Shown here: positions 1 through 64,000 of the stretch, in pieces
How the letters are laid out: each line of letters starts with the position of its first letter
How positions within the stretch are numbered: the stretch's first letter is position 1
Assembly (NCBI GenBank): GCA_021163845.1
Contig: JAGGTH010000078.1
Location: 2,607 to 66,606, forward strand
DNA: 64,000 bases
Direction of reading: 5' to 3'
Source: Helicobacteraceae bacterium
Lineage (GTDB): Bacteria; Campylobacterota; Campylobacteria; Campylobacterales; Sulfurimonadaceae
The notes under the pieces: generated by a model
The model's input: only the letters and a program-made list of their open reading frames with translations
Told to the model about the DNA's origin: nothing
Database searches by the model: none
Made by a program: the position numbers and the translations under genes

Positions 1-45
1 ATTTGAAAGTTTATAACATAGCCAATCTGTAATAAGCCTTACTCT

Positions 46-1437
46 TTAAAGATCTTTGATCCCATCAATCAAATCATAAGGTGTCAAAGAAAAACTCGCA
101 CCTTTGAAGTTACATGCGAGTTTTGTGTGTGCGAGGGAAGCGTGAAGTGCTGCATCAAGCGGCGTATATCCTTGCGCTAAAAGTGCTCCGATAAGACCAC
201 CGAGAACATCCCCACTTCCCCCTTTTGCTAGAACCGTCGTACCATGTGGATTGATAAAGAACGCCTCACCTTTGGCGATAATAACATTGGCCCCTTTGAG
301 TAAAAGGGTAACATTTGGAAAGTTTTTGCAAAAAAGTTCTGTATAGTAAAAACGCTGAGATTGGAGTGTCACCACATCGATATCAGCGAGACCCATCAGA
401 CGAAGCAAAGAGACAAACTCCTTGGGATGTGGGGTGATCACAAGTTGTTTTTTCTGTAAGATTTTTAAGATCAAAGGGGTATGAAAAACATCTGCATCCG
501 CAATAAGTGGGAGATCATTGTCTAAAAATTGATCGAGTTCAATATCGCTAAATTCCTCTCCCATCCCCATTCCAAGAGCCAGAGCCGTCGCATTTGATGG
601 GATCTCATGGCTATACATCAAGATCTCAGGTACATGAATGTCTTCAAATCCCACAAGAGTGACAAGCCCCGCACCAAAGCGACTCGCAGCAAGACCACTC
701 AAAATACTCGCGCCCTGCTTTTCTCCACAGATCACGCATAGATGACCAAAACTTCCCTTATGGGTGTTTTGAGCATTTCTCTGTGGAAGTTTCACATCCT
801 CTAGATCGAGTAAGTTCCACTGTGTCTCACCCTCATAAATACTTCGTGAAACTCCAAGGTCTAGTACCTCTATACGCCCTACTTTCTCCTTGGCCTCATC
901 CAAGAACATACGCTTTTTGAGCGCGCCCATGGTCAGTGTTACATCCGCTTCAAAACATCCCTCTGCACACACTCCATTTTTCTGGATTCCTGAGGGGATA
1001 TCACAAGCTATTTTGAACGCATCTATACTGTTGAGCTTCTTCATCAAAGCAAGAAGGTCAGGTGAAAACGCACCATCAAAACCAGTTCCCACAAGCCCAT
1101 CAATAAGGACATCACATTGACAAATATTTTCTACAATAGCTACATCCAAAGCTTTAGCTCGTTTGGCTTGAAGTTGTGCAAGGGGGGATTTTGGCTCTTT
1201 GACGAAAAAGAGAGAGACTTGATAATCTTGGTGAAGAATTCGCGCACAAGCAATAAGATCAGCGCCATTGTTGCCACTTCCACACACAAAAAGGAGTGTG
1301 GATTTTTTTGCAAAATGTGTTTTGATATAAGTAGCGATCCCATTTGCTGCATGTTCCATCAGCAAATCTTCACTCAAGTGAAACTTTTCGTAACACCTTG
1401 TATCGAGCGTGGCTACCTCATCAAAGAGTTTTTGCAT
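46..1437 (-). CDS. nnr: Bifunctional NAD(P)H-hydrate epimerase/dehydratase
   Basis: YjeF N-domain motifs GSGNNGAD and DIPSG; C-domain motifs HKGSFG, ADAD, ITPHPKEF and LAKGGSGDVL. Confidence 0.93.
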   Translation of the reverse strand: MQKLFDEVATLDTRCYEKFHLSEDLLMEHAANGIATYIKTHFAKKSTLLFVCGSGNNGADLIACARILHQDYQVSLFFVKEPKSPLAQLQAKRAKALDVAIVENICQCDVLIDGLVGTGFDGAFSPDLLALMKKLNSIDAFKIACDIPSGIQKNGVCAEGCFEADVTLTMGALKKRMFLDEAKEKVGRIEVLDLGVSRSIYEGETQWNLLDLEDVKLPQRNAQNTHKGSFGHLCVICGEKQGASILSGLAASRFGAGLVTLVGFEDIHVPEILMYSHEIPSNATALALGMGMGEEFSDIELDQFLDNDLPLIADADVFHTPLILKILQKKQLVITPHPKEFVSLLRLMGLADIDVVTLQSQRFYYTELFCKNFPNVTLLLKGANVIIAKGEAFFINPHGTTVLAKGGSGDVLGGLIGALLAQGYTPLDAALHASLAHTKLACNFKGASFSLTPYDLIDGIKDL

Positions 1438-1439
1438 CT

Positions 1440-2192
1440 TTATTGCTCTTGGTACACATACTCATCAACATCGACCATCTTACTTTTGATGTCATTAAAC
1501 AAGAGCGTATGGTAGTCCGTTCTGTATTGATAGAAAAATCTATTCTTAGGCATTTTTTTGAGATCAGCCGTATTAAAATAGTTGAAATTCGTACATTTTC
1601 CTAAAAACAAGAATGTAAATAAAAGCTTGATCTGTGGGCTTTCAAAGATCGTATGTGGCTGTGCCAAGAAAGTCAAACCATACTTTTTGATATTTAAAAA
1701 GTTGAGCATATACAAAAGGAAATCTTCAAATTTTGTATAAAAGCCGTTGAGGCTCTCAATATCGTGGAAGAAATAGTAGTATCCATCGATAAGCTCTTGC
1801 TTTTGCAGGGTTTTTGTAAGGTTACTTCTTACATCCCTTTTTGTTCCAAAATGGCTTGGATCTACCGCCATATAGATATGTTTTTTCTCTGCGATCAATG
1901 CATCAAAAGCGTTTTGAAACTCCTCATTATCTTCAAATCGTATATAGTTAAAATTCTCATCTTTATAACGAAGCTCTATCTCCTCTTCATGAGAGTTTGA
2001 AAAATCCAAGTAGAGTGTAGGCACATCGTTGTCGATGACAAAATTTCTGATCTTACATGCAAGATTTGTCTTTCCAGCTCCTTGTTCAGCGAGGATAAGA
2101 GTGTTTGTTGTAAGCATTCTCGGTTCAATCTTAAGCGTATCGATGCTGCTAATGTATTTCCCTAATATATCTCTCATTATTTTGTTCTCCAC
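1440..2192 (-). CDS. P-loop NTP-binding protein of unknown function
   Basis: Walker A-like AEQGAGKT after a hydrophobic strand; 250 aa; ends 2 bp before nnr starts. Confidence 0.7.
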   Translation of the reverse strand: MENKIMRDILGKYISSIDTLKIEPRMLTTNTLILAEQGAGKTNLACKIRNFVIDNDVPTLYLDFSNSHEEEIELRYKDENFNYIRFEDNEEFQNAFDALIAEKKHIYMAVDPSHFGTKRDVRSNLTKTLQKQELIDGYYYFFHDIESLNGFYTKFEDFLLYMLNFLNIKKYGLTFLAQPHTIFESPQIKLLFTFLFLGKCTNFNYFNTADLKKMPKNRFFYQYRTDYHTLLFNDIKSKMVDVDEYVYQEQ

Positions 2193-2236
2193 AAATTTTT
2201 TTATTATTATAGCTATATTGTGTAATATAGCAAGCT

Positions 2237-2265
2237 CTTACCGAAGGCAAGCCATTGGCTCCTTA
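2237..2265. repeat. REP/BIME-like repeat, copy A (single arm)
   Basis: CGAAGGCAAGCCATTGGCTCCTT at 2242-2264 is the reverse complement of the left-arm region at 43796-43818; intergenic. Confidence 0.8.
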
Positions 2266-2279
2266 ATGTTATGCTATGC

Positions 2280-2831
2280 CTATTGTAACACCTTCACAAT
2301 CGCTTCGGGCATGATCTCATACTCAAGCGTCTTGATCTTTGCTACAAAGCTCTCGTAATCTTGCTCATCTTCACGTACAAAGCTTTTTTGCAAAATGATC
2401 TCTCCCCCATCAAGCTCATTATTAACCCAATGTACACTCACACCACACTCCCTATCACCACTCTCATAGCTCTGTTCTATCGCTTTTGCACCCTTATATT
2501 TTGGAAGCAAAGAGGGGTGAAGATTGATCGAGTTTACTTGGGATGTAAACACCTCTGTGAGAATTCTCATAAAGCCACTGAGTACAACCAGATCAGGTTC
2601 ATAAGACTTTATCAAAGTCACAAGTTCTTCGTCAAAAGCCTCACGCGAAGCAAAGTTGCCATGTTCGAGCACGCGACATTCTACATCCAAAGCTTCTAGT
2701 TTTACGATACCCGGGGCATCTTTTTTGTTTGTGATCCCACACACCACTTCACACTCTTTTTTGTGAAGTTGCTTGACAATATTCTGGGCATTGCTACCCT
2801 CACCACTAAATAAAAGTACGATTTTTTTCAT
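2280..2831 (-). CDS. purN: Phosphoribosylglycinamide formyltransferase
   Basis: LFSGEGSNAQ, VLSGFMRIL, INLHPSLLP, VHWVNNELDGG. Confidence 0.96.
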   Translation of the reverse strand: MKKIVLLFSGEGSNAQNIVKQLHKKECEVVCGITNKKDAPGIVKLEALDVECRVLEHGNFASREAFDEELVTLIKSYEPDLVVLSGFMRILTEVFTSQVNSINLHPSLLPKYKGAKAIEQSYESGDRECGVSVHWVNNELDGGEIILQKSFVREDEQDYESFVAKIKTLEYEIMPEAIVKVLQ

Positions 2832-2856
2832 ACGAAATTATAGCAGATAAAGAGCT

Positions 2857-2890
2857 ATGTAACCTTTTTGTAGCCAAGAATACCTACAAT
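2857..2890 (+). promoter_or_regulatory. Pho-box-like direct repeat plus -10 element
   Basis: TGTAAC (2858) and TGTAGC (2869) are 11 bp apart; 10 nt later comes TACAAT (2885-2890). Confidence 0.6.
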
Positions 2891-2919
2891 TTTCAAACTT
2901 ATTAAAAGGCAGAGAATCA

Positions 2920-3663
2920 TTGAAATATAAAGCACTCTTTATTTCAGACATCCACCTAGGAACAAAGTTTTCTCAAGCAGAAAAACTTCTCGAATTTCTC
3001 CGTGATTATGAATCCGAAAAACTCTATCTCGTCGGAGATATTATCGATGGTTGGTCGATCAAACGTAAATTTAAATGGTCACAATCCAATTCCGATGTGA
3101 TCCAAAAGATACTTCGAAAAGCGCGAAAAGGGACAGAGGTGATCTATATTACGGGAAACCATGATGAGTTTTTACGCCCCTTTATTCCTATTTTAATGGG
3201 GGAACGGCTTACTATTACAAATAGTCACATCCATACAACACAAGACGGCAAACGCTACTATGTGACCCACGGCGACTTTTTTGATAGCATCACTATGACC
3301 AAAAAATGGGTCACCTATCTTGGTGATGTAGGCTACGATATGCTTTTACACCTCAACAAATACATCAATAAATTGCGCAAAATCTTAGGGATAGGCAAGT
3401 ACTGGTCGCTCTCAAAGTATGTCAAAGATAATGTCAAAAAGTCGGTAAGTTTTATTACAGGATTTGAAGATATCTTGGCAACTCATGCGCAAAAAGAGGG
3501 TTTTGATGGTATCATTTGTGGGCATATTCACAAAGCTGAAAATAAGATGATCGACGGGATCCACTATCTCAATTGTGGAGATTGGGTAGAAAATTGCACC
3601 GCAGTCGCTGAGGGAGAGGATGGAGTATGGGAGATAATCCAACTACAACCAAATCAACACTAG
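2920..3663 (+). CDS. LpxH-like metallophosphoesterase, PlcP-type phospholipase C candidate
   Basis: Motifs FISDIHLG, LVGDIIDGW, QKILRKARKG, GNHDEFLR, HGD, YWSLS, CGHIH and NCGDWVENCTA match the PlcP/UDP-2,3-diacylglucosamine hydrolase-like subfamily as I recall it; TTG start. Confidence 0.8.
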   Translation: MKYKALFISDIHLGTKFSQAEKLLEFLRDYESEKLYLVGDIIDGWSIKRKFKWSQSNSDVIQKILRKARKGTEVIYITGNHDEFLRPFIPILMGERLTITNSHIHTTQDGKRYYVTHGDFFDSITMTKKWVTYLGDVGYDMLLHLNKYINKLRKILGIGKYWSLSKYVKDNVKKSVSFITGFEDILATHAQKEGFDGIICGHIHKAENKMIDGIHYLNCGDWVENCTAVAEGEDGVWEIIQLQPNQH

Positions 3664-4403
3664 AGATAGCACTTGCTCTCTCAGGTGGAGCTGCACGTGG
3701 CTCTTTTCATTTAGGCTTTATCGAAGCGCTACAAGAAAACAATGTGCGCATCAAAGCGATCAGCGGTACAAGTGCTGGTGCCATTGTTGGAGGGGCCATT
3801 GCTTGTGGTCTCAAACCTCGTGATGTACTTGAAGTTATCAAATCTAGAGCATTTCGTCGTATCTTTCGCTTCAACTGGTTTCGAAGTAGCCTCTACCGTA
3901 TCGATACACAAGCTCCTATTCTTCAAACCATCTTTCCTCTTGAAAAAATTCAAGAGACTCGTATCAAACTTTTTGTTTGTGTGAGTGATCTTAACAGTAA
4001 TGAAGTGGTCTATTTTCAAAGAGGAGATGGGAAAAAACTCATCACTGCTTCGTGTGCACTTGTTCCCCTTTTTGCCCCTATAGAATTTTATGATTCAATA
4101 CTCGCCGATGGTGGGATCAAGGATATGCTTCCAACCACTCCTCTTTTGGAGTGTGGCTATCCAATCCTTGGGATCAATCTCGTCCCCAATATCTTGCCGC
4201 AAAAGCGCAATATCTTTTCTCTGAGTCGCCACATTATCCATATCTTACTCTCGTGTAAAGTTCCCGAACATATCAAGCATACACGCTGGTATGTCTCACC
4301 TGATGCACTCGAGAGTATTCGGATGTTTTCTTTTAAGGATCTTGATAAGGGGTTTGAGCTGGGCTATCTTCATGGCAAAGCGTGGTGCGATGAAAATTTA
4401 TAA
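3627..4403 (+). CDS. Patatin-like phospholipase
   Basis: LSGGAARG, GTSAG (catalytic Ser) and DGG motifs; exact start uncertain because it overlaps the upstream gene. Confidence 0.9.
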   Translation: MGDNPTTTKSTLEIALALSGGAARGSFHLGFIEALQENNVRIKAISGTSAGAIVGGAIACGLKPRDVLEVIKSRAFRRIFRFNWFRSSLYRIDTQAPILQTIFPLEKIQETRIKLFVCVSDLNSNEVVYFQRGDGKKLITASCALVPLFAPIEFYDSILADGGIKDMLPTTPLLECGYPILGINLVPNILPQKRNIFSLSRHIIHILLSCKVPEHIKHTRWYVSPDALESIRMFSFKDLDKGFELGYLHGKAWCDENL

Positions 4404-4426
4404 GTAATATAGGGTATAATTGCACT

Positions 4427-5389
4427 ATGAATTATAAGACAATCGCACAAGAAACACTCGACATCGAAGCACAAACACTTCTTTATGCTGCACAAAACAT
4501 TCACCAAGACTTTGAACATGCTGTAGAGATCATTCTCAACTGTAAAGGTAAACTCATTGTCACAGGTGTTGGCAAAAGTGGACTCATCGGAGCAAAAATG
4601 GCTGCAACTTTCGCTTCTACAGGAACTCCTAGCTTCTTTTTACATCCAACAGAAGCACTTCATGGAGACCTTGGGATGATCGGCAAAGAGGATGTAGTTC
4701 TTGCGATCAGTTATAGTGGCGAAAGCGAAGAACTCAGCTCTATACTCCCTCACATCCAAAGGTTTGAGACCCCTATCATCGGTATGACCCGCAATAGAGA
4801 ATCGACACTTGCAAAGTATAGTGATAGAGTGATCGATCTTCTCGTCAAAAAAGAAGCATGCCCTCTAGATGTCGCGCCAACGAGTTCGACCACGCTTACA
4901 CTCGCTCTTGGGGATGCTCTAGCAGTTTGCCTTATGCGTGCGCGTAACTTTCAAAAGAGTGACTTTGCGTCCTACCACCCAGGTGGAGCTCTTGGAAAAC
5001 GTCTCTTTATCAAGGTCTCAGATCTGATGAAACGCGAAAATATCCCAATGGTGGGTAAAGACACAAGTGTCAAAGATGCAATTTTAGCAATTAGTGAAGG
5101 GCGCATCGGAACTGTACTTATCACCGATGAGGAGCAAAAACTTCTCGCACTTGTGAGTGATGGAGATATCCGTCGCGCACTTATGCGTGAGGATTTTTCT
5201 CTCGATGATGCTGTTTTTCAGTACGCAACGCACCATCCTATGAGTATTGATAATGAAGATATGCTCGCAAGCGAAGCCCTTGTCCTTATAGAAGAAAAAA
5301 AGATTCAGCTACTCGTCGTAACTGATACAAATAAAAAAGTAAAAGGTGTACTTCATATTCATACACTGATAGAAAAAGGGATTTCATGA
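4427..5389 (+). CDS. kdsD: KpsF/GutQ arabinose-5-phosphate isomerase (SIS plus 2 CBS domains)
   Basis: GVGKSG, STGTPSFFLHPTEALHGDLG, APTSSTT, HPGGALG and CBS pair. Confidence 0.93.
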   Translation: MNYKTIAQETLDIEAQTLLYAAQNIHQDFEHAVEIILNCKGKLIVTGVGKSGLIGAKMAATFASTGTPSFFLHPTEALHGDLGMIGKEDVVLAISYSGESEELSSILPHIQRFETPIIGMTRNRESTLAKYSDRVIDLLVKKEACPLDVAPTSSTTLTLALGDALAVCLMRARNFQKSDFASYHPGGALGKRLFIKVSDLMKRENIPMVGKDTSVKDAILAISEGRIGTVLITDEEQKLLALVSDGDIRRALMREDFSLDDAVFQYATHHPMSIDNEDMLASEALVLIEEKKIQLLVVTDTNKKVKGVLHIHTLIEKGIS

Positions 5390-6174
5390 TCCGACTCAAC
5401 AAATATATAGCACACCATTCAAGTTACTCTCGTCGTGAAGCAGACAAAGCGATCCAAAGTGGATACGTACGCGTCAACGGTGAGATAGAAGAAAATCCAG
5501 CGACACAGATAGATGAAAATGATGTCGAAGTATACATCAGTGGAAAAAAGGTCGCACCTCGCGATAAATATACCGTGATCGTATACAACAAACCAAAAGG
5601 GGAGCTTGTCACAAAAAGTGACCCCAAAGGGCGCCGCACCATCTACGATAGCTTAGAGAAAAAATACAAACATTTTATCCCTGTAGGAAGACTCGATTAT
5701 GCAACAGAGGGGGTTTTACTCCTTACTGATGCGTCTAAGATAGCAACAGCACTTATGACATCCAACCTAGAGCGTATCTATAAGGTCAAGATCAAAGGGG
5801 AGATCACTCCTCAGATGGAAGAGGCGATGTTAAATGGCCTTGAGCTTAAAGATGCAACAGCAGGAGCACATGAAAAAAGCAAGATCACCTCGATGACCTT
5901 TGCACCATTTTTGGGCTATAAGATCCAAAAAAATGCACACAACTATTCCACCCTCAAAATCGCGATCGCTGAGGGACAAAACAGAGAGATCAGAAGATTT
6001 TTCGCCCACTTTGGAGCAGAGGTGGCGGATCTCAAACGTATCAGCTTTGCCGAGATCGAGCTCAACAACCTCCCTACGGGAAAAACAAGATTTTTAACAC
6101 GTGGTGAGTATAACGCACTGCACACATTTATAAAAGCAGAAGAAAAAAAAGCAAAAGAGAGAGGTCATAAATAG
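5386..6174 (+). CDS. rRNA pseudouridine synthase, RluB/RsuA family with S4 domain
   Basis: N-terminal S4 domain (RLNKYIA, SRREAD) and GRLDYATEGVLLLT catalytic motif. Confidence 0.9.
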   Translation: MIRLNKYIAHHSSYSRREADKAIQSGYVRVNGEIEENPATQIDENDVEVYISGKKVAPRDKYTVIVYNKPKGELVTKSDPKGRRTIYDSLEKKYKHFIPVGRLDYATEGVLLLTDASKIATALMTSNLERIYKVKIKGEITPQMEEAMLNGLELKDATAGAHEKSKITSMTFAPFLGYKIQKNAHNYSTLKIAIAEGQNREIRRFFAHFGAEVADLKRISFAEIELNNLPTGKTRFLTRGEYNALHTFIKAEEKKAKERGHK

Positions 6175-6573
6175 ATGAAGACAATGAAGTTTCCAACAAG
6201 TCACAAAACACAGCTGATGGATATCAGCACCGAGGTCAAAGAAGCGGTGATCACTTCAGGGATCAAAGATGGGATCTGTGTGGTTTTTACACCCCACACT
6301 ACAGCAAGTATCTTTCTTTTTGAAAACCAAGACAAGGCACTTCGCCGTGATCTGCTCAATGGACTCAACCGCATCGCTCCAAGTGATGAAGAGTATCTTC
6401 ATGTAGGTGAGAATGCTGCAGCGCATCTTAAAAGCTCACGTATGGGAAATTCGATCGCTATTCCAGTAGTCAATGCACGCCCAATTTTGGGACAATGGCA
6501 AGGGATCTTCTTTGGAGAGTTTGATGGACCGCGCCAAGCGCGTGAGGTGTATATCAAAGTCGTAGCGGGCTAA
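6175..6573 (+). CDS. yjbQ: YjbQ/UPF0047 family protein
   Basis: PHTTAS, NAAAHLKSS, LGQWQGIFFGEFDGPR. Confidence 0.9.
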   Translation: MKTMKFPTSHKTQLMDISTEVKEAVITSGIKDGICVVFTPHTTASIFLFENQDKALRRDLLNGLNRIAPSDEEYLHVGENAAAHLKSSRMGNSIAIPVVNARPILGQWQGIFFGEFDGPRQAREVYIKVVAG

Positions 6574-6576
6574 GTC

Positions 6577-7758
6577 TTGGCAGATTTTACCCATCTGCTT
6601 CGCCCCAAATCTTTTGATGCGATAGTGGGGCAAGAGCACCTTACATCCCAAGGCGCTCCTCTTCGTATTCTTTGTGAACAAGGCAATCTTGGGCACTCTT
6701 TTATCTACGGTCCAGCAGGATGCGGCAAAACCTCTTTGGCACGTGTGATCGCTTCTGTTATGGAACTCCCCTTTTATGAATTTAACGCAACATCACTCAA
6801 GATAGAACAGCTTCGCAAGATCTTTGATCAATACAAAAATGCATTGCAAAGACCACTTTTATTTATCGATGAAGTGCACCGTTTGGCAAAGAACCAGCAA
6901 GAGGTGCTTTTGCCTGTGATGGAGAATAATAGTGTCTTGGTGATCGGTGCTTCGACCGAAAATCCTTTCTACTCCCTCACCTCTGCGATCCGCTCACGCT
7001 CGATGCTCTTTGAGGTAAAACATATCAGCAATGATGCACTCCACGCACTCCTAGAGACTACATCCCAAGCTCATAATATCACCATAGATAAAGAAGCAGC
7101 GGAGTATCTCGTGGCAAGTAGTGGTGGCGATGCACGTGCGATGCTCAAGCTCTTAGAGTTTGCAAGCAACCTCTCTTTGGATGTAGATCTCAAGACCCTC
7201 AAATCACTTCGCCCCCATGCTCTGAGTGCTGGAAGTAGCGAAGCGGGAGTGCATTATGACTTAGCCAGTGCGCTTATCAAATCGATTAGAGGGAGTGATG
7301 CAGATGCAGCTATCTATTATCTCGCACGTCTTATTGATGGAGGTGAGAGCGCTGATTTTATCGCACGAAGATTAGTGATACTCGCAAGTGAAGATATCGG
7401 CAATGCCAACCCTCAAGCACTCACACTCACCACATCCGCACTTACATCCGTGAGTAAGATAGGCTACCCAGAAGCGCGTATCATTCTCGCTCAAGCGGTG
7501 ATCTACCTCTGCGCCTCCCCCAAGTCAAATTCCGCCTATATGGCGATCAACTCTGCCTTGCAAGCAGTACATAATGGAGTGATGCTAAATATCCCAAAAA
7601 ATATACAGCACAATAAAGAGAACTATCTCTATCCACACGATTTTGGTGGCTATGTGAAGCAACAATATTTAGAAAAACCCTTGAAGTTTGTAGCGTTTAA
7701 AGAGATCGGTTATGAGAAAAAAATGAAAGAGTGGCTTGAGGCGATACGAGGGATGTAG
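6577..7758 (+). CDS. rarA: Replication-associated recombination protein A (AAA+)
   Basis: GPAGCGKT, LFIDEVHR, GASTENP, LIKSIRGSD, ASEDIGNA, YLYPHD; TTG start. Confidence 0.94.
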   Translation: MADFTHLLRPKSFDAIVGQEHLTSQGAPLRILCEQGNLGHSFIYGPAGCGKTSLARVIASVMELPFYEFNATSLKIEQLRKIFDQYKNALQRPLLFIDEVHRLAKNQQEVLLPVMENNSVLVIGASTENPFYSLTSAIRSRSMLFEVKHISNDALHALLETTSQAHNITIDKEAAEYLVASSGGDARAMLKLLEFASNLSLDVDLKTLKSLRPHALSAGSSEAGVHYDLASALIKSIRGSDADAAIYYLARLIDGGESADFIARRLVILASEDIGNANPQALTLTTSALTSVSKIGYPEARIILAQAVIYLCASPKSNSAYMAINSALQAVHNGVMLNIPKNIQHNKENYLYPHDFGGYVKQQYLEKPLKFVAFKEIGYEKKMKEWLEAIRGM

Positions 7759-7800
7759 GCTTTCACGACACTCCAGAGCGAAGGTAAACCATCGCTTTGG
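7750..7800. repeat. REP/BIME-like repeat, copy B (degenerate; overlaps the rarA stop codon)
   Basis: GGGATGTAGGCTTTCACGAC...GAGCGAAGGTAAACCATCGCT aligns with linker 1 plus the right arm of copies E and G. Confidence 0.75.
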
Positions 7801-7808
7801 AGAAACTC

Positions 7809-8651
7809 TTAATCGAAAAAGCTTCCTGCACTTAGATAAAAGAGCACTGTTTTATCTGCATCTATTGTTGTTCCAAACGAACTTATTTCATTGACAAGAG
7901 GGATCTTTACCCCAAAACCAAGCGGTACATTTTTTAAGAGACTCTGAGTGTTCCACTCTAACCACACATCCGCTGTTGTTATCCCATTCATCTCGTACTC
8001 ATTCTCTTTCATATTAAAATAGGCAAATTTCACATTGGTACGAAGTTTATCATTGAGTAAACATGGTCGAGATGCACCGAGCATTACATTGTAAGAGTCC
8101 CCAAGAACCTCTTCATCATTGAAGGTATAGGACGCTAATGCATGGCCTCTAAAATCTGCACCAAGCTCTTTTGTGAAGCTATGTGAAAGAGTATATGCAG
8201 CTTTTCCTGTTCCTAGCCCTTTCTCTTCATCCCCCGACGTACTTTTATAGCGTAATGTTGTCAAATGCAATCCACTCGCACTCTTATAACTTCCAAAGTG
8301 GTAGTTCATCCCTACAGAGATATCACCTATTCCTCTCTGGGTATCAGCAAAATCACTCTTAACTTGCACAAAAGGAATATTTGCCTCAAGCCCTATATTA
8401 TTAGTAATGTTGTACCCTACTGGGATATTGAGTATGGACACATCCCCATTATTAATATACTGTGCCGAAGCCATCGCAGTATGCGTTCCAAGGGCAAAAT
8501 CACTCCTAACATTAGAAACTGTTATGTCATTGACCGTCGTCTGCTCTGCCACAATGACAGCATCTGTGTTCTCTTCTGAGAAGTGGGGCATATACGGTTC
8601 TGCTAAAAGTGCGACACTTGCAAGTGTGGTTGCTACAACAATTTTTTTCAT
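7809..8651 (-). CDS. Outer-membrane beta-barrel protein, transporter/MetA-pathway-like
   Basis: Signal peptide, amphipathic strands, GIGDISVG and GLGTG motifs, near-terminal Phe. Start moved to MKKIVV, which follows a GGAG site. Confidence 0.65.
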   Translation of the reverse strand: MKKIVVATTLASVALLAEPYMPHFSEENTDAVIVAEQTTVNDITVSNVRSDFALGTHTAMASAQYINNGDVSILNIPVGYNITNNIGLEANIPFVQVKSDFADTQRGIGDISVGMNYHFGSYKSASGLHLTTLRYKSTSGDEEKGLGTGKAAYTLSHSFTKELGADFRGHALASYTFNDEEVLGDSYNVMLGASRPCLLNDKLRTNVKFAYFNMKENEYEMNGITTADVWLEWNTQSLLKNVPLGFGVKIPLVNEISSFGTTIDADKTVLFYLSAGSFFD

Positions 8652-8811
8652 CTTTTTCTCCATTTCATATTCTATGCTTCAATTGTAATTTTTTTTATCT
8701 TAAAAAAAGGTATATGGAGGATGTGACACAGCTTTAGGCTATAAGGATTTTTTTGGTTTAGTATGAACTGAAGTCCGTGTTACACGGGTTGGTTGAAGTT
8801 TGTGTTATGGG

Positions 8812-8831
8812 GTGCGACTAAGAAGTCGCAC
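8812..8831. terminator. Stem-loop downstream of rplT
   Basis: GTGCGACT-AAGA-AGTCGCAC perfect 8-bp stem; no clear U-tract, so termination is uncertain. Confidence 0.45.
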
Positions 8832-8838
8832 AACCAAA

Positions 8839-9195
8839 TTATTTAAGTGCTGCTTTTGATGAAGCTACAACTGCGCTAAACGCTGCTGCATCATTCATTG
8901 CCATATCAGCGAGAATTTTACGGTCAAGCTCGATGCCAGCTTTTTTGAGACCATTCATGAAGTTTGAGTAGTTCATTCCATTTAAACGACATGCTGCATT
9001 GATACGGATGATCCATAGTTTACGGAACTCACGTTTCTTTTGCTTTCTATCACGGAATGCGTACATCATTGAGCGTTCTAATTGCTCTTTTGCTTTACGG
9101 AAGTGTTTACGACGACCGCTATAAAAACCTTTTGCAAGTTTTAATATTTTTTTGTGTCTTCTTCTACGAACAACACCTGTTTTTACTCTTGGCAT
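8839..9195 (-). CDS. rplT: 50S ribosomal protein L20
   Basis: [38 protein letters not shown]. Confidence 0.99.
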
Positions 9196-9304
9196 ATTAT
9201 TTTCCTTTTCTTGACCCAGTTACGTCTTCGTAATCAAGGTGCCATCTATAAGATTGTATGGACTTGCCCAGCTTTAGCTGGAGAGTTATAATGAAAAACT
9301 AAAA
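9196..9304 (-). promoter_or_regulatory. Structured rpmI-rplT intercistronic RNA, candidate L20 autoregulatory leader
   Basis: Three stems: CCAGC/GCTGG (9268-9281), CCAT/ATGG (9242-9261) and CTTGA..TTACG/CGTAA..TCAAG (9210-9238), the last directly next to the rplT Shine-Dalgarno. Confidence 0.55.
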
Positions 9305-9496
9305 TTAGTTGATCATAGCCTTAATGTTTTGCTCATCTACTTTAGCAACCACTTTTGGTTGGTTTTGCGTACGACGAGTTGCTGCATCTTGTTTTGTTAA
9401 GATGTGGCTTCTAAACGCTGTACCACGTTTTACAGAGCCATTTTTCTTCACTTTAAAACGCTTTACAGCGCCTTTTACTGATTTCATCTTTGGCAT
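9305..9496 (-). CDS. rpmI: 50S ribosomal protein L35
   Basis: MPKMKS..GAVKRFK, RSHILTK. Second ATG preferred from GGAG spacing; TATAAT on the minus strand at 9552-9557. Confidence 0.98.
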   Translation of the reverse strand: MPKMKSVKGAVKRFKVKKNGSVKRGTAFRSHILTKQDAATRRTQNQPKVVAKVDEQNIKAMIN

Positions 9497-9592
9497 CATT
9501 TGCTCCTTTGTAAAATTCTCATAAAAAGCCTTTGCAGACTTTGAGGGTGGGATTATATCTAAAATATTCTAAAACTTTGCTACAATTGTTCT

Positions 9593-9820
9593 ATGAATTC
9601 AATAAAACATATACAAAATGCTCTTAGCGAGCTTGATACAGAAGTAGAGAAGATCCTCCTCAACTGGGATATTCCTCTCAATGAAAAAGACAATCTGATG
9701 CTTCCACTTTTGCAACAAAAAAAAGTGCTCACACAAACGCTTGAAGATCTAGAGTATCTTCGAGATAACCCACCCACGCCAAATCAGCCGTGTGGAATAT
9801 CAAAATATAGGGCAGAATAA
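9593..9820 (+). CDS. Small hypothetical protein (75 aa, helical)
   Basis: Fills the space between the rpmI promoter and a terminator hairpin; amphipathic composition. Confidence 0.65.
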   Translation: MNSIKHIQNALSELDTEVEKILLNWDIPLNEKDNLMLPLLQQKKVLTQTLEDLEYLRDNPPTPNQPCGISKYRAE

Positions 9821-9847
9821 AAAAAGAGAGGTTTTATTTAACTTTAG

Positions 9848-9881
9848 AAGATATATAAGGGTGCTCCTTATATATCTTTTT
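9848..9881 (+). terminator. Intrinsic terminator between convergent genes
   Basis: AAGATATATAAGG-GTGCT-CCTTATATATCTT 13-bp stem followed by a T-run. Confidence 0.75.
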
Positions 9882-9892
9882 ATCCAGAAAGT

Positions 9893-11704
9893 CTATTTTT
9901 TTGGTAGATTCATAAAAATATCTCTTTCATCTTGACCCTCAGAGTTATCAACGCTTCGGATACTACTTGTAGTCCCTATAAACTGATTAACTGCAGTAAG
10001 GTTTCCATTGCTACTAATATCAAATACATGCCATACATCGTTGTAACCAGAAGAACCTGCAGGTGCGGTAAATGTTCTTGATATCCCTGATGCAGTAGTT
10101 ACATTAACAACCGCAGGAGACTCCGAAATAGTTGAACTACCGCTAAAATGATGTACATAAAAACTATACACACCGCTTTCGACACGACAAATTGTTGTTG
10201 TTTCAGGTCCATAACTTGATACATCATCTAAGTCGAGTGCCGCTATCACATTTTCATTTGCACAAGGGTTTGATGCATTAAAATCTCCAAGCATCGGATT
10301 ATAATAACCCATTATTCCGTTTGTTGTATGATATTGATTGTAGTATGCAATATGAAATCTATTCCCACTTGCATTTTCACCCGCTAAAGTCACATTTGGT
10401 CCAGTAAGATGTGAATCAAGATCACTTGGAGCGGCTCCCCAAGTAAGCTGAATTGTTGCAAAAGCATTTGCACTATTATAACCACTAATGGTACTAAAGA
10501 TAGACAAAGTAGGTGCTTCATAACTATCTGCTACTCCATAGGAATAAACAGTCATATAGTTTGTAGAATATCCATCAAATGTTGCACTAGCGGTATATAC
10601 ACCCGCAGCTAAACTTACATTATAGACTCCGTCTGCATCTGTAGTTGTTGTTGCAACAACATCACCTGTTCTATTATTCGCATTTGCCCTAAAAGAGAGT
10701 GTTACCCCCTGAAGTGATTCTCCAGATCTAGCATCTATAACAGTTCCTCTTACTTCTCCACTACCACTCATAGTATCTGGTATCATCACAACTGTACCTA
10801 CCGAAGTATTTGTAAATGTAGAAAAATTATTACGAATAGCGCTTAAATAACCCTCTGCCTCAATACGCACAGTATAGACTCTAAATAAAGGAAGCTCTTC
10901 ATAAATAAACAATCCCTCTTGGCTGGAACTTGCAGTGTACTCATCACCATTTGTACTTGTAAAAGTTATAGTAGCCCCATTTATTGGACCTCCCAAAAGA
11001 CTATTTAACGTACCACTCACTCTCGTAGTAGCATCTGCTGTAATATTTGCATCATTAAAGGTATTAAGAACTTCATCATCTAAGCGAATAACAAGGTCAT
11101 CATTTTCGATTTCTATATCAAGTGCGTCTAAAAGAGCATCATAGCCTGTGTGATCAGCTGTAAATGAATCTCTAAAGTGATCAAAGCTTGCAACATTTTC
11201 TGCAGTCATATAAGGCGCCAATGCACTATTTAGCTGGGTAACTACGGGATCTACATTAGCGATGAGTGTACTCTGATTGGCAAAATCACTGTAGAGTTCT
11301 GAAACACCCGCAAGATTGCCTTGTGTTGCCACTGTATCAAGCACATAAGATGTCAAAGGTGTAACATTTGTAACTATACCATCTGTTTGTGCAAAGGAAA
11401 AAAGAACAATCCCATCTTCCGTCGAAGCTCTCACAATGTAAGGAGCTGTCAAGCCTGTCAGACTCGCCCTGTACTCACCATTACTATTACTTGTAGTGGT
11501 ACTTTCTATACCATTGGCACCAACAACAGAAATCTCGGCCTCAAGCGGTAATCCAACCGCAACAGTACCCCCAATTTGACCAGCTGGAACCACAACTGTG
11601 TCTCCACCATCATCAGGAATGGCAGTCGTATTATCTGAGTCAGAACCACAGCCTTGAAAAATAAGTGCTACTACAACACTCAATATTAAAAGATACTTCT
11701 TCAT
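9893..11704 (-). CDS. Surface lipoprotein with carboxypeptidase-regulatory-like beta-sandwiches and a C-terminal YfaP/DUF2135-like domain
   Basis: Lipobox IFQGC; T(T)D.DG.Y-type beta-sandwich repeats; WGAAPSDLDSHLTGP and LDDVSSYGPETTTI motifs; T/A-ending codon style unlike the neighbouring genes. Confidence 0.75.
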   Translation of the reverse strand: MKKYLLILSVVVALIFQGCGSDSDNTTAIPDDGGDTVVVPAGQIGGTVAVGLPLEAEISVVGANGIESTTTSNSNGEYRASLTGLTAPYIVRASTEDGIVLFSFAQTDGIVTNVTPLTSYVLDTVATQGNLAGVSELYSDFANQSTLIANVDPVVTQLNSALAPYMTAENVASFDHFRDSFTADHTGYDALLDALDIEIENDDLVIRLDDEVLNTFNDANITADATTRVSGTLNSLLGGPINGATITFTSTNGDEYTASSSQEGLFIYEELPLFRVYTVRIEAEGYLSAIRNNFSTFTNTSVGTVVMIPDTMSGSGEVRGTVIDARSGESLQGVTLSFRANANNRTGDVVATTTTDADGVYNVSLAAGVYTASATFDGYSTNYMTVYSYGVADSYEAPTLSIFSTISGYNSANAFATIQLTWGAAPSDLDSHLTGPNVTLAGENASGNRFHIAYYNQYHTTNGIMGYYNPMLGDFNASNPCANENVIAALDLDDVSSYGPETTTICRVESGVYSFYVHHFSGSSTISESPAVVNVTTASGISRTFTAPAGSSGYNDVWHVFDISSNGNLTAVNQFIGTTSSIRSVDNSEGQDERDIFMNLPKK

Positions 11705-11909
11705 GTTTTTATTCTCCTTTTATTAGAAATAAATATTATTTCTTATTTTATATTAAGAGATACTGAATATTGTGAATATACTCTTTTTGAATGTTTTGAG
11801 AAAAAAGATGACCTCTTGTTCTTGCGTGGAAGCTGTACTTAGTAGTTTGATTGGCAAAAGAATTAAAAAAGATAATGGAAGTTTTTTTGTGATGAGTGTG
11901 AGATAAAAG

Positions 11910-12014
11910 ACTCCCCTCCAGATACCTGCGGCACACGACGAAATAAGGCGTGCTGCTGTATTCCTACCCTGACACAGTATCTCAAAACACCGTTGCACAG
12001 GTCTAAAGGGAAGC
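11910..12014 (-). ncRNA. ffs: Signal recognition particle RNA (bacterial small SRP/4.5S)
   Basis: Minus strand has the domain IV signature UCAGGGUAGGAAUACAGCAG, GUGUGCCG, and a closing stem GCUUCCCUUUAGA/UCUGGAGGGGAGU followed by UUUU; TATAAT at 12021-12026 sits 7 nt upstream. Confidence 0.9.
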
Positions 12015-12069
12015 GATGGAATTATAACCAAAAAAACTTAAACATTTATATAGCATTTTGGACTCTTTT

Positions 12070-12125
12070 TTGTAACTTTATTGTCACCAAGTCGAAACAT
12101 AAGCGTAATAAACTCTTTTTATACT
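12070..12125 (+). promoter_or_regulatory. Pho-box-like array (4 half-sites) plus -10 element
   Basis: TGTAAC 12071, TGTCAC 12082, CGAAAC 12093 and CGTAAT 12104 at 11-bp period; 10 nt later TATACT (12120-12125). Confidence 0.7.
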
Positions 12126-12153
12126 GTCACAAAATTTATACATGGAGTTCAAA

Positions 12154-14253
12154 ATGACATCAAAGAAAAAGATAGCACTAAGTGCGCTCGTAGCTGCAAT
12201 GGTTGCCTTTACAGGTTGTGGAAGCAGTAGTAGTGGAGATGATACAACTACACCAACAACGCCAACTGAGCCTACAACACCGACTGAACCAACTACACCG
12301 GTTGAGACAAACTCAACAATGTTCACAGGAACATCAGCAGAGACACTTCAAGCAAAATTTGATGCTCAAAGTGATGTAGTGTATCCTGCTCTTGCAAAAG
12401 AAACTATTGCGAGTATCATCAGTACTGACACAACTCTTACGAATGATAAGATCTGGATCATTGATGGTTTAGTAACAGTTCAAAGTGGTGCTACACTTAC
12501 AATCGAGCCAGGTACTGTTGTTGCTGGTAAATATGGTACTGCTGATAATTCAAGTTATATGGTAATTGATGCTGGTGCTAAGATCATGGCTGATGGTACA
12601 GCTGATGCACCAATTATATTCACTTCTGAAAAAGCTGTTGATGGTGAAACGCCTGCTGTTGGTCAATGGGGTGGTTTAACTCTTATTGGTAACGCTGGAA
12701 ATGATCAAGTAAAACCTTATGAAGTAAATGAAGATTTCGTCGCAGGTACTTCTGATATGGCTGACAACTCTGGTGTACTTCGCCATGTTAAAGTATTAAA
12801 CTCTGGTATCACTATGGCTGAAGATAAAGAGATCAATGGTTTAAGCTTTGTTGGTGTTGGTTTTGGAACTACTGTTGAAAACATCACAGTTGATCTCTCA
12901 GATGATGATGGTATTGAGCTTTGGGGTGGTACTGTAAACCTTGCAAACATCACTATCTCAAGATGTACAGATGATCACTTCGACTTTGATGATGGATTCT
13001 CTGGGCTTGTAACAAACCTTGTTATTAACAACACTATGGGAAATGCTGGTATTGAGATGTCAGGTAACACTGCTGCTACAATTGATGGATTCAACATCAC
13101 TATGACTGATACTGCTAAAGAGGGTGGTATCTATTTCAAAGGTACTGGTATTGGTGGTACTCTTAAAAATGGTACAGTAACTTATATGGTTCCTGATAAT
13201 GGTTATGGAGCTATCCACTCTAACGATGTTATTGATGCAGATAATACTTCTTTTGAAAATGTATCCCTTGTAACAAATAGTGCTTCTCAAAATATTACAG
13301 GAACATCAGCAGAGACACTTCAAGCAAAATTTGATGCTCAAAGTGATGTAGTGTATCCTGCTCTTGCAAAAGAAACTATTGCGAGTATCATCAGTACTGA
13401 CACAACTCTTACGAATGATAAGATCTGGATCATTGATGGTTTAGTAACAGTTCAAAGTGGTGCTACACTTACAATCGAGCCAGGTACTGTTGTTGCTGGT
13501 AAATATGGTACTGCTGATAATTCAAGTTATATGGTAATTGATGCTGGTGCTAAGATCATGGCTGATGGTACAGCTGATGCACCAATTATATTCACTTCTG
13601 AAAAAGCTGTTGATGGTGAAACGCCTGCTGTTGGTCAATGGGGTGGTTTAACTCTTATTGGTAACGCTGGAAATGATCAAGTAAAACCTTATGAAGTAAA
13701 TGAAGATTTCGTCGCAGGTACTTCTGATATGGCTGACAACTCTGGTGTACTTCGCCATGTTAAAGTATTAAACTCTGGTATCACTATGGCTGAAGATAAA
13801 GAGATCAATGGTTTAAGCTTTGTTGGTGTTGGTTTTGGAACTACTGTTGAAAACATCACAGTTGATCTCTCAGATGATGATGGTATTGAGCTTTGGGGTG
13901 GTACTGTAAACCTTGCAAACATCACTATCTCAAGATGTACAGATGATCACTTCGACTTTGATGATGGATTCTCTGGGCTTGTAACAAACCTTGTTATTAA
14001 CAACACTATGGGAAATGCTGGTATTGAGATGTCAGGTAACACTGCTGCTACAATTGATGGATTCAACATCACTATGACTGATACTGCTAAAGAGGGTGGT
14101 ATCTATTTCAAAGGTACTGGTATTGGTGGTACTCTTAAAAATGGTACAGTAACTTATATGGTTCCTGATAATGGTTATGGAGCTATCCACTCTAACGATG
14201 TTATTGATGCAGATAATACTTCTTTTGAAAATGTATCTATCGTAGTTGAGTAA
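12154..14253 (+). CDS. Secreted beta-helix-type lipoprotein with two identical domains
   Basis: Lipobox AFTGC, PTTPTE linker; each domain has IEPGT, PIIFTS, GQWGG, DNSG, EINGL and DDGIELWGGTVN motifs typical of lipoproteins encoded beside TonB-dependent receptors. Start moved to the ATG after GGAG. Confidence 0.8.
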   Translation: MTSKKKIALSALVAAMVAFTGCGSSSSGDDTTTPTTPTEPTTPTEPTTPVETNSTMFTGTSAETLQAKFDAQSDVVYPALAKETIASIISTDTTLTNDKIWIIDGLVTVQSGATLTIEPGTVVAGKYGTADNSSYMVIDAGAKIMADGTADAPIIFTSEKAVDGETPAVGQWGGLTLIGNAGNDQVKPYEVNEDFVAGTSDMADNSGVLRHVKVLNSGITMAEDKEINGLSFVGVGFGTTVENITVDLSDDDGIELWGGTVNLANITISRCTDDHFDFDDGFSGLVTNLVINNTMGNAGIEMSGNTAATIDGFNITMTDTAKEGGIYFKGTGIGGTLKNGTVTYMVPDNGYGAIHSNDVIDADNTSFENVSLVTNSASQNITGTSAETLQAKFDAQSDVVYPALAKETIASIISTDTTLTNDKIWIIDGLVTVQSGATLTIEPGTVVAGKYGTADNSSYMVIDAGAKIMADGTADAPIIFTSEKAVDGETPAVGQWGGLTLIGNAGNDQVKPYEVNEDFVAGTSDMADNSGVLRHVKVLNSGITMAEDKEINGLSFVGVGFGTTVENITVDLSDDDGIELWGGTVNLANITISRCTDDHFDFDDGFSGLVTNLVINNTMGNAGIEMSGNTAATIDGFNITMTDTAKEGGIYFKGTGIGGTLKNGTVTYMVPDNGYGAIHSNDVIDADNTSFENVSIVVE
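12325..14237 (+). repeat. 941-bp direct repeat (12325-13265 and 13297-14237), period 972 bp
   Basis: Protein halves are identical; antisense ORFs 12717-12953 and 13689-13925 are identical; unique 31-bp spacer at 13266-13296. Confidence 0.95.
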
Positions 14254-14285
14254 CTCTTTGCTTTAATAAATTCTTCCTTCTTTAA

Positions 14286-14311
14286 AGGTGGGCATCTCGC
14301 CCACCTCTTTT
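14286..14311 (+). terminator. Intrinsic terminator
   Basis: AGGTGGGC-ATCTC-GCCCACCT stem followed by CTTTT. Confidence 0.8.
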
Positions 14312-14326
14312 CTCTCTTGTGTCTTC

Positions 14327-14382
14327 TTGTCACCAAATTGTAACTAAAGAGTAACTTTGTTGTAATCCCAATTTTATAGACT
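14327..14382 (+). promoter_or_regulatory. Pho-box-like array (4 half-sites) plus -10 element
   Basis: TGTCAC 14328, TGTAAC 14339, AGTAAC 14350 and TGTAAT 14361 at 11-bp period; 10 nt later TAGACT (14377-14382). Confidence 0.75.
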
Positions 14383-14409
14383 TTCATATCTTAAAACTTC
14401 AATGGGGAT

Positions 14410-15174
14410 ATGACCATGTCAAAAACAAAACTCAGTATACTCCTAAGTGTCTTGCTTAGTTGCTCAAGCGCTCAGGCAAGCTCGCAAAACCTAGTCGAAT
14501 CACTTATGAAATTACGTGCGGATGTAGAACGCCTTGATAGTGCTATCGTCTCTGAAAAAGAGGATTATAGTGCAACTATACGATCACTCATGCGCCAAAA
14601 AGATGATCTTAGTTCTGTAGTTGCACGTGAAGAACTTAGTATCAAACAAACTCGCCAAGAGCTTGATAAAGTACGCAAAGAGATAACCGAGGCTTCTAAA
14701 AACTCTGAAGGTCTCAAGCCCCTTTTACTTGAAGCTATAGAGAGACTTCAGGCAAATATCCAAAGCTCTCTCCCTTTCAAAACAAAAGCGCGTCTCGCAG
14801 ATCTTGCTAAAACAAAAGAGCAGATCGAGACAGACCTCATCACTCCACAAAAAGGTCTTGCACTGATCTGGAACGCTTACACAGATGCAATGCGTATGAC
14901 AAAGGAGAATGGTCTATTTAAACAAACAATCTCCCTCAACGGAGAAGACAGACTTGCAGAAATAGCTCGTGTGGGAACGATGATGCTTTTCTTTAAGACA
15001 CCTGATAACCAAGTAGGCTACGTAGAAAAAGATGCAAATGGCTACAGCTACCGTGAAGCACAAACAAAAGAGAGCCAAGAGCAGATACTCTCCCTCTTTG
15101 ATGCCTTTAAAAAGCAGATCAGAACAGGGTACTTTACCCTCCCTGATGCGATTCTTTCAATGGAGACAAAATAA
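14410..15174 (+). CDS. DUF3450-like periplasmic coiled-coil protein (TtpB-like)
   Basis: Signal peptide, coiled coil, LPF..ARL and RVG motifs; first gene of a TonB2-type operon. Confidence 0.7.
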   Translation: MTMSKTKLSILLSVLLSCSSAQASSQNLVESLMKLRADVERLDSAIVSEKEDYSATIRSLMRQKDDLSSVVAREELSIKQTRQELDKVRKEITEASKNSEGLKPLLLEAIERLQANIQSSLPFKTKARLADLAKTKEQIETDLITPQKGLALIWNAYTDAMRMTKENGLFKQTISLNGEDRLAEIARVGTMMLFFKTPDNQVGYVEKDANGYSYREAQTKESQEQILSLFDAFKKQIRTGYFTLPDAILSMETK

Positions 15175-16484
15175 TGAAAAAAATATTTTTAACCCTACTG
15201 ACACTTTGTACTTTTTTAAGTGCAGATGAAACGAACTTACAAAAAGCGTATGCCAAAGAGTTTGCTTACCTCAAAGCACAAAAAGAGATGCTCACGCAAA
15301 GACTTCAAGAGGTTCAGATACAAAATGATGCGAAGCTACGTGACGCAAAAAAAGATATTACAAGTCTTGAAAAAGAGGTACTGGCTAAAAATGCTCTGAG
15401 TGAAAAACTCTCCGATGAGCTTTTCCGTGCAAGACAAAACTTTCAGATGCTCGGTGATGATACAGCACTTGTAGAATCGGTACTGATGCAAGCAACAAAT
15501 ACACTCAAACCTCACAGTATTGATATAGTGGTAGATAAAGAACACTACCAAGAAGCACTTCGTAGCATCTTTGTAAATACAGATAAGCTTATCAGAGAGC
15601 TCTCTTCTCTTCGTACAGTATCGGGTAAATTCTACGCCCAAGATGGAAGCGAAGTGCAAGGGCAGATCATCCAAGTAGGAAATATTGCAAGTTACGGTAT
15701 CTCTGCAAATCTTAGTGGTGCTCTTGTTCCTGCAGGTGATGGCAAGCTCAAGATCTATAAAGCTCCAGAAGCTGCGCAAAGTGCTAAAGCACTTTTAAAT
15801 AAACAAAGTCCAAGTGAGCTCAATATCTTTGTATATGAAAACGCAAGCAAAGAGATCGAAGATGTAAAAGAGAAAACGATCATAAGCATCATTAACTCAG
15901 GTGGAATCATCGGTTGGGTGATCGTCTTTTTAGGTCTTATAGGTGTTTTACTTGCTATCTTGCGTGCTTTCTTCTTAATGGGTGCGAGCACTACAACCGA
16001 TACCCTTACAAGAGACACGCTTCAAACACTCCTTAAAGGTGGTGTTGAAGATGCTCTAGAGTTTCTCAAAAACAAAAGAGGCTCAACAGCGCGTGTACTC
16101 AAAGCAACTGTACGTAATCTTGATCGTGACCGTGAGCATATCGAAGATATCGTCGCGGAGTCTATCTTACATGAGAGTAGCCGTTTAGATAAATTTGGCT
16201 CTGTGATCCTAGTAATTGCAGCTGTATCACCTCTGCTTGGTCTTTTAGGGACGGTGACAGGGATGATAGCAACTTTTGACATCATCACCGAGTTTGGTAC
16301 AGGTGATCCGAAGCTTCTCTCAGGTGGTATCTCTATCGCACTTGTAACAACGGAGCTTGGTTTGATCGTGGCGATTCCTATCTTAATGATAGGTAATCTT
16401 TTAGGTGGATGGGCTGAGAAAGTAAAAGACTCTATGGAGCACTCAGCACTTCACCTCATCAACGAATACAACAAACAAAAATAA
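15174..16484 (+). CDS. TtpC-like large MotA/TolQ/ExbB-family protein
   Basis: Large periplasmic N-domain plus SPLLGLLGTVTGMI and GGISIALVTTELGL. Confidence 0.85.
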   Translation: MKKIFLTLLTLCTFLSADETNLQKAYAKEFAYLKAQKEMLTQRLQEVQIQNDAKLRDAKKDITSLEKEVLAKNALSEKLSDELFRARQNFQMLGDDTALVESVLMQATNTLKPHSIDIVVDKEHYQEALRSIFVNTDKLIRELSSLRTVSGKFYAQDGSEVQGQIIQVGNIASYGISANLSGALVPAGDGKLKIYKAPEAAQSAKALLNKQSPSELNIFVYENASKEIEDVKEKTIISIINSGGIIGWVIVFLGLIGVLLAILRAFFLMGASTTTDTLTRDTLQTLLKGGVEDALEFLKNKRGSTARVLKATVRNLDRDREHIEDIVAESILHESSRLDKFGSVILVIAAVSPLLGLLGTVTGMIATFDIITEFGTGDPKLLSGGISIALVTTELGLIVAIPILMIGNLLGGWAEKVKDSMEHSALHLINEYNKQK

Positions 16485-16485
16485 G

Positions 16486-17091
16486 ATGCAACTCTTAGAG
16501 CAATTCTTAGGCTATATGCAAAGCGGTGGCTTTGTGATGTGGCCACTGGCAATTCTCGTACTTGTACTTTGGTACGCGCTTGGGTATCGATTTCATACCC
16601 TCAAACGTGGCTCAAATGCCAATGTGCGTAACCTTGTGAGGAAATTTAGCCAAGGGATACGAAGTGAGCCGCAAGGGCTTATAGATGGAGCAATCGTAGA
16701 GGCACTCAAAGTGATCAAAACTCATGGGGCAAACAAAAACTCTCGAAAACTTCTTGATGATCTTTTTAGTGAATGGCTTGTGGTGATAAAGCGCTACAAA
16801 ACAACTATCAAAACGATCGTTATCGTAGCTCCGCTCATTGGTTTATTAGGGACAGTTTCAGGGATGATTGAGACTTTTGATTCACTTGCATCTGCTGAGC
16901 TTTTTTCACAAACAGGGGGGATAGCAGGGGGAATTTCCCAAGCTCTCTTTACAACGCAGCTCGGACTCGTTGTAGCAGTCCCTGGGCTTATAATGGGTCG
17001 TATGCTCGATAAAAAAGCTGCCAATATGGAGCTAGAACTTGAGCAAATCAAAGATATTTTATGTTCTGAAGGGGTAACAAATGAGATTTAG
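16486..17091 (+). CDS. exbB: ExbB/TolQ proton channel protein
   Basis: APLIGLLGTVSGMI, GGISQALFTTQLGL. Confidence 0.88.
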   Translation: MQLLEQFLGYMQSGGFVMWPLAILVLVLWYALGYRFHTLKRGSNANVRNLVRKFSQGIRSEPQGLIDGAIVEALKVIKTHGANKNSRKLLDDLFSEWLVVIKRYKTTIKTIVIVAPLIGLLGTVSGMIETFDSLASAELFSQTGGIAGGISQALFTTQLGLVVAVPGLIMGRMLDKKAANMELELEQIKDILCSEGVTNEI

Positions 17092-17485
17092 AAACAAAAA
17101 AACGGATGAGCTTGGCGTAGATATGTCGCCACTTATCGATATGGTTTTTATCCTGCTCATATTTTTTATGGTGAGTTCTACTTTTGTTAAAGATATGAAG
17201 TTAGACCTCAACCGTCCAGGTGCATCTTCGGCGAGCAAAGCATCTAGCAAAGTAGTGCGTGTGTATATCGATCAAGCAGGTGATACCTATGTGGACAATC
17301 AGCCTGTCAAAGTATGGGCGATTCAAGGGCGTCTTCGAGATCTCCTTCGTGCCTCTACAGAGCAATCGGTACTTGTGATCACAGACAACACTATTCCTGT
17401 AGATAAACTGATCGAAGTGGTCGATCAGTGCCGTATGGCTGGGGCAAAAGATGTTGCCGTGGCAACTGAAAAAGAGGTTGGATAA
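17081..17485 (+). CDS. exbD: ExbD/TolR biopolymer transport protein
   Basis: DMSPLIDMVFILLIFFMV. Confidence 0.92.
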   Translation: MRFRNKKTDELGVDMSPLIDMVFILLIFFMVSSTFVKDMKLDLNRPGASSASKASSKVVRVYIDQAGDTYVDNQPVKVWAIQGRLRDLLRASTEQSVLVITDNTIPVDKLIEVVDQCRMAGAKDVAVATEKEVG

Positions 17486-17486
17486 G

Positions 17487-18113
17487 GTGAAAGATCTAAA
17501 AAACCATCTCAAAGCATCTTTATGGATGGTTTTTGGCTTATTTTTTGTTTTTAGCACAGTGATACTTATGAACAGTGAATCAGATGTAGGAAACACTGAG
17601 TCAAAAAAAGAGAGTGCTGCCTTTGAGATACAAAAGATCTCAAAACCAAAGCCCAAGCCAAAACCAAAGCCTAAGCCAAAACCAAAGCCTGCACAAAGTA
17701 AGAGAGTCGCACCCTCCCCTTCACTTGCATCGAGTCTTAGTGGAATCGATACAGGTTTAGAGAACTTTATGAGTGCAGACTTAGAAGATGGCTCCCTCTT
17801 AGGTGATGTCGATAAAGATGTCGTCATGAGTGAAGAGAGTGTAGATGAAGCACCTACTCCTACACAAAGAGGCGCTATGGAGTACCCAAAAGCAGCAAAA
17901 AAAATGGGGCTCAAGGGCTATGTTGTTGTCAACCTTCTTATCAATAAAGAGGGTGAAGTAGAAATGAGCAAAGTCTTAGAATCAGAACCTGCAGGCGTTT
18001 TTGATGATGTGGTACTTGAGGGTGTCAGAACATGGAAGTTTAAACCCGCACAATACAAGGGTGAAGCTGTAAAAGTATGGGCAAAACAGAAGGTCCGTTT
18101 TGATTTTCAATAA
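17487..18113 (+). CDS. tonB: Energy transducer TonB
   Basis: N-terminal transmembrane helix, PKPKPK linker, YPKAA...WKFKPA C-domain. GTG at 17487 preferred over the track start at 17451. Confidence 0.9.
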   Translation: MKDLKNHLKASLWMVFGLFFVFSTVILMNSESDVGNTESKKESAAFEIQKISKPKPKPKPKPKPKPKPAQSKRVAPSPSLASSLSGIDTGLENFMSADLEDGSLLGDVDKDVVMSEESVDEAPTPTQRGAMEYPKAAKKMGLKGYVVVNLLINKEGEVEMSKVLESEPAGVFDDVVLEGVRTWKFKPAQYKGEAVKVWAKQKVRFDFQ

Positions 18114-18125
18114 AAAGAGTACAGA

Positions 18126-19274
18126 ATGAAAAAATTATTATTACTACCAATTCTTTTAAGCCTCACACTTACACTGCTTGAGGCAAAGAAAAAAACAGAT
18201 GAAATAGATCATGTTGCGCTCGCCGCACTTTTGTTGCGTGATGGGCATATACAAAAAGCTGCAGATGAGTTAGGAAGTGTTGATCTTGAAGATAAGAGTA
18301 TCGATCTCATGCGCTTCTATACGCTCAAAGCACTTGTAGCATCCAAGCAAGGTCTTTATAAAGAGTCAAATCAATTTTTCTTAGAGTCTATAAAAGCTGG
18401 TCAAGAGGATAAAACCATCTTCTTATATATGGCACAAAACTCTTTTAAACTTCAAGAGTATAAAGAGTCACTTGGCTATTTAGATGCTGCAGGAGACCTC
18501 GCACTAGAAAAGCCTTCCCTCTTCTCACTCCGAGCAGAGCTGTACTGGAGACTAGATCAAAAAGAGAAAAGTTTTGAAGTGTTAGAGCGTGGAATGCAAA
18601 AGTTTGACAATGAATACACACTTTTAAAACAGCGCTTTTTTTACTCTATGTCTCTTGGGCTTTACCAAAGTGCACTTGATGATGCGCACCTTTATCTCAA
18701 CCATGCAAAACTTGATGAGCAAAGTGCCCTTGTATTTATCAATGCCTTTAAAAAAGCGAATCAATTAGATGATGCTATCGCTTTGGCCGAAGAGCTTCTT
18801 TTGCAATTTGATAAAAGTGCGAAACTTACGGCTCTTTTGGCATATCTTTATATCGACAAAGGGATGCTGCAAAGTGCAGCTGATCTCTTTGATAAAGCAT
18901 CCATTAAAGATGAACTTTACACTAAAGAATCCGCCGAACTGTATCGCCGTGCGAAAAACTTTGTGCTCTCTTTATACAAAAACTCACAACTTCTTGATAC
19001 CAAAGAGAAGCTCAAACAACGCATCGCCATCTATTTAGAATATGGCGCTTACGAAAAGGTGGTTGTGAGTCACAATGCACTCTTGCGAAGTGGACTTTTA
19101 GAAGATGAAAATATTCGCTACGCACTTGCATACTCCTACTACATGGTAGGTGATTTTGATGCTTGTGAGAAAGAACTCAGACAACTTAGCTCCTCAGATC
19201 TTTTCAAAAAAGCAACAGAGCTGAGAAAAAATATACAAAAATGTAAAACCGATGGTTGGGAGTGTGAATTATGA
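18126..19274 (+). CDS. TPR-repeat protein (TtpD-like)
   Basis: Signal peptide and helical TPR-like repeats; follows tonB as in TonB2/TonB3 operons. Confidence 0.7.
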   Translation: MKKLLLLPILLSLTLTLLEAKKKTDEIDHVALAALLLRDGHIQKAADELGSVDLEDKSIDLMRFYTLKALVASKQGLYKESNQFFLESIKAGQEDKTIFLYMAQNSFKLQEYKESLGYLDAAGDLALEKPSLFSLRAELYWRLDQKEKSFEVLERGMQKFDNEYTLLKQRFFYSMSLGLYQSALDDAHLYLNHAKLDEQSALVFINAFKKANQLDDAIALAEELLLQFDKSAKLTALLAYLYIDKGMLQSAADLFDKASIKDELYTKESAELYRRAKNFVLSLYKNSQLLDTKEKLKQRIAIYLEYGAYEKVVVSHNALLRSGLLEDENIRYALAYSYYMVGDFDACEKELRQLSSSDLFKKATELRKNIQKCKTDGWECEL

Positions 19275-22200
19275 AAAAAATAGTTATCTTGTTACTCTGT
19301 ACACTCACACTTTTTGGTGCACAAAAAGGAGATCTCTCCTTGTATCTACTCAAAAGTGGGAAGCCACTGAGTCAACAAAGTGTTGAGATCTATGCACAAA
19401 GTGAACAAAAGAACACTCTTATACAAACGATTATAAGTGATGCAGATGGATTTGCACAAGCGAGCTTGCCTGAGGGCTCTTACCAACTCCAAGTTCTTGC
19501 AAAAGAGGGCAAGACACCTCTTGTTTTTGCAAGAAAGAATTTTTTGATAAAAGCGGGGAAAGAGTCGCAGATTATTTTAGCACTTGATAAAAGTAATGTG
19601 CTCTCTTTTGAAGACAGTGAAGCCCCTAAAGTTCAAGATGTAAATGCTTCGGATGTAGTGGGCGTAGAGAGTGGTTTTCTTACGCTTACTTTTAATTCTG
19701 CAGAAGATGGGAATCCTGTAAAAGGAGCGAGAGTCTTTGTCAAGGGTCAGGATATAGAGCTTGTAAGTGATGCGAAAGGACAAGTGAATATTAAAGCTCC
19801 TGCCAAAGAACAAACACTCTCTATCATTCATAGTGATTTTAGTGCACAAACATTACCGATAGTCTTTAGAGCGAATGAAACCCTCACAAAGACTATAAGC
19901 CTTACACCTGCTGCAATGGAACTCGAAGAGTTTGTCGTTCTTGCACCTAATGTACAAGGAAGTATCGCTTCTGTAATGGCCGAAGAAAAAGAATCCAATA
20001 CCATTGCAAATATTGTAGGAAGTGAGCAGATGAGCAAGCAAGGGGATTCAAGCGCAGCGAGTGCACTCAAACGTGTTACAGGAGTAACTCTCATTGGTGG
20101 TAAAGATATCTATGTACGTGGACTAGGGGATCGTTACTCAAATATAGAGATGAACTCTATGCCGCTTCCATCACCTCACCCTACCAAAAGAACTATTCCG
20201 CTTGATATTTTTCCTTCAGGTGCGATCAAATCGATGAAGATCCAAAAAAATGGTACGGCCGATATCCCTAGCAACTTTGGTGGTGGCTATGTTGATATTC
20301 GTACAAAAACAAGCAGTGATGATGATTATGTAAAAATTCGTCTTGAAGCAAAAGCAAATAGTAATACAGGCAAAGATAGCTATTCCTATCAAGGAAGTGG
20401 AAGCGATTCACTTGGATTTGATGATGGCTATCGCGATATTCCAAGCGATATTATCAACAACTCTAAGCTCACTTTAGGGCAACTCTATAACACTTTTAGC
20501 TCCGATGAAGCACAGCAATACACCCAAAGTATTGTCAATAGAAAATTAGATGTTACAAAAGAGGCACTTCCATTTGGTGGAAGTCTCACACTAGAGGGAG
20601 CATCTACTTTTGAGATGGATGATGAACATTCTCTCTCAGTTTTTGCAAACTACAAATATGCTCAAGATCATACCTATAGAAGTGAAGATTATAATCGTTA
20701 TGATTATAATAGATATACCTATTCTCTCAATCCAGATCCAACACAATATGGAACAACTGAGCTTACTACCTCTGAGTATTCCCACGCGGGACTTCTTAAC
20801 ATTGGCTATAGCTATAGTGATTCCTTTGAGCTTATCTACACAAAACTCTATACACATACGGCAGAAAAACTCACCCGTGTATCTGATGGGATAGCAGGAT
20901 CAAATGATAGTTCACTCAAACGATTTGATCTTAACTGGGAAGAGCGAACACTCGATGTTGACCAGCTTAATGCTGTACTCAACTACCCCCTTTTTGATAC
21001 GCAATCAGAGTTAAGCTTTGGTGCTGAAAATGCTCTTGCAACACTCAATCAACCAGGAAACTACAAATACGCTTTTAACAACAATATCAATGAGATTACA
21101 GGGGAGTCTTTAGGGGATCCTTATCTGGATAAAGGAGCGGCAAATATCTTCTCTAGCATCGATTCAAAAGATGAACTCAATGCTTTTTATCTTAAAAATA
21201 AATTCAACTTTGATCTTCTTGGTGAAGAGGAATTCTTTGATATAGGATATCTCACTTCAACAAAAGACAAAACATATCGCTACCACAAATATGAGATTAT
21301 TGACTACTTTTCACCTCGTCAAAGAACACAATATCTCACGGGAAGCATAGATGCGATCTATGACAAGTATGTGCGCCAAGATGATCCAGACTTTGAAGAT
21401 CCTTTTTATACGACAGTAAACTTCTTGCCAGAAGATTATTTTGATGCAACCGTAGATGACAGCTCACTCTATTTCAACACGCTTATAAAGCCTAGTGAAA
21501 CACTTGAATTTCTTCTTGGCGCAAGACAAGTTGATTATAAACAAACTGTATATCAATACACCAATGGCGGCAATAGAGACACTCCTATCTATAAGGAAGG
21601 GGAATCTCTTAGTATCAAAGATATTTATCCAAGTTTAGGACTCAAATATAAATATGATGACAACAACCATGTAGATCTCGCGTATTCTGAAACTTTTATC
21701 GTTCCCGATCTTAGAGAGTTTACCGACACGACATACTTTCATCCTTATGATGTTGCTGATGTTGTAGGAAACCCTGAACTTACTCATACTGACATTGTGA
21801 GTTATGACTTTAAATACAGTCATTACTTTTCTGATGTAGAAAGTATAAAAGTGGGGGTTTTTTACAAAGAACTAGATAATCCTATTGAAGACAATGTGTT
21901 GGGTTCTTCATCACTTCCTAGATACTCGTTTCACAATGCTGACTTTGCAGAACTTTACGGTTTTGAAGTTGATGGAAGAAAGAGCTTCGCATTTATCAGT
22001 GAAGATCTCGAAGATGTCTATGTGTATGGAAACTTTTCATATACAGATTCAAAAGTCACGCTCACACCTGAGCAAACTTTAGAATTTACTAGTAACCATA
22101 GACAGCTTCAGGGTCTTTCACAAGAGGTTATCAATCTTGCTCTTGCTTATGAACGTGATGATAGATCTGCAACTCTCTCACTCAATAAAATGGGTGAGCG

Positions 22201-22438
22201 TATTAGAAAGGTTGGACGGATCGAAGATGGTGGAGAAGTTATTCTCCCTGATGATATTGAGATACCACCTATGATCATCGATTTTGTTTGGATAGAAAAA
22301 TATGATAATGGGCTAAGCTTCAGGGTGAAACTCGGTAACCTTCTTGATGATACTACAACTTGGGAACAAGCAGGACTTATCACCAAAAAGTTCAAAACAG
22401 GCATAACATATAGTTTTGCTTTAACTTATAAATATTAA
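19271..22438 (+). CDS. TonB-dependent receptor with N-terminal beta-sandwich extensions
   Basis: Plug motifs ALKRVTGVT, YVRGLGDRYS, DIFP and FGGGYVDIRTK; GNPEL; barrel ending FALTYKY. Confidence 0.93.
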   Translation: MKKIVILLLCTLTLFGAQKGDLSLYLLKSGKPLSQQSVEIYAQSEQKNTLIQTIISDADGFAQASLPEGSYQLQVLAKEGKTPLVFARKNFLIKAGKESQIILALDKSNVLSFEDSEAPKVQDVNASDVVGVESGFLTLTFNSAEDGNPVKGARVFVKGQDIELVSDAKGQVNIKAPAKEQTLSIIHSDFSAQTLPIVFRANETLTKTISLTPAAMELEEFVVLAPNVQGSIASVMAEEKESNTIANIVGSEQMSKQGDSSAASALKRVTGVTLIGGKDIYVRGLGDRYSNIEMNSMPLPSPHPTKRTIPLDIFPSGAIKSMKIQKNGTADIPSNFGGGYVDIRTKTSSDDDYVKIRLEAKANSNTGKDSYSYQGSGSDSLGFDDGYRDIPSDIINNSKLTLGQLYNTFSSDEAQQYTQSIVNRKLDVTKEALPFGGSLTLEGASTFEMDDEHSLSVFANYKYAQDHTYRSEDYNRYDYNRYTYSLNPDPTQYGTTELTTSEYSHAGLLNIGYSYSDSFELIYTKLYTHTAEKLTRVSDGIAGSNDSSLKRFDLNWEERTLDVDQLNAVLNYPLFDTQSELSFGAENALATLNQPGNYKYAFNNNINEITGESLGDPYLDKGAANIFSSIDSKDELNAFYLKNKFNFDLLGEEEFFDIGYLTSTKDKTYRYHKYEIIDYFSPRQRTQYLTGSIDAIYDKYVRQDDPDFEDPFYTTVNFLPEDYFDATVDDSSLYFNTLIKPSETLEFLLGARQVDYKQTVYQYTNGGNRDTPIYKEGESLSIKDIYPSLGLKYKYDDNNHVDLAYSETFIVPDLREFTDTTYFHPYDVADVVGNPELTHTDIVSYDFKYSHYFSDVESIKVGVFYKELDNPIEDNVLGSSSLPRYSFHNADFAELYGFEVDGRKSFAFISEDLEDVYVYGNFSYTDSKVTLTPEQTLEFTSNHRQLQGLSQEVINLALAYERDDRSATLSLNKMGERIRKVGRIEDGGEVILPDDIEIPPMIIDFVWIEKYDNGLSFRVKLGNLLDDTTTWEQAGLITKKFKTGITYSFALTYKY

Positions 22439-22446
22439 AGAACATA

Positions 22447-22499
22447 GTTACAAGAGACGAACCTCTTGTAACCAAAGTGAAATACAAAAGATTTAAAAT
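22447..22499 (+). promoter_or_regulatory. Inverted repeat overlapping a Pho-box-like site, plus -10 element
   Basis: GTTACAAGAG/CTCTTGTAAC 10-bp inverted repeat; TGTAAC 22467 and TGAAAT 22478; 10 nt later TAAAAT (22494-22499). Confidence 0.6.
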
Positions 22500-22528
22500 C
22501 ATTGAATAAAAAAAAAGGTTTTGAGCAT

Positions 22529-23212
22529 ATGCACGAGCAAATAGTTATCGTAGATGATGATAATGATATTTTAGAACTTCTCGAATACAATCTCTCAAAT
22601 GCAGGTTACGAGGTAATGGGCTTTGTAGATACCAAACATGTACGCCGTGTGCTCAGTGAAGAGAAAGTTGATCTCATCATTATGGATCGTAACCTTCCTG
22701 ATATTGAGGGGAGTCTCTATATTGAGATGCTTAGAAGTAAAAATATCAATACGCCAGTGATCTTTCTCTCTGCAAAAAATTCACTTCAAGATGTTAAAGA
22801 GGGTTTCATACGTGGTGCAGATGACTATATTACAAAACCTTTTGATCTTGAAGAGCTTCTTTTACGCATAAAAGCTGTTCTCTCACGTTACAAGCAAGAT
22901 GAAGTAGACCAAAAAGGTCTTGTGCGCTATAGAGACCTTGAGCTCGATCTCAATAGAAACTATGTAAAGATCAATGGTGCAAACGAAATCGCTTTGACAA
23001 AGCTCGAGTCAAATCTTCTTCAAGTTATGATTCACAATAAAGGAAAAGTACTCGATAGAGACTTTTTGATAAAACAAATATGGAAAGATACTGATCATAT
23101 TAACCAAAAGACAGTGAATGTCGCTATGAAAAGACTCAAAGAAAAAATCGATCCCTCACGTCAAAAAGAGTATATAAAAACTATAAGAGGGGTGGGCTAC
23201 CTCATCCCCTAA
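22529..23212 (+). CDS. OmpR/PhoB-family response regulator (PhoB/PhosR-like), no adjacent kinase
   Basis: VDDD, IMDRNLP, LSAK, GADDYITKPF and winged helix ending KTIRGVGY. ATG 22529 lies downstream of the predicted -10. Confidence 0.9.
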   Translation: MHEQIVIVDDDNDILELLEYNLSNAGYEVMGFVDTKHVRRVLSEEKVDLIIMDRNLPDIEGSLYIEMLRSKNINTPVIFLSAKNSLQDVKEGFIRGADDYITKPFDLEELLLRIKAVLSRYKQDEVDQKGLVRYRDLELDLNRNYVKINGANEIALTKLESNLLQVMIHNKGKVLDRDFLIKQIWKDTDHINQKTVNVAMKRLKEKIDPSRQKEYIKTIRGVGYLIP

Positions 23213-23292
23213 ACACTCACGAACCTCGTGCAGACTAAAGCCTGTGTAACCAAAGAGATGCTATACTCATTTTATTTTTTAAGGCTCTTTGG

Positions 23293-23691
23293 ATGTATAG
23301 ACTTTTTCTCCTCATTTTACTTCAAACTCTGTTATTCCCCCTTTTTGCGCAGGATTTTTATTATAAACAAAACAAAAAAGTTCTACTCACACCCGTTCAA
23401 GATGTTACGATAGTACTACAACGCTCTTCTGGGATGCAAGGGCTCAAATACTACAAGACTCCAAGAGATGTGATCGTAGGTGTAAGCGATGAGATTCTTT
23501 TACATACACGAGAGATCGATGCAGTTGCGCAAGAGTATGGACTCACACTTATTCAAGAACTCTCTACAAACCTCTATCTCGTACGCTTTAGCGATCAAAA
23601 TAGGACGCTCCAACAAGCCAATAGGGTCCATGAGGACGCGCGTGTAAAATTTGCACATCCTAATTTTTACAAGCAGGTACAAAGACGATGA
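23293..23691 (+). CDS. Secreted small protein resembling a subtilase prodomain or external chaperone
   Basis: Signal peptide; C-terminus V.FAHPNF resembles the end of S8 prodomains; overlaps the start of the S8 gene. Confidence 0.55.
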   Translation: MYRLFLLILLQTLLFPLFAQDFYYKQNKKVLLTPVQDVTIVLQRSSGMQGLKYYKTPRDVIVGVSDEILLHTREIDAVAQEYGLTLIQELSTNLYLVRFSDQNRTLQQANRVHEDARVKFAHPNFYKQVQRR

Positions 23692-25073
23692 GAACCATTC
23701 TATATTCTTTAGTATTTTTTACTTTACTTCTAAGCGGATGTGGCGATTCTAATGATTCCTCCTCCACTACTATTGATAATGATCTTTCTTTTCCAGCTAC
23801 TTCAAATCCTCTCTATTCTCAGCAATGGGCTATCAACTACGATGAAGCATTTTATACACAAAATGCAATGGATCCAAACGCACATATCAATGCGCAAAAT
23901 ACTTTAGATATCTTTAGAGGGGTAGGGATTCGTGTTGCTATTATTGATGATGGTTTTGATACGACACATCCAGAGATCAAAGACAAGATCGTTGCTACAT
24001 ACAGTGTAGGACGTCTTAGTACTACTACAGATGTTTCCCACAGCACCTCTAGCGACTATCATGGTACTGCTGTAGCAGGGATTCTCGCTGCAAAAAGTAA
24101 TACCATTGGAATGACGGGGATAGCAAGTGAAGTGGAACTTATTCTTATCAAGATCCCTATGAATAACTATACTGATGCAATAGGTATCCGTGCTTTTGAT
24201 CTAGCAGCATCAAGTGGTGCTGCTATCATTAGCTGTAGCTGGGGTACAGGCGATGTCAGTGATGCAGTAAGGGCAAAAATAGTTGATGTAGCCACAAATG
24301 GACGTAACGGGAAGGGAATATCGGTAGTATTTGCAGCAGGAAATGATAATATACTCATGCAAAATGATGAATCAAGTATTAAGGAAGTAACTGCAGTTGG
24401 TGCGACAGACGGAAAAAATTTGCGTGCCTTTTACAGCAACTTTGGTCCCGAACTTGATATCATGGCACCAGGTGGCTATGAGCTTGGCATCGCAACAATT
24501 GATCCGCAAGGATCAGATGGTGCAAGCCCTGATGAATATAACCGTTTTGATCAAGTACATGAGGGGGAAGCAGAATATTTTACAGGTACATCTGCAGCTG
24601 CTCCAATTATAGCAGGTGCTCTGGCTTTAGCCCTTGAAAGGGATCCTACCCAAACACGCCAAGAGCTTTTTGAAAAACTCAAAACAGCGACAAGACAAAG
24701 TAGCCAAAATGTTCCTTATATCTATGATATGATTAATTCTTCCGCTCTGACACCAAGCATCAAGGGGAAGTTTGCTTCTTCTGGCTTTAGTGAGTTTCAT
24801 ATCTGGCTTACATCCCAAAGTACAGCTCAGAGCTTTGGACCCTATACGATCAACTCTTTGGGTGCAGATGAGTGGAGTGCAGAAGTCACGGACGCACTTC
24901 TAGAAGGTCACTACACTGTTGAAGTACGATCTCTCGACAACACTATGACTTTTGCCACTGACAGCGCTTTCACAATTGATACAACACAAAGCACTCAGAC
25001 AAATACAGAGTTACTTCGTAACGATTTTTATGGGTATGGGAAACTAGATCTTATGAAGTTGATCTACGAGTAA
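23688..25073 (+). CDS. S8 subtilase lipoprotein with Ig-like insert
   Basis: Lipobox LLSGC; triad motifs VAIIDDG, HGTAVAG and GTSAAAP; oxyanion AAGND; C-terminal YGYGKLD. Confidence 0.9.
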   Translation: MRTILYSLVFFTLLLSGCGDSNDSSSTTIDNDLSFPATSNPLYSQQWAINYDEAFYTQNAMDPNAHINAQNTLDIFRGVGIRVAIIDDGFDTTHPEIKDKIVATYSVGRLSTTTDVSHSTSSDYHGTAVAGILAAKSNTIGMTGIASEVELILIKIPMNNYTDAIGIRAFDLAASSGAAIISCSWGTGDVSDAVRAKIVDVATNGRNGKGISVVFAAGNDNILMQNDESSIKEVTAVGATDGKNLRAFYSNFGPELDIMAPGGYELGIATIDPQGSDGASPDEYNRFDQVHEGEAEYFTGTSAAAPIIAGALALALERDPTQTRQELFEKLKTATRQSSQNVPYIYDMINSSALTPSIKGKFASSGFSEFHIWLTSQSTAQSFGPYTINSLGADEWSAEVTDALLEGHYTVEVRSLDNTMTFATDSAFTIDTTQSTQTNTELLRNDFYGYGKLDLMKLIYE

Positions 25074-25085
25074 CTCGCTGAGAGT

Positions 25086-25610
25086 TTACTCTTCATTGAG
25101 CGGCACCACTTTATAAAGCAACGCATCCTCCTCTGCAAAATCAATATGTACAAGATATGACGAAGCAGCATTATTCCCCTCCCCACTTTGCGCATAAACA
25201 CGAAAACCCTTTACCTCGCCCAAGGACTCTCCAAAAAAATCACTATCACTCTCTAAAGGATAGTTCTCAAACGGACGTAAAGATTCTAAACGGTAAAGCT
25301 CTTTGTCTTTTTTGATATATGCCACATAGGGATGTATACGTCCGTAGAGGGAGTTATTTGTCTGCATGAAGACGACATCCTCATCTTTATTTTGATTGAG
25401 AATCTTGACAGAGTTGTAGTGCGCAAGGGTAAAATCTAGATACACCGTCTGCTTTTTTTTCAGATAGCTCCCAAGCTCTTGTGATTTTTCTGCAAAGAAA
25501 TTGTTGGTGACATGAAGTTGGGCATAACTTTTGTACAAGAACAAAACCATAATTGAGAAGATAACGATCGAGACCATCATCTCCATGAGAGTAAAAGCAT
25601 TGTGTTTCAT
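25086..25610 (-). CDS. T2SS minor pseudopilin, GspJ-like
   Basis: Prepilin motif AFTLMEMMV. Confidence 0.75.
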   Translation of the reverse strand: MKHNAFTLMEMMVSIVIFSIMVLFLYKSYAQLHVTNNFFAEKSQELGSYLKKKQTVYLDFTLAHYNSVKILNQNKDEDVVFMQTNNSLYGRIHPYVAYIKKDKELYRLESLRPFENYPLESDSDFFGESLGEVKGFRVYAQSGEGNNAASSYLVHIDFAEEDALLYKVVPLNEE

Positions 25611-26065
25611 GGAACGCGCAACCTCAAAATAGAGGCATTACTCTTTTGCTCAAAAAGAAGTGAGGTTTTGCCTATCTCAAAAACCATACTTGCTTGATTT
25701 TTCTCTTTTTGATCCTCTTGATACTCATCAGGAGCATCCTCTTTGACATCAAACTCACTCATATCTAGAGTATAGAGTTCATTGTAAGCTATTTTGAGCT
25801 TGATGGTTTTGAGCTTTTTTCGCAACGCATCTTCGAGATCATACCCCTCAAGCAAGCGATCCATATCAAGTGAATCACTCTCAAAACCATATTTTTTATT
25901 CGCTACCAAAAAACTAAGATAACCATTTGACTCCATCTCTTGGACACTCTTCGTATAGATAAAACTACTATTACCATTCATGGTGTAGAGCGCCATCACA
26001 ACAGTGGAGATGATCAAGACACTTATCATCACCTCTATGAGAGTAAAACCCTCTCTCTTAGCCAT
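25607..26065 (-). CDS. T2SS minor pseudopilin, GspI-like
   Basis: Prepilin motif GFTLIEVMI. Confidence 0.75.
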   Translation of the reverse strand: MAKREGFTLIEVMISVLIISTVVMALYTMNGNSSFIYTKSVQEMESNGYLSFLVANKKYGFESDSLDMDRLLEGYDLEDALRKKLKTIKLKIAYNELYTLDMSEFDVKEDAPDEYQEDQKEKNQASMVFEIGKTSLLFEQKSNASILRLRVP

Positions 26066-27581
26066 GACTTAGCCCGATACGAATCGCCTCATCCAAAGAG
26101 GTCTCTCCTTTGAGCAGATAATATTTAAGTTGTGTGGCGATTGTTTTGAGCCCTTCTTTTTCAAGGGCTTCTCTTATGCTATGCTCATCTGTTGTAGTTT
26201 TGAGCAGATTTTTAACACTATCGCTCATAACAAGAAGCTCTCCGATGGAGCGACGTCCTGCGTATCCACTGTAGCCACATTTTCTACACCCACAGGCTTT
26301 ATAGATCTTGGCATCAAGTGGGAGGTCATAATCTTTTGAAAACTCTTCAGCGAGAATATCTTCTTCTTTACACTCTTCACACAGCACACGCAAAAGCCTT
26401 TGTGCCAAAATACCTAAGAGTGAGGAGCTGATCAAAAAGGGTTCGATCCCCATATCTGCAAGGCGCGAGATGGTCGCCGCTGCTGAGTTGGTATGTAGCG
26501 TTGAAAACACCAAGTGTCCCGTGAGTGCTGCACGCACAGCGATATTTGCTGTCTCTTCATCACGGATCTCCCCGATCATAATAACATCTGGATCTTGACG
26601 CAAAATAGAGCGAAGTGCCGCGGCAAAGGTAAGCCCCACTTTTTCATTTACTTGGATCTGTGCGATCGAATCTGATTTGTACTCTACAGGGTCTTCAACG
26701 GTGATGAGATTTTTATCAGGGGATTCTACTTCACGCAAAAAAGAGTGAAGAGATGTGGTCTTTCCACTCCCTGTTGGTCCTGTAACCAAGATGATCCCAT
26801 GAGAAGCACGCAAGAGTTTACGAATATCACCGATCACATCTTCATTAAAGCCAAGCTCTGTGATCTGGGGGATCTGAGAGCTTTGCATCAAAAGCCTCAT
26901 AACCACACGCTCCCCATAGAATGTTGGCAAGATAGAGACCCTTACATCCAAGGTCTCTCCAGCTATTTTGATCTGCGTTCGTCCATCTTGTGGGATACGC
27001 TTTTCTGAGATATCAAGGTTTGAGATAACCTTGATACGACTCACGATAAGAGCGACCACTTTTTTATCAAGGTCTGCATTTTTAATGAGCATCCCATCGA
27101 TCCTAAAGCGAACTTCCCCTTTTTTCTCTTGTACCTCTATGTGAATATCTGATGCTTTTTTCTTGATCGCTTGATAAAAAAGAGCGTTGACGAACTTGAT
27201 AATAGGAGCTGATTCTTCACTTGTTAAGATATCGCTGCTTGTACGCAAAAAATCTGTGAGGGAGATATCCTCTTCATTTTGCTCTTGGTTCTCCTCTTGC
27301 ATACTCTCCATAGCTCTGTCTGTACGGAGCTCTAAAAAGCGGTTGTAGAGTCTCTCATAAGAGTCTTCATCAACAAGGCGCAAAGGGTAGCGCTCTGGAA
27401 GCTTGGTATAAAAGTTACTCGCTTCTATTAAGTAACGCTCACACGCAATCGCACTGATCTCTCCCTCTATGCGAGAAAAAAGCAGATAGTTCTTTGTTAA
27501 AAGATCACTTGCAAAACCCTCAAGCTCACAAACCTCTAACTCTAGATCATGAAGCGGTTCTAACTCTAGCATCTTACTCAC
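26058..27581 (-). CDS. gspE: T2SS ATPase
   Basis: ASDIH, RIPQDGR, TGPTGSGKTT, VEDPVE, LRQDPD, GEIRD, TLHTN and CxxC pairs. Confidence 0.95.
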   Translation of the reverse strand: MSKMLELEPLHDLELEVCELEGFASDLLTKNYLLFSRIEGEISAIACERYLIEASNFYTKLPERYPLRLVDEDSYERLYNRFLELRTDRAMESMQEENQEQNEEDISLTDFLRTSSDILTSEESAPIIKFVNALFYQAIKKKASDIHIEVQEKKGEVRFRIDGMLIKNADLDKKVVALIVSRIKVISNLDISEKRIPQDGRTQIKIAGETLDVRVSILPTFYGERVVMRLLMQSSQIPQITELGFNEDVIGDIRKLLRASHGIILVTGPTGSGKTTSLHSFLREVESPDKNLITVEDPVEYKSDSIAQIQVNEKVGLTFAAALRSILRQDPDVIMIGEIRDEETANIAVRAALTGHLVFSTLHTNSAAATISRLADMGIEPFLISSSLLGILAQRLLRVLCEECKEEDILAEEFSKDYDLPLDAKIYKACGCRKCGYSGYAGRRSIGELLVMSDSVKNLLKTTTDEHSIREALEKEGLKTIATQLKYYLLKGETSLDEAIRIGLSHG

Positions 27582-29457
27582 CCTCTAGCCGAATAATCTG
27601 TGTGCCCTTTGGGGTCTCTAGCTCCTCTGAAGCTTTTTTAAATTCACCTTTTTCAATCTCTTCAAAAATAATATCATTATATTTTTGTTGCAAATTTGCC
27701 AAAACTCCTAGCTCTCTTTGAAGCTCTGAGAGTTTTTCACTTTTATCTACGATATAAGGTGTCAAAATCACGACTAAATTACTCTCCTCTACCGAAGAAC
27801 TTCTTGAACTAAAGAGCCACTCCCCAAGCCAAGGAATATCACCAAGCAAAGGTACTTTAGAGATATTTTCAGACTGTGTATTTTTCACCAATCCACCAAT
27901 AATAATATTTTCACCATGTCCTAAAATTGCTTGTGTTTTCACCTCTTGCTTGGACGTGATCGGTTGTTGACCTGTTGAAGCATCTCCATAATCATCTACC
28001 CCTTCCATGATCGCTTCAACATTCAAGGTCACCTTATCTGTAGAAGAAACACGTGGTTTGATCTTTAAAGTAAGCCCCACATCCTCACGTTTATAACTAT
28101 TTGTCGTTCCTGGAACAGATGTCGCACTTGAAGTTACACTTCCAGTGGTGATAGAGATCGTTTGCCCCACATAGATAGAGGATTCTTGATTATTCACACA
28201 CAAGATAGAGGGATTTGAGACCAGCTGTGAAGCACCTTTCTTTTCTAAGAAGTCAAGTGCAGCACCGAGCGCAAAACCAGCTGTTATATCACTACTACTC
28301 CCTGTAATCTGCCCTGTTAGAGCACTTCCTACGATCCCTTGAACAGGTGCACCACCAAAATTCGTAGCTAAAGAGTAGAGCCCATCTGTTGTTAAAAATG
28401 CTCCGTCGAATCCATAACGAATTCCTATATTTTCTGCATCACTATTAAATATATTGACTATGCGCGCTTTGACGTACACCTGAAACTTCTCTTTATCAAG
28501 CTCATCAATAATAAGCTTGATCCCACTGATCACCGATGGGTCCCCTACTGCTATGACACCATTGATCTCTTCGCTTGCAGAGATATTTGGCTTGAGAGAA
28601 GGATCTGCAAAAGTTTGCTTGGAGATAATATCATTGAGACTTGCCACCACTGAGGCCACATCTGAATTTTTGAGTATAAAGATCTGCACTGCCTTGTTTG
28701 CGATCTCTATATCCATCTTCGTGATAAGCTCCTCTATCTTTTCAACATTTGCCTCTTTACCTACAAGAACCAAACTATTAGAGTTTTCATCAAGGACGAT
28801 CTTGACCATCTCACCATCTACTTTTTCGTTAAATAAAGATTTAGAGATATCATTCAAACGCGCTTGGAGTTTTTTGATCTCTGTATATTTGATAGGCACA
28901 AGCTTTACAATATTTTTGTATTTTGCATCGATTTGAACGATCACTTTTTTGATCGTTTCTATGTTCTTAGGATAATCTGTAATGAGGATCGCGTTCGTCT
29001 CTTTCATCGTCATCAACTTTGCAGCAGTTGAGAGTAAATAGCGAATCTTTGCCGCAACTATATCAACGTTTTCCCACTGTACATCGATCACTTGTGTCGT
29101 CATGAGTGCACCATTGACGCTTACCCCAGTTTTTTCCACCTTATAAGTACTTTTTGCCGCATCGTTGGAGCGTACCACTTCATACATCGAGCCATTTTCT
29201 ATAAGTGTAAACCCTTTGGACTCAAGGACTGAGATCAGTATATCCATAAGCTCTGTATCGTACACAGGAGCAGAACTCACCATATCGACACTTCCTGTTA
29301 TCTTGTGGGTAATAAGTATATTTTTGTTTGTGATCTTACTGACCAGACGAACAAACTCATCGATCTCTAGGTTTGAAAAGTTAATATTAACCTGCTCTTT
29401 TGCTCCTAGTGTTGCAACCAACACAAGTGCTACGAATATATGCTTAACGAACTTCAT
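27574..29457 (-). CDS. gspD: T2SS secretin
   Basis: N0-N3 domains; GLTLKIKPRV, IIGGL and KVPLLGDIPWLG secretin motifs. Confidence 0.93.
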   Translation of the reverse strand: MKFVKHIFVALVLVATLGAKEQVNINFSNLEIDEFVRLVSKITNKNILITHKITGSVDMVSSAPVYDTELMDILISVLESKGFTLIENGSMYEVVRSNDAAKSTYKVEKTGVSVNGALMTTQVIDVQWENVDIVAAKIRYLLSTAAKLMTMKETNAILITDYPKNIETIKKVIVQIDAKYKNIVKLVPIKYTEIKKLQARLNDISKSLFNEKVDGEMVKIVLDENSNSLVLVGKEANVEKIEELITKMDIEIANKAVQIFILKNSDVASVVASLNDIISKQTFADPSLKPNISASEEINGVIAVGDPSVISGIKLIIDELDKEKFQVYVKARIVNIFNSDAENIGIRYGFDGAFLTTDGLYSLATNFGGAPVQGIVGSALTGQITGSSSDITAGFALGAALDFLEKKGASQLVSNPSILCVNNQESSIYVGQTISITTGSVTSSATSVPGTTNSYKREDVGLTLKIKPRVSSTDKVTLNVEAIMEGVDDYGDASTGQQPITSKQEVKTQAILGHGENIIIGGLVKNTQSENISKVPLLGDIPWLGEWLFSSRSSSVEESNLVVILTPYIVDKSEKLSELQRELGVLANLQQKYNDIIFEEIEKGEFKKASEELETPKGTQIIRLEGE

Positions 29458-30262
29458 AAACTATCTCCATCTCTTGATTATTTCTCATGAATATGATTTG
29501 TACACTTTTAAGCGTATCGATCTTTTCATAGATCGCTATGGCATCTTTGTAGGATGTAAGCTCTACATTGTTTGCTTTGGTAATCAAATCACCTTTTTGC
29601 AAGCCTAGCTTTTCAAAGGGTGAATTTGGCGCAATACGCTTCACCTCAAATCCTACGATCTTCCCTTTTTCTTTACGCTCTTGTATCGCTATTTGCTTCC
29701 ATATCTCTTTTGGGTTTTTTGCATAAAAATTGATATCATTTTTTGCCACTCCCACCGGTTTTGAGATATCTACACTCGGAGTTTTTTTTGTTTTAGTATA
29801 AGAGCGTACAGATTTTTTGCCCTCATACTCCATCTCTAAGATATAGGTCTGAGCACCTTTTTCAAACACTGCACTCTCAAGTTCTATACCTACGAGCTTA
29901 AAACCGCTAAAGGACTCACCAACAGCGATCACTTCAGAATTTTTAGGGCTTGCTTTGAGGGCTATCACCACCACCCCACTCTCCCCTTTGCCATAGAGCC
30001 CTTTGAGGATCATGTTGGTGATACTTATTCCCGCTTGTGAATCGCTTTGTGCATTTGTTGGCTTTTCCTCTTTTGCATACGAGAGCATACTCTCAAAACT
30101 GTAACGAACATAAGGGGGCTGGTAATTCTCACTCTCTTGGTATGACACTCCCTCATGAGGTAAGAACCAGAGCAAAACAAGACTTGAAAGTTTTACCACT
30201 AAAACCAAAACAAGTAACTTGAAGAGATATGTAAAGAGCGATGTCTTAGAGATCTTTTGCAT
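29444..30262 (-). CDS. GspC-like protein with PDZ domain
   Basis: N-terminal transmembrane helix, HR-like region, PDZ motif FEKLGLQKGDLI. Confidence 0.8.
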   Translation of the reverse strand: MQKISKTSLFTYLFKLLVLVLVVKLSSLVLLWFLPHEGVSYQESENYQPPYVRYSFESMLSYAKEEKPTNAQSDSQAGISITNMILKGLYGKGESGVVVIALKASPKNSEVIAVGESFSGFKLVGIELESAVFEKGAQTYILEMEYEGKKSVRSYTKTKKTPSVDISKPVGVAKNDINFYAKNPKEIWKQIAIQERKEKGKIVGFEVKRIAPNSPFEKLGLQKGDLITKANNVELTSYKDAIAIYEKIDTLKSVQIIFMRNNQEMEIVYEVR

Positions 30263-30776
30263 AGCTATACTCCCCAGTTTTCTCTTTTTTTAGATGACGC
30301 AAAGCATGTGCGTACTCTTTTCTCATCTTTGGTGAAGGGTTCATAAAGATCATAACTGTTCTGTTGATGAGATCAAGCTTTCCTGTAAGCTCACCAAAGC
30401 CACCTTTTGCGTAGATATTGACTGCTACGGGGTTAAAGAGATGATAACTCAACTCCACAGATTCTACATCCAAAGGTACAAATGATTTTGCAGCGTGTGA
30501 GAGCTCTATATTCCTAAGTGTCACACTATTGGTGAATACCCAAGGGCTGATTTTGAGCTGCTCAATATTTGCACTCTCGATCCCCTCAAAATAAACCTTA
30601 GCATCTCGGAGTTCAAGTGAAAAGCCACTATCGTGAAGCTTCTCATTTGAGATCACAATTTTAAGAGGTTCAAGCTGTTTCTCAGCCAAGTAAAAGAGCT
30701 CTACTTTTGGAAGAAAAAAGAGCACCATCGCCAAGAAAAAGAAAAGATATCCAAAAAATTTTGCTATTTTTACCAT
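30246..30776 (-). CDS. GspN-like T2SS accessory protein
   Basis: Single N-terminal transmembrane helix (FFLPK) and operon position. Confidence 0.5.
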   Translation of the reverse strand: MVKIAKFFGYLFFFLAMVLFFLPKVELFYLAEKQLEPLKIVISNEKLHDSGFSLELRDAKVYFEGIESANIEQLKISPWVFTNSVTLRNIELSHAAKSFVPLDVESVELSYHLFNPVAVNIYAKGGFGELTGKLDLINRTVMIFMNPSPKMRKEYAHALRHLKKEKTGEYSYAKDL

Positions 30777-31177
30777 TGGATCTCCAATCTTATACGCGCT
30801 TTTTCGTCGCTAATACGTTGCAAGTTTATCTCTTTGATCTCATAGGAGCCATTGAGTATTTTACCCATAAGAGTATTGAGATTGGCAAGGTCAATACTCA
30901 TTGCCGAGATCACCGTATTTTTTTTACTCTCTACCTTATTCAGCTCTACCCCTTTTGCTTGGAGCTGTTTGATAAGCTGATCGAGCTTTGACTGGAGCAC
31001 TTTTTCTTGCGTATAGACACTTTTGATCCCATTGAGGCGAAGTGCGAGCTCACGGGTCTCTTGATAAGAATTTGCTTGCTCTTTATATTCCTCTTTTGCC
31101 TTTGAAAGTTGAAACACACTAAAGAGAAAAAAGATCACCAAAAGCCCTAGGATGTAGAGAGGATTTATCTTATTCAT
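30770..31177 (-). CDS. GspM-like T2SS platform protein
   Basis: Transmembrane helix, coiled coil, small ferredoxin-like tail; operon position. Confidence 0.55.
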   Translation of the reverse strand: MNKINPLYILGLLVIFFLFSVFQLSKAKEEYKEQANSYQETRELALRLNGIKSVYTQEKVLQSKLDQLIKQLQAKGVELNKVESKKNTVISAMSIDLANLNTLMGKILNGSYEIKEINLQRISDEKARIRLEIQW

Positions 31178-32088
31178 AGTTTCACCTCACATACGAGCTT
31201 CTCTTGTGATTTTTTCGCACTCAAATCAAGCCCCTCTTTTTTGAGAATATTTTCTATCTTTTGTGCATTTTTTGTTTGAAACTCTACTATAAGTTTTTCC
31301 CCTTTGAGCTCAAGACTCACAAGTTTTTCATCGCCACTGAGCTTTGGCGCTATCACTTTTGCAATACTCTCACGTATCTTCATCTGTTTTGTATGCAGTG
31401 CTTCATATTTTTTGAGCATCGCTTTGTTTTGCATCATTGTTTGTTTGAGCTTATACTTGCTAAAAAGTTCCTCTTTTTGGCTTTGTATCTGCGAGGCATC
31501 GCTTTGGATCTTATATGCCTGGGCTAAAAACATCACAGCGAGTACAAAGACAGCCACACTCAAACGATAAAAGACCGAGGTATCAACTATATGATGAAAA
31601 AGGGAGAGTTTCACTTTATGTTTTGAAAGCTCTAAGGTCTCTACATCAAGGGGCTCTAAATCCCCAAGCCAAGTTTTTTGTAATACAAGTACGATGTCAT
31701 CTTTGGATATAAGTGCGTGTGTATCAGAGATACTCACAGGGTTTTGCAGTCCTACTAGCTCACTTTGGGCAAAATAAACAGCCTCGACATTGGAACCAGT
31801 AAGACCTTTTTGCTCCATCAATGAGAGGATCTTTTTATCATCATAGGCAAAAGCTATGTAATGATCCCCCTCTTTATACGCTTCATAACTGTAATTTCCC
31901 TCTATGAGGTGCTCTTCAAATAAGGAGGGCAAAAGTTTTTTCACCTCCCTGAGATACTTGATAGGAACACTCAGTTTTTTCACCCAATACAAGGAGGGAG
32001 AGAGGATAACATTCACCTTCTCCTGAGATGTATAAGCATCACTTTCATAGTCCAAAAAGATCGTCTTACACTTAGATTTCGTAAACAA
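31174..32088 (-). CDS. GspL-like T2SS platform protein
   Basis: Cytoplasmic domain, one central transmembrane helix and periplasmic coiled coil; operon position. Confidence 0.55.
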   Translation of the reverse strand: MFTKSKCKTIFLDYESDAYTSQEKVNVILSPSLYWVKKLSVPIKYLREVKKLLPSLFEEHLIEGNYSYEAYKEGDHYIAFAYDDKKILSLMEQKGLTGSNVEAVYFAQSELVGLQNPVSISDTHALISKDDIVLVLQKTWLGDLEPLDVETLELSKHKVKLSLFHHIVDTSVFYRLSVAVFVLAVMFLAQAYKIQSDASQIQSQKEELFSKYKLKQTMMQNKAMLKKYEALHTKQMKIRESIAKVIAPKLSGDEKLVSLELKGEKLIVEFQTKNAQKIENILKKEGLDLSAKKSQEKLVCEVKL

Positions 32089-32986
32089 AATTAGACCCTT
32101 TCTTTGATTTCATATCATATTCGAATACGACACTCGCTTTGAGATCGTTTTGGAACATCGTCACCTTTACAAAAAGTACACTTTCATAAAATGAGATATT
32201 AAAACGCCCAAGCCTCTCTTTTTCAAAATCACTCAGCTCAAAACACTCATAATTACTACACATTCCAGCCAAAGCATAAAGCTGCTCGGCACGTGCTTCT
32301 TCACATCCCAAGAGAAACTTCCAAACCTCAGGCTTTGCAAAATTAAGATCAATAGGAGTGTCTCTATTTTTTGAGTAATAGAAGAGCGAATCAAAATCTA
32401 TTTGCGTATGTGTATTATAACGATATCTGTCACGAAAATAATCATTCAAGTACCCTAGATGTGCTTTTGAAGCGAGATAATCTCGAAAAAGTTTGGGATG
32501 TAGGGTAAAGATATCTGTATTGTAAGAAAAGTCCTCTTTAATACCCATCATCGCATCGAGTAAAAGATCAGCATAGATATAATCAACATTATAGCGACTG
32601 AGATATTCTTTGAAGGTATCAACTCTTTGGATGTTGAAGGTGCTGTTTGTGTCTTTAAAAACATTAGGGTTGATCTTAGAACGTGCAGATTCTATCTCTA
32701 AGATCACCTCCATCTCATTGGTGCTGAGTGGAAGGTAGCCCACTTGAGACAAAAAAACATAGAGCCCCTCACTTGAGTTGCTATCTACGATACTATCGAG
32801 CTCTTTAGAGCTTTTTAAAAGACTCAAAACATCATCTAAAAGTAAACGTGTTTGGAGTAAAAACTTCTCTTTTTGGATATCGCTTGCCATAGAGTTGACA
32901 TGGCGCAAGCCAATACCTACAAGGACCGTAATCGCGATGATAAAAAAAAGGGTAATAAGCAGAGCTATACCGTTTTTACTTCGCAT
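32072..32986 (-). CDS. GspK-like pseudopilin
   Basis: KNGIALLITL N-terminus (class III signal without Glu5), IDLNFA helix-hairpin-helix region. Confidence 0.7.
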   Translation of the reverse strand: MRSKNGIALLITLFFIIAITVLVGIGLRHVNSMASDIQKEKFLLQTRLLLDDVLSLLKSSKELDSIVDSNSSEGLYVFLSQVGYLPLSTNEMEVILEIESARSKINPNVFKDTNSTFNIQRVDTFKEYLSRYNVDYIYADLLLDAMMGIKEDFSYNTDIFTLHPKLFRDYLASKAHLGYLNDYFRDRYRYNTHTQIDFDSLFYYSKNRDTPIDLNFAKPEVWKFLLGCEEARAEQLYALAGMCSNYECFELSDFEKERLGRFNISFYESVLFVKVTMFQNDLKASVVFEYDMKSKKGSNFVYEI

Positions 32987-32989
32987 CTC

Positions 32990-34201
32990 TCACCCTACAC
33001 TCATCGAAAAGATAGGTAAAAGCATCGCGGCAACAATAAAACCGATGCTTCCCCCAACAAAAAGCATCAAAGCGGGCTCTAAGAGGGTAAGTAAAAAAGA
33101 GATCTTGTCGCGATTTTCTTCAAAGTAAAGCTCCGAAACATTGGTAAGCACACTCTCTAATTCCGAGGTCTCCTCCCCAAGAGCAAGCGCTTGAACGAAA
33201 CCAAAATCAACATACTTAGAATCAGCGATCGCCTTTGAGAGCACTTTTCCCTCAACCACCTGACTTGAGGCTTTGACAAACAGTTCTTTGAGTACACGGT
33301 TGTTTAAGATATTGGCACTGAGATTGATCGTCTGCACAAATGGTACGCCAGAACGCACCAAGAGTGATGCCATATAAGCAAAACGTGCAAGCTCACTCTT
33401 TTGCACGATAGCCCCGAAATAAGGCATAGAGAGCACAAATTTATCCACAAGATAGGCAAAAGAGTAGATCTTCTTTTTCGCGATCACAAAGAGCGATACA
33501 CCCACAAAAATGAGAACAAGTAAGAGTTTGTAGTTGTTGTTAAAAAAATCACCCATAGCGATCACGAACTGTGTAGGGCGCGGAAGCTCTTGGTTCATAC
33601 TCTCAAAGATACCCGTGATCTGTGGCACAACAAAGCTAAGCATAAAAGCGATCATAAGCAAAGAGATCACGATCATAAAACCAGGATATGCAAAAGCCCC
33701 TTTTATCTCTTTGGCAATGCGCTCTTGCTCTTTTAAAAAGCGGGAGAGTTCGAGTAAGACTTCATCTAAAATACCTCCATTTTCACTCACTTTAATAGAG
33801 TGTTTGAAAAACTCAGGAAGCTCCACGACACTCTGCTCTTCGAGTGCTGTATAAAAGTTCTTTCCCTCATCGAGATGTGTACCGACAGTACTTAAAAAGA
33901 GTGCGATTTTTTTGTTGTTTTGATAGTGTGTCTGCACGATTTTGATCGCCGAGACGATACTGATACCCGAGCGGATATACATAGAGAGTTCGCGAGAGAG
34001 TGCTGAGAGCTCTTTGGGTGGGATCTTGTAGCGCATAGAAAAAGAGAAATTCTCAAGCAAAGATGCACTCTCTTGTGAAATACTCTGCAATAGTATCTTC
34101 TTTGCTTTTATCTTTGCTTTTGCCTCTTCAAGCGAGGTGGCTTCTACCTTTTGTTTGAGCTTTTTGCCACTCTCATCAATCCCTACATATTTAAATAACA
34201 A
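32990..34201 (-). CDS. gspF: T2SS inner-membrane platform protein
   Basis: Two T2SSF domains (SGISIV..A, AFAYPGF, GEETSEL, LLEPALM); TTG start with GAGGG Shine-Dalgarno. Confidence 0.93.
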   Translation of the reverse strand: MLFKYVGIDESGKKLKQKVEATSLEEAKAKIKAKKILLQSISQESASLLENFSFSMRYKIPPKELSALSRELSMYIRSGISIVSAIKIVQTHYQNNKKIALFLSTVGTHLDEGKNFYTALEEQSVVELPEFFKHSIKVSENGGILDEVLLELSRFLKEQERIAKEIKGAFAYPGFMIVISLLMIAFMLSFVVPQITGIFESMNQELPRPTQFVIAMGDFFNNNYKLLLVLIFVGVSLFVIAKKKIYSFAYLVDKFVLSMPYFGAIVQKSELARFAYMASLLVRSGVPFVQTINLSANILNNRVLKELFVKASSQVVEGKVLSKAIADSKYVDFGFVQALALGEETSELESVLTNVSELYFEENRDKISFLLTLLEPALMLFVGGSIGFIVAAMLLPIFSMSVG

Positions 34202-34238
34202 TGCACCCTCATTCTTACGTCAAATTAACTTCTTTGAA

Positions 34239-34271
34239 ATACTAAATCATTTTTGTTACCGAAGCGTTACG
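34239..34271 (-). promoter_or_regulatory. Pho-box-like repeat plus -10 element upstream of gspF
   Basis: Minus strand CGTAAC (34271-34266) and GGTAAC (34260-34255); 10 nt later TAGTAT (34244-34239). Confidence 0.55.
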
Positions 34272-34300
34272 ATATTGTAATCAAAAAGTATTAAAAGCAA

Positions 34301-37300
34301 CTAATTCAAGCCTGTCAAATCTATGATTTGAAGACCTGATTGATGATCCGCCACATATGCTTTGGTGCCATCAGCTGAGAGCGTGACATCTTGTGCATTA
34401 CTTGGAGTATCAAAAGAGCCTAGCTTTGTTGGTGCAGTAGGATTAGTAATATCTATAATTTGTACTCCTGAATAACTATTTGCCACATACGCCTTGGTAC
34501 CATGCGCTACATACGCCTTAGTACCATCGGCTGAGAGCGTGACATCTTGTGCATAACCTGGAGTATCAAAAGAGCCTAAACGTGTCGGCGATGTTGGATC
34601 GGTAATATCGATGATGTGAACTCCTGATTGATAATCTGCCACATACGCCTTAGTTCCATCTGCCGAAAGAGTTACATCGACTGCAGAACCTGGTGTATCA
34701 AATGAGCCTAAGTGTATCGGTGCAGTTGGGTCATTTACATCGATAATCTGAAATCCTGACCAACTATCCGCCACATACGCCTTAGTTCCATCTGCTGAGA
34801 GAGTTACACTCTGCGCGTAACTAGGTGTACCAAAAGAGCCTAAATGAGTTGGTGTCGCAGGGTCGATGATATCAATAATCTGTAATCCTGAATTGTAATC
34901 TGCTACATATGCTGTGGTGCCGTCTGCTGAGAGAGTTACATCCTGTGTAGAGCCAGGAGTATCAAAAGAGCCTAAACGTGTCGGTGCCGTAGAGTCGGTA
35001 ATATCAATAATCTGAAGTCCTGAACCACCATCTGCCACATACGCCTTAGTGCCATCTGCTGAAAGAGTGACACCATATGCATAGCTAGGTGTATCAATAG
35101 AACCTAAATGAGTTGGTGTCGCAGGGTCGGTAATATCAATAATCTGCAATCCTGAGTTGTAATCTGCCACATACGCCTTGGTGCCATCTGCTGAGAGAGT
35201 TACATATTGTGCCCTAGAGGTATCAAAACTAGCTACAAGTGCTTTGATATTTATGCTGATTGGAAAATCATTACTCCCATAGCTATTGATAGCCGTTACT
35301 TCAAGCTCATAATCTGCTTTGACGAAGTGATGTAACTCTGCCTCTTCACTCACGTAAATCTCACCTGAACTGTTGATATAAAAATATTCAGATCCTTCAC
35401 CACTGAGAGCTATGTATGAGATGGTAGTATTATCATCAACTAACATCTCTAGTTTTCCTACAAGAGTGTCTGGCGGAGTCATACTATTTATAGTTTTGCT
35501 AAATGGCTTTATCTCTGGTATAGAGTGCACACGAATCGTAACATCTGTTTCTCTCTCACCTATGCTATTTGTAGCAATCGCTTTGAGTGTATAGATGTTG
35601 TCTGCTCTAGCTTCCAATTGCTTTGCAAGGCTAATTCTACCTTCTTGATCTATACTAAAATCTTCAGCTCTCTCACCATCTAATCTAAAAGATGTAATCC
35701 CACTTTCACCCGTATAGTAAATCTTAACCGCACCTATAAAACTTCCCTCTACAAGAGATGCTTCTATTACGCTTGAAAAGCCTTTAATACTAGGCACTTT
35801 TTGCTCTACGTTAAAACCACTTACATCTATAATCTGAAGTCCTGAGTTTCGATCTGCTACATATGCCTTGGTGCCATCTGCTGAGAGAGTAACACCCCAT
35901 GCATAATTTGGAGTATTTATAGAAGCCAAAAGTATTGGTGTAATCGGATCGGTGATATCAATGATCTGTAGTCCTGAACTATCATCAGCCACATATGCTT
36001 TGGTGCCATCAGCTGAGAGCGTGACATCCAGTGCATAACCTGGAGTATTAAAAGAGCCTAAACGTGTCGGTGTCGTAGAGTCGGTAATATCAATAATCTG
36101 TAATCCTGAATTGTAATCTGCCACATACGCCTTAGTGCCATCTGCTGAGAGAGTGACACCGTATACATTATTAGGAGTATCAAAAGAGCCTAAACGTATC
36201 GGTGCAGTTGGGTCACTTACATCTATGACTTGCAATCCTGAACCACCATCTGTCACATACGCTTTAGTTCCATCTGCTGAAAAAGTGACACCGTTTGCAT
36301 AACCTGATGTATCAAAAGAGCCTAGTGTTATTAGTGCTGTTGGATCAGTAATATCAATGATCTGAAGTCCTGAACCACCATCTGCCACATACGCCTTAAT
36401 GCCATCTGCTGAGAGCGTGACATCCAGTGCATAACCTGGAGTATTAAAAGAGCCTATACGTGTCGGTGCAGTTGGGTCACTGACATCTATAATTTGAAAT
36501 CCTGACCAACCATCCGCCACATATGCCTTAGTGCCGTCTGCTGAAAGAGTTACACCGTTTGCATAATCTGATGTATCAAAAGAGCCTAGTTTTGTTGGTG
36601 CTGTTGGATCACCTACATCTATGATTTGCAATCCTGAACCACCATCTGCCACATACGCCTTGGTGCCATCCGCTGAGAGAGTAACACTCCATGCAGTATC
36701 AGGTGTATCAAAAGAACCAATAATACGATGATGCACATTGATAGTTAGTGTGGCTTCGTACATTTCGTTTATAAGGACTGTCAAGTCGTAATAATCTTGT
36801 CGTGATGCTTGAAGTGTTACGCCTTGGGCGACTCTTATCACACCATCAGTCTCTACTGTAAAATCACTACTACCATCTCCACTAAGAGAGATACTCTGTA
36901 TATCGTTACCGTTTTTGATGATAGGAAGTTTGCCTATCTGAATGAGGGCAGTGCTATTATCAAAAGCTTTGAGTGAACTATCGTCAAGTACAGGAGTTGT
37001 GATGAGAGTAATCCTTACTATAGCTTCATTACTTATACCAAAACTATTTGTGAGTGTGGCATGCAGTTCGAAATGTGTATCATCTTGTTCTAGCAAAGAA
37101 TTCGAGACTTTAATATTTCCATTTTTTTCAAGTGTAAAAAACGGACTGTTTGAGAAAGAGAACTCAGTAATTATCCCATCTCCCTTATCCAAAAGAAGAT
37201 TTCCTATAATACTTCCTATGGCAATTTCTTTGTTGATTGAAATATTAAGATCGCGTAAAGTAGGTGGGGTATCGATAAGGTTGTTTAAGCTTATATGGAG

Positions 37301-40300
37301 ATACTTAGGATCACTTAAGCCGACTACATTCGATGCTTGTACCATGAGATGTATAAAATGTTGCTTTTCATAATCTAAAACCGCTAAAGGTGCTACTTTG
37401 ATTGTTCCATTGGCATCAATAACAAACTGTGATGTATCTTCAAGATGATAGCCATCTATTGGAGCATCCCCATGAGATACAACCTCTATTTGACCTACTA
37501 TGCTTCCTGCTACTAAGTTCTCATTGACAGTAGCCTGAAAATTATTGATTATTGGCAATTCTCCTTGCCCCAAAAGCTCGACTTTTATATCTTTTGGCAA
37601 GCTTTCTCCGCTACTATTGACAAAAGCAACAGTAAAATCATAGGTCTTTTTAAGTTCAAAACTCTCTAGTACTGTTTTTATACGAATAGTTCCGTTGGTA
37701 TCTACATCAAAGTAATGTGCATCATCACCATTGAGTTCTACATGTGTGAGCGGTGAGTCTCCTGTATGAAAATTGATCTGACCTATGATGCTATCTACAG
37801 TTATGTTTGCAAATACCGTAGAGAGATTAACATCATAAATCTCAGGGATATCCTGTATATTTAGCACATTGATCTCTATAGGGATAGAGCTACTTCCTGC
37901 TGTATTAGTCGCTGTTACACTAAGACCAAAGTACCTTTGTCCTCTGTCATAGTCAAGGATATTTCCTGCTTTTACGCGTAGATCGCCGCTAGGATCAAGG
38001 CTCAATTTTTCACTTCCTGTTCCACTGAGCGTCAAGGATGTAACTGGGCTATCACCCGCATGAAAATCTATTTTGCCTATACTGTCATCATTCTCAAAAA
38101 CATCAAAATATATGCTTGAAGCTGAAAAACTCGGTTTCTCGTCTACAACATCTTTCAGCCGTACAATGAGATTAACGCCATAGCTCCATCCTGCTTCATT
38201 ACGCGCTTTTACTTTTAGTTTATATTCTGGATCTGTCTCGAAATTAAGTGTTTTTGCAGTTCGTACTACTCCCTGTGCATCCACATGAAAGTACTCTTTT
38301 TTATCACCTATGATCTCATACTCATAGATAGCCCCACTTCCGTTATCAAGTATCTCTATATTACCTAAAATAGTCTCTATAGCGACATTTTCTGCGATAT
38401 CATTGACTACAAAATCGTCTAGTACCACTGCTCGTTCTAGGATATCATCTACAAATATATGTACCTCGACAACCTGACTCGAACCAAAGGCATTTGTAGC
38501 TGTAGCTTGAAGTACATAATGATTTTTTTGTTCATAATCCAAAATATTTTTGGCAACAAGGATTGTCCCGTTATCTAAGATCTTAAAAGCTCCACTAGAA
38601 TCACCGAGCAAAGAGACCGACTCTATCGGTACAGAACCTGTATCAAAAACGATTTGCCCTACTACTGTATTGACAGCTGCATTTTCTTTGACATTTCCAC
38701 CGCTAAATGACACAAAAGAGGGAACATCAAGAGTGTCTATGACCGAGATGAAGATGTTTTGGCTTGCCATGCCATAGGTATTACTTAGGTGCACTGTGAG
38801 TATATAAAAGTTGTAGCTTTCATAATCTAAGGCTGCATTTGGTGCGACCCTCACTATTCCATCGATATCGATGCTAAAGTTTTGAGATCCAGCGCCTTCT
38901 AAGGTGATACTGTCAATCTCTGCGCCACCTTTATCAAATATCACTTCACCGACAACACTCCCGCTTGTAGCATCTTCGTGTATATAACCACCTTTATAAT
39001 CCGTGACTTTTGGGCTGTCTGCTACATCATCTATATTGATATAAACGATAGCAGGCATAGAGTTGCCATAGCTATTTTTTGCTATCACCACAAAACCATA
39101 AGAGTACTTGCTCTCATAGTCAAACGAAGCACCTTGAGCGACTGTGATAGTGCCATCTATAGTAATATCAAAGAGGTCTGTAGATTCACCTTGCATCTCT
39201 ATAGCTGCGATAGGTGCGGCTCCCTTATCAAAAGTTATTTTTCCTACTGTATCTCCTGGCTTTGCGTCTTCGCTTATCTTTTGGGCTTCATAAGAGACAA
39301 AGATAGGAGCATCTACGATATCTTTTACAGAAATATAAACACCTACTTTTCCAGAACTTCCGTTTTTATTGATAGCTTCTGCTTTGAGTTTATAGAGCCA
39401 TTTGGTCTCATAGTCTAGCTTAGCATCCTCTTTGAGCTTGATCTCACCACTGGCATCTATAGTAAAGAGTTCACTTCCTTTTCCTGACAAGCTGGCAAAT
39501 GTCAGGTCTTCACTTCCTCTTAAAATCTCTATAGATCCGAGTATAGTACCTCCTACAGCATCTTCTGGTATGCTTGAGACAAAGGTTTTGATAATAGGTG
39601 GTTTATACTCATCTACAACTGTTTGCGTGCTATTGTCATCACTACTTTTGAGATAAACATACTCATAAGCTTCTTCGTAAATACTTTCATTTGCGTAGAT
39701 CTTCTCTACCATTGCATCGAGGGGTTCATAAAATTGGAGTAAAAGATCTTTGTCTATAGCAGGCAACCAAGCTATGAGATCTTCGTTTGAGATATTTAGC
39801 TCTTCAGATTGCGGGTAGATTTTATAACGTAAAAGTCTCGATGCTATCTCTTTTATTTTTTCTTCCAATTGTTGTGCAGTGGCATCCTTTTGTATCATAT
39901 CTTCTAAAAGGGTAAAAGCGACAGTTGTAAGAATATTGATCTTAAAACCTGTGTTTTTGATATCTTCACCTTTTATAAGGGCATAAGCCTTTCCAAGGTT
40001 TTGTGTAGGGATAGTATCTATAGTAAAGTCATCATCTCTATCGATATCTTCGCCCCCTTGTACTTTGATGACATAAAATATTTCATCCTCTAGTGTTTCT
40101 AGAATACCTTGCGGTATATCGACTTCACCTGCATCATAGAGAGTCTCTCCATAGCTTGTAACACCATCATAGATAGAGCTTTGTGTGCGGTAGCCATCTA
40201 GTGTATAGATACTAAAGTCTGCGCCACGAATAGGACCATAATTAGCCTGTTTTTTTAACGGTATGATCTCATACTCACAAGGGATACACTTACAACTAAG

Positions 40301-41860
40301 ACCTCCTTCACAACTATCTTCTTCTACTATATCTCGAACAGGTTCACCTCCAACCTTTGGGCTAAATGGAGCTTGCATCTGAGTTTGACCTGTTGCGTTG
40401 CTATTGTTGTGAAAGTCTGTAGCGCCACCTATACACTCGATATCTCCACTACATCTTGGATCTGACTGTGCTGCGTAGCCACTACCACCACTGTAGCCAC
40501 CGCCACTTCCACTGTAGCCACCACTACCGCCACCGCCGCCTGAAAAGCTGTATCCTCCAGAAGAACCGGAAGAAAAAACAATCGCTTTTGGAGGGGTAGG
40601 ACTTGGCGTATGGTTTACAGGTGGGCAATTTGGAGCTACAGATGGAGCAATAAAAAATGCGGATGAGCCTCCCGTAGCGTCGCCTCCATCTTCCTCTTCA
40701 TCATCTGTATCATCATCTTCCTCATCTTCTCTATACACTTTTATGTTAGAGACATGCCCCAAGTTGATATCTGATTTGCTCTTGATAGTAAAAAGCATCG
40801 AGTCACTTGCCCCTGGTGTTCTCGTCACAAGTTCTACGGTAAGCGGATAGATAGATGGATCATCAAAGATCTCAGCACTTGAGTCTTTTGGCATGATAGA
40901 TACTCCAAAAGTTCCTGGATAGATAGTCGCTTCACTTCTTATATGAAAGTGTTCAAAGGGTTTACATGTATCTTTTACATCTACGCTTCCTGCATCCCAA
41001 CCTACATTGAGATCCAGATCTACCTCCTCATTGTCCCACTTGAGGCTTATCTCTACTACTCCGCTGTTTGGTATCGGAGGAGGTGTATAATGTTCCTTGA
41101 AGTGTTCGATAGCATACTCAGGAAAACTGTCTATTTTATATTTTGAAACACTATTTTGATTACGATAATATTCAAAAAAATGAAACTTGTAATGAGCCAT
41201 ATCTAAGCCTGCTACGTTAAATCTTTCAGAGTTAATTATATTTGCACTCATGCTTGATGGCACAAAAGTTATGGGATCATTATCTAAGGTAGCCAAAGCA
41301 CCTCTTCCCTCATCCATACCGCTTACATGATCAGCTGGATTTGCAGTGCCTAGCATATAAAATGATCTTTGTTCGCATGGGCTTAAACTATCATATACTT
41401 CATTCGTAAAAAAGTTACCTTGAGAGTGGGCTATGACGATTACTTGATTTCCTGCATTTATGCTTGCTTTATAGGCTTCTTTTTGAAGGCTCAAATCAGC
41501 ACCATGATTTTTACTGACTCCACTATAGTAATCTATATAGTGCTGGGTTAATCTGCTGTGTGTTAAAGTGATAAAACTATTCCAATAAATACTCCAGCCG
41601 TTTTGGTCAAAAAGTTGTGCAGCTCCCTCTATGAAGTCCCAAAAACCACTTGTGGTATTATAAGCGGATTTGAAAGATTGGCTTTCGTAAATTTCTGGAT
41701 TAGAGTCTATTAGGTCTTCTTGTAATGCATCACGAGCCTCATCTGTCGAGTCTTTGTCGGTTAAAACTCCTGTAGCAAGGTAGATATCTGCGTTTGCATG
41801 TAGAGAACTTGTGCTAAAAAGACAAAGAAGGAAAATAAGAAATAACTTTTTCATTCCCAT
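34301..41860 (-). CDS. Giant secreted protein: lipase-like domain, linker, cadherin-like repeats and two 7-repeat LVIVD propellers
   Basis: Signal peptide; AHSQG nucleophile elbow; repeated cadherin motifs (LDYE, FTID.G.I, A.N..G); 14 repeats of TLSADGTKAYVAD..SGLQIID. Confidence 0.9.
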   Translation of the reverse strand: MGMKKLFLIFLLCLFSTSSLHANADIYLATGVLTDKDSTDEARDALQEDLIDSNPEIYESQSFKSAYNTTSGFWDFIEGAAQLFDQNGWSIYWNSFITLTHSRLTQHYIDYYSGVSKNHGADLSLQKEAYKASINAGNQVIVIAHSQGNFFTNEVYDSLSPCEQRSFYMLGTANPADHVSGMDEGRGALATLDNDPITFVPSSMSANIINSERFNVAGLDMAHYKFHFFEYYRNQNSVSKYKIDSFPEYAIEHFKEHYTPPPIPNSGVVEISLKWDNEEVDLDLNVGWDAGSVDVKDTCKPFEHFHIRSEATIYPGTFGVSIMPKDSSAEIFDDPSIYPLTVELVTRTPGASDSMLFTIKSKSDINLGHVSNIKVYREDEEDDDTDDEEEDGGDATGGSSAFFIAPSVAPNCPPVNHTPSPTPPKAIVFSSGSSGGYSFSGGGGGSGGYSGSGGGYSGGSGYAAQSDPRCSGDIECIGGATDFHNNSNATGQTQMQAPFSPKVGGEPVRDIVEEDSCEGGLSCKCIPCEYEIIPLKKQANYGPIRGADFSIYTLDGYRTQSSIYDGVTSYGETLYDAGEVDIPQGILETLEDEIFYVIKVQGGEDIDRDDDFTIDTIPTQNLGKAYALIKGEDIKNTGFKINILTTVAFTLLEDMIQKDATAQQLEEKIKEIASRLLRYKIYPQSEELNISNEDLIAWLPAIDKDLLLQFYEPLDAMVEKIYANESIYEEAYEYVYLKSSDDNSTQTVVDEYKPPIIKTFVSSIPEDAVGGTILGSIEILRGSEDLTFASLSGKGSELFTIDASGEIKLKEDAKLDYETKWLYKLKAEAINKNGSSGKVGVYISVKDIVDAPIFVSYEAQKISEDAKPGDTVGKITFDKGAAPIAAIEMQGESTDLFDITIDGTITVAQGASFDYESKYSYGFVVIAKNSYGNSMPAIVYINIDDVADSPKVTDYKGGYIHEDATSGSVVGEVIFDKGGAEIDSITLEGAGSQNFSIDIDGIVRVAPNAALDYESYNFYILTVHLSNTYGMASQNIFISVIDTLDVPSFVSFSGGNVKENAAVNTVVGQIVFDTGSVPIESVSLLGDSSGAFKILDNGTILVAKNILDYEQKNHYVLQATATNAFGSSQVVEVHIFVDDILERAVVLDDFVVNDIAENVAIETILGNIEILDNGSGAIYEYEIIGDKKEYFHVDAQGVVRTAKTLNFETDPEYKLKVKARNEAGWSYGVNLIVRLKDVVDEKPSFSASSIYFDVFENDDSIGKIDFHAGDSPVTSLTLSGTGSEKLSLDPSGDLRVKAGNILDYDRGQRYFGLSVTATNTAGSSSIPIEINVLNIQDIPEIYDVNLSTVFANITVDSIIGQINFHTGDSPLTHVELNGDDAHYFDVDTNGTIRIKTVLESFELKKTYDFTVAFVNSSGESLPKDIKVELLGQGELPIINNFQATVNENLVAGSIVGQIEVVSHGDAPIDGYHLEDTSQFVIDANGTIKVAPLAVLDYEKQHFIHLMVQASNVVGLSDPKYLHISLNNLIDTPPTLRDLNISINKEIAIGSIIGNLLLDKGDGIITEFSFSNSPFFTLEKNGNIKVSNSLLEQDDTHFELHATLTNSFGISNEAIVRITLITTPVLDDSSLKAFDNSTALIQIGKLPIIKNGNDIQSISLSGDGSSDFTVETDGVIRVAQGVTLQASRQDYYDLTVLINEMYEATLTINVHHRIIGSFDTPDTAWSVTLSADGTKAYVADGGSGLQIIDVGDPTAPTKLGSFDTSDYANGVTLSADGTKAYVADGWSGFQIIDVSDPTAPTRIGSFNTPGYALDVTLSADGIKAYVADGGSGLQIIDITDPTALITLGSFDTSGYANGVTFSADGTKAYVTDGGSGLQVIDVSDPTAPIRLGSFDTPNNVYGVTLSADGTKAYVADYNSGLQIIDITDSTTPTRLGSFNTPGYALDVTLSADGTKAYVADDSSGLQIIDITDPITPILLASINTPNYAWGVTLSADGTKAYVADRNSGLQIIDVSGFNVEQKVPSIKGFSSVIEASLVEGSFIGAVKIYYTGESGITSFRLDGERAEDFSIDQEGRISLAKQLEARADNIYTLKAIATNSIGERETDVTIRVHSIPEIKPFSKTINSMTPPDTLVGKLEMLVDDNTTISYIALSGEGSEYFYINSSGEIYVSEEAELHHFVKADYELEVTAINSYGSNDFPISINIKALVASFDTSRAQYVTLSADGTKAYVADYNSGLQIIDITDPATPTHLGSIDTPSYAYGVTLSADGTKAYVADGGSGLQIIDITDSTAPTRLGSFDTPGSTQDVTLSADGTTAYVADYNSGLQIIDIIDPATPTHLGSFGTPSYAQSVTLSADGTKAYVADSWSGFQIIDVNDPTAPIHLGSFDTPGSAVDVTLSADGTKAYVADYQSGVHIIDITDPTSPTRLGSFDTPGYAQDVTLSADGTKAYVAHGTKAYVANSYSGVQIIDITNPTAPTKLGSFDTPSNAQDVTLSADGTKAYVADHQSGLQIIDLTGLN
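34304..35233 (-). repeat. LVIVD-type ~132-bp coding repeat block 2 (7 units)
   Basis: Seven ~44-aa units; unit 6 carries a 24-bp internal duplication. Confidence 0.9.
35813..36718 (-). repeat. LVIVD-type 132-bp coding repeat block 1 (7 units)
   Basis: Seven 44-aa units GSF.T..YA..VTLSADGTKAYVAD..SG.QIID..DPT.P. Confidence 0.9.
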
Positions 41861-43224
41861 TCACCATCAATTACTTTACTTTCATTAAAATCACAACTCT
41901 CTTTATATTTAGATCTATCACGTGCGGGGTAAACACCTCCACTTAAGGCTTGATTATATTCATAATAAGCACGATTTCGTTCTCGTGTATTTAGCATTAG
42001 TGGTCTTGATTCTTTATGTAAACTTGTTCCTCTTGGAATAAGTTTTCTTTCATCTTGATACATATAATATGATTGACAATCTAGTCGAGCCTCCATAAAC
42101 TTAGTGGTTTCCCTCGCCTTAGAAGGATCCACAAGAATTATCTGAAACGCTCTGGCATTCTGCATAGCAACAGCTTGGACTATCGGCTCATCATACTCTT
42201 GATATACCCACCTTTCCACATCATCCCTAACACCATTATCATTTGTGTCAATTCCAAGAAGAGTAGAGTTATTTACAATTGGGTCTGGCTCAGGTGGAAG
42301 TCTGTGTCCGTTTATCTCTTTGTAGATCTCTAAGGCTACTGCGTTTGAAGTGATGTTTTGGAGCGAAGCTTGGATGAAGATGTTTGTATCTTTATGAAAG
42401 GTTTTTAGTATATTGTTTTTTATATCTATAGCTAGCTTATCTGTATAGATCCACTCTACTTCATTTGTAACATCTTTTGTGCTGTTGTCGCTATAAGTTG
42501 CTACTACTTTGAGTGTTGTATTTGTATCTACATTGAGTGAGTTTTTCTCTAGGGTGAGTTTGAGAGATTTGAGACTTACTGTAGGCTGGGTGGTGTTTGT
42601 CTCTGCTGTGGTGTTTGTTTCATTGGTCGTTGTGTTGGTTTCATTGCTTTGTTCTTCTAGTTCCACCTCTTTCGAGCTGGAATTAACAACCTCTGCAACC
42701 TGCTCTGCTTCCACCTCTCCTGAGGTGGAATTCATATCGGTATCACTCGCTTCTGTAACCTCCTCCTGTGGGGCAGGAAGCGTATCGGTACTCTCTGCTA
42801 CATCATTTTCCTCTTCCGCTTCTTCTTGCTGCTCTGGTTCCATCTCTAGTGGGGTGGAACCCGTATCGGTACTATCTTCTACAGAAAGTTTAGGATGCAC
42901 TGTAATATGCACCTGCTTTTTAAGTGTAAGATTCTTCTCTTGGATCTGTGCCGTAACCGCTTCAAGTTCAAATACCAAAGTCTCTTGCATTGCAACATCT
43001 GGAGCGATAAAACTAGGTGTCGCACTGTTTGCACCTACAAGAATAACAGAAGTTCCGCTTAACTGTCTCCAACTATAAGCTTGTGCTCCACTTGCTTGAA
43101 GATCTACTTTCTCTCCAGAAGAACTTGTAATGTTTGTTTCAACTTGAAGTGTTTCTTTGTCTGAGTTACATCCGAAGAAAAGGAATGTGAGAAGAAGTGT
43201 AAGTGTAAAAGGGAGAAGTTTCAT
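41851..43224 (-). CDS. Lipoprotein: PKD-like domain, acidic linker, Big-2-like domain, C-terminal PPEPDP/GIDxNxNGVRDD domain
   Basis: Lipobox FFGC; YSWRQLSG..PSFIAP; ATYSDNSTKDVT; GIDTNDNGVRDDVE; stop overlaps the start of the giant gene. Confidence 0.8.
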   Translation of the reverse strand: MKLLPFTLTLLLTFLFFGCNSDKETLQVETNITSSSGEKVDLQASGAQAYSWRQLSGTSVILVGANSATPSFIAPDVAMQETLVFELEAVTAQIQEKNLTLKKQVHITVHPKLSVEDSTDTGSTPLEMEPEQQEEAEEENDVAESTDTLPAPQEEVTEASDTDMNSTSGEVEAEQVAEVVNSSSKEVELEEQSNETNTTTNETNTTAETNTTQPTVSLKSLKLTLEKNSLNVDTNTTLKVVATYSDNSTKDVTNEVEWIYTDKLAIDIKNNILKTFHKDTNIFIQASLQNITSNAVALEIYKEINGHRLPPEPDPIVNNSTLLGIDTNDNGVRDDVERWVYQEYDEPIVQAVAMQNARAFQIILVDPSKARETTKFMEARLDCQSYYMYQDERKLIPRGTSLHKESRPLMLNTRERNRAYYEYNQALSGGVYPARDRSKYKESCDFNESKVIDGEWE

Positions 43225-43341
43225 AAGAGAACCTTTGTGAGTGATGTTTTTAGTTGTTATTTATTGTAGTTTATCAAAACTTTCACTTAGGTTAAAGTTT
43301 GTTTTATTTTAATTATATTTGTATGTCTCTTTCCGTTTTAC

Positions 43342-43410
43342 CTTGGATGTAGAATTTTCATGAAAGCTCAGAGCGAAGGCAAGCCATCCCTTCCAAAAGA
43401 GGTGGAACGA
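43342..43410. repeat. REP/BIME-like repeat, copy C
   Basis: CTTGGATGTAG..TTTCATGAAAGCTCAGAG, right arm CGAAGGCAAGCCAT (43374-43387), then CTTCCAAAAG. Confidence 0.85.
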
Positions 43411-43712
43411 GGAAGTGATATTTTTATTTTGAAACTGTACTGTCACCGCTTCAAGTTCAAACACTAAGCTCTCTTGTCCAGTCACACTAGGAGTAATAAA
43501 ACTAGCCGTAGCTTTGTTTACATTGACAAAGATAACATCTGTTCCACTTAACTGTCTCCAGCTATAAGCCAAAGCACCGCTTGCTTGCAACTCAACCATA
43601 TCCTCTGAATATGCTGTGAGATTGGTATCGACTTGAAGTGATTCTTTGCCTGAGCTACATCCCAAGAAGAGAGTTGTTGTTAGAAGTGTAAAAAGAGGTG
43701 AAGAAGTTTCAT
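43411..43712 (-). pseudogene. Frameshifted, truncated paralog of the 41851-43224 lipoprotein
   Basis: ASGALAYSWRQLSG..LVFELEAVT matches the neighbour. ATG at 43712 is out of frame with the LGC lipobox unless one base is added, for example in the A5 run at 43690-43694. Homology stops at repeat copy C. Confidence 0.8.
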
Positions 43713-43746
43713 GAGAGATCAGAACGAAGACAAGTACTCAAGGGTG

Positions 43747-43892
43747 CGAGCATAAACCATCGCTTCCAAAAGAGAAGCAAAGATTCATGACATAAAAGGA
43801 GCCAATGGCTTGCCTTTGGCAGAAAGTGGCTTGGGATGTAGGGCTTTTATGACAGTCAAGAGCGAAGGCAAGCCATCGCGTCCACAAAAGAG
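43747..43892. repeat. REP/BIME-like mosaic, copies D+E (arm R, linker 2, arm L, linker 1, arm R)
   Basis: Degenerate arm 43747-43760; 44 nt; ATGGCTTGCCTTTG 43805-43818; 44 nt; CGAAGGCAAGCCAT 43863-43876. Confidence 0.9.
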
Positions 43893-43905
43893 TGAGGGTA
43901 AGAGC

Positions 43906-44430
43906 CTATCGCATCACTTTTGTTTCAAAACTATTTCTAGCAACCTCAGCCTCTTCTAAAGAGCTATAGACATTTTTGCTAAAACTGCTAGTGAGATCAT
44001 AGACTTTTCCTTGAGAGAGGACAAAGATATCCTCGCCACGCCCTGTGGCATCCACTTCATACGAAAAACATATATTTTCATATTCACGTTCATCTGTGAA
44101 GTATATTCCCTTCTCTTGAAGTTCAAAGCGGTTACGCATAGTGTAGCTGTAGATCTCGATATCTTCATCGACGAGCTTATCTAAGAGGGTATCATACTCC
44201 TCTAGATGCTCTCCATCACTTAGGATGTAACAGCTCTTACACTCATCGAGGCACAAAAAGCGAACACTTTTTTGGTGGGGGATCTTTTGTAAAAACTCTT
44301 TTAGATTTGAAAGACGCACGGGCTCTTGTATCTCACTTTTTTGCTCAAGATTGTTGAGTGCTAGAGTATAAATAAGCCCTACGATCACCACAACGATCAA
44401 AAGCTCTAAAAGTGAGAAACCTTTTCTCAC
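43906..44430 (-). CDS. T2SS minor pseudopilin, GspH-like
   Basis: KGFSLLELLIV prepilin motif; directly after gspG. Confidence 0.75.
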   Translation of the reverse strand: MRKGFSLLELLIVVVIVGLIYTLALNNLEQKSEIQEPVRLSNLKEFLQKIPHQKSVRFLCLDECKSCYILSDGEHLEEYDTLLDKLVDEDIEIYSYTMRNRFELQEKGIYFTDEREYENICFSYEVDATGRGEDIFVLSQGKVYDLTSSFSKNVYSSLEEAEVARNSFETKVMR

Positions 44431-44433
44431 GAT

Positions 44434-44856
44434 CTACTTCTTACACTCGCTTAGCTTGATATCAGCCGCTTCATCTTTACCACCCTCAGCTCTATCAGCA
44501 CCAAGTGAGAGAAGTTCAATTTTTCCGTCATCATTGATATAGATATACTTACTTCCCCATGCATCTTTAGGGATCTCACCATCTTTGAGATATGCACTTT
44601 TTGAATAATTGGGATATTTCTCCTCATCAGGATTGCTCGCAAGTGCTTCTAGCCCCTCTTCGGTTGTGGGATACATCCCATTGTCAAGTTTGAACATATC
44701 GATGGCACCGTTATAAAGACTTTGCATCTGCACACATGCCAAATTGCGCTTTGCTTCTTCCCCTTTTCCTGTAAGACTTGGCATAACCATAGCAGCCAAA
44801 AGTCCCAAAATCACGATAACGATCATCAACTCTATCAAAGAAAACGCTTTTCTCAT
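44434..44856 (-). CDS. gspG: T2SS major pseudopilin
   Basis: AFSLIELMIVIVILGLLAAMV, YPTTEEGLEAL, DAWG..Y.Y, S.GAD..GG. Confidence 0.93.
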   Translation of the reverse strand: MRKAFSLIELMIVIVILGLLAAMVMPSLTGKGEEAKRNLACVQMQSLYNGAIDMFKLDNGMYPTTEEGLEALASNPDEEKYPNYSKSAYLKDGEIPKDAWGSKYIYINDDGKIELLSLGADRAEGGKDEAADIKLSECKK

Positions 44857-44925
44857 ACATATCTACCTTTTATTTTTTGTGGCTTATTATACATAAGTTT
44901 GATAACATCTTGCTACAATAACGCC

Positions 44926-45456
44926 ATGAAATATATCGTTATGGCACTCAAAAGTGAAGCACAGGCTCTTGTAGAGAGATATAAACTCCACAAATCAAAA
45001 CTTCGCGATTATACCCTTTTTGAAAATGAAAAGATGCAACTCATCATCAGTGGTGTGGGGGTTGAGAATGCGATGCGTGCGACGCAGACCCTTATAGATT
45101 TTTATGATATTAGTGATGAAGATATCTATATCAATCTCGGTATTTGCGCAGCAAGTAAAGAGTATGAGATCGGAGCACTCGTAGAGGTGGGAACTATTCT
45201 CTATCAAGAAGAGGAGTTTATCATCCACTCCTATCTTGAGAGTAAGATTCACTGCATGGATATAGAGCAAACAGATGCTACATCCGAGCTTGTCGATATG
45301 GAGAGTTTTGGCTTTTATGATGCTGTGCGCCACTCAAGTGCTATCAAAAACTTTCATATCTATAAGGTGGTAAGCGATCATTTTGAGCCACAAAGCGTCA
45401 CAAAAGATAGGACGAAAAAGCTTATTAGCGATGTGTTAGAACAGCTAGAACTCTAA
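44926..45456 (+). CDS. Nucleoside phosphorylase/nucleosidase-like protein (PNP_UDP family)
   Basis: VMAL..EA, ISGVG, INLGICAA, VDMES and KVVSD motifs. Start moved from 44722 because that extension overlaps gspG. Confidence 0.7.
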   Translation: MKYIVMALKSEAQALVERYKLHKSKLRDYTLFENEKMQLIISGVGVENAMRATQTLIDFYDISDEDIYINLGICAASKEYEIGALVEVGTILYQEEEFIIHSYLESKIHCMDIEQTDATSELVDMESFGFYDAVRHSSAIKNFHIYKVVSDHFEPQSVTKDRTKKLISDVLEQLEL

Positions 45457-45465
45457 GGATATTAT

Positions 45466-47136
45466 ATGCGCACACTCTTTCTTTTTTTTCTTTTGCTAAG
45501 CTCTTTGCTTGCAGACCAAGAACTCAAATCTCAGATCGCACGTATGCTCATCTTAGGCTTTGATGAACATACAATAGATGAAAATTCCAAAATCACCAAA
45601 ACACTCCAAAAACACATCCTCGGCGGAGTAATCCTTTTTGATAGATTTTATGATGATCGTGACAAGATAAAAAACATAAGCTCGCCAGAGCAAGTTCGAG
45701 CCCTTACATCCCAGCTTCAAAACTACGCACAAAAAAGACTCTTTATCGCTATCGATCAAGAAGGTGGAAAGGTAGCACGCCTTAAAGAGCGCGATGGCTT
45801 TGCCCCTGCCCCTTCTGCTGCATCACTCAAATCGCAGAGTGCTGCAGAGAGTACAAAAGTGTATGACACCCAATCGCAAATGCTTCAAGACCTAGGAATA
45901 AACCTCAACTTCGCTCCTGTAGTCGATCTCGCCTTAGAGCCAAAAAACAAAGTGATCTACGCCCTAGAACGCTCTTATGGCAAAGAGCCTTTCGATGTAG
46001 CAAAATTTGCCAAGATCATGATCGATGCCCAAGAAAAACACAACATCATCTCGGTGCTCAAACACTTTCCAGGGCATGGCTCTTCGCTAGCAGATTCTCA
46101 CGAGGGCTTTGTTGATATCACCAATACATGGCAAGAAAAAGAGCTCGAACCCTACAAACAGCTGATACAAAACGGTGATGCGCAGATGATTATGAGTGCA
46201 CATGTTTATAACAAAAAGCTCGATGCAAAGTACCCTGCCACTCTTTCCAAAACAATCAATACAAAACTTTTACGCCAACAGCTCGGCTTTAAAGGAGTGC
46301 TTGTAAGTGATGATCTACAAATGAAGGCGATTAGCGAACACTACTCACTCAAAGAGGCTGTGACACTCGCGATCAACTCGGGGGTCGATATGCTCCTCTT
46401 TGGCAATCAACTCGCACACAACAGTGCCGATGAGATCGTAAATACCATCTATGCACAGATAAAGAATGGCTCGATCTCACACGAGCGTATCACCGAGGCT
46501 AACAAGCGCATAGAGCATCTTATCACTGGCTCGCGTATCATCCAAAAGCCTATTACATTCAAGCAAGAACGCATAGAGATGACAAAGCGCTACATCCAAG
46601 AGCACTATGCTTTGGATGTAGAAGATATACAGATCACGCCTAAAGTGATCGTACTGCATTGGACGGCGATCATGGACTTTGAGAAGTGTTTTTCTCTTCT
46701 AGAGCCAGAGCATCTGCTCTCACACCGTAGTGATATCTCAGACGCAGGCGCGCTCAATGTCTCAGCACACTTTTTAGTCAAACGAGATGGCACGATCTAC
46801 CAGCTTATGCCAACTGACTCGATGGCGCGCCATGTAATAGGTCTGAACTACTCAAGTATCGGTATCGAAAATGTCGGCGGTGAGGGAAATGTCAAAGAGG
46901 ATCTCACCCCTGCACAAGTTGAGGCCAATATCGCTTTAGTGAAATACCTCAAACACCAATACCCCCAGATCGAATACCTCATCGGGCACCACGAATATTT
47001 AGAGATGCAAGATTCACCCCTTTGGCTTGAGAAAGACCCAAACTATCGCACTGACAAAGCAGACCCAGGGGAGAGCTTTATGCAAGCGGTGCGCTCAGAG
47101 CTCAAAGCCTTAGAGCTTAAGGGTGTTCGTGAGTAG
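45466..47136 (+). CDS. GH3 beta-N-acetylhexosaminidase (NagZ-like) fused to an Amidase_2 N-acetylmuramoyl-L-alanine amidase; exported
   Basis: Signal peptide; IDQEGG, KHFPGHG and SDDLQM; C-terminal LHWT, SAHFLV.RDG, HVIG.N..SIGIE and GHHE. Confidence 0.9.
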   Translation: MRTLFLFFLLLSSLLADQELKSQIARMLILGFDEHTIDENSKITKTLQKHILGGVILFDRFYDDRDKIKNISSPEQVRALTSQLQNYAQKRLFIAIDQEGGKVARLKERDGFAPAPSAASLKSQSAAESTKVYDTQSQMLQDLGINLNFAPVVDLALEPKNKVIYALERSYGKEPFDVAKFAKIMIDAQEKHNIISVLKHFPGHGSSLADSHEGFVDITNTWQEKELEPYKQLIQNGDAQMIMSAHVYNKKLDAKYPATLSKTINTKLLRQQLGFKGVLVSDDLQMKAISEHYSLKEAVTLAINSGVDMLLFGNQLAHNSADEIVNTIYAQIKNGSISHERITEANKRIEHLITGSRIIQKPITFKQERIEMTKRYIQEHYALDVEDIQITPKVIVLHWTAIMDFEKCFSLLEPEHLLSHRSDISDAGALNVSAHFLVKRDGTIYQLMPTDSMARHVIGLNYSSIGIENVGGEGNVKEDLTPAQVEANIALVKYLKHQYPQIEYLIGHHEYLEMQDSPLWLEKDPNYRTDKADPGESFMQAVRSELKALELKGVRE

Positions 47137-48613
47137 TAGTTTTGCCCCACTTGATTGGCTTGTGTTTGGGCTCTATTTTGCCCTTTTAGCCCTCTCTTCA
47201 TGGTGGCTCTCACGCCATAAGATAAGCTCTTCGCGCGAGTATTTTCTAGGGGGCAACCAGATGGGGATCTTTGCCGTCGCCCTCTCAGTGCTTGCGACAT
47301 CCCAATCAGCCGCGACCTTTTTAGGGGTACCCGAATATGCCTATAAAAATGACTTTAGCTTTATCGGTTTTTATCTCTCAGCACTTCTAGCAGCGCTCTT
47401 TATCGCTTATGTATTGCTCCCAAAGTTTTATGAGCACAAGGTTGTCACCGTCTATGAGCTCCTCGAATCACGCTACGGAGAGAGTGCCAAAAAAAGTGCG
47501 GGGGTGATGTTTTTGCTCGGGCGTATTTTAGCGAGTGGAGCACGTTTGTATATTGGTGCTTTAGCGGTCTCGATGATCCTCTTTTTTGACACCTCCGCTT
47601 CTCATGTCGCGCTCTCAATAAGCCTCTTACTTTTGGGAGCTCTTGCTTATACCTATTTTGGCGGAGTACGCTCAGTGATCCTTAGCGACGTACTTCAAGC
47701 TTTTGTATATATCGGTGCTGGGGTTCTTGTGCTTGTTTATCTCTACTTCTCGCTCAACCACCTCGATATCTTTACTCTCCTCGCAGAGGAGAACAAGCTC
47801 TCTCTTTTTCAAGAGAGTTTTGAAGGCAACTTTAGTATCGCTTCACTTCTCACAGGCTGGCTCTTGCTCAATATCGCCGCTTTTGGACTTGACCAAGATA
47901 TGACACAAAGACTTTTGAGTTGCAAAAACAACAAAGCCGCTGCCAAATCACTCCTGATCTCTATTGCTCTGAGTATCCCTGTGGTGCTTTTGTTTTTATC
48001 TATCGGTGCCCTACTCTATCTTTTTTATGCTCATAGCTCTATTGAGCAAAATTTTGAGGGGCAAAGCATCACCATCTTTATGTACTATATCTTGCACGAG
48101 ATGCCAGAGGGCTTGCGCGGGCTTGTCACCGTAGGTGCGATCGCTGCAGCACTCTCTAGTACCAACTCTGTTTTGGGTGCGATGGCTTCTGTAGCCGTTG
48201 AGGATCTTTATAAGCCCTACATCCAAAGCAAAGGAGATAAAGAGGATAGCCATTTTATCAAAGCCTCACGCTTTGCCGTTTTGGGTTTTGCTCTGATCTT
48301 GGGAGTGATGGCATTGTTGAGCTACTACTGGCAGAAGCACAGCGGTGTGGGGCTTGTCACCTTTGCTCTTGGGGTGATGGCATTTGCGTACACTGGGCTT
48401 TTAGGGGTGTTCTTTGCCGCTCTCTTTAGTAAGCGAGGCAATAGCACCTCGGTACTGTTTGCTCTTTTGGGCGGTTTTTTGACCGTGCTCTTTTTGCAGC
48501 CTTATATTTTTGGGCTCACAATAGGCTACGCGTGGCAGATAGTATTGGGAACCTTAGTTGCTTTTGGTATTGTACTATTAGGAAATAAAGCGAAAGGCAA
48601 GCTTGGGATGTAG
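47123..48613 (+). CDS. Sodium:solute symporter (SSS family)
   Basis: About 13 transmembrane helices; YFLGG, SVLATSQSAATFLG, GLDQDMTQR, AAALSS. Confidence 0.9.
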   Translation: MFVSSSFAPLDWLVFGLYFALLALSSWWLSRHKISSSREYFLGGNQMGIFAVALSVLATSQSAATFLGVPEYAYKNDFSFIGFYLSALLAALFIAYVLLPKFYEHKVVTVYELLESRYGESAKKSAGVMFLLGRILASGARLYIGALAVSMILFFDTSASHVALSISLLLLGALAYTYFGGVRSVILSDVLQAFVYIGAGVLVLVYLYFSLNHLDIFTLLAEENKLSLFQESFEGNFSIASLLTGWLLLNIAAFGLDQDMTQRLLSCKNNKAAAKSLLISIALSIPVVLLFLSIGALLYLFYAHSSIEQNFEGQSITIFMYYILHEMPEGLRGLVTVGAIAAALSSTNSVLGAMASVAVEDLYKPYIQSKGDKEDSHFIKASRFAVLGFALILGVMALLSYYWQKHSGVGLVTFALGVMAFAYTGLLGVFFAALFSKRGNSTSVLFALLGGFLTVLFLQPYIFGLTIGYAWQIVLGTLVAFGIVLLGNKAKGKLGM

Positions 48614-48712
48614 AGCTTTCATGAGAGCACTTGAGCGAAGGCAAGCCATCGCTTCCAAAAGCGGTAGAAACTTTCTTGAGAACAAAGGAACCGATGGCTT
48701 GCCTTCGGTAGA
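48592..48712. repeat. REP/BIME-like mosaic, copy F (linker 1, arm R, linker 2, arm L)
   Basis: CTTGGGATGTAG 48602; CGAAGGCAAGCCAT 48636-48649; 44 nt; ATGGCTTGCCTTCG 48694-48707 (perfect inverted pair). Confidence 0.9.
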
Positions 48713-48753
48713 GCACGCTGAAATAGCGCAACTTTAATAACAAAAGGGAGAGT

Positions 48754-49830
48754 ATGAGTAAACTCTATATCGGTGTAATGAGCGGTACGAGTCTTGATGG
48801 GGTCGATATCTCTTTATGCAGAATTGGTGCCGATACTATCGAAGAGATCCGTTCAAAAGCCTATCCATTTCCTAGTGAACTCAAAGAGGAGATACTTGAA
48901 GCGATAAATACTCAAGTAACCCTAGAACAACTAGGTACACTTGATCATAAACTCGGACTTTTATATGCCCAGACTCTTACAAGTTTTCTACAAAAGTACG
49001 CACTGACAAGTGAATCTATTTGTGCCATCGGTTTACACGGTCAAACCCTTTGGCACGCGCCTGAGAGTGTCAATCCATTTACAATGCAACTCGGTGATGC
49101 AAACCTTGTCGTGGCTGCGACAAATATAAAGGTGGTAGCAGATTTTAGACGAGGAGATATCGCAAACGGTGGACAAGGTGCACCCTTTGCACCCGCTTTT
49201 CATCGTGCCATATTTAAAGAGAAAAACTGCGCCGTACTCAATATCGGCGGCATGGCAAACATCACTCTTTTGGGTGAGAACTATCTTGGATATGACACCG
49301 GATGTGGGAATGTTTTACTTGATTATTGGGCGATGCAGAGTCTTGGTGAGCCTTATGACAAGGAGGGAAGATTTGCCGCGAGTGGTGAGGTGATAGAGGA
49401 GCTTTTAGACGCGATGCTTAATGATCCTTACTTTGCCAAAAAGCCTCCAAAAAGTACTGGTAGAGAGTATTTTAACAGCACGTGGCTTGCAAACTTCATG
49501 CCCCTTTTTTCAAGCTACAAAGATGCGGATGTGCAAAGAACCTTACTCGAACTCACCGCAAAGAGTATCGCAAATGAGATCAATCACTTCGATGTAGCAG
49601 AAGTCATCGTATGTGGCGGAGGGGTGCAAAATAGCTTTTTGATCCAAAGGCTCACACAGCTTTGCAAGGCAGATGTCGTCTCAAGCGATCACTATGGCGT
49701 GAGTTCTGAGTTTATGGAAGCGATGGTCTTTGCGTGGTTTGCCTATAAGCGTATCCATAATGAGCCTGTTGATCTGCGCACCATCACAGGGACGAGAAAA
49801 AATTCCCTTTTAGGAGCGATCTATGGATAA
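48754..49830 (+). CDS. anmK: Anhydro-N-acetylmuramic acid kinase
   Basis: GVMSGTSLDGVD, HGQT, DFRRGD..GGQGAP, NIGGMAN, KSTGRE. Confidence 0.96.
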   Translation: MSKLYIGVMSGTSLDGVDISLCRIGADTIEEIRSKAYPFPSELKEEILEAINTQVTLEQLGTLDHKLGLLYAQTLTSFLQKYALTSESICAIGLHGQTLWHAPESVNPFTMQLGDANLVVAATNIKVVADFRRGDIANGGQGAPFAPAFHRAIFKEKNCAVLNIGGMANITLLGENYLGYDTGCGNVLLDYWAMQSLGEPYDKEGRFAASGEVIEELLDAMLNDPYFAKKPPKSTGREYFNSTWLANFMPLFSSYKDADVQRTLLELTAKSIANEINHFDVAEVIVCGGGVQNSFLIQRLTQLCKADVVSSDHYGVSSEFMEAMVFAWFAYKRIHNEPVDLRTITGTRKNSLLGAIYG

Positions 49831-50773
49831 GATCAAGACTTGGCTCGATGGTACTGAGTATAAAGAGTACTCCATCGAAATAGCCTCTGCAGATGCGAGT
49901 TTTCGTAAGTATTATCGGCTGAGGGGAAAAGGTGAGAACACCTTTTTACTTATGGATGCCTCTTTAGAAAAAGAGTCCCTCCATCCCTTTCTAGATGTCA
50001 CCCAAAGGCTCCATAAGGTAGGCGTGCTCGCCCCTCAAATCTACAAGCAAGATCTCCAAGAGGGCTATCTCATCCTAGAAGATTTTGGCGATACCAATCT
50101 CCTTTCACAGCTTACGCAAGAGAGTTTTGAAGCCCTTTACATCCAAGCGATCGAGCAGATCATTTTGATGCAAAAAGCAGATACAAAAGGATTGCCACTC
50201 TATGACAAGGATTTTTTACATTTTGAAATGGATCTCATGGGCGAATGGTACTTGCAAAAACTCTTGGGATGGTGCCTAGATGAAGCGCAACAAAAGCTTT
50301 TAGCGCAAACTCTTGATACTATCAGCGAAGTGGTGCTCTCCCAGCCCCAAGGTGTTTTTGTTCACAGAGACTTTCACTCGCGCAATATTATGCTTACATC
50401 CCAAGGTGCTTTAGGGATCATCGACTATCAAGATGCAATGTGTGGCGCGCTCACTTATGATCTTGTCTCACTGCTCAAAGATTGCTATATCTCTTATGAG
50501 CGTGAGAAGATAGAAAAACTCGCTCTTATCTTTCGTGATAAAAAAGGCTTGGATGTAGCAGATGAAGTGTTTTTAAAATGGTTTGATTTTATGGGACTAC
50601 AACGCCATATCAAAGTACTAGGGATCTTTTCACGCCTTTGGCTTCGTGATGGCAAAGAGGGGTATTTGGGCGATATTCCACTCACCCTCTCTTATGTGCG
50701 AGAGACCGCTTCAAGATACAAAGAGACTGAGGATTTTGCAAAGATGCTAAAGGATCTCACATCAAAGCAATGA
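49823..50773 (+). CDS. amgK: N-acetylmuramate/N-acetylglucosamine anomeric kinase (APH fold)
   Basis: DASFRKYYR, LEDFGD, HRDFHSRNIM, IDYQDA, YDLVSLLKD, GIFSRL..RDGK; directly upstream of murU. Confidence 0.88.
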   Translation: MDKIKTWLDGTEYKEYSIEIASADASFRKYYRLRGKGENTFLLMDASLEKESLHPFLDVTQRLHKVGVLAPQIYKQDLQEGYLILEDFGDTNLLSQLTQESFEALYIQAIEQIILMQKADTKGLPLYDKDFLHFEMDLMGEWYLQKLLGWCLDEAQQKLLAQTLDTISEVVLSQPQGVFVHRDFHSRNIMLTSQGALGIIDYQDAMCGALTYDLVSLLKDCYISYEREKIEKLALIFRDKKGLDVADEVFLKWFDFMGLQRHIKVLGIFSRLWLRDGKEGYLGDIPLTLSYVRETASRYKETEDFAKMLKDLTSKQ

Positions 50774-51417
50774 TCTTAGCAGCGGGGCGCGGTGAGCGGA
50801 TGCGTCCCCTGACTGACACCACCCCAAAACCACTCTTACAGGTGCGAGGTAAGGCGCTCATCGAGTGGCATATAGAGAGACTCAAAGCGTATGGATTTCA
50901 TGAGATCATTATCAATATAGCCCATCTAGGAGAGCAGATCCAAGAATATCTGGGAGATGGTTCGCGCTATGGTGTAGCAATTCTCTACTCAGATGAGAGA
51001 CAAAGCGGTGCGCTAGAGAGTGCTGGAGCGATCATCAAAGCGCTCCCGCTTTTGGGTAAGGAGCCTTTTTTGGTAGTCAATGGTGATATCTTTTGTGACT
51101 ATACTTTTGATCCCCATTTTGAGCTTCATGGCAAACTTGCACACCTTGTTTTGGTGCCCAACCCCCAACATAACACAAAAGGGGATTTTAGTATCCAAAA
51201 CAAAGCTTTGATTAACCAAGGCAAAGTACAATACACTTTTTCGGGGATCGGCTACTATTCGCCTAAGCTTTTTGAAAATCTAGCCTTGCAAAAAATGCCC
51301 CTTGCACCTCTTTTACGTCAAGGGGCGGATGAGGGTTGTATAAGTGCCGAGCTTTATGATGGGATGTGGCATGATATTGGCACGCCACAGCGACTAGAAG
51401 CGATCAACACCAAGTAA
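50770..51417 (+). CDS. murU: N-acetylmuramate alpha-1-phosphate uridylyltransferase
   Basis: ILAAGRGERMRPLT..TPKPLL, LESAG, NGD, W.DIGTP.RL; paired with amgK. Confidence 0.88.
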   Translation: MILAAGRGERMRPLTDTTPKPLLQVRGKALIEWHIERLKAYGFHEIIINIAHLGEQIQEYLGDGSRYGVAILYSDERQSGALESAGAIIKALPLLGKEPFLVVNGDIFCDYTFDPHFELHGKLAHLVLVPNPQHNTKGDFSIQNKALINQGKVQYTFSGIGYYSPKLFENLALQKMPLAPLLRQGADEGCISAELYDGMWHDIGTPQRLEAINTK

Positions 51418-51520
51418 AGAGCCAATGGCTTGCCTTTGGCAGGGAGTGGGCTTGGGATGTAAGGCTTTTATGACAGCTCAGAGCGAAGGCAAGCCATCGC
51501 CTCCTAAAGCGGTAGAGACT
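51418..51520. repeat. REP/BIME-like mosaic, copy G (arm L, linker 1, arm R, part of linker 2)
   Basis: ATGGCTTGCCTTTG 51425-51438; CTTGGGATGT 51451; CGAAGGCAAGCCAT 51484-51497. Confidence 0.9.
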
Positions 51521-51562
51521 TGCTTGAAACAGATAAACAATTATAAAAACAAAAGAGATATT

Positions 51563-52540
51563 ATGAAAAAATTATTATTACCATTTTTACTTACCACCCT
51601 TTTGGGGGCAAAAACCTATACAAACTGTACCTTTCAAAATAAAGACTATATCGATATCTGTGAAGATGTGGTCAAATCAGGAGTGAGCCACCAATATGCC
51701 AACGAGTTTTTACTCTCTTACTTTAAGACCCAAAAATTTGATGAAGTGAGTTGGAAATATCTCCAACCACGCCATATCACCACCCACAAAAAAAATGAGA
51801 AAAAAGCAAATAACACCCTTGTGAGTTTTGTGCCAAAGATGGTCGAACACCTCAAAGAGTACAAAGAGGTGTATGACTTTAGCGAAAAAGAGTATGGGGT
51901 CAATCGCGAGATCATCGCTGCGATCTTGCTCAAAGAGACCAAGCTAGGCAAGATCAAACCCACCCACGATGCTTTTATCGTCTTTAACACGATGGTGGTG
52001 CGCACCAAAGCCCAAAGCACACGGGAAAAATGGCTACTGAATATGGGCAAATCGAATATGGGTTCGATCATCAAACACTGCTACAAAAAAAAGCTCAAAC
52101 CCGAAGCGTGTAATCTGCCAAGCTCTTATGCAGGTGCGGTGGGGATTCCACAGTTTATGCCAAGTAGTTTTATCTATGCCAAAAGTTATACTGGGGATGT
52201 AGCAGATCTGACAAAAATGGAAGATGCGATCGTCTCAGCGAGCTATTATCTGCATAAAAAAGCGGAGTTTACTGAGCTACTTGATTGGGATAAAGTAGGC
52301 GATATGGTAGAGATAGAAGAGAAGTGGTATGACTATGAATTTGCAAATGAAAATGCTTCGTTTGTGTATGCCGAGTCAAAGCGTCACAGCAAAGAGTTTG
52401 ACTGCTTTACCTGTGATAAAAAATGTTTGCAGTATCTGCGAAGCTATGCAAAAAAAGTTATGCGCTACAACAACTCATCCAACTACGCCGTAGGAGTTTT
52501 ACGCCTTGCTTATGATGCGCACAAGGCACTTAAGAGATAA
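51563..52540 (+). CDS. Lytic murein transglycosylase, MltB/SLT_2-like
   Basis: YGV..EIIAAIL..ET, SSYAGAVGIPQFMPSS, S.SYYL, YNNS..YA. Real start MKKLLL; the track's N-terminal extension is repeat copy G. Confidence 0.85.
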   Translation: MKKLLLPFLLTTLLGAKTYTNCTFQNKDYIDICEDVVKSGVSHQYANEFLLSYFKTQKFDEVSWKYLQPRHITTHKKNEKKANNTLVSFVPKMVEHLKEYKEVYDFSEKEYGVNREIIAAILLKETKLGKIKPTHDAFIVFNTMVVRTKAQSTREKWLLNMGKSNMGSIIKHCYKKKLKPEACNLPSSYAGAVGIPQFMPSSFIYAKSYTGDVADLTKMEDAIVSASYYLHKKAEFTELLDWDKVGDMVEIEEKWYDYEFANENASFVYAESKRHSKEFDCFTCDKKCLQYLRSYAKKVMRYNNSSNYAVGVLRLAYDAHKALKR

Positions 52541-53375
52541 AAGAGATCTTTGCTTCAAGTGTGTGGGTCTCTCCCGCTGATAGAGTGCGCGTGTCCTCTC
52601 TTGCATTGGCACTCTCGATACACACAAACTCTCTGTAGCTCTCACGCTCCATCCCACTCATTCGATCTGCTTTTTCTACCCAAGGGTTCCAAACCACCAC
52701 CGAAGAGGAGCCTTGATTTGTGATCTGTATCTTTATCTTATTTGTCTCTAAGAGCAAAGGTGAATCTACCTCTTGATAGACTCTATCAAACTCCCCATCA
52801 AATACTATCACCTCTTTTTCGAAATCTACAGTATCACTTAGTGCATCCCAATAAGGTTTTGTACCCAAGCCATGAATCTTCACATCCCCAATATCTGAAA
52901 TGGGAAAATAGCTATGAAGTGCTTCTGAGAGCTCAAAAGATTTTGTGTCACAGTTTGTGGTGATGAGTTGTATTTTGAGTTCTTTGCCAAGAGTGAGAAC
53001 CAGGCGTAGATCAAACTTATACGCCCATAAAGCGAGTGTTTCTTCGTTGTGTTGCAGCTGCAAGATAAGCTCACTACAATCCTCTGTGAGCTCTGTGAAC
53101 GAGAGCAGTTCCCAGAGCTGTGTGCGCGCAAAACCGTGTTGGCTCAAAGAGGGATTTTGCATCCCAAATGCAGGCCAGCAGATAGGAACACCACCACGGA
53201 TCGCCACCCCTTTTTCAAAGGGGCTCGTTTCACTCAGCCACAAAAGATCCCTGCCATCCACTTTGTATTCAAAAAGATGAGCTCCTTGTAGGGCGATCTT
53301 GGCTTGAATATGGCTATTTTGAATCTCTAGATACTCAAAACCGTTGTGTAAAGATTTGCGCTCGAGCATCACCAC
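52530..53375 (-). CDS. D-hexose-6-phosphate mutarotase (aldose 1-epimerase family)
   Basis: AIRGGVPICWP.FG, HGFAR, ALHSYF, FDR, VVWNPW, FVCIE. Confidence 0.9.
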   Translation of the reverse strand: MVMLERKSLHNGFEYLEIQNSHIQAKIALQGAHLFEYKVDGRDLLWLSETSPFEKGVAIRGGVPICWPAFGMQNPSLSQHGFARTQLWELLSFTELTEDCSELILQLQHNEETLALWAYKFDLRLVLTLGKELKIQLITTNCDTKSFELSEALHSYFPISDIGDVKIHGLGTKPYWDALSDTVDFEKEVIVFDGEFDRVYQEVDSPLLLETNKIKIQITNQGSSSVVVWNPWVEKADRMSGMERESYREFVCIESANAREDTRTLSAGETHTLEAKISFIS

Positions 53376-54631
53376 TCCCTTTTTTTATGCCAAAAAAGTC
53401 CATACATCAGAATAAAGAAATAACAAACAATACCCAAAAGATACGCCTCTTGCATCGAACCAAAAGACTCCGAGAGTTTTCCAAAGACAAGCGGTAAGAG
53501 TGCTCCTCCAGCGATCGCCATGATCAAAAGCGCACTCCCTTGAGGTGTATGGCGTCCCAGCCCTTTGAGTGCGAGTGGCCAGATGATAGGCCACACAAGA
53601 GCGTTAGAAAGACCTAAAAGTGCCACAAAAAAGAGGGTATCAGGAATAAGTGGCAAGGTCGTAAATCCCCATACAAAAGAGGAGATCATTTGAGAGGATG
53701 GGGAGGAATAAACTGCTCCAAGAATAAAAAGAATTCCCAAGAGCGCACTCAGCACTAAAGCTCGCTCTTGAGAGATAAAACGTGCGATCGCGATGATTCC
53801 AAGTAGATATCCAAGCACCATAAAGCCCATAGTATAGGATGTAAACATTGTTGCACTCTCTAGCCCTAAGCTCTGAGCATACAGACCGATCGTATCGCCT
53901 GCTATCACCTCGATACCGACATAGAAAAAGAGGGCTATCGCACCTAGAACAGTGTGAGCAAAAGAGAATACACTTGTTGTATCTAGCTCATCTTGTTCTT
54001 CATACTCTACAGCAGGAAGAGGTGAGAGTTTGACAATAAGCATCAAAAAAAACAGCATCAATGCCATCAGAATATAGGGGAGCATGAGCTGTGTTGTGAG
54101 TGCTTGGATATCAGAATCACTCAGCCTTTGGCTCCCAAAAGAGCTATCTGTGACGATCAAAGCTGTAAAGATCAAAGGTGCGAGTACCCCTGCAAACTTG
54201 TTGAGCAGACCCATAATACTGATACGCACAGCCGCGCTCTCTTGTGGACCAATAAGCACTACATAAGGGTTGGATGCACTTTGCAAAAGTGTCAGCCCCG
54301 TAGCGAGGGTAAAGAGTGCGAATAAAAATACGAGATATGCTCCACTCAAAGCAGCAGGGATAAAGAGCAAGCTCCCTACAGCCATGATAAAAAGCCCTAA
54401 AGCCATCGCGTTTTTGTAGCCGATCTTGCCTAAAATATAGGACATTGGAAGTGCCATTACTGTGTAGGCGATATAAAAGGCGAAAGTAACAAAGAGCGCT
54501 TCAAACTCACTGAGATCACAAATAATCTGCAAAAAAGGAATGAGCGAGCCATTGAGCCATGTCACAAAACCAAAGATAAAAAAGAGCACCCCGATAATGA
54601 GCATCGGAAAAAGGCTTGTTCTCTTAGACAT
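53369..54631 (-). CDS. MFS glucose/galactose transporter (GluP/FucP family)
   Basis: LFFIFGFVTWLN, QSASNPY, FFYVGIEV, IWPLAL, MAIAGGA. Confidence 0.9.
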   Translation of the reverse strand: MSKRTSLFPMLIIGVLFFIFGFVTWLNGSLIPFLQIICDLSEFEALFVTFAFYIAYTVMALPMSYILGKIGYKNAMALGLFIMAVGSLLFIPAALSGAYLVFLFALFTLATGLTLLQSASNPYVVLIGPQESAAVRISIMGLLNKFAGVLAPLIFTALIVTDSSFGSQRLSDSDIQALTTQLMLPYILMALMLFFLMLIVKLSPLPAVEYEEQDELDTTSVFSFAHTVLGAIALFFYVGIEVIAGDTIGLYAQSLGLESATMFTSYTMGFMVLGYLLGIIAIARFISQERALVLSALLGILFILGAVYSSPSSQMISSFVWGFTTLPLIPDTLFFVALLGLSNALVWPIIWPLALKGLGRHTPQGSALLIMAIAGGALLPLVFGKLSESFGSMQEAYLLGIVCYFFILMYGLFWHKKREW

Positions 54632-55451
54632 GAAGCAAACTCTTTAAATATTTTGCCACCGCGTCTTGCTCGTTGCTGTGTTCTAAGATGATCTTTGCTT
54701 TTGCTTTGACACCCTCTTGGGCGTTTGCAACGGCGACTGAGATATTAGCGAGTTCAAACATCCCAAGGTCATTGTAGTTATCCCCAAAAACTGTCAGTTC
54801 TGCAAGATCAAATCCCATATATTCACTCACACTTTGTATCCCGTGCGCCTTGTCTGCATCTTTATGGAGCAAGGTCAAAAAGTAGCACCCAACGTAGGCT
54901 TCAGGAGCTAGGATATATTTGAGTTCATCCCCATAGATCGCTTTGAGATGCTTTTCAAGATCGCGCAGAAGTTGCTCTTCACCCATATAAACAATTTTCA
55001 GATTTTGCTCTGTTGCGCGGAGATTGTCATAGCCTAAGAGTCCATCTGATGTGTCGTAATTTGCAAGCACTTTTATTTGATCTTCATTGAGGATATTAGA
55101 GTGTAAAAAACCCTCATTTAGTTTTGCATCCAACAAAGAGAGCACAAAGGGATAGATCCCAAACTTTGCCCCCTCAGCGATGATGCTATCACCTATTTCT
55201 GCGCTCAACAGCTTTGAATCAATAAGCTCATGTTCATGGGTCGCCACCAAAGCGCCATCAAGCAAGATCATAGGTGCGTTGATATGCACCCCTTGCAAGT
55301 ATTGTTTGGTTCGCTTGAGGCTGCGAGCCGTTGCAACTCCCAAAATAGAATCCTGGGCTTTTGCATTCCAGATAGTTTTAGTATAATCACTTATTGAGAG
55401 ATCATTACGCAAAAATGTGTGGTCAAGGTCTGTAATATAGATTTTTTTCAT
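54624..55451 (-). CDS. HAD-IIB (Cof-type) phosphatase
   Basis: TDLDHT, ATAR, K, and FGDNYNDLGMF motifs. Confidence 0.88.
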   Translation of the reverse strand: MKKIYITDLDHTFLRNDLSISDYTKTIWNAKAQDSILGVATARSLKRTKQYLQGVHINAPMILLDGALVATHEHELIDSKLLSAEIGDSIIAEGAKFGIYPFVLSLLDAKLNEGFLHSNILNEDQIKVLANYDTSDGLLGYDNLRATEQNLKIVYMGEEQLLRDLEKHLKAIYGDELKYILAPEAYVGCYFLTLLHKDADKAHGIQSVSEYMGFDLAELTVFGDNYNDLGMFELANISVAVANAQEGVKAKAKIILEHSNEQDAVAKYLKSLLHV

Positions 55452-55486
55452 GGATGTAGTATAGCAAAAGTGTGGAGGAAAAGAGA

Positions 55487-56179
55487 ATGAAAATAGCAGT
55501 AGTAACGGGTGCGAGTAGCGGGATAGGTTTGGCGATGAGCAAAAGACTTTTGGATCTTGGCTATGAGGTGATCGGAGTGAGTCGTAGTATTACAGATACG
55601 ACACTTGTACACCCGAATTTCACCCCCTTACCCGCTGATCTTTCATGTGAGCGAGAGACACTCTCTATCGCGCAACGACTTGCAAAAAAAGAGATCTATA
55701 TCCTCATAAACTGTGCTGGTTTTGGGCGTTTTGCACCGCATGAAGAGCTGAGTGCGCAAACGATCATCCAAATGACCTTTCTCAATCTCACCGCACCAAT
55801 GCTACTTACATCCGCACTTCTTCGCTCTTTGAAAAACAATAGTGGTTACCTCATCAATATCAACTCGATCGAAGCATTGCGTGCGAGTAAGTTTGCAGGC
55901 GTTTATTCCGCAACAAAAGCGGGACTCAAAGCCTTTGGTGATGCACTTTTTGAAGAGACTCGCAAAAGTGAACTCAGTGTGACCAATATCAATCCAGATA
56001 TGACAGAGAGTGATTTTTTTAATGAGCTTCGTTTTGAGACAAGCCAAGCAGAAAATGAGAAGCTTTTAGCAAGCGATATAGCTGATGCCCTTGAACATAT
56101 TTTAAAGATGCGCAAAGGCGCTGTGGTGAGTGAATACACGATTAGAAGTTTACATTTTGGGATCAAGAAAAAATCTTAA
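55487..56179 (+). CDS. Short-chain dehydrogenase/reductase
   Basis: TGASSGIG, NCAG, YSATK. Start set at MKIAVV. Confidence 0.9.
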   Translation: MKIAVVTGASSGIGLAMSKRLLDLGYEVIGVSRSITDTTLVHPNFTPLPADLSCERETLSIAQRLAKKEIYILINCAGFGRFAPHEELSAQTIIQMTFLNLTAPMLLTSALLRSLKNNSGYLININSIEALRASKFAGVYSATKAGLKAFGDALFEETRKSELSVTNINPDMTESDFFNELRFETSQAENEKLLASDIADALEHILKMRKGAVVSEYTIRSLHFGIKKKS

Positions 56180-56430
56180 AAGCGCTTGTCCAACTTGCTT
56201 GTTGATTTGTCTTGTGTCGCACTTAAAAAATCGATATTTTGTTTGATTTTTTTCATCGTTGTAGATGTTTCATTTTGGAGTCTTCTGAGTAGTTTGGCCG
56301 CCTCAGCCAAAAGGTACTGAGCACTTTGCATCTCCTCAAGAGTTTCAAATTCTAAGGGTCTTTGAATCAGTTCGGCGAGCTTGTCTGTATCTTTTTCAAC
56401 AAGTGCGATTTGCATCTCTTTATGCCACAT
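56176..56430 (-). CDS. Small helical flagellar-associated protein (FliT-like position)
   Basis: Directly downstream of fliS; helical; start MWHKE. Confidence 0.55.
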   Translation of the reverse strand: MWHKEMQIALVEKDTDKLAELIQRPLEFETLEEMQSAQYLLAEAAKLLRRLQNETSTTMKKIKQNIDFLSATQDKSTSKLDKRF

Positions 56431-56795
56431 TAAACTGACTCTCTCCACGCTTCTAGAAGTGATTTGAACACATTACTCACCTCATCGAGTTTTTCAGGTG
56501 TGTCATAGATATTTGCATTCACGAGTGATTTGATCTGGTGATTATAAAGTCCATCGAGATAAAGTCCAACCTCTCCACCTCTTTCTACATCCAAAATAGT
56601 AATAAGTTCTGTAATAATTGCAACGGAACGATTGATCCAGTATGTTTTTTTCTCAATATCTTCATCTTTCATTGCTTTTTTTGCCTGTGCATTAAAGCGT
56701 AAAACACCTTCGTAAAGCATCTCGATAAGTTTTTCTTGTGATTCTATTCCTACATTATTTTGTGCATAAATATTATGTGCTGCATTTCCATACAT
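56430..56795 (-). CDS. fliS: Flagellin chaperone FliS
   Basis: AHNIYAQN, KLIEMLYEG, LDGLY, LLEAW. Start set at MYGN. Confidence 0.93.
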   Translation of the reverse strand: MYGNAAHNIYAQNNVGIESQEKLIEMLYEGVLRFNAQAKKAMKDEDIEKKTYWINRSVAIITELITILDVERGGEVGLYLDGLYNHQIKSLVNANIYDTPEKLDEVSNVFKSLLEAWRESV

Positions 56796-56838
56796 GTTGG
56801 TCCTTTTTTTGCTTTTATTCTTTTCGTTCGTTCTAGAC

Positions 56839-56901
56839 ATATCGACAATGTGATATTTTTCTTAAGAGTGAAACTACATAATTATAAAATTTTGACGATA
56901 T
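56839..56901. promoter_or_regulatory. Back-to-back sigma28-like promoters for fliS and fliD
   Basis: GTCGATAT on the minus strand (56846-56839) with TAAG upstream; GACGATAT on the plus strand (56894-56901) with TACA 15 nt upstream. Confidence 0.5.
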
Positions 56902-56940
56902 ATGCACTAAGATTTCAAAAAGATATATAAAGGATACATC

Positions 56941-58356
56941 ATGGCTGGAAATATTAGCTCACTCGGTATTGGTTCAGGCGTACTGACTGCGGATGTTATC
57001 GATCAATTACGGGCAGCAGATGAAAGTGCGATCATTAAGCCTATCGACAGAAATATAGAACTTAACACAAAAAAACAAGAAGCATTTTCTCTACTAAGCT
57101 CTCTTATGACCACTTTTAAGTCAAGTACTTCTGCTCTGAGTGATGATACGATCTTTGATAATAAAGAGGTAAATGTAAGTGGTGATGCAGAGGTCTCTGT
57201 CTTACCAGGAGTGAATATCGATTCTTTTTCACTTGAAACCGTATCACTTGCGACAAAAGATGTCACAAAATTTGGCTCTTTTGCAGATAGAGATAAAACC
57301 TCTGTAGCTCTTGGTACAGGGACTCTTACAATCAATGATATCGAGATAGAGTACAACTCCTCAATGAAACTTGAAGATCTTGCGCAAGCGATTACAGATG
57401 CAGGAGGTGACTCTTTTTCGGCATCTATTTTACAGACAGGAGAAAATGCTTTTGATCTTATAGTCTCTTCAAAAGAAACGGGTGCTGCCAATGCTCTAAC
57501 GATCACAGATACAAGTGCTCTTTTAAAACCAGAGTTACTTGAGCCTGCTGATCCGATCACAAATCCTTCAGGTTTTGAAAAAGTACAAACTGCAAGTGAT
57601 GCGGAGTTTAAATATGACGGCATCAAGATTACAAGACCAAGCAATACGATTAGCGACCTCATCGTAGGTGTAGATATAACCCTTAAAAAAGAGGGAGATA
57701 TATCCAATGTGAATGTAAACCTCAAAAAAGACACAATCGTTGATGAAGTGCAAATGTTTGTCGATGGATACAATGAACTTCTCTCCAAACTCAATGACCT
57801 CTCTTTAGCGGATGTAGAAACAGGTGAAGAGGGTATTTTCAGTAATGAGAGCTTTATTAAATCTATCTCAAGAGAGATGAGTTCTATGCTCTCTTCGATG
57901 ACTGTTGGTGGAAAATCCCTCACAGGCTTAGGGCATGAGACTACTAATGTTGCAGGAGACCCTGTAACACATTATGTCTTTGATCTCAGTCGCGATGGAA
58001 GACTCAGCTTTAATAGCTCGAACCTAGAGAGTATGCTCGATGATGATCCAGAATCGCTACGTGGATTTTTTTCAGGGACTACCGATGCTGATGGCGTTCA
58101 CACTCCTGGTCTTTTTGATATGATGGATGAAAAACTTCTAGGCTACACAGGTTCAGGCAAAATGTTCAGTAACTTTGAGACCTCTTTGGAAACAGCGGCA
58201 AAAAATCTATCGCAAAGTCGTATAGATTCAATAAAATCTTTAGATATGCGTTATGCGACGATGTCGAGTAGATTTGCTGCGTATGACTCTATGATCAGTC
58301 AGATCAATGCACAATTTGCATCCTTACAAATGATGATCAATGACCAAAGCAAATAG
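56941..58356 (+). CDS. fliD: Flagellar filament cap protein
   Basis: SSLGIGSG, TASDA.F.YDG..I.R.SNT, FVDGYN, C-terminal RFAAYD. Confidence 0.95.
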   Translation: MAGNISSLGIGSGVLTADVIDQLRAADESAIIKPIDRNIELNTKKQEAFSLLSSLMTTFKSSTSALSDDTIFDNKEVNVSGDAEVSVLPGVNIDSFSLETVSLATKDVTKFGSFADRDKTSVALGTGTLTINDIEIEYNSSMKLEDLAQAITDAGGDSFSASILQTGENAFDLIVSSKETGAANALTITDTSALLKPELLEPADPITNPSGFEKVQTASDAEFKYDGIKITRPSNTISDLIVGVDITLKKEGDISNVNVNLKKDTIVDEVQMFVDGYNELLSKLNDLSLADVETGEEGIFSNESFIKSISREMSSMLSSMTVGGKSLTGLGHETTNVAGDPVTHYVFDLSRDGRLSFNSSNLESMLDDDPESLRGFFSGTTDADGVHTPGLFDMMDEKLLGYTGSGKMFSNFETSLETAAKNLSQSRIDSIKSLDMRYATMSSRFAAYDSMISQINAQFASLQMMINDQSK

Positions 58357-58367
58357 GGTCTTATTAA

Positions 58368-60495
<2,128 letters not shown>

Positions 60496-60499
<4 letters not shown>

Positions 60500-61323
60500 G
60501 CTCGAACACTCACTGCAATAAAATTTGGATTACTTAGGTCCTCTTTGTTGTATTGCAAGGGAGTGAGCCCTTTTGTTTTTTCACCAAAATACTCACAAGG
60601 GCTCAAGCTCTCATCGTGTACAAATATCTCTCCTCCACTCTCTTGCAAGATCAGATGTGCAGCCGCTGTATCCCACTCCATCGTTAGAGCGAATTTTGGG
60701 TAGATATCGCCCTCACCCTCTGCCATCATACAAAACTTAAGCGAACTTCCAACTGCTTGGTTTGAGACATCTTCTCTACATCCCAAGAGTGCATCGATGA
60801 ACTCTTGCGTTATTGCTGTATGACGCGAGCGAGAGATAAGAGCTATACACTCTTTGTTTTGCTCTTTTTTAGATGAAAGTTTTTGTGGCTGTTTTTGTTC
60901 TTTGTTTTGTTTATACGCACCCACGCCTTTGATCGCATAATAAAGATCTCCAAAAACGGGAGCATAAACAAGCGAAAAGATCGGAGCGCTCTTTTGCATG
61001 AGGGCAACATTGATCGTAAACTCCCCATTTTTATCGACAAACTCTTTGGTCCCATCAATAGGATCGATACACCAATAATACTCCCACTCTTTTCTTTGGA
61101 TATAAGGAATCTGTGCACTCTCTTCAGAGATGATTGGGATGTGGGGATAGAGCTCTTGGAGTTTTGTGCACAAAAAATCATTTGCCGCGAGGTCTGCTTG
61201 GGTGAGTGGGGAGTGATCCTCTTTGTACTCCACACTAAAATCCTCAGCGTAGATCTCCATCACCAAAGAACCCGCCTCAAAGAGTATCTCTTTGAGTCTC
61301 TGTATCTCTAAATCTTTGAGCAT
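60496..61323 (-). CDS. cysQ: 3'(2'),5'-bisphosphate nucleotidase
   Basis: SPLTQAD, ISEE, IDPIDGTKEF, GSSLKFC, EWDTAAA. Start set at MLKD. Confidence 0.92.
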
Positions 61324-61363
61324 TTTTGAACCTTTCGTCGATAACTCTGTTATAATTATTTTT

Positions 61364-62059
61364 ATGAAAATAAAATCTATCGCTATTATACCAGCACGTG
61401 GCGGGAGCAAACGTATTCCGCGCAAAAACATCAAAGATTTTCACGGCAAACCGCTTATCGCATACTCGATCGAAACGGCGATAAAAAGCAAGCTCTTTGA
61501 GAGAGTGATTGTGAGTACAGATGATGAGGAGATCGCCCAAGTCGCAAAGAGATATGGAGCAGAAGTGCCCTTTATGCGCCCCCAAGAGCTGAGTGATGAT
61601 TTTACAGGTACAGGTGCTGTCATCTCTCACGCTCTTTCATGGCTCAAAGAAAATGGATTGGAGATCGAATATGCCTGCACCATCTACGCTACCGCTCCTT
61701 TTTTACAAGAGAAGTATCTCAAAGAAGCACTTATGAAACTGCAAAACAGCGATGCAAAATATAGCTTTAGCGCGACAAGTATGCCTTTTCCTATTCAACG
61801 TACTTTTTTTCTTACATCCCAAGGTCGCTGTGAGATGTTTTGGCCCGAGTACTTTGCTAAACGCAGCCAAGATCTTGAGGATGCGTACCAAGATGCAGGG
61901 CAATTCTACTGGAATAAGCTTTCTAAAAAATCTGATTCCATCATCTTTGGCAAAGACTCTATCCCTATCATTTTACCACGCCACCTTGTTCAGGATATAG
62001 ATGATGAGGAGGATTGGAAGCGCGCTGAGATCCTCTATAAGGTAGTTCAAGAACTATGA
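61364..62059 (+). CDS. pseF: Pseudaminic acid cytidylyltransferase
   Basis: IIPARGGSKRIPRKN, STDD, YQDAGQFYW, VQDID. Start set at MKIK. Confidence 0.9.
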   Translation: MKIKSIAIIPARGGSKRIPRKNIKDFHGKPLIAYSIETAIKSKLFERVIVSTDDEEIAQVAKRYGAEVPFMRPQELSDDFTGTGAVISHALSWLKENGLEIEYACTIYATAPFLQEKYLKEALMKLQNSDAKYSFSATSMPFPIQRTFFLTSQGRCEMFWPEYFAKRSQDLEDAYQDAGQFYWNKLSKKSDSIIFGKDSIPIILPRHLVQDIDDEEDWKRAEILYKVVQEL

Positions 62060-62928
62060 ATATTTTAATACGAGCAGATGCTTCATTTCACATAGGAACT
62101 GGGCATATTATGCGTGATCTTGTTTTGGCACAGGAGTTTGCACAAGAGAGTGTTGTCTTTGCGACTCAAAAACTTCGAGGAGACTGCAACCACCTCATAG
62201 AAGAAGCTGGATATGCTATTGAACATCTTTCTTCAAATACCTTTGGCGAGCTCGATACGCTTGTAAAAAAGCTAGATATTGATCTGCTTATCCTCGATCA
62301 TTATGCCCTTAATTACGCCTACGAAAAACAGCTCAAAGCTGCCAATCCAAAGCTCAAACTCATGGTACTCGATGATACGTATGAGCGACACTATTGCGAT
62401 ATTTTGCTTAACCACAATATCTATGCAGACCCAAAACGTTACAAGAGGCTTGTCCCAAAAGGGTGTGAGCTACGATGTGGAGCTAAATATACTCTCTTGC
62501 GTGAAGAGTTTTTAGAACCTAAAAAGATACGTGTTCTGCTTGCAATGGGTGGAGCAGACACACTCTCTCTTACATCCAAAGTACTCAAGATCCTTTTAGA
62601 ATATCCTCATATCAGAGTAGATGTGATAACAACGCGCGCCAATACAAACTTAGAAAAACTTCAAAGTTGTGCAAAAAAGCAAAAAGCTATAAAACTGCAT
62701 ATTGAAACAAAGCAACTTGCTTCCTTGGCGCGAAAAAGCCACTTTGCGATCATTACACCAAGTGTGTTGGCAAATGAGCTTTATAGCATTCATGTCCCTT
62801 TTATCTCGATACAAACAGCCACAAACCAAAAAGAGATGGTGCGTTTTTTGAAAAAAAAGCATTGCAAGGTTTTAAAGCGCTTTAATAGCAAAAAGTTGCA
62901 AAATTTTATCGAAGAGTATTTGCGATGA
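62056..62928 (+). CDS. pseG: UDP-2,4-diacetamido-2,4,6-trideoxy-beta-L-altropyranose hydrolase
   Basis: RAD....IGTGHIMR, LDHY, MVLDD, G.KY.LLREEF, MGGAD. Confidence 0.88.
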   Translation: MNILIRADASFHIGTGHIMRDLVLAQEFAQESVVFATQKLRGDCNHLIEEAGYAIEHLSSNTFGELDTLVKKLDIDLLILDHYALNYAYEKQLKAANPKLKLMVLDDTYERHYCDILLNHNIYADPKRYKRLVPKGCELRCGAKYTLLREEFLEPKKIRVLLAMGGADTLSLTSKVLKILLEYPHIRVDVITTRANTNLEKLQSCAKKQKAIKLHIETKQLASLARKSHFAIITPSVLANELYSIHVPFISIQTATNQKEMVRFLKKKHCKVLKRFNSKKLQNFIEEYLR

Positions 62929-63863
62929 GAGAGGCGATTTTAATCACAAGCATTGGGGCAAAGAGTGCCTTACTCGAGCGTGTTGCAGAGGCACGCGATG
63001 TTTTTGACACTACGCTTCGCATCTTAGGTGCCGATACAGATCTTAGCGCTCTTGGTCGCTATATTGTCGATGAGTTTTGGCATATGCCCCCCTTAAATAT
63101 GCTCTCTTTTGAAGCACTTCTGGCGTATTGTCACAAACATAAGGTGCGCTATATCATCCCTACGCGTGATGGGGAACTGCTTTTTTTTGCCCAACATAAA
63201 AAGCTCTTGGCAGAGCATGATATCTTTGTCTTTGTGTGTGAGAGCGAAGCTATAACACTCTGTTATGACAAGCTCAAGTTTTATCAAGAGGGTGGCAAAG
63301 AGTGGTGTATCCCTACATCCCAAGACCCTCACGCTTTAGACACAAAACGTTATGTTATCAAAGAGCGTTTTGGAGGGGGTGCGGACAATATTGCTTTAGA
63401 TGTAGCCAAAGAGGAGCTTGAAGGCTATGCGAAAAACTTGAATGAAGCGATCTATCAGCCCTACATCCAAGGCAAAGAATATAGTATCGATAGCTATGTT
63501 GATATGCAAGGAAAGTGTCGCGCCTCACTCGTGCGTTCACGTGATAAAGTGATCGATGGAGAATCCAAGATCACTACCGTAGCTACAAAACAAGATCTTG
63601 CCAAAAGAATAGCCAACTTTGTCGAGAAGTTTTCTATTTTGGGGCATTCTGTCACACAGGTGTTAGAGGATCAAGAAGGAAAATACCACCTTATCGAGTG
63701 TAATACCCGTTTTGGCGGGGCATCAACTCTGAGTTATGAACTAGGACTTAAGAGCTTTTTATGGTTCTTCCAAGAGTGTCATAGCAAAGCTCTGGATGTA
63801 AATATCTCTAGCAAAAAACTCACCCAGGTGCGTGTGCAAAAGGATCTCTACTTTGAGAGTTAA
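62925..63863 (+). CDS. ATP-grasp protein (carbamoyl-phosphate-synthase-like fold)
   Basis: IIPTRDGEL, CYDK, VIKERFG, YQPYIQGKEYSID, IECNTRFGG. Confidence 0.85.
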   Translation: MREAILITSIGAKSALLERVAEARDVFDTTLRILGADTDLSALGRYIVDEFWHMPPLNMLSFEALLAYCHKHKVRYIIPTRDGELLFFAQHKKLLAEHDIFVFVCESEAITLCYDKLKFYQEGGKEWCIPTSQDPHALDTKRYVIKERFGGGADNIALDVAKEELEGYAKNLNEAIYQPYIQGKEYSIDSYVDMQGKCRASLVRSRDKVIDGESKITTVATKQDLAKRIANFVEKFSILGHSVTQVLEDQEGKYHLIECNTRFGGASTLSYELGLKSFLWFFQECHSKALDVNISSKKLTQVRVQKDLYFES

Positions 63864-64000
63864 GGTGATCGTTTTTGATCTTGATGATACGCTCTACCCT
63901 GAGATCGAATTTGTGCAAAGTGGTTTTGCTGCGGTGTCAGAGTACTTTTTTAGCTTATATCCCAAACATTCTAAAGAGTCTCTTTATACCATGATGCTTC
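63853..64000 (+). CDS. HAD-family hydrolase (partial, runs off the window)
   Basis: My translation from TTG 63853 gives MRVKVIVFDLDDTLYPEIEFVQSGF, open to the window end. Confidence 0.8.
   Translation, partial: MRVKVIVFDLDDTLYPEIEFVQSGFAAVSEYFFSLYPKHSKESLYTMML

What the first reader, a model, noticed from the sequence alone, without database searches (positions are those of the whole stretch)
421..63324. Strongly over-represented 10-mer ACATCCCAAG inside genes in several reading frames, behaving like a DNA uptake sequence
Seen: exact ACATCCCAAG or CTTGGGATGT at 421, 2537, 6643, 7060, 32303, 43657, 43830, 48602, 50396, 51451, 54758, 60778, 61814 and 63315 (14 copies by eye), plus 9-of-10 matches at 24810, 32492, 47297 and 61133. 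Assuming about 40% GC, roughly 0.1 copy is expected on both strands of 64 kb. Most copies are in coding sequence and read as TSQ, HPK, HIP, LGC or LGM, so codon bias in one frame cannot explain them. They occur on both strands, which argues against a Chi-like site. I saw none in 7.1-24.8 kb or in the 32.5-43.6 kb stretch that holds the cadherin insert. Established: Neisseria DUS and Pasteurellaceae USS show this multi-frame, core-gene-enriched pattern; I know of no such motif in Campylobacterota. Inference: an uptake signal, a genome-wide protein-binding site, or a methylation/repair-driven motif like HIP1. It is also the core of linker 1 of the REP-like element. A one-C-shorter variant (ACATCCAA) is common too, e.g. 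1142, 2683, 26944, 30466, 46592, 48219, 50139, 63463.
Basis: partly seen in the sequence, partly recalled or inferred. Interest (0 to 1): 0.82.

Follow-up and report, generated by a model that had tools for sequence, protein, structure and literature searches.

The report
Uptake-sequence-like DNA word in Sulfurimonas
This sulfur bacterium (Sulfurimonas) and its sister species carry the short DNA word TACATCC(C/A/G)AAG hundreds of times, while their nearest relatives carry a word one letter different; this is the footprint of the 'self-DNA' uptake tags of Neisseria and Haemophilus, which I found no report of in this phylum, and uptake itself remains untested.

Summary
ACATCCCAAG occurs 14 times in the window (0.12 expected) and 329 times in the 2.24-Mb genome, where it is the commonest 10-mer.

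- **The word:** it is degenerate, YTACATCC[C/A/G]AAGM. ACATCCVAAG has 713 copies (0.32/kb); the core TACATCC has 1,855.
- **Placement:** both strands, all frames, random flanks, no replication or transcription polarity. A synonymous-codon shuffle expects 49 copies in coding DNA; 650 are observed.
- **Distribution:** of 353 Sulfurimonadaceae genomes, only this species and one sister species (89% identity) are rich in it.
- **Conservation:** 92% of sites are kept between the two, against 40% for random 10-mers. The degenerate base drifts freely.
- **Accessory DNA:** the word is about 3-fold depleted there, including the window's 8-43 kb.
- **Dialect switch:** the nearest outgroups carry ACATGCCA(AG), one base different, at unrelated positions.
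- **Cost:** writing the word in changed amino acids.
- **Genes:** ComEC, DprA and type IV pilus genes are present. ComP, Vsr and any recognisable DNA methyltransferase are not.

Best reading: a DNA-uptake-sequence-like self-recognition word, with uptake untested. This scan already noted the same word in another genome and other words in other Sulfurimonas. I found no publication.

The parts
421..430 (-). exact word ACATCCCAAG, inside the YjeF/NAD(P)HX dehydratase-type gene (46-1437, minus)
1142..1151 (+). word variant ACATCCAAAG (A at the degenerate position)
2537..2546 (-). exact word ACATCCCAAG
2683..2692 (+). word variant ACATCCAAAG
4752..4761 (+). word variant ACATCCAAAG
6643..6652 (+). 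exact word, inside the rarA/mgsA gene (6577-7758)
7060..7069 (+). exact word, inside the rarA/mgsA gene
7175..7184 (-). word variant ACATCCAAAG, inside rarA/mgsA
19647..19656 (-). word variant ACATCCGAAG; one of the few copies in the variable 8-43 kb stretch (TonB-dependent receptor gene)
23287..23296 (-). word variant ACATCCAAAG, in the variable stretch
30466..30475 (+). word variant ACATCCAAAG, in the T2SS cluster
32303..32312 (+). exact word, in the T2SS cluster
32625..32634 (-). word variant ACATCCAAAG
43168..43177 (+). word variant ACATCCGAAG
43657..43666 (+). exact word
43830..43839 (-). exact word, in the linker of a REP-like intergenic element
46610..46619 (-). word variant ACATCCAAAG, inside the NagZ-amidase gene (45466-47136)
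48219..48228 (+). word variant ACATCCAAAG, inside the SSF symporter gene
48602..48611 (-). exact word, at the start of a REP-like element (48590-48720)
50396..50405 (+). exact word
51451..51460 (-). exact word, in the linker of a REP-like element (51415-51520)
54758..54767 (+). exact word
60778..60787 (+). exact word
61814..61823 (+). exact word
62572..62581 (+). word variant ACATCCAAAG
63315..63324 (+). exact word

Best explanation
The word YTACATCC(C/A/G)AAGM is the recognition sequence of a sequence-specific DNA-binding factor of this Sulfurimonas lineage. Most likely that factor belongs to the type IV pilus / ComEC DNA-uptake route, so the word acts like the DUS of Neisseria or the USS of Haemophilus.

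Proposed mechanism. DNA fragments from close kin that carry the word are taken up preferentially and recombine. Any mutation that creates a word therefore spreads, and any that destroys one is replaced. This is molecular drive, possibly helped by selection. Over time the word accumulates evenly through long-resident (core) DNA, on both strands and in every frame, even at the cost of amino-acid changes. Newly acquired DNA lacks it.

The recognising factor changed specificity on the stem of this two-species clade, from ACATGCCA(AG) to ACATCC(V)AAG. The old word then decayed to background and the new one was written in at new places.

Shown:
- the word, its statistics and its neutrality to strand and frame;
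- its restriction to one small clade;
- above-neutral site conservation with a freely evolving degenerate base;
- depletion in accessory DNA;
- amino-acid cost;
- the one-base dialect relation to the sister clade;
- presence of competence genes.

Inferred: that the factor is part of DNA uptake, and that drive through transformation is the force.
For: - **Abundance.** There are 14 exact copies in the window against 0.12 expected. Genome-wide there are 329, the top 10-mer. ACATCCVAAG has 713 copies with random flanks.
- **Strand and frame.** 337 copies are sense, 313 antisense and 63 intergenic, in all six frames.
- **Shuffles.** The synonymous-codon shuffle expects 49 +/- 7 against 650 observed. 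Of 281 Thr-Ser-(Gln/Lys/Glu)-G contexts, 207 use ACA-TCC against 10.5 expected.
- **No replication polarity.** 54.5% of copies have the G-rich form on the G-rich strand; base composition alone predicts 58-62%. Position along genes is uniform.
- **Clade restriction.** G000 has 560 copies of the 11-mer and sister G303 has 643. All 351 other Sulfurimonadaceae genomes have 11 or fewer.
- **Site conservation.** G000 and G303 are 89.2% identical over 559 kb. They share 199 sites, with 17 and 53 private ones. 92% of G000 sites are kept, against 40% of random 10-column windows. Per-column identity is 0.97-1.00 at the fixed bases but 0.91 (background) at the degenerate base. Core-only TACATCC sites are also kept more often than background, 79% against 50%.
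- **Accessory depletion.** Density is 0.45/kb in DNA shared with G000 and 0.16/kb in unshared DNA (p=1.6e-8). The window's sparse 8-43 kb is variable DNA.
- **Dialects.** The nearest relatives G336, G280 and G302 carry ACATGCCA 904-1,820 times; G000 has 46 and G303 has 37, which is background. G336's top 10-mer, ACATGCCAAG, differs from ACATCCCAAG by one base. In the RarA tree (G000+G303) is sister to the ACATGCCAAG pair with 98/96 support, and both sit next to a CCACATGCC clade.
- **Independent sites.** None of 70 G000 sites and none of 162 G336 sites coincide.
- **Cost.** At word sites there are 3.89 mismatches to G336 per 10 columns against 2.93 elsewhere. Amino-acid differences are 44.7% in word codons, about 27.5% at 16-150 nt away, and 23.5% further away.
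- **Machinery.** ComEC, DprA, PilB-like and two PilT-like ATPases, and major and minor pilin genes are present.
Against: - No uptake or transformation data exist for this organism. I found no report of natural competence or uptake sequences in Sulfurimonas.
- There is no homologue of the only known uptake-sequence receptor, ComP (PF16732).
- ComEC, DprA and pilus genes are also present in relatives that lack these words, so their presence is weak support.
- The pilus-tip (PilY1-like) locus is only 40% identical between the two species that share the word. It is widespread in the genus regardless of word class, so it does not look like the specificity determinant.
- Inverted word pairs at terminators, common for the neisserial DUS, are rare here (26 close pairs of 713).
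- Every sequence pattern found would also follow from any other sequence-specific process that favours the word in resident DNA.
Confidence: 0.5

Rival explanations
1. The word is the binding or recognition site of a cellular protein that has nothing to do with DNA uptake. Examples would be a recombination/repair factor that works in either orientation, a nucleoid-organising protein, or a self/non-self discriminator of a defence system. The word would then be kept by ordinary selection on the chromosome.
For: - Site conservation is far above neutral, and the degenerate base is unconstrained, as expected for a protein-DNA interface.
- Lineage-specific dialects imply an evolving recognising factor.
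- No uptake receptor homologue was found.
Against: - Known chromosome-function words (Chi, KOPS) are polar with replication; this one is not.
- A housekeeping role is hard to square with 351 of 353 relatives lacking the word, many close relatives carrying quite different words, and complete turnover of sites between sister clades.
- Roughly 700-1,900 sites, mostly inside genes and at the cost of amino-acid changes, is unlike any known architectural site.
Confidence: 0.22
2. The word is a by-product of a biased mutation, short-patch repair or gene-conversion process that turns near-matches into the word. It would have no function of its own.
For: - The word is written in by substitutions, not insertions. 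Divergence from the outgroup is raised at the sites.
- Synonymous positions inside the word are fixed.
- HIP1 of cyanobacteria and CCWGG in E. coli are the precedents usually cited for such processes (my own knowledge).
Against: - No Vsr endonuclease is present in G000, G303 or three other relatives.
- No C5 or N6/N4 DNA methylase match and no DPPY- or PCQ-type motif was found in G000.
- An 11-13-base specificity is much longer than any known short-patch repair context.
- One-off neighbours of the word are not depleted where the null model is fair; those at the 3' AAG and at positions 0-1 are enriched 1.5-6 fold.
- Accessory DNA resident in the same cell is poor in the word. This fits slow accumulation, but a cell-wide repair bias should act on accessory DNA too.
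Confidence: 0.12
3. The word is the target of a DNA methyltransferase. It is enriched either as in HIP1-type motifs or because methylated sites mark self DNA for uptake, as RAATTY/CtsM does in Campylobacter jejuni.
For: - The word contains GGATG/CATCC, and the sister dialects contain CATG. Both are common methylase targets (my own knowledge).
- Methylation-dependent uptake is the only DNA discrimination known in this phylum (my own knowledge of Beauchamp et al. 2017; not read here).
Against: - G000 (99.9% complete) gave no match to PF01555 or PF00145.
- A scan of every open frame of 150 aa or more for [DNS]PP[YFWH] or PCQxFS found only PrmC, a small tRNA/rRNA-type methylase, and non-methylases.
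- G303's two DNA methylases lie on an accessory contig absent from G000.
- Eleven to thirteen specified bases is longer than typical methylase sites.
Confidence: 0.06
4. The enrichment is an artefact of codon or amino-acid usage, or consists of remnants of the REP-like repeat or another mobile element.
For: - Two frames are preferred: TS(Q/K/E) on one strand and x(L/S/W)DV on the other.
- Three window copies lie in the REP-like element.
Against: - Codon-preserving shuffles expect 49 or 11.5 copies against 650 observed.
- Both orientations and all frames are used.
- Flanks are random.
- Only 20 of 713 copies are near REP-like arms.
- Relatives with similar codon usage lack the word.
Confidence: 0.02

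Closest known systems
DNA uptake sequence (DUS) of Neisseriaceae and its dialects, read by the minor pilin ComP (Frye et al. 2013, PMC3630211; Berry et al. 2013, PMC3868556; Treangen et al. 2008, PMC2397512; found, titles and abstracts only)
   Same: - Both are non-palindromic words of 10-13 bases at about 0.3-0.8 per kb.
- Both lie on both strands and inside genes.
- Both are enriched in core DNA.
- Both have lineage-specific dialects that differ by one or a few bases and follow phylogeny.
- Both occur alongside type IV pilus and ComEC/DprA genes.
   Different: - The sequence is unrelated.
- The phylum is different (Campylobacterota).
- No ComP_DUS homologue is present.
- Few inverted pairs occur at terminators.
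- Most species of the genus lack this word family or carry quite different words.
- Uptake is untested.
Uptake signal sequence (USS) of Pasteurellaceae (Mell et al. 2012, PMC3458573; found)
   Same: - Both are mostly intragenic, with preferred reading frames that encode tolerable peptides.
- Both have a strong core with softer edge positions.
- One-off variants are enriched in both.
- In both the receptor is unknown.
   Different: - No helically phased AT-rich flanks are seen.
- The sequence is different.
- The clade is much narrower (two species).
HIP1 (GCGATCGC) and other highly iterated palindromes of cyanobacteria
   Same: Both are hyper-abundant short words in coding and non-coding DNA, kept above neutral expectation, with unknown function.
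   Different: - This word is not a palindrome.
- No cognate DNA methylase can be recognised in G000.
Chi and KOPS (polar chromosomal words read by RecBCD/AddAB and FtsK)
   Same: Both are over-represented, lineage-specific short words read by a protein.
   Different: Chi and KOPS are strongly co-oriented with replication. This word shows no polarity beyond base composition.
Methylation-dependent DNA discrimination in Campylobacter jejuni transformation (RAATTY / CtsM)
   Same: Both are in the same phylum, and both involve self-DNA discrimination at uptake.
   Different: The Campylobacter mark is a methylated 6-mer and is not a hyper-abundant long word. G000 has no recognisable DNA methylase.

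Membership tests
DUS (Neisseriaceae-type uptake sequence) | Short non-palindromic word, hundreds to thousands of copies, both strands, far above codon-aware expectation | tested here: met
   713 copies (0.32/kb). 650 are in CDS against 49 expected from the synonymous shuffle.
DUS (Neisseriaceae-type uptake sequence) | Sequence GCCGTCTGAA or a dialect sharing its CTG core | tested here: not met
   The word is TACATCCVAAG.
DUS (Neisseriaceae-type uptake sequence) | Cognate receptor: minor pilin ComP (Pfam ComP_DUS, PF16732) | tested here: not met
   No match over the cut-off in G000, G303 or three relatives.
DUS (Neisseriaceae-type uptake sequence) | Dialects that differ by one or a few bases and follow phylogeny | tested here: met
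   The words are ACATCCVAAG (G000/G303), ACATGCCAAG (G336, L001) and CCACATGCC (further clade).
DUS (Neisseriaceae-type uptake sequence) | Enriched in core genome, poor in recently acquired DNA | tested here: met
   0.45/kb against 0.16/kb, p=1.6e-8. The window's 8-43 kb is sparse.
DUS (Neisseriaceae-type uptake sequence) | Frequent inverted pairs forming terminators | tested here: not met
   26 pairs closer than 60 bp among 713 copies. 9% of copies are intergenic.
DUS / USS (any uptake sequence) | Presence of the word increases DNA uptake and transformation | not testable with these tools
USS (Pasteurellaceae) | Core followed by helically phased AT-rich tracts | tested here: not met
   Flank composition is near genome average beyond positions -2 and +1.
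USS (Pasteurellaceae) | Mostly intragenic, with frame preferences and a cost to the proteome | tested here: met
   91% of copies are in ORFs. Two frames are favoured. Amino-acid differences are 44.7% in word codons against 23.5-27.5% elsewhere.
HIP1-type highly iterated palindrome | Palindromic word | tested here: not met
   TACATCCVAAG is not its own reverse complement.
HIP1-type highly iterated palindrome | Cognate DNA methyltransferase(s) in the genome | tested here: not met
   No PF01555 or PF00145 match and no DPPY/PCQ-type DNA methylase in G000. PF02384 and PF02086 were covered only by the motif scan.
Chi / KOPS polar words | Strong co-orientation with replication (GC skew) | tested here: not met
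   54.5% observed against 58-62% expected from composition alone.
REP/BIME or MITE remnants | Copies share flanking sequence or hairpin arms and lie between genes | tested here: not met
   Flanks are random. Only 20 of 713 copies lie within 80 bp of REP-like arms.
VSP-repair-driven word (Vsr + Dcm type) | Vsr endonuclease and a C5 methylase present | tested here: not met
   No PF03852 match in five genomes. No PF00145 match in G000.

The most novel reading that the evidence does not exclude
Sulfurimonas (phylum Campylobacterota) has a so far undescribed self-DNA recognition system that works like the DUS/USS systems but has a different, unknown receptor. Its specificity changes quickly between lineages. 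This genome and its sister species record a clean switch from ACATGCCA(AG) to ACATCC(V)AAG, in which the old word was completely erased and about 700-1,900 new sites were written in. That gives a natural experiment for finding the receptor and for measuring how fast uptake-driven molecular drive rewrites a genome.
Probability: 0.45. Interest if true: 0.85.

Novelty: new variant of a known kind. Interest (0 to 1): 0.74.

Why it matters
As far as I know, sequence-specific DNA uptake has been described in only two bacterial families, and its receptor is known in only one. A third, independent case in a different phylum would make several things directly testable:

- how uptake specificity evolves;
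- how fast molecular drive can overwrite coding sequence;
- which protein reads the word.

The case here has many lineage-specific words and a one-base dialect switch between sister clades.

The result also has a practical side. The word is a species-level barcode for binning and tracking these abundant sulfur oxidisers. Adding the right word to donor DNA might make Sulfurimonas genetically tractable.

If uptake is not the function, a protein-read word maintained at about 1 per kb inside genes, at amino-acid cost, would still be an unexplained genome-wide constraint.

Tried and rejected
1. **Whole-stretch DNA search against G303.** Searching window 44-64 kb against G303 returned only about 100-bp REP-like repeats. 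The protein search and fetched contigs then showed that G303 is a true sister at 89% identity. That DNA search was therefore uninformative.
2. **Inherited sites across the dialect switch.** I looked for positions holding ACATGCCAAG in G336 and ACATCCCAAG in G000. None of the 70 and 162 sites coincide. The 'sites converted in place' idea is rejected.
3. **ComP_DUS receptor.** None was found.
4. **Vsr.** None was found.
5. **DNA methylases.** None is recognisable in G000.
6. **PilY1-like pilus-tip protein as a marker.** It is present in 157 of 194 species regardless of word class, and is only 40% identical between G000 and G303. It is rejected as the determinant.
7. **One-off neighbour depletion as a test of biased repair.** The apparent depletion at word positions 2 and 5 is produced by the null model: the synonymous shuffle of real TSQ sites creates those neighbours. 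It is not evidence.
8. **Maximal-order Markov expectation.** It is self-contaminated by the word and uninformative.
10. **Polarising private sites into gains and losses.** Not done, because too few sites were covered by the outgroup sample.

Full report
**Observation.** Dinucleotide-preserving shuffles of the window expect 0.12.

The window is C3:2607-66606 of a 2.24-Mb, 113-contig assembly with 39.2% G+C. Genome-wide the word occurs 329 times and is the most frequent of all 10-mers.

**The real word.** Single-base scans and a logo show that the seventh base is degenerate: C 44%, A 35%, G 17%, T 2%. The word also extends outward, giving Y-T-ACATCC-V-AAG-M. Beyond that the flanks have genome-average composition.

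- ACATCCVAAG has 713 copies (0.32 per kb).
- The 5' core TACATCC has 1,855 copies (0.83 per kb). An order-3 Markov model expects about 324, and the synonymous shuffle expects about 361 in coding DNA.

True one-base-shorter forms are a minority: TACATCCAAG has 77 copies, 61 of them not followed by A.

**More than codon bias or a repeat.** I used a crude ORF set: the longest non-overlapping ORFs of 100 aa or more, 2,004 in all.

- 337 copies are on the coding strand, 313 on the template strand and 63 between ORFs. All six frames are used. Two are preferred, reading T-S-(Q/K/E) and x-(L/S/W)-D-V.
- Permuting synonymous codons within each gene expects 49 +/- 7 copies against 650 observed. Permuting codon order expects 11.5.
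- Among 281 Thr-Ser-(Gln/Lys/Glu)-G contexts, 207 use ACA-TCC, although codon usage predicts 10.5.
- Copies are spread uniformly along genes, and 10-kb bins are near-Poisson (mean 3.2, variance 4.3).
- Only 20 of 713 copies lie within 80 bp of the arms of the REP-like element (59 arms genome-wide). Three window copies (43830, 48602, 51451) do sit in that element's linker.

**No polarity.** In windows with |GC skew| of at least 0.05, the G-rich form lies on the G-rich strand in 54.5% of cases. The word's own base composition predicts 58-62%. Transcription strand is also neutral. This rules out Chi- or KOPS-like words and any RNA-level role.

**Who has it.** A RarA/MgsA search names the organism as a Sulfurimonas. 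A scan of 353 Sulfurimonadaceae species genomes with TACATCCVAAG gave 560 copies in this genome (G000), 643 in one other species (G303) and at most 11 in each of the other 351. None of 52 fetched Sulfurimonadaceae loci has more than two copies.

G303 is the sister species. RarA is 98% identical, and 559 kb of fetched G303 DNA aligns at 89.2% identity.

**The sites are maintained.**

- In that alignment 199 sites are shared column for column, 17 are private to G000 and 53 to G303.
- 92% of G000 sites are intact in G303, whereas 40% of random 10-column windows are identical.
- Per-column identity is 0.97-1.00 at the nine fixed bases and 0.91 at the degenerate base. That equals the background, and the flanks run at 0.78-0.93.
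- Core-only TACATCC sites are kept in 79% of cases against 50% background.

Constraint therefore follows the logo base by base, including at synonymous positions. This shows a sequence-specific force acting since the split.

**Core versus accessory.**

- G303 DNA that aligns to G000 carries 0.45 words per kb. Unaligned DNA carries 0.16 per kb (p=1.6e-8). Unaligned blocks of 4 kb or more hold 6 words in 72 kb.
- In the window, 20 copies lie in 1-8 kb plus 43-64 kb (0.69/kb) and 6 in 8-43 kb (0.17/kb).
- That sparse stretch is variable DNA. Its TonB-dependent receptor is only 50% identical in the sister species and absent from four other relatives. Its secretin is 84% identical.

**Dialects.** By RarA identity the next relatives are G336, G280 and G302 (84%).

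- A 335-kb sample of G336 has almost none of this word (6 copies). It has its own top word, ACATGCCA (277 copies, 0.83/kb), and its top 10-mer, ACATGCCAAG, is one base away from ACATCCCAAG.
- Genus-wide, ACATGCCA is hyper-abundant in about 28 of 194 species. These include G336 (1,820), G280 (1,248) and G302 (904), and a further clade whose extended word is CCACATGCC/GGCATGTGGA (up to about 1,300 copies). G000 (46) and G303 (37) are at background.
- In a RarA maximum-likelihood tree, (G000+G303) is sister to the ACATGCCAAG pair (L001+G336) with 98/96 support. That group sits beside a CCACATGCC clade with 81/85 support.
- By parsimony ACATGCC is ancestral and ACATCC derived. This rests on a single-gene tree.
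- Other lineages carry unrelated words. For example, there are 25 AAACGCAG in the 21-kb locus L018, and TACATGTA occurs in L019 and L032-L034. This agrees with earlier notes of this scan.

**Sites turned over completely.** Over 196 kb aligned between G000 and G336 (70.8% identity), none of 70 G000 sites is a word in G336 and none of 162 G336 sites is a word in G000. At G000 sites the divergence from G336 is higher than elsewhere: 3.89 against 2.93 mismatches per 10 columns (p=3e-6).

Amino-acid differences by distance from the word:

| Distance from word | Amino-acid differences |
|---|---|
| word codons | 44.7% |
| 5-15 nt | 34% |
| 16-150 nt | about 27.5% |
| more than 150 nt | 23.5% |

So the word was written in by substitutions that changed proteins, in gene segments that are only slightly more tolerant than average.

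**Machinery.**

- G000, G303 and G336 each have a short Campylobacterota-type ComEC. In G000 it lies next to an intein-bearing dnaB.
- They have DprA and a PilB-like and two PilT-like ATPases beside GspE.
- G000 has three tandem major-pilin genes, a minor-pilin operon behind a 1,254-aa PilY1-like gene, and further pilin-like genes.
- The window itself holds a T2SS cluster.
- There is no ComP_DUS homologue.
- The PilY1-like protein is in 157 of 194 species whatever their word, and is only 40% identical between G000 and G303. It is not the determinant.

**Methylation and repair.**

- No Vsr is found in five genomes.
- G000 gives no PF01555 or PF00145 match.
- A scan of all open frames of 150 aa or more for DPPY-type or PCQxFS motifs finds only PrmC, a small tRNA/rRNA-type methylase, and unrelated enzymes.
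- G303's two DNA methylases lie on an accessory contig that G000 lacks.

A methylase-linked or VSP-like origin is therefore unlikely. Two caveats apply: the assembly is fragmented, and two methylase families were covered only by the motif scan.

**Interpretation.** The data show a protein-read word that is actively maintained, accumulates with residence time, costs amino-acid changes, is neutral to strand and frame, and changes 'dialect' between sister clades. This is the combination described for the neisserial DUS and its dialects and for the Pasteurellaceae USS (PMC3630211, PMC3868556, PMC2397512, PMC3458573).

I therefore favour an uptake-sequence-like signal spread by preferential uptake and recombination (confidence 0.5). 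The link to uptake is inferred, not shown. A non-uptake binding site (0.22), a function-less biased repair or conversion process (0.12) and a methylation-linked word (0.06) remain.

It is not a member of the DUS family proper, because the sequence and the receptor differ.

**Known or new.** I found no paper containing these words in a bacterial context. I also found none joining uptake sequences with Sulfurimonas or reporting one in Campylobacterota. This scan had already followed up the same word in another genome, and other words in other Sulfurimonas. Those were leads, and I tested them here.

- the base-by-base conservation profile;
- the accessory-DNA depletion;
- the one-base dialect switch, placed on a tree and with complete site turnover;
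- the amino-acid cost gradient;
- the absence of any recognisable DNA methylase.

**Limits.**

- The ORF calls are crude.
- Only 714 kb of G303 and 335 kb of G336 were sampled.
- The phylogeny rests on one protein.

Noticed in passing
window 48590-48720, 51415-51520, 43340-43900, 2233-2266: A REP/BIME-like intergenic element with arms GAAGGCAAGCCATCG / CGATGGCTTGCCTTC. G000 has 59 arms genome-wide. The element is also present in many copies in sister species G303, where it gave the only hits of the whole-stretch DNA search. One of its linkers carries the word.
   Followed up: partly
window 12325-13596: Two 300-nt stretches 972 bp apart are 100% identical inside one 703-aa ORF (12142-14253). 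This is a perfect recent intragenic duplication (repeat finder D5).
   Followed up: no
window 34300-36800: There are about 11-12 tandem 132-bp repeats (60-82% identical) inside the 2,519-aa gene, so the giant surface protein has a repeat array. The gene and its surroundings carry no copy of the word.
   Followed up: no
window 56941-58356: The flagellar cap gene fliD has no match at E<=1e-20 in sister species G303 (89% genome identity). It is 62% identical in the more distant G336. This points to a replaced or missing, highly variable flagellar locus.
   Followed up: no
window 19271-22438: The TonB-dependent receptor is only 50% identical in the sister species and absent from four other relatives. 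The 8-43 kb stretch behaves as a variable island.
   Followed up: partly
L160:96-2480 (G000 contig C15): The replicative helicase DnaB carries an intein with Hint and LAGLIDADG homing-endonuclease domains. The short comEC gene follows directly.
   Followed up: no
L161:647-4411 (G000 contig C14): A 1,254-aa PilY1-like gene lies ahead of a minor-pilin operon. It is only 40% identical between G000 and G303 but 49% identical to more distant species. The pilus-tip locus looks horizontally exchanged.
   Followed up: partly
G000 whole genome: No recognisable DNA methyltransferase and no Vsr is present in a 99.9%-complete genome. Relatives have one to five methylases. By my own recollection, many members of this phylum, such as Helicobacter, are rich in restriction-modification systems.
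   Followed up: partly
G000 contig C39:6000-16000 (L162); contig C74:1384-3099 (L170): A second T2SS-like cluster (GspE-like ATPase, GspG-like pseudopilins, weak secretin match) has no counterpart in G303 or G336. A TrwB/TraG-type coupling protein points to a conjugative element.
   Followed up: no

Follow-up and report, generated by a model that had tools for sequence, protein, structure and literature searches.

A REP family with REPIN-like doublets and a probable cognate RAYT in a Sulfurimonas lineage of the Campylobacterota

Described REP systems and the present family

Enterobacterial BIMEs are defined by alternating inverted units that are joined by two types of linker, and the substrate of the RAYT/TnpA(REP) HUH nucleases consists of a GTAG foot followed by a palindrome. 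In the E. coli REPtron, the RAYT is yafM/TnpA-REP (PDB 4ER8), and the Y and Z2 REPs are organized in BIME-2 arrays (PMC2817692; PMC3479197). Further points of reference are the REPINs of Pseudomonas fluorescens with their group 2/3 RAYTs (PMC3116915, PMC5581495), as well as the TnpA-Y1 proteins of subclass 2.6 and class 3 (foot CnGA), which are accompanied by REPs without GT[AG]G (Quentin et al. 2018, PMC6006769). Subclass 2.6 is characterized by an HUH-Y spacing of 82 and occurs in Bacteroidetes, and class 3 is characterized by Y...Q (PMC6006769).

The repeats described here were noticed in a 64,000-nt stretch of a Helicobacteraceae bacterium assembly (GCA_021163845.1, contig JAGGTH010000078.1, positions 2,607 to 66,606), referred to below as the window. 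With a probability of roughly 85%, we take them to be a REP family, present as REPIN-like doublets and short BIME-like arrays, with a cognate single-copy RAYT, a TnpA-REP-like HUH Y1 nuclease. This is a known kind of element, in which a GGA head here replaces the classical GTAG. The REP/REPIN–RAYT partnership has been studied almost exclusively in Gammaproteobacteria and would now include free-living sulfur-oxidizing Campylobacterota. A preliminary description made from the window had named no described system in this lineage. In the literature that we searched this is so; however, the JGI pipeline already labels homologues of the protein 'REP element-mobilizing transposase RayT', and GTAG-type REPs have been reported in Sulfurovum (PMC3733652).

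With the E. coli REPtron, this system shares a single-copy HUH-Y1 gene bracketed by two alternating REP types with two kinds of linker, as well as REPs that are dispersed behind genes. It differs in its head, which is NGGA(A/G) rather than GT(A/G)G, in its shorter (20 nt) and less GC-rich hairpin, in its copy number (~60 versus several hundred) and in its host, a Campylobacterota genome of 39% G+C. As in P. fluorescens, doublets outnumber singlets (19 versus 7) and fold as one long hairpin, and there is one RAYT per REP family, which a close relative has at the corresponding locus. Unlike in P. fluorescens, doublets come in two geometries, with the heads pointing either outward or inward, and the populations are much smaller and lack the near-identical copies that mark recent activity. 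The resemblance to subclass 2.6 and class 3 lies in a RAYT-like gene flanked by GT[AG]G-less hairpins that are also found elsewhere in the genome. Finally, the HUH-Y1 fold and the sub-terminal hairpins recognized in single-stranded DNA via a short 5' guide are shared with the IS200/IS605 family (IS608, ISDra2), whereas neither TnpB nor a multi-copy element is present here: the gene has a single copy, and the hairpins have spread without it.

Organization and genomic setting of the repeats

With up to two mismatches, the arm ATGGCTTGCCTTYG has nine matches in the window, at 2242, 7779 (two mismatches), 43374, 43805, 43863, 48636, 48694, 51425 and 51484, compared with 0.74 expected, and none of 100 shuffles reached nine. 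The repeat family seen in the preliminary description is therefore real, and it makes up the following features of the window.

2238..2264, minus strand: single REP with GGA head, 20-nt hairpin and hybrid B-type stem (exact arm 2242-2255), between minus-strand ORFs 1440-2192 and 2280-2831
7747..7800, plus strand: decayed half unit made up of linker 1 (right half, GGGATGTAG...) and an A-type REP with two core mismatches and its head lost, between convergent ORFs 6577-7758 (+) and 7809-8663 (-)
43341..43400, plus strand: half unit in which an A-type REP (arm 43374-43387) follows the right half of linker 1, located where a lipoprotein-paralogue remnant has its 3' end
43737..43892, plus strand: BIME-like array of a degenerate third-type REP (43747-43764), linker 2, an inverted B-type REP (43805-43818), linker 1 with a 12-mer at 43830-43841, and an A-type REP (43863-43876)
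48590..48712, plus strand: linker-2 doublet (REPIN-like): right half of linker 1 with the 12-mer (48602-48613), then linker 2 between a REP of type A (48636-48649) and an inverted one of ACCG type (48694-48707)
51418..51520, plus strand: linker-1 doublet of an inverted B-type REP (51425-51438), linker 1 with a 12-mer variant (51451-51462) and an A-type REP (51484-51497), with the start of linker 2 at its end

The unit common to all these features has the head 5'-NGGA(A/G) and, behind it, an imperfect hairpin of 20 nt, which consists of an outer stem of 4-5 bp, a T.T mismatch, an inner stem of 3 bp (GGC/GCC) and a TT loop. Each 14-base arm is itself a REP hairpin, and the substrate first proposed, a GTAG next to a small palindrome within the linker, has to be replaced by the arms with their NGGA(A/G) heads. 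Columns 4-6 of alignment A1, immediately 5' of the stem, are GGA without exception, and neither GTAG nor GTGG, the canonical GT(A/G)G head, is found beside either REP type. The outer stem is AGCGA...TCGCT in type A and GCCAA...TTGGC in type B, a difference made up of compensatory changes. Across 38 different REP variants, taken from ~15 genomes, the fraction of cells that pair is 91.8%, compared with 79.5% when shuffled and only 30-49% in slid controls. Double changes occupy 38 cells, a number that none of 500 shuffles attains (14 when shuffled), and occur at five of the eight pairs, and the inner-stem variants GCC..GGC, GAT..ATC and GCT..AGC all keep complementarity. Judged from this covariation, the hairpin is kept by selection across species.

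Types A and B alternate in inverted orientation, joined by two kinds of linker, in arrays of up to five REPs. We set the unit ends by aligning 13 linker-1 and 9 linker-2 doublets. Linker 1 (~45 nt) has the heads outward and a core-to-core distance of 59-62 nt genome-wide; linker 2 (~44 nt) has the heads inward, is palindromic around CATG and gives 55-57 nt core to core. The gaps between arms at 43805/43863, 48636/48694 and 51425/51484 are 44-45 nt, so that the alternation and the fixed spacing of ~44 nt noted at the outset hold, as does the order R (degenerate), linker 2, L, linker 1, R at 43737-43892. With two alternating REP types, regular spacing and distinct linkers, the arrangement is that of BIMEs. 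The first arm of this array, previously called degenerate, is a third and weaker REP-like module, GCGAGCATAAACCATCGC, with two further places in the genome. The earlier claim of two conserved linkers stands for linker 1, where 10 of 13 genome copies contain a CTTGGGATGTAG-like sequence in a constant position. The conservation of linker 2 is weaker than had been implied: its 22-mer has only two matches at up to three mismatches, and its constant part comprises CGCTTCC (the end of the REP stem plus the head) and a TTTCATGAAA-like centre.

As single-stranded DNA, the linker-2 doublet folds with -26 to -27 kcal/mol (z about -6.5). The unit 48590..48712 reaches -26 kcal/mol (z = -6.3), and none of 200 shuffles folds as well; 43795-43895 forms a long hairpin of -17.4 kcal/mol. 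Inverted 14-bp arms ~45 nt apart do look, at first sight, like a small foldback MITE, and we considered whether a DDE transposase had left them behind as terminal inverted repeats, either of MITEs or of remnants of an ordinary IS. We regard this origin, which the preliminary description had kept as an alternative, as extremely improbable: target-site duplications are absent at the unit ends, with random flanks directly outside the heads, and the arms also occur as singlets and alternating arrays rather than in pairs alone. Moreover, every arm forms a palindrome by itself and shows covariation, and the sole gene bracketed by arms is a single-copy Y1 HUH gene, with no DDE parent element found.

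Restriction of the copies to the window, which the preliminary description had named as evidence against its reading, was not observed. The 2.24-Mb genome contains 35 exact arms, 59 at up to one mismatch and 70 at up to two. The REPs number about 56-63, which is below the >100 copies typical of classical REPs. We sorted 56 REPs into 29 loci (19 doublets, 7 singlets and 3 arrays), which are spread over more than 20 contigs and are intergenic in every case; contig ends conceal no further copies. Exact arm copies are also present in ~15 other Sulfurimonas, Sulfuricurvum and Helicobacteraceae MAGs. Among 120 sampled genomes of the family, the exact arm 15-mer was found in its own genome only, besides one copy in G117. 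The REP family has a patchy distribution, and different hairpins are used in relatives that have an orthologous RAYT.

With respect to genomic setting, every copy in the window lies between genes or at a gene end, as originally reported. The 12-mer at 48602-48613 provides the TAG stop of ORF 47123-48613, and the doublet 51418..51520 begins right behind the murU-like stop codon (51415-51417). The repeats mark gene ends and account for odd stop codons and gene remnants in the window, and they could serve for strain typing in Sulfurimonas. Genome-wide, 14 of 28 REP loci lie between convergent genes, compared with 231 of 1873 spacers overall (Fisher p = 1e-6), a 7-fold enrichment, and no REP locus among those placed lies in a divergent-gene spacer. 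This strong bias to gene 3' ends, together with stable hairpins and diverged copies, is also what one would expect of host-selected structural elements, such as 3' mRNA-stabilizing or terminator hairpins or protein-binding sites, that are spread by recombination or duplication, the Y1 gene being merely one more site. Doublets are only 83-92% alike, and we found no identical or near-identical copies that would be direct evidence of movement; a recent burst of copies is not indicated. We nonetheless consider host elements of this kind decidedly unlikely as the full explanation. A terminator scan of the REPs revealed no T runs after the hairpins, and the repeats match no Rfam family at gathering or E-value thresholds. 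In addition, repeats stand on both sides of the Y1 gene in at least seven genomes, and different orthologues come with different repeat classes, which is unexpected of a gene that is a neighbour by chance. A role for the host would be compatible with spread by the RAYT.

A genome-wide 12-mer within linker 1

The GTAG of linker 1, which the preliminary description had taken for the foot of the REP, is ~22 nt from the hairpin and is part of CTTNGGATGTAR, the most over-represented 12-mer of the genome (~617 copies, 90% within ORFs). In relatives with the same REP, this linker lacks both GTAG and the 12-mer, with arms and spacing kept. As part of a mostly intragenic 12-mer that is absent in relatives with the same REP, this GTAG is not a REP foot. 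Two separate signals, the REP family and a genome-wide 12-mer, had been merged in the first reading.

In its distribution, the 12-mer resembles a DNA uptake sequence. Its GGATGTA core occurs 1855 times versus ~290 expected (an estimate from base composition), with strand balance (914/941) and a density of ~0.8 per kb; copies are mostly genic, occupy five of six frames within ORFs, and carry no information in their flanks beyond the 12 nt. Matches to CTTGGGATGTAG were also considered as lipoprotein lipoboxes, a reading that we rejected, with only 26 of 617 in that frame. Paired uptake sequences in Neisseria offer a model in which the units would be carriers of a DNA-uptake-like signal, with the 12-mer CTTGGGATGTAG as the functional part and the arms as only a terminator-like frame. 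Its status as the most over-represented oligomer, equally frequent on both strands, and its fixed place in 10 of 13 linker-1 doublets speak for such a role; we consider it very improbable, in that ~98% of the 12-mer copies lie outside REP units, linker-2 doublets have no 12-mer at all, and species lacking the 12-mer keep the REP doublet arms and spacing. The comparative data already speak against this model.

A more far-reaching proposal, which we regard as unlikely, is that GGA(A/G)-headed REPs are a separate tag class beside GTAG and CGTC, with a RAYT clade common to Campylobacterota and Zetaproteobacteria and head recognition unlike that of E. coli TnpA-REP, and that a REPIN master copy captured the uptake-like 12-mer in this Sulfurimonas lineage. 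If this were true, element-carrying DNA would be taken up preferentially, and spread within the genome would be coupled to spread between cells.

The probable RAYT gene and its orthologues

The preliminary description had inferred a REP/BIME-like system with its RAYT outside the window and had recommended a search for a Y1/RAYT HUH gene flanked by the repeats. Our search with PF01797 returned a single intact match, a minus-strand gene of 173 aa (G000, contig C10, 37285-37806) with five REPs downstream and four upstream in inverted arrangement. A RAYT between two REP arrays is a REPtron arrangement, and the inferred system was thereby borne out. A second Y1 match, on contig C1, belongs to another subfamily; this gene is decayed, its nearest REP is ~1.9 kb away, and it stands outside the system.

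The protein scores 45 bits against Pfam Y1_Tnp, and 74.4 bits against NCBIfam REP_Tyr_transpos (curated cut-off 80) versus 31.3 for IS200. All of 30 homologues share the HUH motif (N92 H93 H95), W130, Y149/Y151 and N155 without change. Among PDB folds, its AF2 model (pLDDT 89.9) is best matched by 4ER8 (E = 2.3e-7), the structure of E. coli RAYT in complex with a REP hairpin; this is a further likeness to the E. coli REPtron, with only ~14% identity in the structural alignment. In sequence, the protein resembles 4ER8 no more closely than it resembles IS200/IS605 transposases: a single-sequence search of the PDB finds only the ISDra2 transposase, weakly, and a profile search also reaches 4ER8. 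Its motif set (NHVH, FW[AE] and YIK[NH]NP, with an HUH-Y spacing of ~58 aa) matches no published signature exactly in a comparison by signatures alone (PMC6006769).

By analogy with E. coli TnpA-REP, the RAYT would bind the folded hairpin and head on single-stranded DNA at the replication fork, cut near the hairpin and rejoin, such that REP doublets would be excised and re-inserted in trans and the RAYT gene itself would stay in place. Elements would persist where harmless, downstream of genes, and may secondarily serve as 3' mRNA hairpins. Catalysis, the cleavage site and any host function are putative assignments made by analogy.

A relative with an 84%-identical RAYT shows the same arrangement at the same chromosomal place, and the same REP family flanks RAYT orthologues in five further Sulfurimonas MAGs, for a total of six other Sulfurimonas assemblies. 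Genes within 1.5 kb of the RAYT are common only to the 84%-identical relative and are unmatched at ten more distant orthologous loci. Different hairpin classes accompany the RAYT orthologues that are more distant, among them those at 46-52% identity; such orthologues were found in Sulfurimonas, Sulfurovum, Lebetimonas and Ghiorsea, and most of the classes have GGA(A/G) heads. Each orthologue has its own REP class, so that REP class co-varies with the RAYT. In total, at least ten hairpin classes change with the enzyme, the GGA(A/G) head being kept in most, and this natural series is a compact test bed for how HUH-Y1 enzymes read hairpin and guide. In the Ghiorsea homologue, REPs are inserted inside the RAYT ORF, a likeness to insertions described for subclass 2.4 (PMC6006769).

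Copies of a genome's own class number 24 in G068 and 55 in G104, both with RAYT, versus 3-5 in RAYT-less congeners. Three of ten REP-bearing MAGs have no orthologous RAYT and a fourth has only a short fragment; these are incomplete MAGs in which 1-2 REP copies were seen. No strain pair with a cleanly empty and an occupied site at high identity was found, and in Sulfurimonas sp. BF2_25 the REP-bearing region of the window had only REP matches, without synteny. At one site, the murU-mltB spacer, REP turnover is indicated: a close relative carries a REP doublet of a different family between flanks of ~95% identity, and in more distant relatives murU and mltB have no spacer.

Genome-wide census and hairpin anatomy of the repeats

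The 14-base arm ATGGCTTGCCTTYG and its inverse occur nine times in the window, as compared with 0.74 expected, at positions that were all listed in the preliminary description, and the alternating orientation at gaps of 44–45 nt is likewise reproduced. With respect to the two linkers, the reported motif of linker 1 was recovered; linker 2 varies much more, its 22-mer giving two matches at ≤3 mismatches. Across the whole genome (2.24 Mb in 113 contigs, 39% G+C), in which the window is C3:2607–66606, we found 35 exact arms and 59 at ≤1 mismatch; the family thus extends well beyond the window. An exact 21-mer covering the arm and its tail was matched solely by MAGs of Sulfurimonas, Sulfuricurvum and 'Helicobacteraceae', which places the genome in this group.

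Once all copies had been sorted, each arm proved to form the centre of a separate small palindrome, the REP unit. On the head strand this unit reads 5′-NGGA followed by 20 nt (outer stem, T, GGC, TT, GCC, T, outer stem), and the outer stems of all types are complementary.

REP types by outer stem
Type A: AGCGA...TCGCT, 23 copies
Type B: GCCAA...TTGGC, 18 copies
Rarer types: ACCGA...TCGGT or GCCGA...TCGGC

Covariation is consistent with this hairpin. Specifically, in an alignment of 38 distinct REP variants from approximately 15 genomes, relatives that are non-independent samples, GGA is invariant and 91.8% of cells are paired, versus 79.5% after shuffling. Two-sided changes occupy 38 cells as opposed to 14 in shuffles (none of 500 shuffles was as high), and sliding the 3′ partner lowers pairing to 30–49%. 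The hairpin is kept by the inner-stem variants GCC..GGC, GAT..ATC and GCT..AGC, as well as by repair of T.T to G-C. Columns 7 and 26, which would form the outermost pair, are frequently not complementary, leaving a real stem of 4 + 3 bp.

In total, 56 REPs fall into 29 loci (19 doublets, 7 singlets and 3 longer arrays), and no additional copies were hidden at the contig ends of the genome. A-type and B-type units alternate in inverted orientation. Linker-1 doublets have their heads outward and share a conserved block of ~108 nt running from AAGGAGCC to CGCTTCCAAAAG; linker-2 doublets have their heads inward, joined by a linker that is palindromic around CATG. When folded as single-stranded DNA, window 48625–48720, a linker-2 doublet, yields one long hairpin (−26 to −27 kcal/mol, z ~ −6.5), and linker-1 doublets give −14 to −18 kcal/mol (z ~ −2). 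Outside the REP units the flanks are immediately random, and no target duplication is visible at unit ends in the aligned doublets of this genome. Among 28 scorable loci, 14 lie in convergent spacers, 14 in tandem spacers and none in divergent spacers, against a background of 231, 1438 and 204, respectively, with our own crude ORF selection serving as gene calls; the enrichment in convergent spacers is significant on this basis (Fisher p = 1e-6).

A candidate RAYT gene bracketed by REPs

A whole-genome search with Pfam Y1_Tnp returned one intact match, a 173-aa ORF on contig C10 (37285–37806, minus strand) containing MPNHVH and YEYIKHNP. The search for a Y1/RAYT gene flanked by the repeats that had been proposed earlier therefore has a positive outcome, as REPs of the same family lie on both sides of this gene, five directly downstream and four upstream. 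This is the REPtron arrangement described by Nunvar 2010 (PMC2817692) and Quentin 2018 (PMC6006769).

In terms of the protein itself, the candidate scores 45 bits against Pfam Y1_Tnp, 74.4 bits against NCBIfam REP_Tyr_transpos (slightly below the cut-off of 80) and 31.3 bits against the IS200 model. Residues N92, H93, H95, W130, Y134, Y149, Y151 and N155 are invariant in 30 homologues. An AlphaFold model of high confidence (pLDDT 89.9) has 4ER8 as its top solved-structure match (E = 2.3e-7), a structure of the E. coli RAYT in complex with a REP hairpin, with the ISDra2, IS200 and IS608 transposases ranking lower. By sequence alone, the profile of the protein matches IS200/IS605 proteins slightly better than 4ER8; the RAYT assignment accordingly draws mainly on genomic context, together with the NCBIfam contrast and the ranking of fold matches. 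Contig C1 also carries a Y1-transposase gene from another subfamily in a decayed state (50099–50604; L002:1336–1841); it is split by stops, has no recognisable HUH motif, and lies ~1.9 kb from the nearest REP.

The association between gene and repeats extends to relatives. In a metagenomic relative whose RAYT is 84% identical, the gene adjoins the same malic-enzyme gene, has an Lnb_N-like gene on its other side, and is surrounded by the same alternating REP arrays, in which the B-type stem is GCCG/CGGC versus GCCA/TGGC here, a compensatory pair of changes. Six of the ten arm-bearing MAGs contain a RAYT orthologue at 46–58% identity and a seventh contains a fragment; the same REP family brackets the gene in five. 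Other genomes have orthologues at 46–52% identity whose bracketing hairpins differ from these. Own-class hairpin copies number 24 and 55 in two orthologue-bearing genomes (G068 and G104), and 3–5, the level of a reversed-pattern control, in two congeners without the RAYT gene. Around the homologues from Sulfurovum, Lebetimonas and Ghiorsea, a zetaproteobacterium, the flanking hairpins again differ in sequence, and each has a GGAG or GGAA head. The Ghiorsea gene additionally carries two of its own GGAA-headed hairpins in frame in its 3′ part (L145:1000–1239), adding ~40 residues to the protein, and the same type of insertion occurs in proteins P0081 and P0103. A GGA head is not obvious in the hairpin class of Sulfurimonas sp. 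BF2_25 (locus L058). In our view, the most interesting feature of the system is this GGA(A/G) head, which recurs in most hairpin classes within one RAYT clade.

Taken together, the repeats and the Y1 gene would work like REP/RAYT systems and, by context, belong with them. Flanking, palindrome, dispersal, single copy and BIME/REPIN organization were all found; the GT(A/G)G head and the usual copy number were not. REPs without GT[AG]G are on record for TnpA-Y1 subclass 2.6 and class 3 (PMC6006769), and homologues are already labelled RayT by JGI's pipeline, so we class the system as a REP/RAYT of already known type. The preliminary view that none had been described in this lineage stands insofar as our literature search found no paper tying RAYT or REPIN to Sulfurimonas or Campylobacterota; those labels, and the GTAG and CGTC repeats reported from Sulfurovum (PMC3733652), count against it.

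A second REP family, CGTAACACRGRCTTYAGYCYGTA, is present in the genome in ~25 copies, mostly inverted doublets, without a cognate RAYT. It brackets the RAYT of Sulfurimonas sp. BF2_25, which is 46% identical.

Loci of the second REP family
This genome, outside the window: C15:4605–4650, C16:1659–1705, C17:21146–21210, C28:1326–1390 and others
Other genomes: L058:1170–1500; L082:1205–1290

A genome-wide 12-mer containing GTAG

GTAG was initially taken as the foot of the REP. It belongs instead to a 12-mer, CTTGGGATGTAG in one notation and CTTNGGATGTAR in the other. No other 10-mer or 12-mer in the genome is as over-represented as the latter, which has 42 sites in the window (421–63472). The GGATGTA core occurs 1855 times, versus ~290 expected by our calculation from base composition, and is split equally by strand, with random flanks and no information past 12 nt. 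A small contig outside the window (C111:1–1000), which consists of a (GAYACW)n repeat that codes for runs of Asp-Thr, holds ~20 GGATGTAG and thereby slightly inflates the oligomer count. Of 617 copies of TTNGGATGTAR, 90% are within ORFs, in five of six frames, and the lipobox frame accounts for just 26. These counts agree with an uptake-sequence-like description, and the 12-mer would appear to behave like a DNA uptake sequence.

The 12-mer is present in 10 of 13 linker-1 doublets. Dense occurrence is shared by Sulfurimonas sp. BF2_25 and the 84% (JGI) relative but by no other Sulfurimonas, and the 12-mer is rare in the other species with the same REP, whose linker 1 differs at that place and lacks GTAG. 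Given this distribution, GTAG is not a conserved foot of the family; it is part of a lineage-specific oligomer contained in the local master copy. Some spacers of the second REP family contain the 12-mer as well.

REP turnover and gene ends

On L082, a short metagenomic contig from a close relative, the MurU-like protein shares 91% identity with its counterpart in the window, and the flanks on both sides of the murU–mltB spacer are ~95% identical. Where the window has its family-1 doublet (51418–51520), the spacer of L082, ~115 nt long, contains a doublet from another REP family (TACAGGCTAAAGCCTGTGTTA ... TAACACGGACTTCAGTCCGTA). In more distant relatives, murU and mltB abut or overlap without a spacer. 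Comparison of these sequences shows that REP doublets can come and go at gene ends.

Further features of the window
51415–51425: TAA stop of the murU-like gene, immediately abutting a REP head; in L082 the gene stops two codons later, with TGA
48590–48613: final codons and TAG stop of ORF 47123–48613, inside the 12-mer, in REP-associated sequence
43309–43720, minus strand: lipoprotein gene remnant between two REP loci, a paralogue of the N-terminus of ORF 41851–43224, frameshifted downstream of its start codon, with a 3′ end that enters the REP at 43341–43400
11912–12009, minus strand: bacterial small SRP RNA (RF00169, 61.7 bits), the sole Rfam match in the window at gathering threshold

Follow-up and report, generated by a model that had tools for sequence, protein, structure and literature searches.

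Classical PhoB-type Pho boxes very probably outline a phosphate regulon in a Sulfurimonadaceae genome, with a kinase-linked PhoB paralogue on contig C18 as the most likely primary binder. The boxes were located in a 64,000-nucleotide stretch of DNA from a Helicobacteraceae bacterium, a Sulfurimonas-like sulfur oxidiser (the window; Table 1). In a sequence-only reading of this stretch, repeated TGTAAC-like half-sites upstream of TAnnnT hexamers had been proposed to mark such a regulon, and all of the half-site and hexamer coordinates were exact when the sequence was re-read. Predicted members in the window are a PlcP-like phosphoesterase with its patatin partner, a lipoprotein, an ExbB-ExbD-TonB motor with a receptor, and an orphan PhoB paralogue. 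Outside the window, the predicted regulon comprises pstSCAB-phoU, a phoB/phoR-like operon, a phosphate-selective porin, PhoX, a paralogue of the lipoprotein, and a conserved protein adjoining a di-haem enzyme.

Table 1 Predicted promoter elements and adjoining genes in the window.
Feature	Position	Strand	Family or assignment
Pho box, TGTAAC/TGTAGC, 11-bp period, 10-nt gap, -10 TACAAT	half-sites 2858/2869; 2858..2890	+	
Candidate PlcP-type phospholipase C	2920-3663	+	LpxH-like metallophosphoesterase; Pfam Metallophos
Patatin-like phospholipase, overlapping the metallophosphoesterase gene (pair 2920..4403)	3627-4403	+	Pfam Patatin
Pho box array, 4 in-phase half-sites, 10-nt gap, -10 TATACT	half-sites 12071-12104; 12071..12125	+	
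Lipoprotein, 703 aa, two identical parallel beta-helix domains	12142..14253	+	PF28492
Pho box array, 4 in-phase half-sites, 10-nt gap, -10 TAGACT	half-sites 14328-14361; 14328..14382	+	
Seven-gene operon: DUF3450, ExbB-like (436 aa), ExbB, ExbD, TonB, TPR, 1055-aa TonB-dependent receptor	14410..22438	+	Pfam
Pho box, TGTAAC/TGAAAT, 10-nt gap, -10 TAAAAT	half-sites 22467/22478; 22467..22499	+	
Orphan response regulator ("clade A"), 227 aa, phospho-acceptor residues intact	22529..23212	+	OmpR/PhoB family
Lone TGTAAC half-site with an 11-nt gap to TATACT; doubtful Pho box	23245..23272	+	
Type II secretion operon: GspF, four unassigned proteins, GspC-like PDZ, GspD secretin, GspE ATPase, two pseudopilins	25086..34201	-	Pfam
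CGTAAC/GGTAAC, 10-nt gap, TAGTAT, ahead of gspF; weak	half-sites 34271/34260; 34239..34271	-	

A Pho box is built from 11-nt units (PMC4415409), each combining a conserved core of 6-7 nt with an AT-rich spacer, 4-5 nt long, that varies more. The unit core is TGTAAC, with TGTCAC also accepted, and the units stand head-to-tail at an 11-bp period. All 24 half-sites, taken from 10 promoters, have G2; T3, A4, A5 and C/T6 are strongly conserved, and the spacer between the cores is A-rich, as in the direct repeats of PhoB-type Pho boxes. The last core is separated from the -10 element by exactly 10 nt at all five window promoters and at those of pstS, the porin, PhoX, C50 and C17, and by 11 nt at the phoBR-like operon. 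The promoter-proximal core thus ends 10 nt before the -10 element, so that the box occupies the place of the -35 element, which is the arrangement of PhoB-type promoters. The E. coli phoA promoter, read for comparison (TGTCAT N5 TGTCAC, 10-nt gap, TATAGT), has the same geometry to the base.

The specificity of the motif was assessed with a matrix trained solely on the window sites and scanned over the whole genome (4.47 million positions), and each promoter was also scored by a matrix built without it. Four window promoters reach 17.0-20.7 bits when left out: the phosphoesterase/patatin pair (17.0), the lipoprotein (18.8 for the best dimer), the response regulator (19.5) and the TonB-receptor operon (20.7). 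Only 7-13 genome positions score as high as these promoters, whose ranks lie within the top 7-14, and nine promoters in all reach 17-23 bits. The check proposed earlier, whether such a matrix would find pstS, gave a clear answer: the pstS promoter (TGTAAC N5 TGTAAT, 10-nt gap, TAGAAT) is the best match outside the window and the second genome-wide. The box also precedes the phoB/phoR-like operon, a phosphate-selective porin (Porin_O_P) and PhoX, the last with an array of six in-phase half-sites followed, after 10 nt, by TATCAT. Boxes are thus found at the genome's hallmark Pho genes (pstS, phoBR, phosphatase, porin). Neither the PhoD nor the PhoA family was found in the genome. Boxes are further present at C50 and at C17, the lipoprotein paralogue, and a PDB sequence search with the proteins of these two loci gave no match. 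A protein search of the relatives at E<=1e-40 recovered only six pstS orthologues, since a different PstS type prevails among the relatives; a box precedes four of these orthologues, two of them from other families. Together with the conservation described below, the pstS, phoBR-like, porin and PhoX sites support the proposal that PhoB-type boxes outline a phosphate regulon.

Phosphate-responsive lipid enzymes would be represented by the phosphoesterase and patatin genes. The best NCBIfam matches of the phosphoesterase are LpxH models, below their cut-off, and a box with equal geometry occurs in all four of its in-genus orthologous promoters. LpxH-related metallophosphoesterase (PlcP) genes with a predicted Pho box have been described in marine heterotrophs, where PlcP serves lipid remodelling under the control of PhoB (Sebastian et al. 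2016, PMC4796936). The candidate gene here is likewise LpxH-related and lies behind a predicted Pho box, but its partner is a patatin-like lipase instead of an adjacent non-phosphorus lipid synthase; neither a glycosyltransferase nor any other such synthase adjoins the phosphoesterase gene.

The lipoprotein gene and the TonB operon each lie behind a strong box. Boxes precede the lipoprotein orthologues in the relatives G012 and G014 as well as the paralogue in the same genome, and in relatives the lipoprotein, with one to three copies of the domain, lies upstream of the TonB operon. A PDB sequence search with the lipoprotein gave no match, and a fold search with its model returned only generic parallel beta-helix matches (TM 0.4 or less), so no function was assigned. 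The TonB operon has the order of a Vibrio TonB2-type cluster (DUF3450, large ExbB-like, ExbB, ExbD, TonB, TPR, by Pfam), accompanied by a large, TIGR01782-like receptor and by the surface lipoprotein encoded upstream. Arrays of 2-4 in-phase half-sites are found upstream of all eight related TonB operons, and the exact gap and gene-adjacent position are kept in seven; in G011, a box of two half-sites with the same gap lies ~250 nt upstream. The cluster genes are in identical order in G012, where the TonB operon forms one uninterrupted stretch with the lipoprotein and receptor genes, two regulators, a regulator-kinase pair and pstSCAB-phoU. The earlier claims of Pho-box control over the lipid enzymes, the lipoprotein, the TonB/receptor operon and the regulator gene are all backed by boxes conserved in relatives. 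Predicted induction by phosphate stress would liken the module to phosphate-regulated TonB-dependent or SusCD-like receptors (e.g. PMC8115612), although the lipoprotein is a PF28492 parallel beta-helix and not SusD-like, and a PhoB paralogue forms part of the module itself, unlike in those other Pho-regulated uptake systems of the outer membrane.

When phosphate is limiting, a PhoB-family regulator in its phosphorylated form would be expected to bind the units as tandem dimers and recruit RNA polymerase. The orphan regulator encoded in the window had been taken as the regulator of the whole set, autoregulated and directly driving all boxed promoters. Its own promoter has a strong box, conserved in 3 MAGs and in six of six in-genus orthologues that stand alone; where the gene is in tandem with a paralogue, the box lies ahead of the upstream one wherever that region was read. 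The protein retains its phospho-acceptor residues and has a PhoB-like recognition helix, and its top NCBIfam matches are PhoB models. It is also physically linked to the boxed island: in G012 its gene directly follows that of the receptor, and in five more relatives it is on the TonB-operon contig, ~7-8 kb away. However, it has no adjacent kinase, its clade is present in only ~10 of 24 in-genus genomes, and G019 carries boxes at pstS and pstC without it; in four relatives, its orthologue follows the other paralogue as the downstream member of a tandem pair. The C18 paralogue, 52% identical to the window regulator and with a near-identical recognition helix, is the best PhoB match of the genome, adjoins a PhoR/PnpS-like histidine kinase and has its own box upstream. 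On the PhoB model (cut-off 296), the score is 189 bits for the C18 regulator and 161 bits for that of the window, and the C18 kinase reaches 157 bits against a cut-off of 334 (curated two-component families TIGR02154 and TIGR02966). All of these scores fall below the cut-offs, yet PhoB, PhoR and PnpS are the top-ranked families. The kinase has a periplasmic domain of ~125 aa and no recognized PAS domain. It is therefore unlikely that the window regulator is the Pho master, and the C18 paralogue is the likelier candidate for that role. Of the earlier claim of autoregulation, the strong and conserved box at the regulator's own promoter stands; either paralogue, or both, may bind the boxes.

With the C18 paralogue as the most likely primary binder, the orphan regulator, itself under predicted Pho-box control, would probably act in a second tier, as a co-regulator of the receptor island, in whose company it is always found. 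This arrangement could constitute a feed-forward tier, in which Sulfurimonadaceae with two or three PhoB paralogues acting on one box type would pass the signal from canonical PhoB to the orphan and on to outer-membrane uptake of a phosphorus compound by the island, which the orphan would drive or tune; we offer this only tentatively. An orphan that travels with a mobile-looking "phosphate-scavenging island" of lipoprotein, private TonB motor and receptor is part of the same scheme and is equally speculative.

The boxes might instead belong to an OmpR-family regulon answering a non-phosphate signal, such as iron or envelope stress, with a likeness to Pho boxes that is generic to winged-helix regulators. 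The genome holds 18 OmpR-type regulators, none of its regulators exceeds the PhoB cut-off, and TonB-dependent receptors are usually iron-regulated. Nevertheless, this explanation is very improbable, since the best independent matches are the hallmark Pho genes pstS, the phoBR-like operon, the phosphate porin and PhoX, the island is contiguous with pstSCAB-phoU in G012, and E. coli phoA shares the geometry.

Counts of dimers alone are only mildly enriched (6 at >=17 bits, against 2.3 in Markov-random sequence, ~2.5-fold), and the significance of the motif therefore rests on location, -10 offset and conservation. Outside the window, 27% of the dimers are intergenic, compared with 7.8% of the genome. 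Among 32 such intergenic dimers, TAnnnT lies exactly 10 nt past the hexamer in seven, while other offsets give about one match each. Two further dimers with strong scores were rejected as Pho promoters: C84:917 adjoins a U32 peptidase and a collagen-like protein, and C39:968 an ABC-2 transporter and a sulfotransferase. Both are wrongly oriented, pointing away from any gene, their neighbours are unrelated, and they were treated as expected chance matches. A chance likeness of AT-rich promoters that share no common regulator would fit the modest dimer excess and a type II secretion site within chance range, but it is hardly credible. For four of the five promoters, it is contradicted by the sharp peak of the -10 offset on independent sites, by the leave-one-out ranks, and by the conservation of motif, unit number and spacing in orthologous promoters with diverged flanks; it is viable only for the type II secretion site and the half-site at 23245.

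These two sites were both weak. With a matrix built without it, the type II secretion site reaches 6.7 bits, a score that 532 genome positions equal, and no Pho box was found upstream of gspF at 19 loci (13 in-genus and 6 further orthologues). The earlier inclusion of type II secretion was accordingly not sustained: the gspF site is probably not a conserved Pho box, and its promoter was dropped from the confident regulon. The half-site at 23245, which precedes a 132-aa gene and an S8 subtilase, was correctly placed by the sequence-only reading, with its 11-nt gap, but is unconvincing as a Pho box. Its best dimer scores 9-10 bits with an unconvincing second half-site, and similar sequence is kept only in the closest relative, as TGTTAC. 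Given the lack of a second unit and the 11-nt gap, it was likewise set aside.

The boxes share with those of E. coli (phoA, pstS, phoBR) the 11-bp head-to-tail units, a TGTCA-type core and arrays of at least two units, and the predicted regulon shares pstSCAB-phoU, a boxed phoBR-like operon, a phosphate porin and an alkaline phosphatase. Several features differ. The core is mostly TGTAAC, where that of E. coli is TGTCAT/TGTCAC; the regulators reach only ~160-190 bits on the PhoB model (cut-off 296); and the C18 kinase, unlike E. coli PhoR, has a sizeable periplasmic domain and no recognized PAS domain. The genome also has two PhoB-like paralogues, and some relatives three, whose recognition helices are almost alike, and the predicted regulon gains a receptor, a beta-helix lipoprotein and a TonB motor dedicated to them.

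Closer in phylogeny is the "non-classical" PhosS/PhosR phosphate system of Campylobacter jejuni (Wosten et al. 2006, cited in PMC4415409 and PMC9449129). The two systems belong to the same phylum and have in common the control of pstS and PhoX, here predicted, and an OmpR-family regulator with a membrane kinase. The PhosR box is reportedly a GTTTC-type repeat and not TGTAAC, whereas the box in this Sulfurimonadaceae genome belongs to the classical type of the proteobacteria, which suggests that the box sequence is not uniform within Campylobacterota.

The boxes are thus of a known kind, the classical Pho box; no published Pho box for this lineage of environmental sulfur oxidisers was found in the searched literature. 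They provide a tested Pho-box model, resolved to single bases, for this abundant group and suggest that the phylum does not generally use the non-classical box of Campylobacter. A phosphate-starvation context would thereby be assigned to the uncharacterised PF28492 beta-helix lipoprotein, to a PF27085 protein with a di-haem partner, and to a TonB2-type motor with a 1055-aa receptor. They also flag a system of PhoB paralogues that is open to experimental dissection.

The whole genome (2.24 Mb, 39% G+C, with Sulfurimonas and Sulfurimonadaceae MAGs as nearest named relatives; the window is C3:2607-66606) was scanned on both strands for adjacent pairs with an 11-column matrix built from the 14 half-sites of the window only. 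The sequence-only reading had outlined a Pho regulon from five window promoters and expected such a matrix to find pstS. The top match outside the window indeed lies 63 nt upstream of this gene, the first of a pstSCAB-phoU operon identified independently through TIGR00972 and the PhoU family, and it has the single-base geometry of the window sites. All six site positions were exact, each half-site and TAnnnT hexamer being read where that reading had placed it, and the genes behind them match its guesses. These sites are collected in the table with the next intergenic matches that have a well-placed -10.

Predicted Pho-box sites and the genes behind them (window sites read from the sequence; C numbers are other contigs of the same genome, L numbers loci; bits are from the leave-one-promoter-out test)
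Promoter	Position and site	Strand	Gene(s) behind the site	Bits
Phosphoesterase/patatin	2858 TGTAAC, 2869 TGTAGC, 10 nt, TACAAT	+	LpxH-like metallophosphoesterase, overlapping patatin lipase	17.0
Lipoprotein	12071 TGTAAC, 12082 TGTCAC, 12093 CGAAAC, 12104 CGTAAT, 10 nt, TATACT	+	lipoprotein, 703 aa	18.8
TonB operon	14328 TGTCAC, 14339 TGTAAC, 14350 AGTAAC, 14361 TGTAAT, 10 nt, TAGACT	+	seven genes: DUF3450, ExbB, ExbB, ExbD, TonB, TPR, 1055-aa TonB-dependent receptor	20.7
Window regulator	22467 TGTAAC, 22478 TGAAAT, 10 nt, TAAAAT	+	response regulator, OmpR/PhoB family (22529-23212)	19.5
Lone half-site	23245 TGTAAC, 11 nt, TATACT	+	132-aa protein, S8 subtilase	
T2SS (gspF)	34271 CGTAAC, 34260 GGTAAC, 10 nt, TAGTAT	-	type II secretion operon	6.7
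pstS	TGTAAC-CAAAG-TGTAAT, 10 nt, TAGAAT		pstSCAB-phoU	23.1
phoBR	C18; gap 11 nt		genome's best PhoB match, adjacent histidine kinase	19.4
Porin	C68		Porin_O_P protein	18.4
C50 protein	C50:161-3558 (L009)		widely conserved uncharacterised 573-aa protein, beside MbnH/MauG-like di-haem enzyme	18.6
C17 protein	C17		426-aa paralogue of the window lipoprotein	16.1
EAL-GGDEF	C18:22037 (L008:3038)		EAL-GGDEF protein	
PhoX	C84:3849-3925 (L007/L106); TGTAAC, TGTCTC, TGACAT, TGTTGC, TGTCTT, TGTAAC, 10 nt, TATCAT		PhoX-family phosphatase	

The strong C50 box precedes a member of PF27085, an unnamed, very widespread and highly conserved family with more than 4400 homologues, which is a candidate for a new phosphate-starvation function; the di-haem enzyme gene then follows. 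The EAL-GGDEF site is weaker (12.5-14.6 bits), with exact geometry, and could possibly link phosphate status to c-di-GMP. Six in-phase 11-bp units precede the only PhoX-family phosphatase of the genome, a box that pair-wise matrix scoring missed because its inner units are degenerate.

Outside the training region, six pairs reached at least 17 bits against 2.3 in first-order Markov genomes, a mild enrichment. Pair placement was non-random: 27% were intergenic, compared with 7.8% of the genome. TAnnnT stood at the exact +10 offset in 7 of the 32 intergenic pairs outside the window, whereas the 15 other offsets had 0-3 each (mean ~1). When each promoter was left out in turn, the scores of the phosphoesterase, lipoprotein, TonB operon and regulator promoters were equalled by only 7-13 of 4.47 million positions.

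The boxes recur in relatives. In-phase half-sites were found upstream of all eight related TonB operons; in seven, an array of 3-4 half-sites adjoins the gene with its last core 10 nt before TAnnnT, and in G011 a two-half-site box with the identical gap lies ~250 nt upstream of the match. A phosphoesterase box of equal geometry is present in 4/4 full-length in-genus orthologues (four units in two of them) and is not kept in five orthologues from other families. The lipoprotein box is kept in G012 and G014, and also occurs at paralogues in G014 and the window's own genome. Four relatives, two from other families, carry a pstS box with the identical gap, one of them with the E. coli-like cores TGTCAT/TGTCAC.

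The layout is that of the classical Pho box, which consists of at least two direct-repeat units of 11 nt, each conserved at seven positions and less so at the other four, and occupied head to tail by PhoB effector domains (PMC4415409). Read directly, the E. coli K-12 phoA promoter has TGTCAT-AAAGT-TGTCAC, then GGCCGAGACT (10 nt), then TATAGT, equal in layout to the base; the main difference is core position 4, A in the Sulfurimonadaceae sites and C in E. coli. The phosphate system of Campylobacter has been termed non-classical (PMC4415409, PMC9449129). Full-text literature searches did not find "Pho box" together with Sulfurimonas or other non-Campylobacter genera of the phylum.

Inclusion of the type II secretion operon in the regulon did not hold: its site fell to a value that 532 positions reach, and no box was found upstream of gspF in 13 in-genus and 6 further orthologues, where gspF abuts the preceding gene. 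At this site (34255-34290), each strand shows half-site-like matches, since GTAAC is nearly the reverse complement of GTTAC, and the good plus-strand TGTAATCAAAA faces no gene. A protein of 2519 aa that carries LVIVD repeats and cadherin domains (34301-41860, minus strand) ends 100 nt upstream of gspF and could be secretion-system cargo. The 23245 half-site is kept only in the closest relative, as TGTTAC.

The window regulator had been proposed to control the regulon, an assignment that is not upheld. Among 18 OmpR-type regulators in the genome, none attains the curated PhoB cut-off (296). The C18 regulator ranks first (189 bits) and overlaps a 464-aa kinase whose best families are PnpS and PhoR, whereas the window regulator ranks fifth (161 bits) and is an orphan with no adjacent kinase; both have a Pho box at their own promoter. 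The two are 52% identical, with nearly equal recognition helices (TVNVAINRLKEKIDP vs TVNVAMKRLKEKIDP); E. coli PhoB has TVDVHIRRLRKALEP at that place. The C18 kinase (C18:25897-27291, L008:6898-8292) differs from E. coli PhoR in having two membrane spans around a ~125-aa periplasmic segment and no recognised PAS domain, so its sensing mode may differ.

Across relatives, PhoB-like regulators form three clades with a near-common recognition helix. Clade B (C18 type) is present in nearly all. Clade A (orphan type) occurs in ~10 of 24 in-genus genomes, on the TonB-operon contig ~7-8 kb from the operon's first gene in G001, G005, G014, G021 and G023, and in G012 two genes downstream of the receptor gene, behind a clade-B regulator. 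Clade C, absent from the window's own genome, lies behind pstSCAB-phoU, with a kinase in G012 and with none identified in G019. The box of the window regulator is conserved: in three named MAGs its orthologues, at 89, 82 and 74% identity, are preceded by TGTAAC-N5-TGA(A/T)A, 10 nt, then TACAAT or TAAAAT, and the box also precedes the stand-alone gene in 6/6 in-genus genomes. In four genomes the gene lies directly behind another PhoB paralogue; the box then precedes the upstream paralogue in G001, G012 and G014, those with a readable upstream region, the G022 pair abutting a contig end. G019 (99% complete) has no clade-A gene, yet has boxes at pstS and pstC; the orphan is thus not needed for a box at pst. 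On sequence grounds, the boxes are more likely to be bound primarily by the kinase-linked C18 paralogue. The orphan would then be a second regulator, similar in specificity and itself under Pho control, although sequence cannot separate the two roles.

The phosphoesterase/patatin pair would fit a role in turning over phospholipids during phosphorus stress, one that has been described for plcP genes preceded by a Pho box (PMC4796936); unlike in those systems, no replacement-lipid synthase adjoins the candidate PlcP-type phosphoesterase. The lipoprotein family, PF28492, is labelled only "hypothetical". Its model from a 50-sequence alignment, in which many acidic residues are invariant, is a right-handed parallel beta-helix (pLDDT 86, pTM 0.87) with only generic solved-structure matches (tailspikes, pectate lyases). 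The gene contains a perfect tandem duplication (12325-14268) with a 972-nt period (324 codons), the copies being 100% identical over at least 300 nt and 99% identical as protein; either the copy number changed recently or this is an effect of the assembly, and relatives have one, two or three domain copies. A 603-aa protein with carboxypeptidase-regulatory-like domains (9893-11704, minus strand) is encoded immediately upstream of that gene's promoter on the opposite strand; no Pho box was found for it.

The simplest reading of the lipoprotein, private TonB motor and large receptor is outer-membrane capture and import of a phosphorus-containing substrate. In the complete genome G012, one 20-kb stretch (G012:C1:2394500-2414400, L068) with five boxed promoters holds a triple-domain lipoprotein together with the TonB operon and receptor, clades B and A, pstSCAB-phoU, and clade C with a kinase, a contiguity that ties the receptor island to phosphate acquisition. 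Apart from T2SS membership and the regulator's identity, the sequence-only reading is correct and well supported in extending a textbook mechanism to a lineage new to it, and the PhoB paralogues and the Pho-controlled TonB island offer a modestly novel lead.

Follow-up and report, generated by a model that had tools for sequence, protein, structure and literature searches.

A probable phosphate-starvation uptake module with an ElpS-type lipoprotein and a Ttp-type TonB motor in a sulfur-oxidising bacterium

Introduction

In Pseudomonas aeruginosa the Hxc type II secretion system (T2SS) with its LapA alkaline phosphatase provides phosphate-regulated secretion beside TonB/ExbBD-like genes. The system of Caulobacter crescentus comprises the outer-membrane lipoprotein ElpS (CC0170), the TonB-dependent receptor CC0171 and gspC-N (Le Blastier et al. 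2010, PMC2996285). The Caulobacter T2SS belongs to the PhoB regulon and releases ElpS (PMC2996285, PMC11208175). Flavobacterium johnsoniae has the FI, FII and FIII lipoproteins with TonB-dependent transporters in PUSIII/PUSIV, and their suggested target is plant cell-wall phosphorus (Lidbury et al. 2020, PMC8115612). Both ElpS and the FI-FIII lipoproteins are induced, with their receptors, at low phosphate (PMC2996285, PMC8115612, PMC11208175). A motor of another kind is known from Vibrio vulnificus, where TonB2 and TonB3 are encoded in the order TtpB-TtpC-ExbB-ExbD-TonB-TtpD (PMC6957404).

Here we analyze a window of 64,000 nucleotides from a sulfur-oxidising bacterium, which has its own version of this widespread kind of phosphate-starvation uptake module. 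We suggest that positions 12081-23212 are probably a Pho regulon uptake module of the ElpS-lipoprotein/TonB-dependent-receptor kind, organized in three transcription units. The preliminary description had taken a longer stretch of 22 kb, including an S8 protease and a T2SS, for one phosphate-scavenging machine. All of the genes that it listed are present by Pfam/NCBIfam, from the six motor genes and the receptor to the regulator, the S8 lipoprotein and the T2SS.

Results

The lipoprotein unit starts with a Pho-type box array on the forward strand (12081..12113; 18-mer TTGTCACCAAGTCGAAAC, 10 nt, TAAACT) and ends with a terminator-like hairpin (14286..14306, +). Its gene (12142..14253, +) encodes a two-module lipoprotein of the ElpS type, assigned to Pfam PF28492. 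The modules are an exact internal duplication, identical over 941 nt (12325-13265 and 13297-14237). The signal peptide carries the lipobox FTGC (...AFTGC) and leads into a linker rich in Ser and Thr/Pro; the lipobox Cys is invariant across 36 homologues. The beta-helix proposed earlier is borne out by the AlphaFold2 model, which predicts a right-handed one (pLDDT 85, pTM 0.80). Its top fold matches in the PDB are GH28 polygalacturonases, pectate lyases, alginate epimerases and tailspikes; they are weak and generic to the beta-helix (TM 0.2-0.4, E 1e-3 or worse), and the sequence matches no glycoside hydrolase or lyase family among the domain families. In the alignment and the model the invariant acidic residues of the homologues fall on the same strand of four successive coils.

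The second unit is a seven-gene operon on the forward strand, preceded by a Pho-type array of four phased TTGTNAC repeats (14327..14370, +). It begins with a TtpB-like DUF3450 protein (14410..15174), followed by a TtpC-like long MotA/TolQ/ExbB protein of 436 aa (15174..16484), ExbB (16486..17091), ExbD (17081..17485) and TonB (17451..18113), all matched with Pfam/NCBIfam, and by a TtpD-like TPR protein (18126..19274, Pfam), whose stop overlaps the start of the receptor gene. The Pfam matches thus fall in the Vibrio Ttp order described for TonB2/TonB3 (PMC6957404), as had been claimed: ttpB, ttpC, exbB, exbD, tonB, ttpD. The TonB-dependent receptor (19271..22438, 1055 aa) has two N-terminal CarboxypepD_reg-like domains, a plug and a barrel. 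It is the only receptor of its kind in the genome, and TonB-Xanth-Caul is its best-scoring subfamily model. Over the full plug and barrel it aligns with the partner receptors of the Pseudoalteromonas (E 3e-89) and Sphingomonas (E 8e-47) homologues of the lipoprotein.

The third unit consists of an orphan OmpR/PhoB-like response regulator, recognized by domain profiles (22502..23212, +; likely start ATG at 22529), with a Pho-type box upstream (22466..22483, +; TTGTAACCAAAGTGAAAT, 10 nt, TAAAAT). This box shares the pstS geometry, as in an autoregulatory-type Pho box. The protein retains the Asp, Ser and Lys of the receiver. It scores under the curated PhoB cut-offs (161 versus 296 bits for TIGR02154, 166 versus 270 for NF053854) and ranks fifth among the PhoB-like matches of the genome, none of which exceeds the cut-off. 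No kinase gene lies next to it. A PhoB-like paralogue on another contig (C18:27285-27959) has a 464-aa sensor kinase. Judged from the sequences, the regulator that binds the boxes may be either the orphan or this kinase-paired paralogue.

The boxes are phased 11-bp TTGTAAC repeats. Sites of this kind, predicted earlier for four units, were found at 12081, 14327, 22466 and 23244 (+), each 5' of its unit. The lipoprotein, DUF3450 and regulator units have a common promoter, in which an 18-bp direct-repeat box is followed after 10 nt by a -10-like hexamer, itself 27-31 nt from the start codon. The identical box and -10 geometry is repeated at pstS and, elsewhere in the genome, at the gene of a PhoX-like phosphatase. 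The pstS gene, with its box 47 nt upstream, heads pstSCAB-phoU elsewhere in the genome; pstC, pstA and pstB exceed their curated cut-offs, and phoU is recognized under its own. Of the 41 copies of the half-site in the 2.24-Mb genome, 6 fall within the 22 kb, where 0.41 would be expected (Poisson 5e-6). With a matrix trained solely on sites of the window, the pstS site ranks 9 genome-wide, and no intergenic site outside pstS and this island reaches 21 bits. Boxes of the same type are present in the pst promoters of four related genomes.

The comparison covered 28 related loci from Sulfurovum, Sulfurimonas, Sulfuricurvum and Desulfobacterales. In the conserved unit a single lipoprotein gene or a pair of them accompanies DUF3450-TtpC-ExbB-ExbD-TonB-TPR and the receptor, and a PhoB-like regulator often comes next. 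The synteny of the lipoprotein, six motor genes and receptor is kept in every locus of judgeable length, and the lipoprotein gene adjoins the receptor cluster in all 19 loci with sufficient flank. This sequence conservation supports the earlier claim that lipoprotein, TonB2-type motor and receptor form a single unit. Phased repeats precede DUF3450 in 9 of the 15 Campylobacterota loci (2% background) and are absent from the Desulfobacterota module loci. Genes of pstCAB-phoU, PstS, PHO4 or PhoX lie within 10 kb of the module in L030, L032, L035, L038, L039 and L042, so that physical linkage to phosphate genes holds in at least six relatives. Control of the module by phosphate starvation, as the preliminary description had it, is supported at the sequence level, because the same box and geometry occur at pstS and the PhoX-like gene and pst genes are linked to the module in relatives.

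The lipoprotein-receptor pair extends beyond these loci. In Pseudoalteromonas it is found behind a Ttp operon, at a locus where a search allowing up to three mismatches found no Pho box of the E. coli type. In Sphingomonas it stands beside gsp genes, in the order lipoprotein-receptor-gspN/D/E/F/G; the Sphingomonas lipoprotein also belongs to PF28492 and shares 38% identity with that of the window over 201 aa (BLASTP E 3e-27).

Downstream of the regulator a box-like site of less canonical geometry (23244..23261, +) precedes a prodomain-like secreted ORF (23293-23691) and an S8 subtilase lipoprotein (23688-25073), which form a pair at 23293..25073 (+). The S8 protein carries a lipoprotein signal with the lipobox LSGC, and its protease appears, from this site, to be Pho-controlled in this genome only. 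TonB-dependent protease export of the Oar/PopC type was considered for it and rejected, since the protein has its own lipoprotein signal and is absent from the 28 related receptor loci. Convergent to this pair are T2SS genes (25086..34201, -): two minor pseudopilins, gspE, gspD, gspC, four weakly assigned N/M/L/K-like genes and gspF. T2SSE, Secretin with the N0 domain, T2SSF, a GspC-like PDZ protein and gspG were matched. The cluster extends past 34201, behind a giant gene and its partner gene, to gspH and gspG at 43906-44856, where gspG (44434-44856) scores above its cut-off. The enclosed giant gene encodes a 2519-aa LVIVD/cadherin protein, and this adhesin-like giant is, from its position, likely the T2SS's own cargo. 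The spacer that separates the giant gene from gspF contains three phased box repeats (34253..34285, +). They are inverted relative to gspF and point away from it, and TAnnnT is missing downstream of them at the canonical distance.

Discussion

We suggest the following sequence of events. When phosphate is scarce, a PhoB-like regulator, the orphan or its kinase-paired paralogue, would bind the boxes and switch on the units. The two-module beta-helix lipoprotein would then be placed on the outer membrane, held by its long Thr/Pro linker, and its conserved stacked Asp/Glu ladder may capture a phosphorus-containing ligand. As a guess, the likeliest ligand is an oligomer or polymer that is phosphorylated and cation-bridged, e.g., polyphosphate, nucleic acid fragments or phytate-like esters. 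The receptor would import it with energy from its own six-protein Ttp-type TonB motor. In the periplasm the PhoX-like enzyme would free phosphate for uptake by PstSCAB.

The preliminary description went further and joined the whole 22 kb into one machine, in which the T2SS brings the lipoprotein to the surface and the S8 protease acts together with it. We consider this unlikely. The units are adjacent, box-like sites lie before the S8 pair and in the spacer by gspF, lipoprotein-receptor pairs stand beside gsp genes in Sphingomonas and Caulobacter, the Caulobacter T2SS, a member of the PhoB regulon, releases ElpS, and a Flavobacterium low-phosphate cluster includes an outer-membrane protease (PMC8115612). 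However, none of the 28 related loci has homologues of the S8 protease, T2SS or giant adhesin linked to the module, the box on the gspF side is inverted and lacks a canonically spaced -10, and the gsp cluster surrounds a gene whose product is likely its own cargo. Co-occurrence of T2SS and receptor is uninformative, because secretins are found in 116 of 121 family genomes irrespective of the receptor, itself present in 54 of the 121. Caulobacter also speaks against display by the T2SS, which there releases ElpS and is not needed to display it (PMC2996285). Judged from these gene neighborhoods, the T2SS with the giant adhesin is a separate neighbor, not a conserved part of the module.

Two other substrates fit the genes in part. 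Uptake of iron or a metal chelate, as by the Fur-controlled Vibrio TonB2, would agree with the gene order, shared with TonB2/TonB3 operons that serve iron transport (PMC6957404), and with the Pseudoalteromonas locus, which lies ~3 kb from a siderophore cluster. However, the module promoters differ from the Fur consensus by 7-10 of 19 positions, no better than background (the best match 5' of DUF3450 has 8 mismatches, the background mode, bearing in mind that Campylobacterota Fur sites may differ), the promoter box is common to pst and phoX, and the genes neighboring the module in relatives concern phosphate, not iron; hence we regard iron uptake as extremely unlikely. Capture of a glycan as a carbon polymer, with the beta-helix protein as a glycanase and phosphate control reflecting cell-wall-bound phosphate, was proposed in like form by Lidbury et al. 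for the Flavobacterium relatives (PMC8115612), and it agrees with the polysaccharide-active enzymes among the top fold matches and with the TonB-Xanth-Caul score of the receptor. Those fold matches are generic, at TM 0.4 or less, and the lipoprotein sequence itself matches no glycoside hydrolase or lyase family. The hosts are Sulfurovum-type bacteria and Desulfobacterales of sulfidic habitats, no locus has glycan-degrading neighbors, and this makes a glycanase very unlikely.

A bolder variant retains phosphorus as the substrate and should be viewed as a long shot. The module would give inorganic or mineral-associated phosphorus (polyphosphate, cation-bridged phosphate) a direct route across the outer membrane, and in that case Ttp-type TonB motors would act as phosphate-dedicated energizers in chemolithoautotrophs. 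In this genome the Pho-controlled S8 lipoprotein protease would, in addition, cleave the Thr/Pro linker and release the beta-helix modules, for which Caulobacter depends on its T2SS. An antisense transcript started from the inverted box by gspF would lower the giant adhesin, so that starved cells detach.

Returning to the uptake module that we favor, its likeness to ElpS lies in an outer-membrane lipoprotein devoid of a recognized enzyme domain, beside a TonB-dependent receptor and with T2SS genes close by. ElpS itself is made under phosphate starvation, and here the boxes point the same way. The likeness is probably homology rather than analogy, because the ElpS-position Sphingomonas lipoprotein is in the same Pfam family and the Flavobacterium relatives have a polygalacturonase-like predicted fold; it runs via that PF28492 protein in the elpS-like position, and CC0170 is compared by description. 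The locus described here differs from the ElpS system in its two-module lipoprotein, in a receptor gene placed last in a Ttp-type TonB motor operon, in a PhoB-like regulator that belongs to the cluster and in a T2SS that is not kept with the module in relatives. With regard to Pseudomonas Hxc, neither a phosphatase cargo nor phosphate regulation is evident for the T2SS of the window, and the cargo candidate is the adhesin-like giant. Flavobacterium shares low-phosphate-induced, ElpS-related lipoproteins with polygalacturonase-like models, whose genes adjoin receptors with CarboxypepD_reg-type N-terminal domains; one of its clusters is found with phoBR and one holds an outer-membrane protease. 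It is a system of another phylum and lifestyle, with no dedicated TonB motor reported, and plant cell-wall phosphorus is a poor fit to chemolithotrophs of sulfidic habitats. The likeness to Vibrio TonB2/TonB3 consists in six genes of identical order, running from DUF3450 to the TPR protein, and with TonB3 it includes an outer-membrane receptor within the operon. However, Vibrio TonB2 works in iron uptake under the control of Fur, whereas the operon described here has a Pho-type box, no Fur-like box and an ElpS-type receptor joined to it. The module would be the Campylobacterota version of the ElpS-type pair, in which the receptor gene forms part of a Ttp-type motor operon.

Organization of the predicted uptake module

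The conserved functional unit of the island is the segment 12081-22438 together with the regulator that follows it. Judging from sequence, it is probably a Pho-regulon uptake module of the ElpS-lipoprotein/receptor kind (ElpS being the Caulobacter crescentus lipoprotein CC0170), predicted to be energised by its own Ttp-type TonB motor. The preliminary description proposed one 22-kb machine (12154-34201), which also included a protease and a type II secretion system (T2SS). Every gene that it named is present in the ORF listing and the Pfam/NCBIfam scans.

The lipoprotein gene (12142-14253) encodes 703 aa with the lipobox FTGC and a Thr/Pro-rich linker. A terminator-like hairpin (14286-14306) parts this unit from the motor-receptor operon. 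The six motor genes (14410-19274) are assigned by Pfam/NCBIfam to DUF3450, a long TtpC-like MotA/ExbB protein, ExbB, ExbD, TonB and a TPR protein. TPR stop and receptor start overlap; the receptor (19271-22438, 1055 aa) has two CarboxypepD_reg-like domains before its plug and barrel. An OmpR-family response regulator follows (22502-23212, probable start ATG at 22529) with the receiver Asp, Ser and Lys kept.

Further downstream, 23293-25073 holds a prodomain-like ORF and an S8 subtilase lipoprotein with the lipobox LSGC. The secreted 132-aa product of the ORF (23293-23691), which overlaps the S8 gene start, weakly matches a subtilase prodomain (Fervidolysin_NPro-like, E 0.008) and may be a prodomain made as a separate protein. 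The T2SS genes (25086-34201) are on the opposite (-) strand. The cluster does not end at 34201 as proposed: a giant 2519-aa LVIVD/cadherin protein is encoded at 34301-41860 on the same strand as gspF, which it precedes, its 457-aa partner gene (41851-43224) is also on the gsp strand, and beyond both of them lie a gspH-like gene and gspG (43906-44856).

Structure and duplication of the lipoprotein

Homologues of the lipoprotein are very abundant in Campylobacterota and belong to the precomputed Pfam family PF28492; a profile of 36 homologues matched 8,726 clusters at 50% identity. Most of the top matches carry two to five modules, hence the protein, with its two modules, is a typical member. 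For a single module AlphaFold2 gives a confident right-handed beta-helix (pLDDT 85). The PDB structures that match this fold (polygalacturonases, pectate lyases, alginate epimerases and tailspikes) are generic, none exceeding a TM of 0.4, and the search of the PDB by sequence returned no match. Invariant acidic residues (D254-D256/E259, D277/D278/D281/D283/D284, E305 and E327) recur in four successive coils, each time ahead of the same short strand. In the model this recurrence points to a stacked acidic face with a possible role in cation binding or catalysis.

The gene contains an exact 941-bp duplication with a 972-bp period (12325-13265 is identical to 13297-14237), and a unique 31-nt junction lies between the copies. 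In relatives the modules have usually diverged, either as two tandem genes or as a fusion such as the 712-aa protein of locus L023. The identity of the modules here, compared with the diverged copies in relatives, suggests a recent duplication, gene conversion or an assembly effect. A distant beta-helix paralogue (40% identity over about 210 residues) is encoded elsewhere in the genome, at 21281-22561 of contig C17. It has a signal/anchor sequence and one box half-site upstream, and is without a clear lipobox or a nearby receptor gene.

Pho-type boxes and the predicted regulon

Direct TTGTNAC repeats with an 11-bp phase are found upstream of the lipoprotein (12081), DUF3450 (14327), regulator (22466) and prodomain-S8 (23244) units. 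The half-site TGT[ACT]ACC[AG]A[AG] has 41 copies in the 2.24-Mb genome, 6 of them in these 22 kb, against 0.41 expected (Poisson 5e-6). The earlier suggestion that these boxes are Pho-like gains support outside the window, where the same box type stands upstream of pstS and of a PhoX-like gene.

Contig C4 carries the genome's sole PstB gene in a pst operon, in which PstC, PstA and PstB exceed the curated cut-offs, while the PstS-family and PhoU-like proteins are recognised below them. The site TTGTAACCAAAGTGTAAT stands 47 nt 5' of pstS. With a matrix from the window's five sites alone it ranks 9 genome-wide and 4 among the untrained sites; with a matrix from all six sites, intergenic matches of at least 21 bits in the genome are confined to pstS and this island. 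Lower-scoring sites (14-17 bits) ahead of ccoN, pth and a FadL-like gene were dismissed as noise. The sole PhoX-family gene (C84:3957-5831, 624 aa) has six phased TTGTNNC repeats upstream, and no PhoA or PhoD family member was matched in the genome. Together with a 658-aa gene of unknown family it forms a pair (C84:3957-7880) that recurs in the Sulfurovaceae locus L035, where it comes after the genes for the receptor and the regulator.

One geometry is common to the promoters of the lipoprotein, DUF3450 and regulator units, of pstS and of the PhoX-like gene: an 18-mer, 10 nt and a TAnnnT hexamer, which ends 27-31 nt before the start codon. The geometry at the S8 site is less regular. Cross-genome comparison gives a testable Pho box of the TTGTAACCAAAGTGTAAC type, 10 nt ahead of the -10 element. 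It also predicts a small Pho regulon for the group: pst, the PhoX-like gene, the module, the regulator and the S8 protease.

The window regulator does not reach the curated PhoB cut-offs, and no kinase gene is next to it. The strong box before it indicates that the regulator gene belongs to the regulon, at least. Its closest paralogue in the genome, C18:27285-27959, is about 50% identical (all other regulators, about 30%) and has a weaker box (16 bits) upstream; either of the two may be the regulator that binds the boxes. Behind the paralogue lies the gene for a 464-aa histidine kinase with an sCache-like sensor, and this pair could be what actually senses phosphate. It is one of two tandem two-component pairs at C18:25897-29605 (locus L058). 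In relatives both paralogue types adjoin the receptor cluster, at times in tandem.

Conservation of the module in relatives

With the receptor as query, 28 loci (38-57% identity) were found in species-representative genomes of Sulfurovum, Sulfurimonas, Sulfuricurvum, other Campylobacterota and Desulfobacterales, and all window proteins were compared with them by tblastn. The proposed linkage of lipoprotein, motor and receptor is kept: all loci long enough to reach them have the six motor genes ahead of the receptor, and wherever the flank suffices (19 loci) the cluster is bordered by one or two lipoprotein genes. In 13 of the 28 a PhoB-like regulator comes after the receptor.

By a strict pattern, phased TGTAAC-type repeats stand ahead of DUF3450 in 9 of 15 Campylobacterota loci, whereas 2% of random 160-bp windows fit that pattern; looser ones are seen in most of the other Campylobacterota loci, and none in the six Desulfobacterota loci. 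As the PstS protein of this genome found no match in relatives at 1e-20, their pst genes were located with the PstC family model, and the same box type was present at the pst promoters of the four relatives with searchable genomes. In at least six loci (L030, L032, L035, L038, L039 and L042) the receptor has pstCAB-phoU less than 10 kb downstream, with PstS-type binding proteins, a PHO4 phosphate transporter and a PhoX-like phosphatase among the genes in between. The receptor is present in 54 of 121 sampled genomes of the taxonomic family but in 2 of 15 others of the window's genus; therefore, the module is accessory.

Role of the T2SS and the S8 protease

The view that the T2SS displays the lipoprotein gains no support from the synteny in relatives or from the orientation of the fifth box. 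None of the 28 loci has a tblastn homologue of the S8 protease, the T2SS genes, the giant protein or the upstream 603-aa protein. The three phased repeats at 34253-34285, between the giant gene and gspF, are on the + strand and point away from gspF, antisense into the giant gene; behind them there is no TAnnnT at canonical spacing and no ORF. Possible readings of them are a regulatory remnant, a repressor site or an antisense promoter. Receptor/T2SS co-occurrence is uninformative, because secretins are nearly universal (116 of 121 family genomes, versus 54 for the receptor). In Caulobacter the T2SS releases ElpS, whose display does not need the T2SS (PMC2996285), and by this analogy a T2SS-lipoprotein link is possible. 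The T2SS is better explained as serving the embedded giant adhesin-like protein. The giant protein is the obvious cargo candidate, and the genome has a second GspD-like secretin (C39:6048-7766).

Co-regulation of the S8 protease is probable for this genome alone. Protease export of the Oar/PopC-like type was rejected, as the S8 protein carries a lipoprotein signal of its own and shows no linkage to the receptor in relatives. Iron control was rejected as well, the promoters being without a Fur-like site beyond background.

Proposed mechanism of phosphorus uptake

We suggest the following chain, based on the composition of the regulon. The lipoprotein would capture a phosphorus ligand at the surface and the receptor would import it. 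The PhoX-like enzyme would then hydrolyse the cargo in the periplasm, and Pst would take up the phosphate. The presence of the pair in sulfur-oxidising Campylobacterota and Desulfobacterales makes a plant-glycan-specific target less likely and favours a ubiquitous phosphorus source. To our knowledge, no bound or imported substrate is known for the ElpS-type family, whose lipoprotein-receptor pair is among the top-induced phosphate-starvation products in Caulobacter and Flavobacterium. Cultured Sulfurovum or Sulfurimonas with the module would be simple systems for finding the cargo.

Probable kinship with ElpS-type and Ttp systems

In plasmid and chromid records tblastn revealed lipoprotein relatives in Pseudoalteromonas, Alteromonas, Marinobacter, Bacteroidota, Sphingomonas and others. 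The order in Sphingomonas parapaucimobilis is lipoprotein, receptor, gspN, gspD, gspE, gspF, gspG, the same as that described for Caulobacter elpS (cc0170), cc0171 and the gsp genes; Le Blastier et al. (PMC2996285) described this lipoprotein-receptor-gsp arrangement in Caulobacter and a Sphingomonas species. The window lipoprotein shares 38% identity with the Sphingomonas protein across 201 residues (E 3e-27), and the latter as query returned Sphingomonas proteins alone. Through this homologue in an elpS-like position, the window lipoprotein is probably a member of the ElpS family. The window receptor aligns with the Pseudoalteromonas and Sphingomonas partner receptors across the whole plug and barrel.

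Flavobacterium lipoproteins FI, FII and FIII are reported to be ElpS-related and strongly induced at low phosphate; they were modelled as polygalacturonase-like, and their genes adjoin receptors (Lidbury et al., PMC8115612). The PhoB regulon of Caulobacter includes the T2SS, pst and several receptors (PMC11208175). Features particular to the present locus are its host in Campylobacterota, the receptor joined to the motor operon and the sharply defined Pho box.

The order in Pseudoalteromonas is DUF3450-TtpC-ExbB-ExbD-TonB-TPR, beta-helix protein, receptor. In the chromid of Pseudoalteromonas sp. CF6-2 (L059) the module is about 3 kb from an aerobactin-type siderophore cluster. Phased TGTCAT/TGTAAC repeats were seen by eye 5' of both units of this locus (4930-5000 and 10250-10300), where no E. 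coli-type Pho box occurs within three mismatches. The motor genes of the window have the order of the Vibrio TonB2/TonB3 systems (PMC6957404), and the receptor within such a six-gene Ttp-type operon would tie an iron-uptake motor class to phosphate acquisition.
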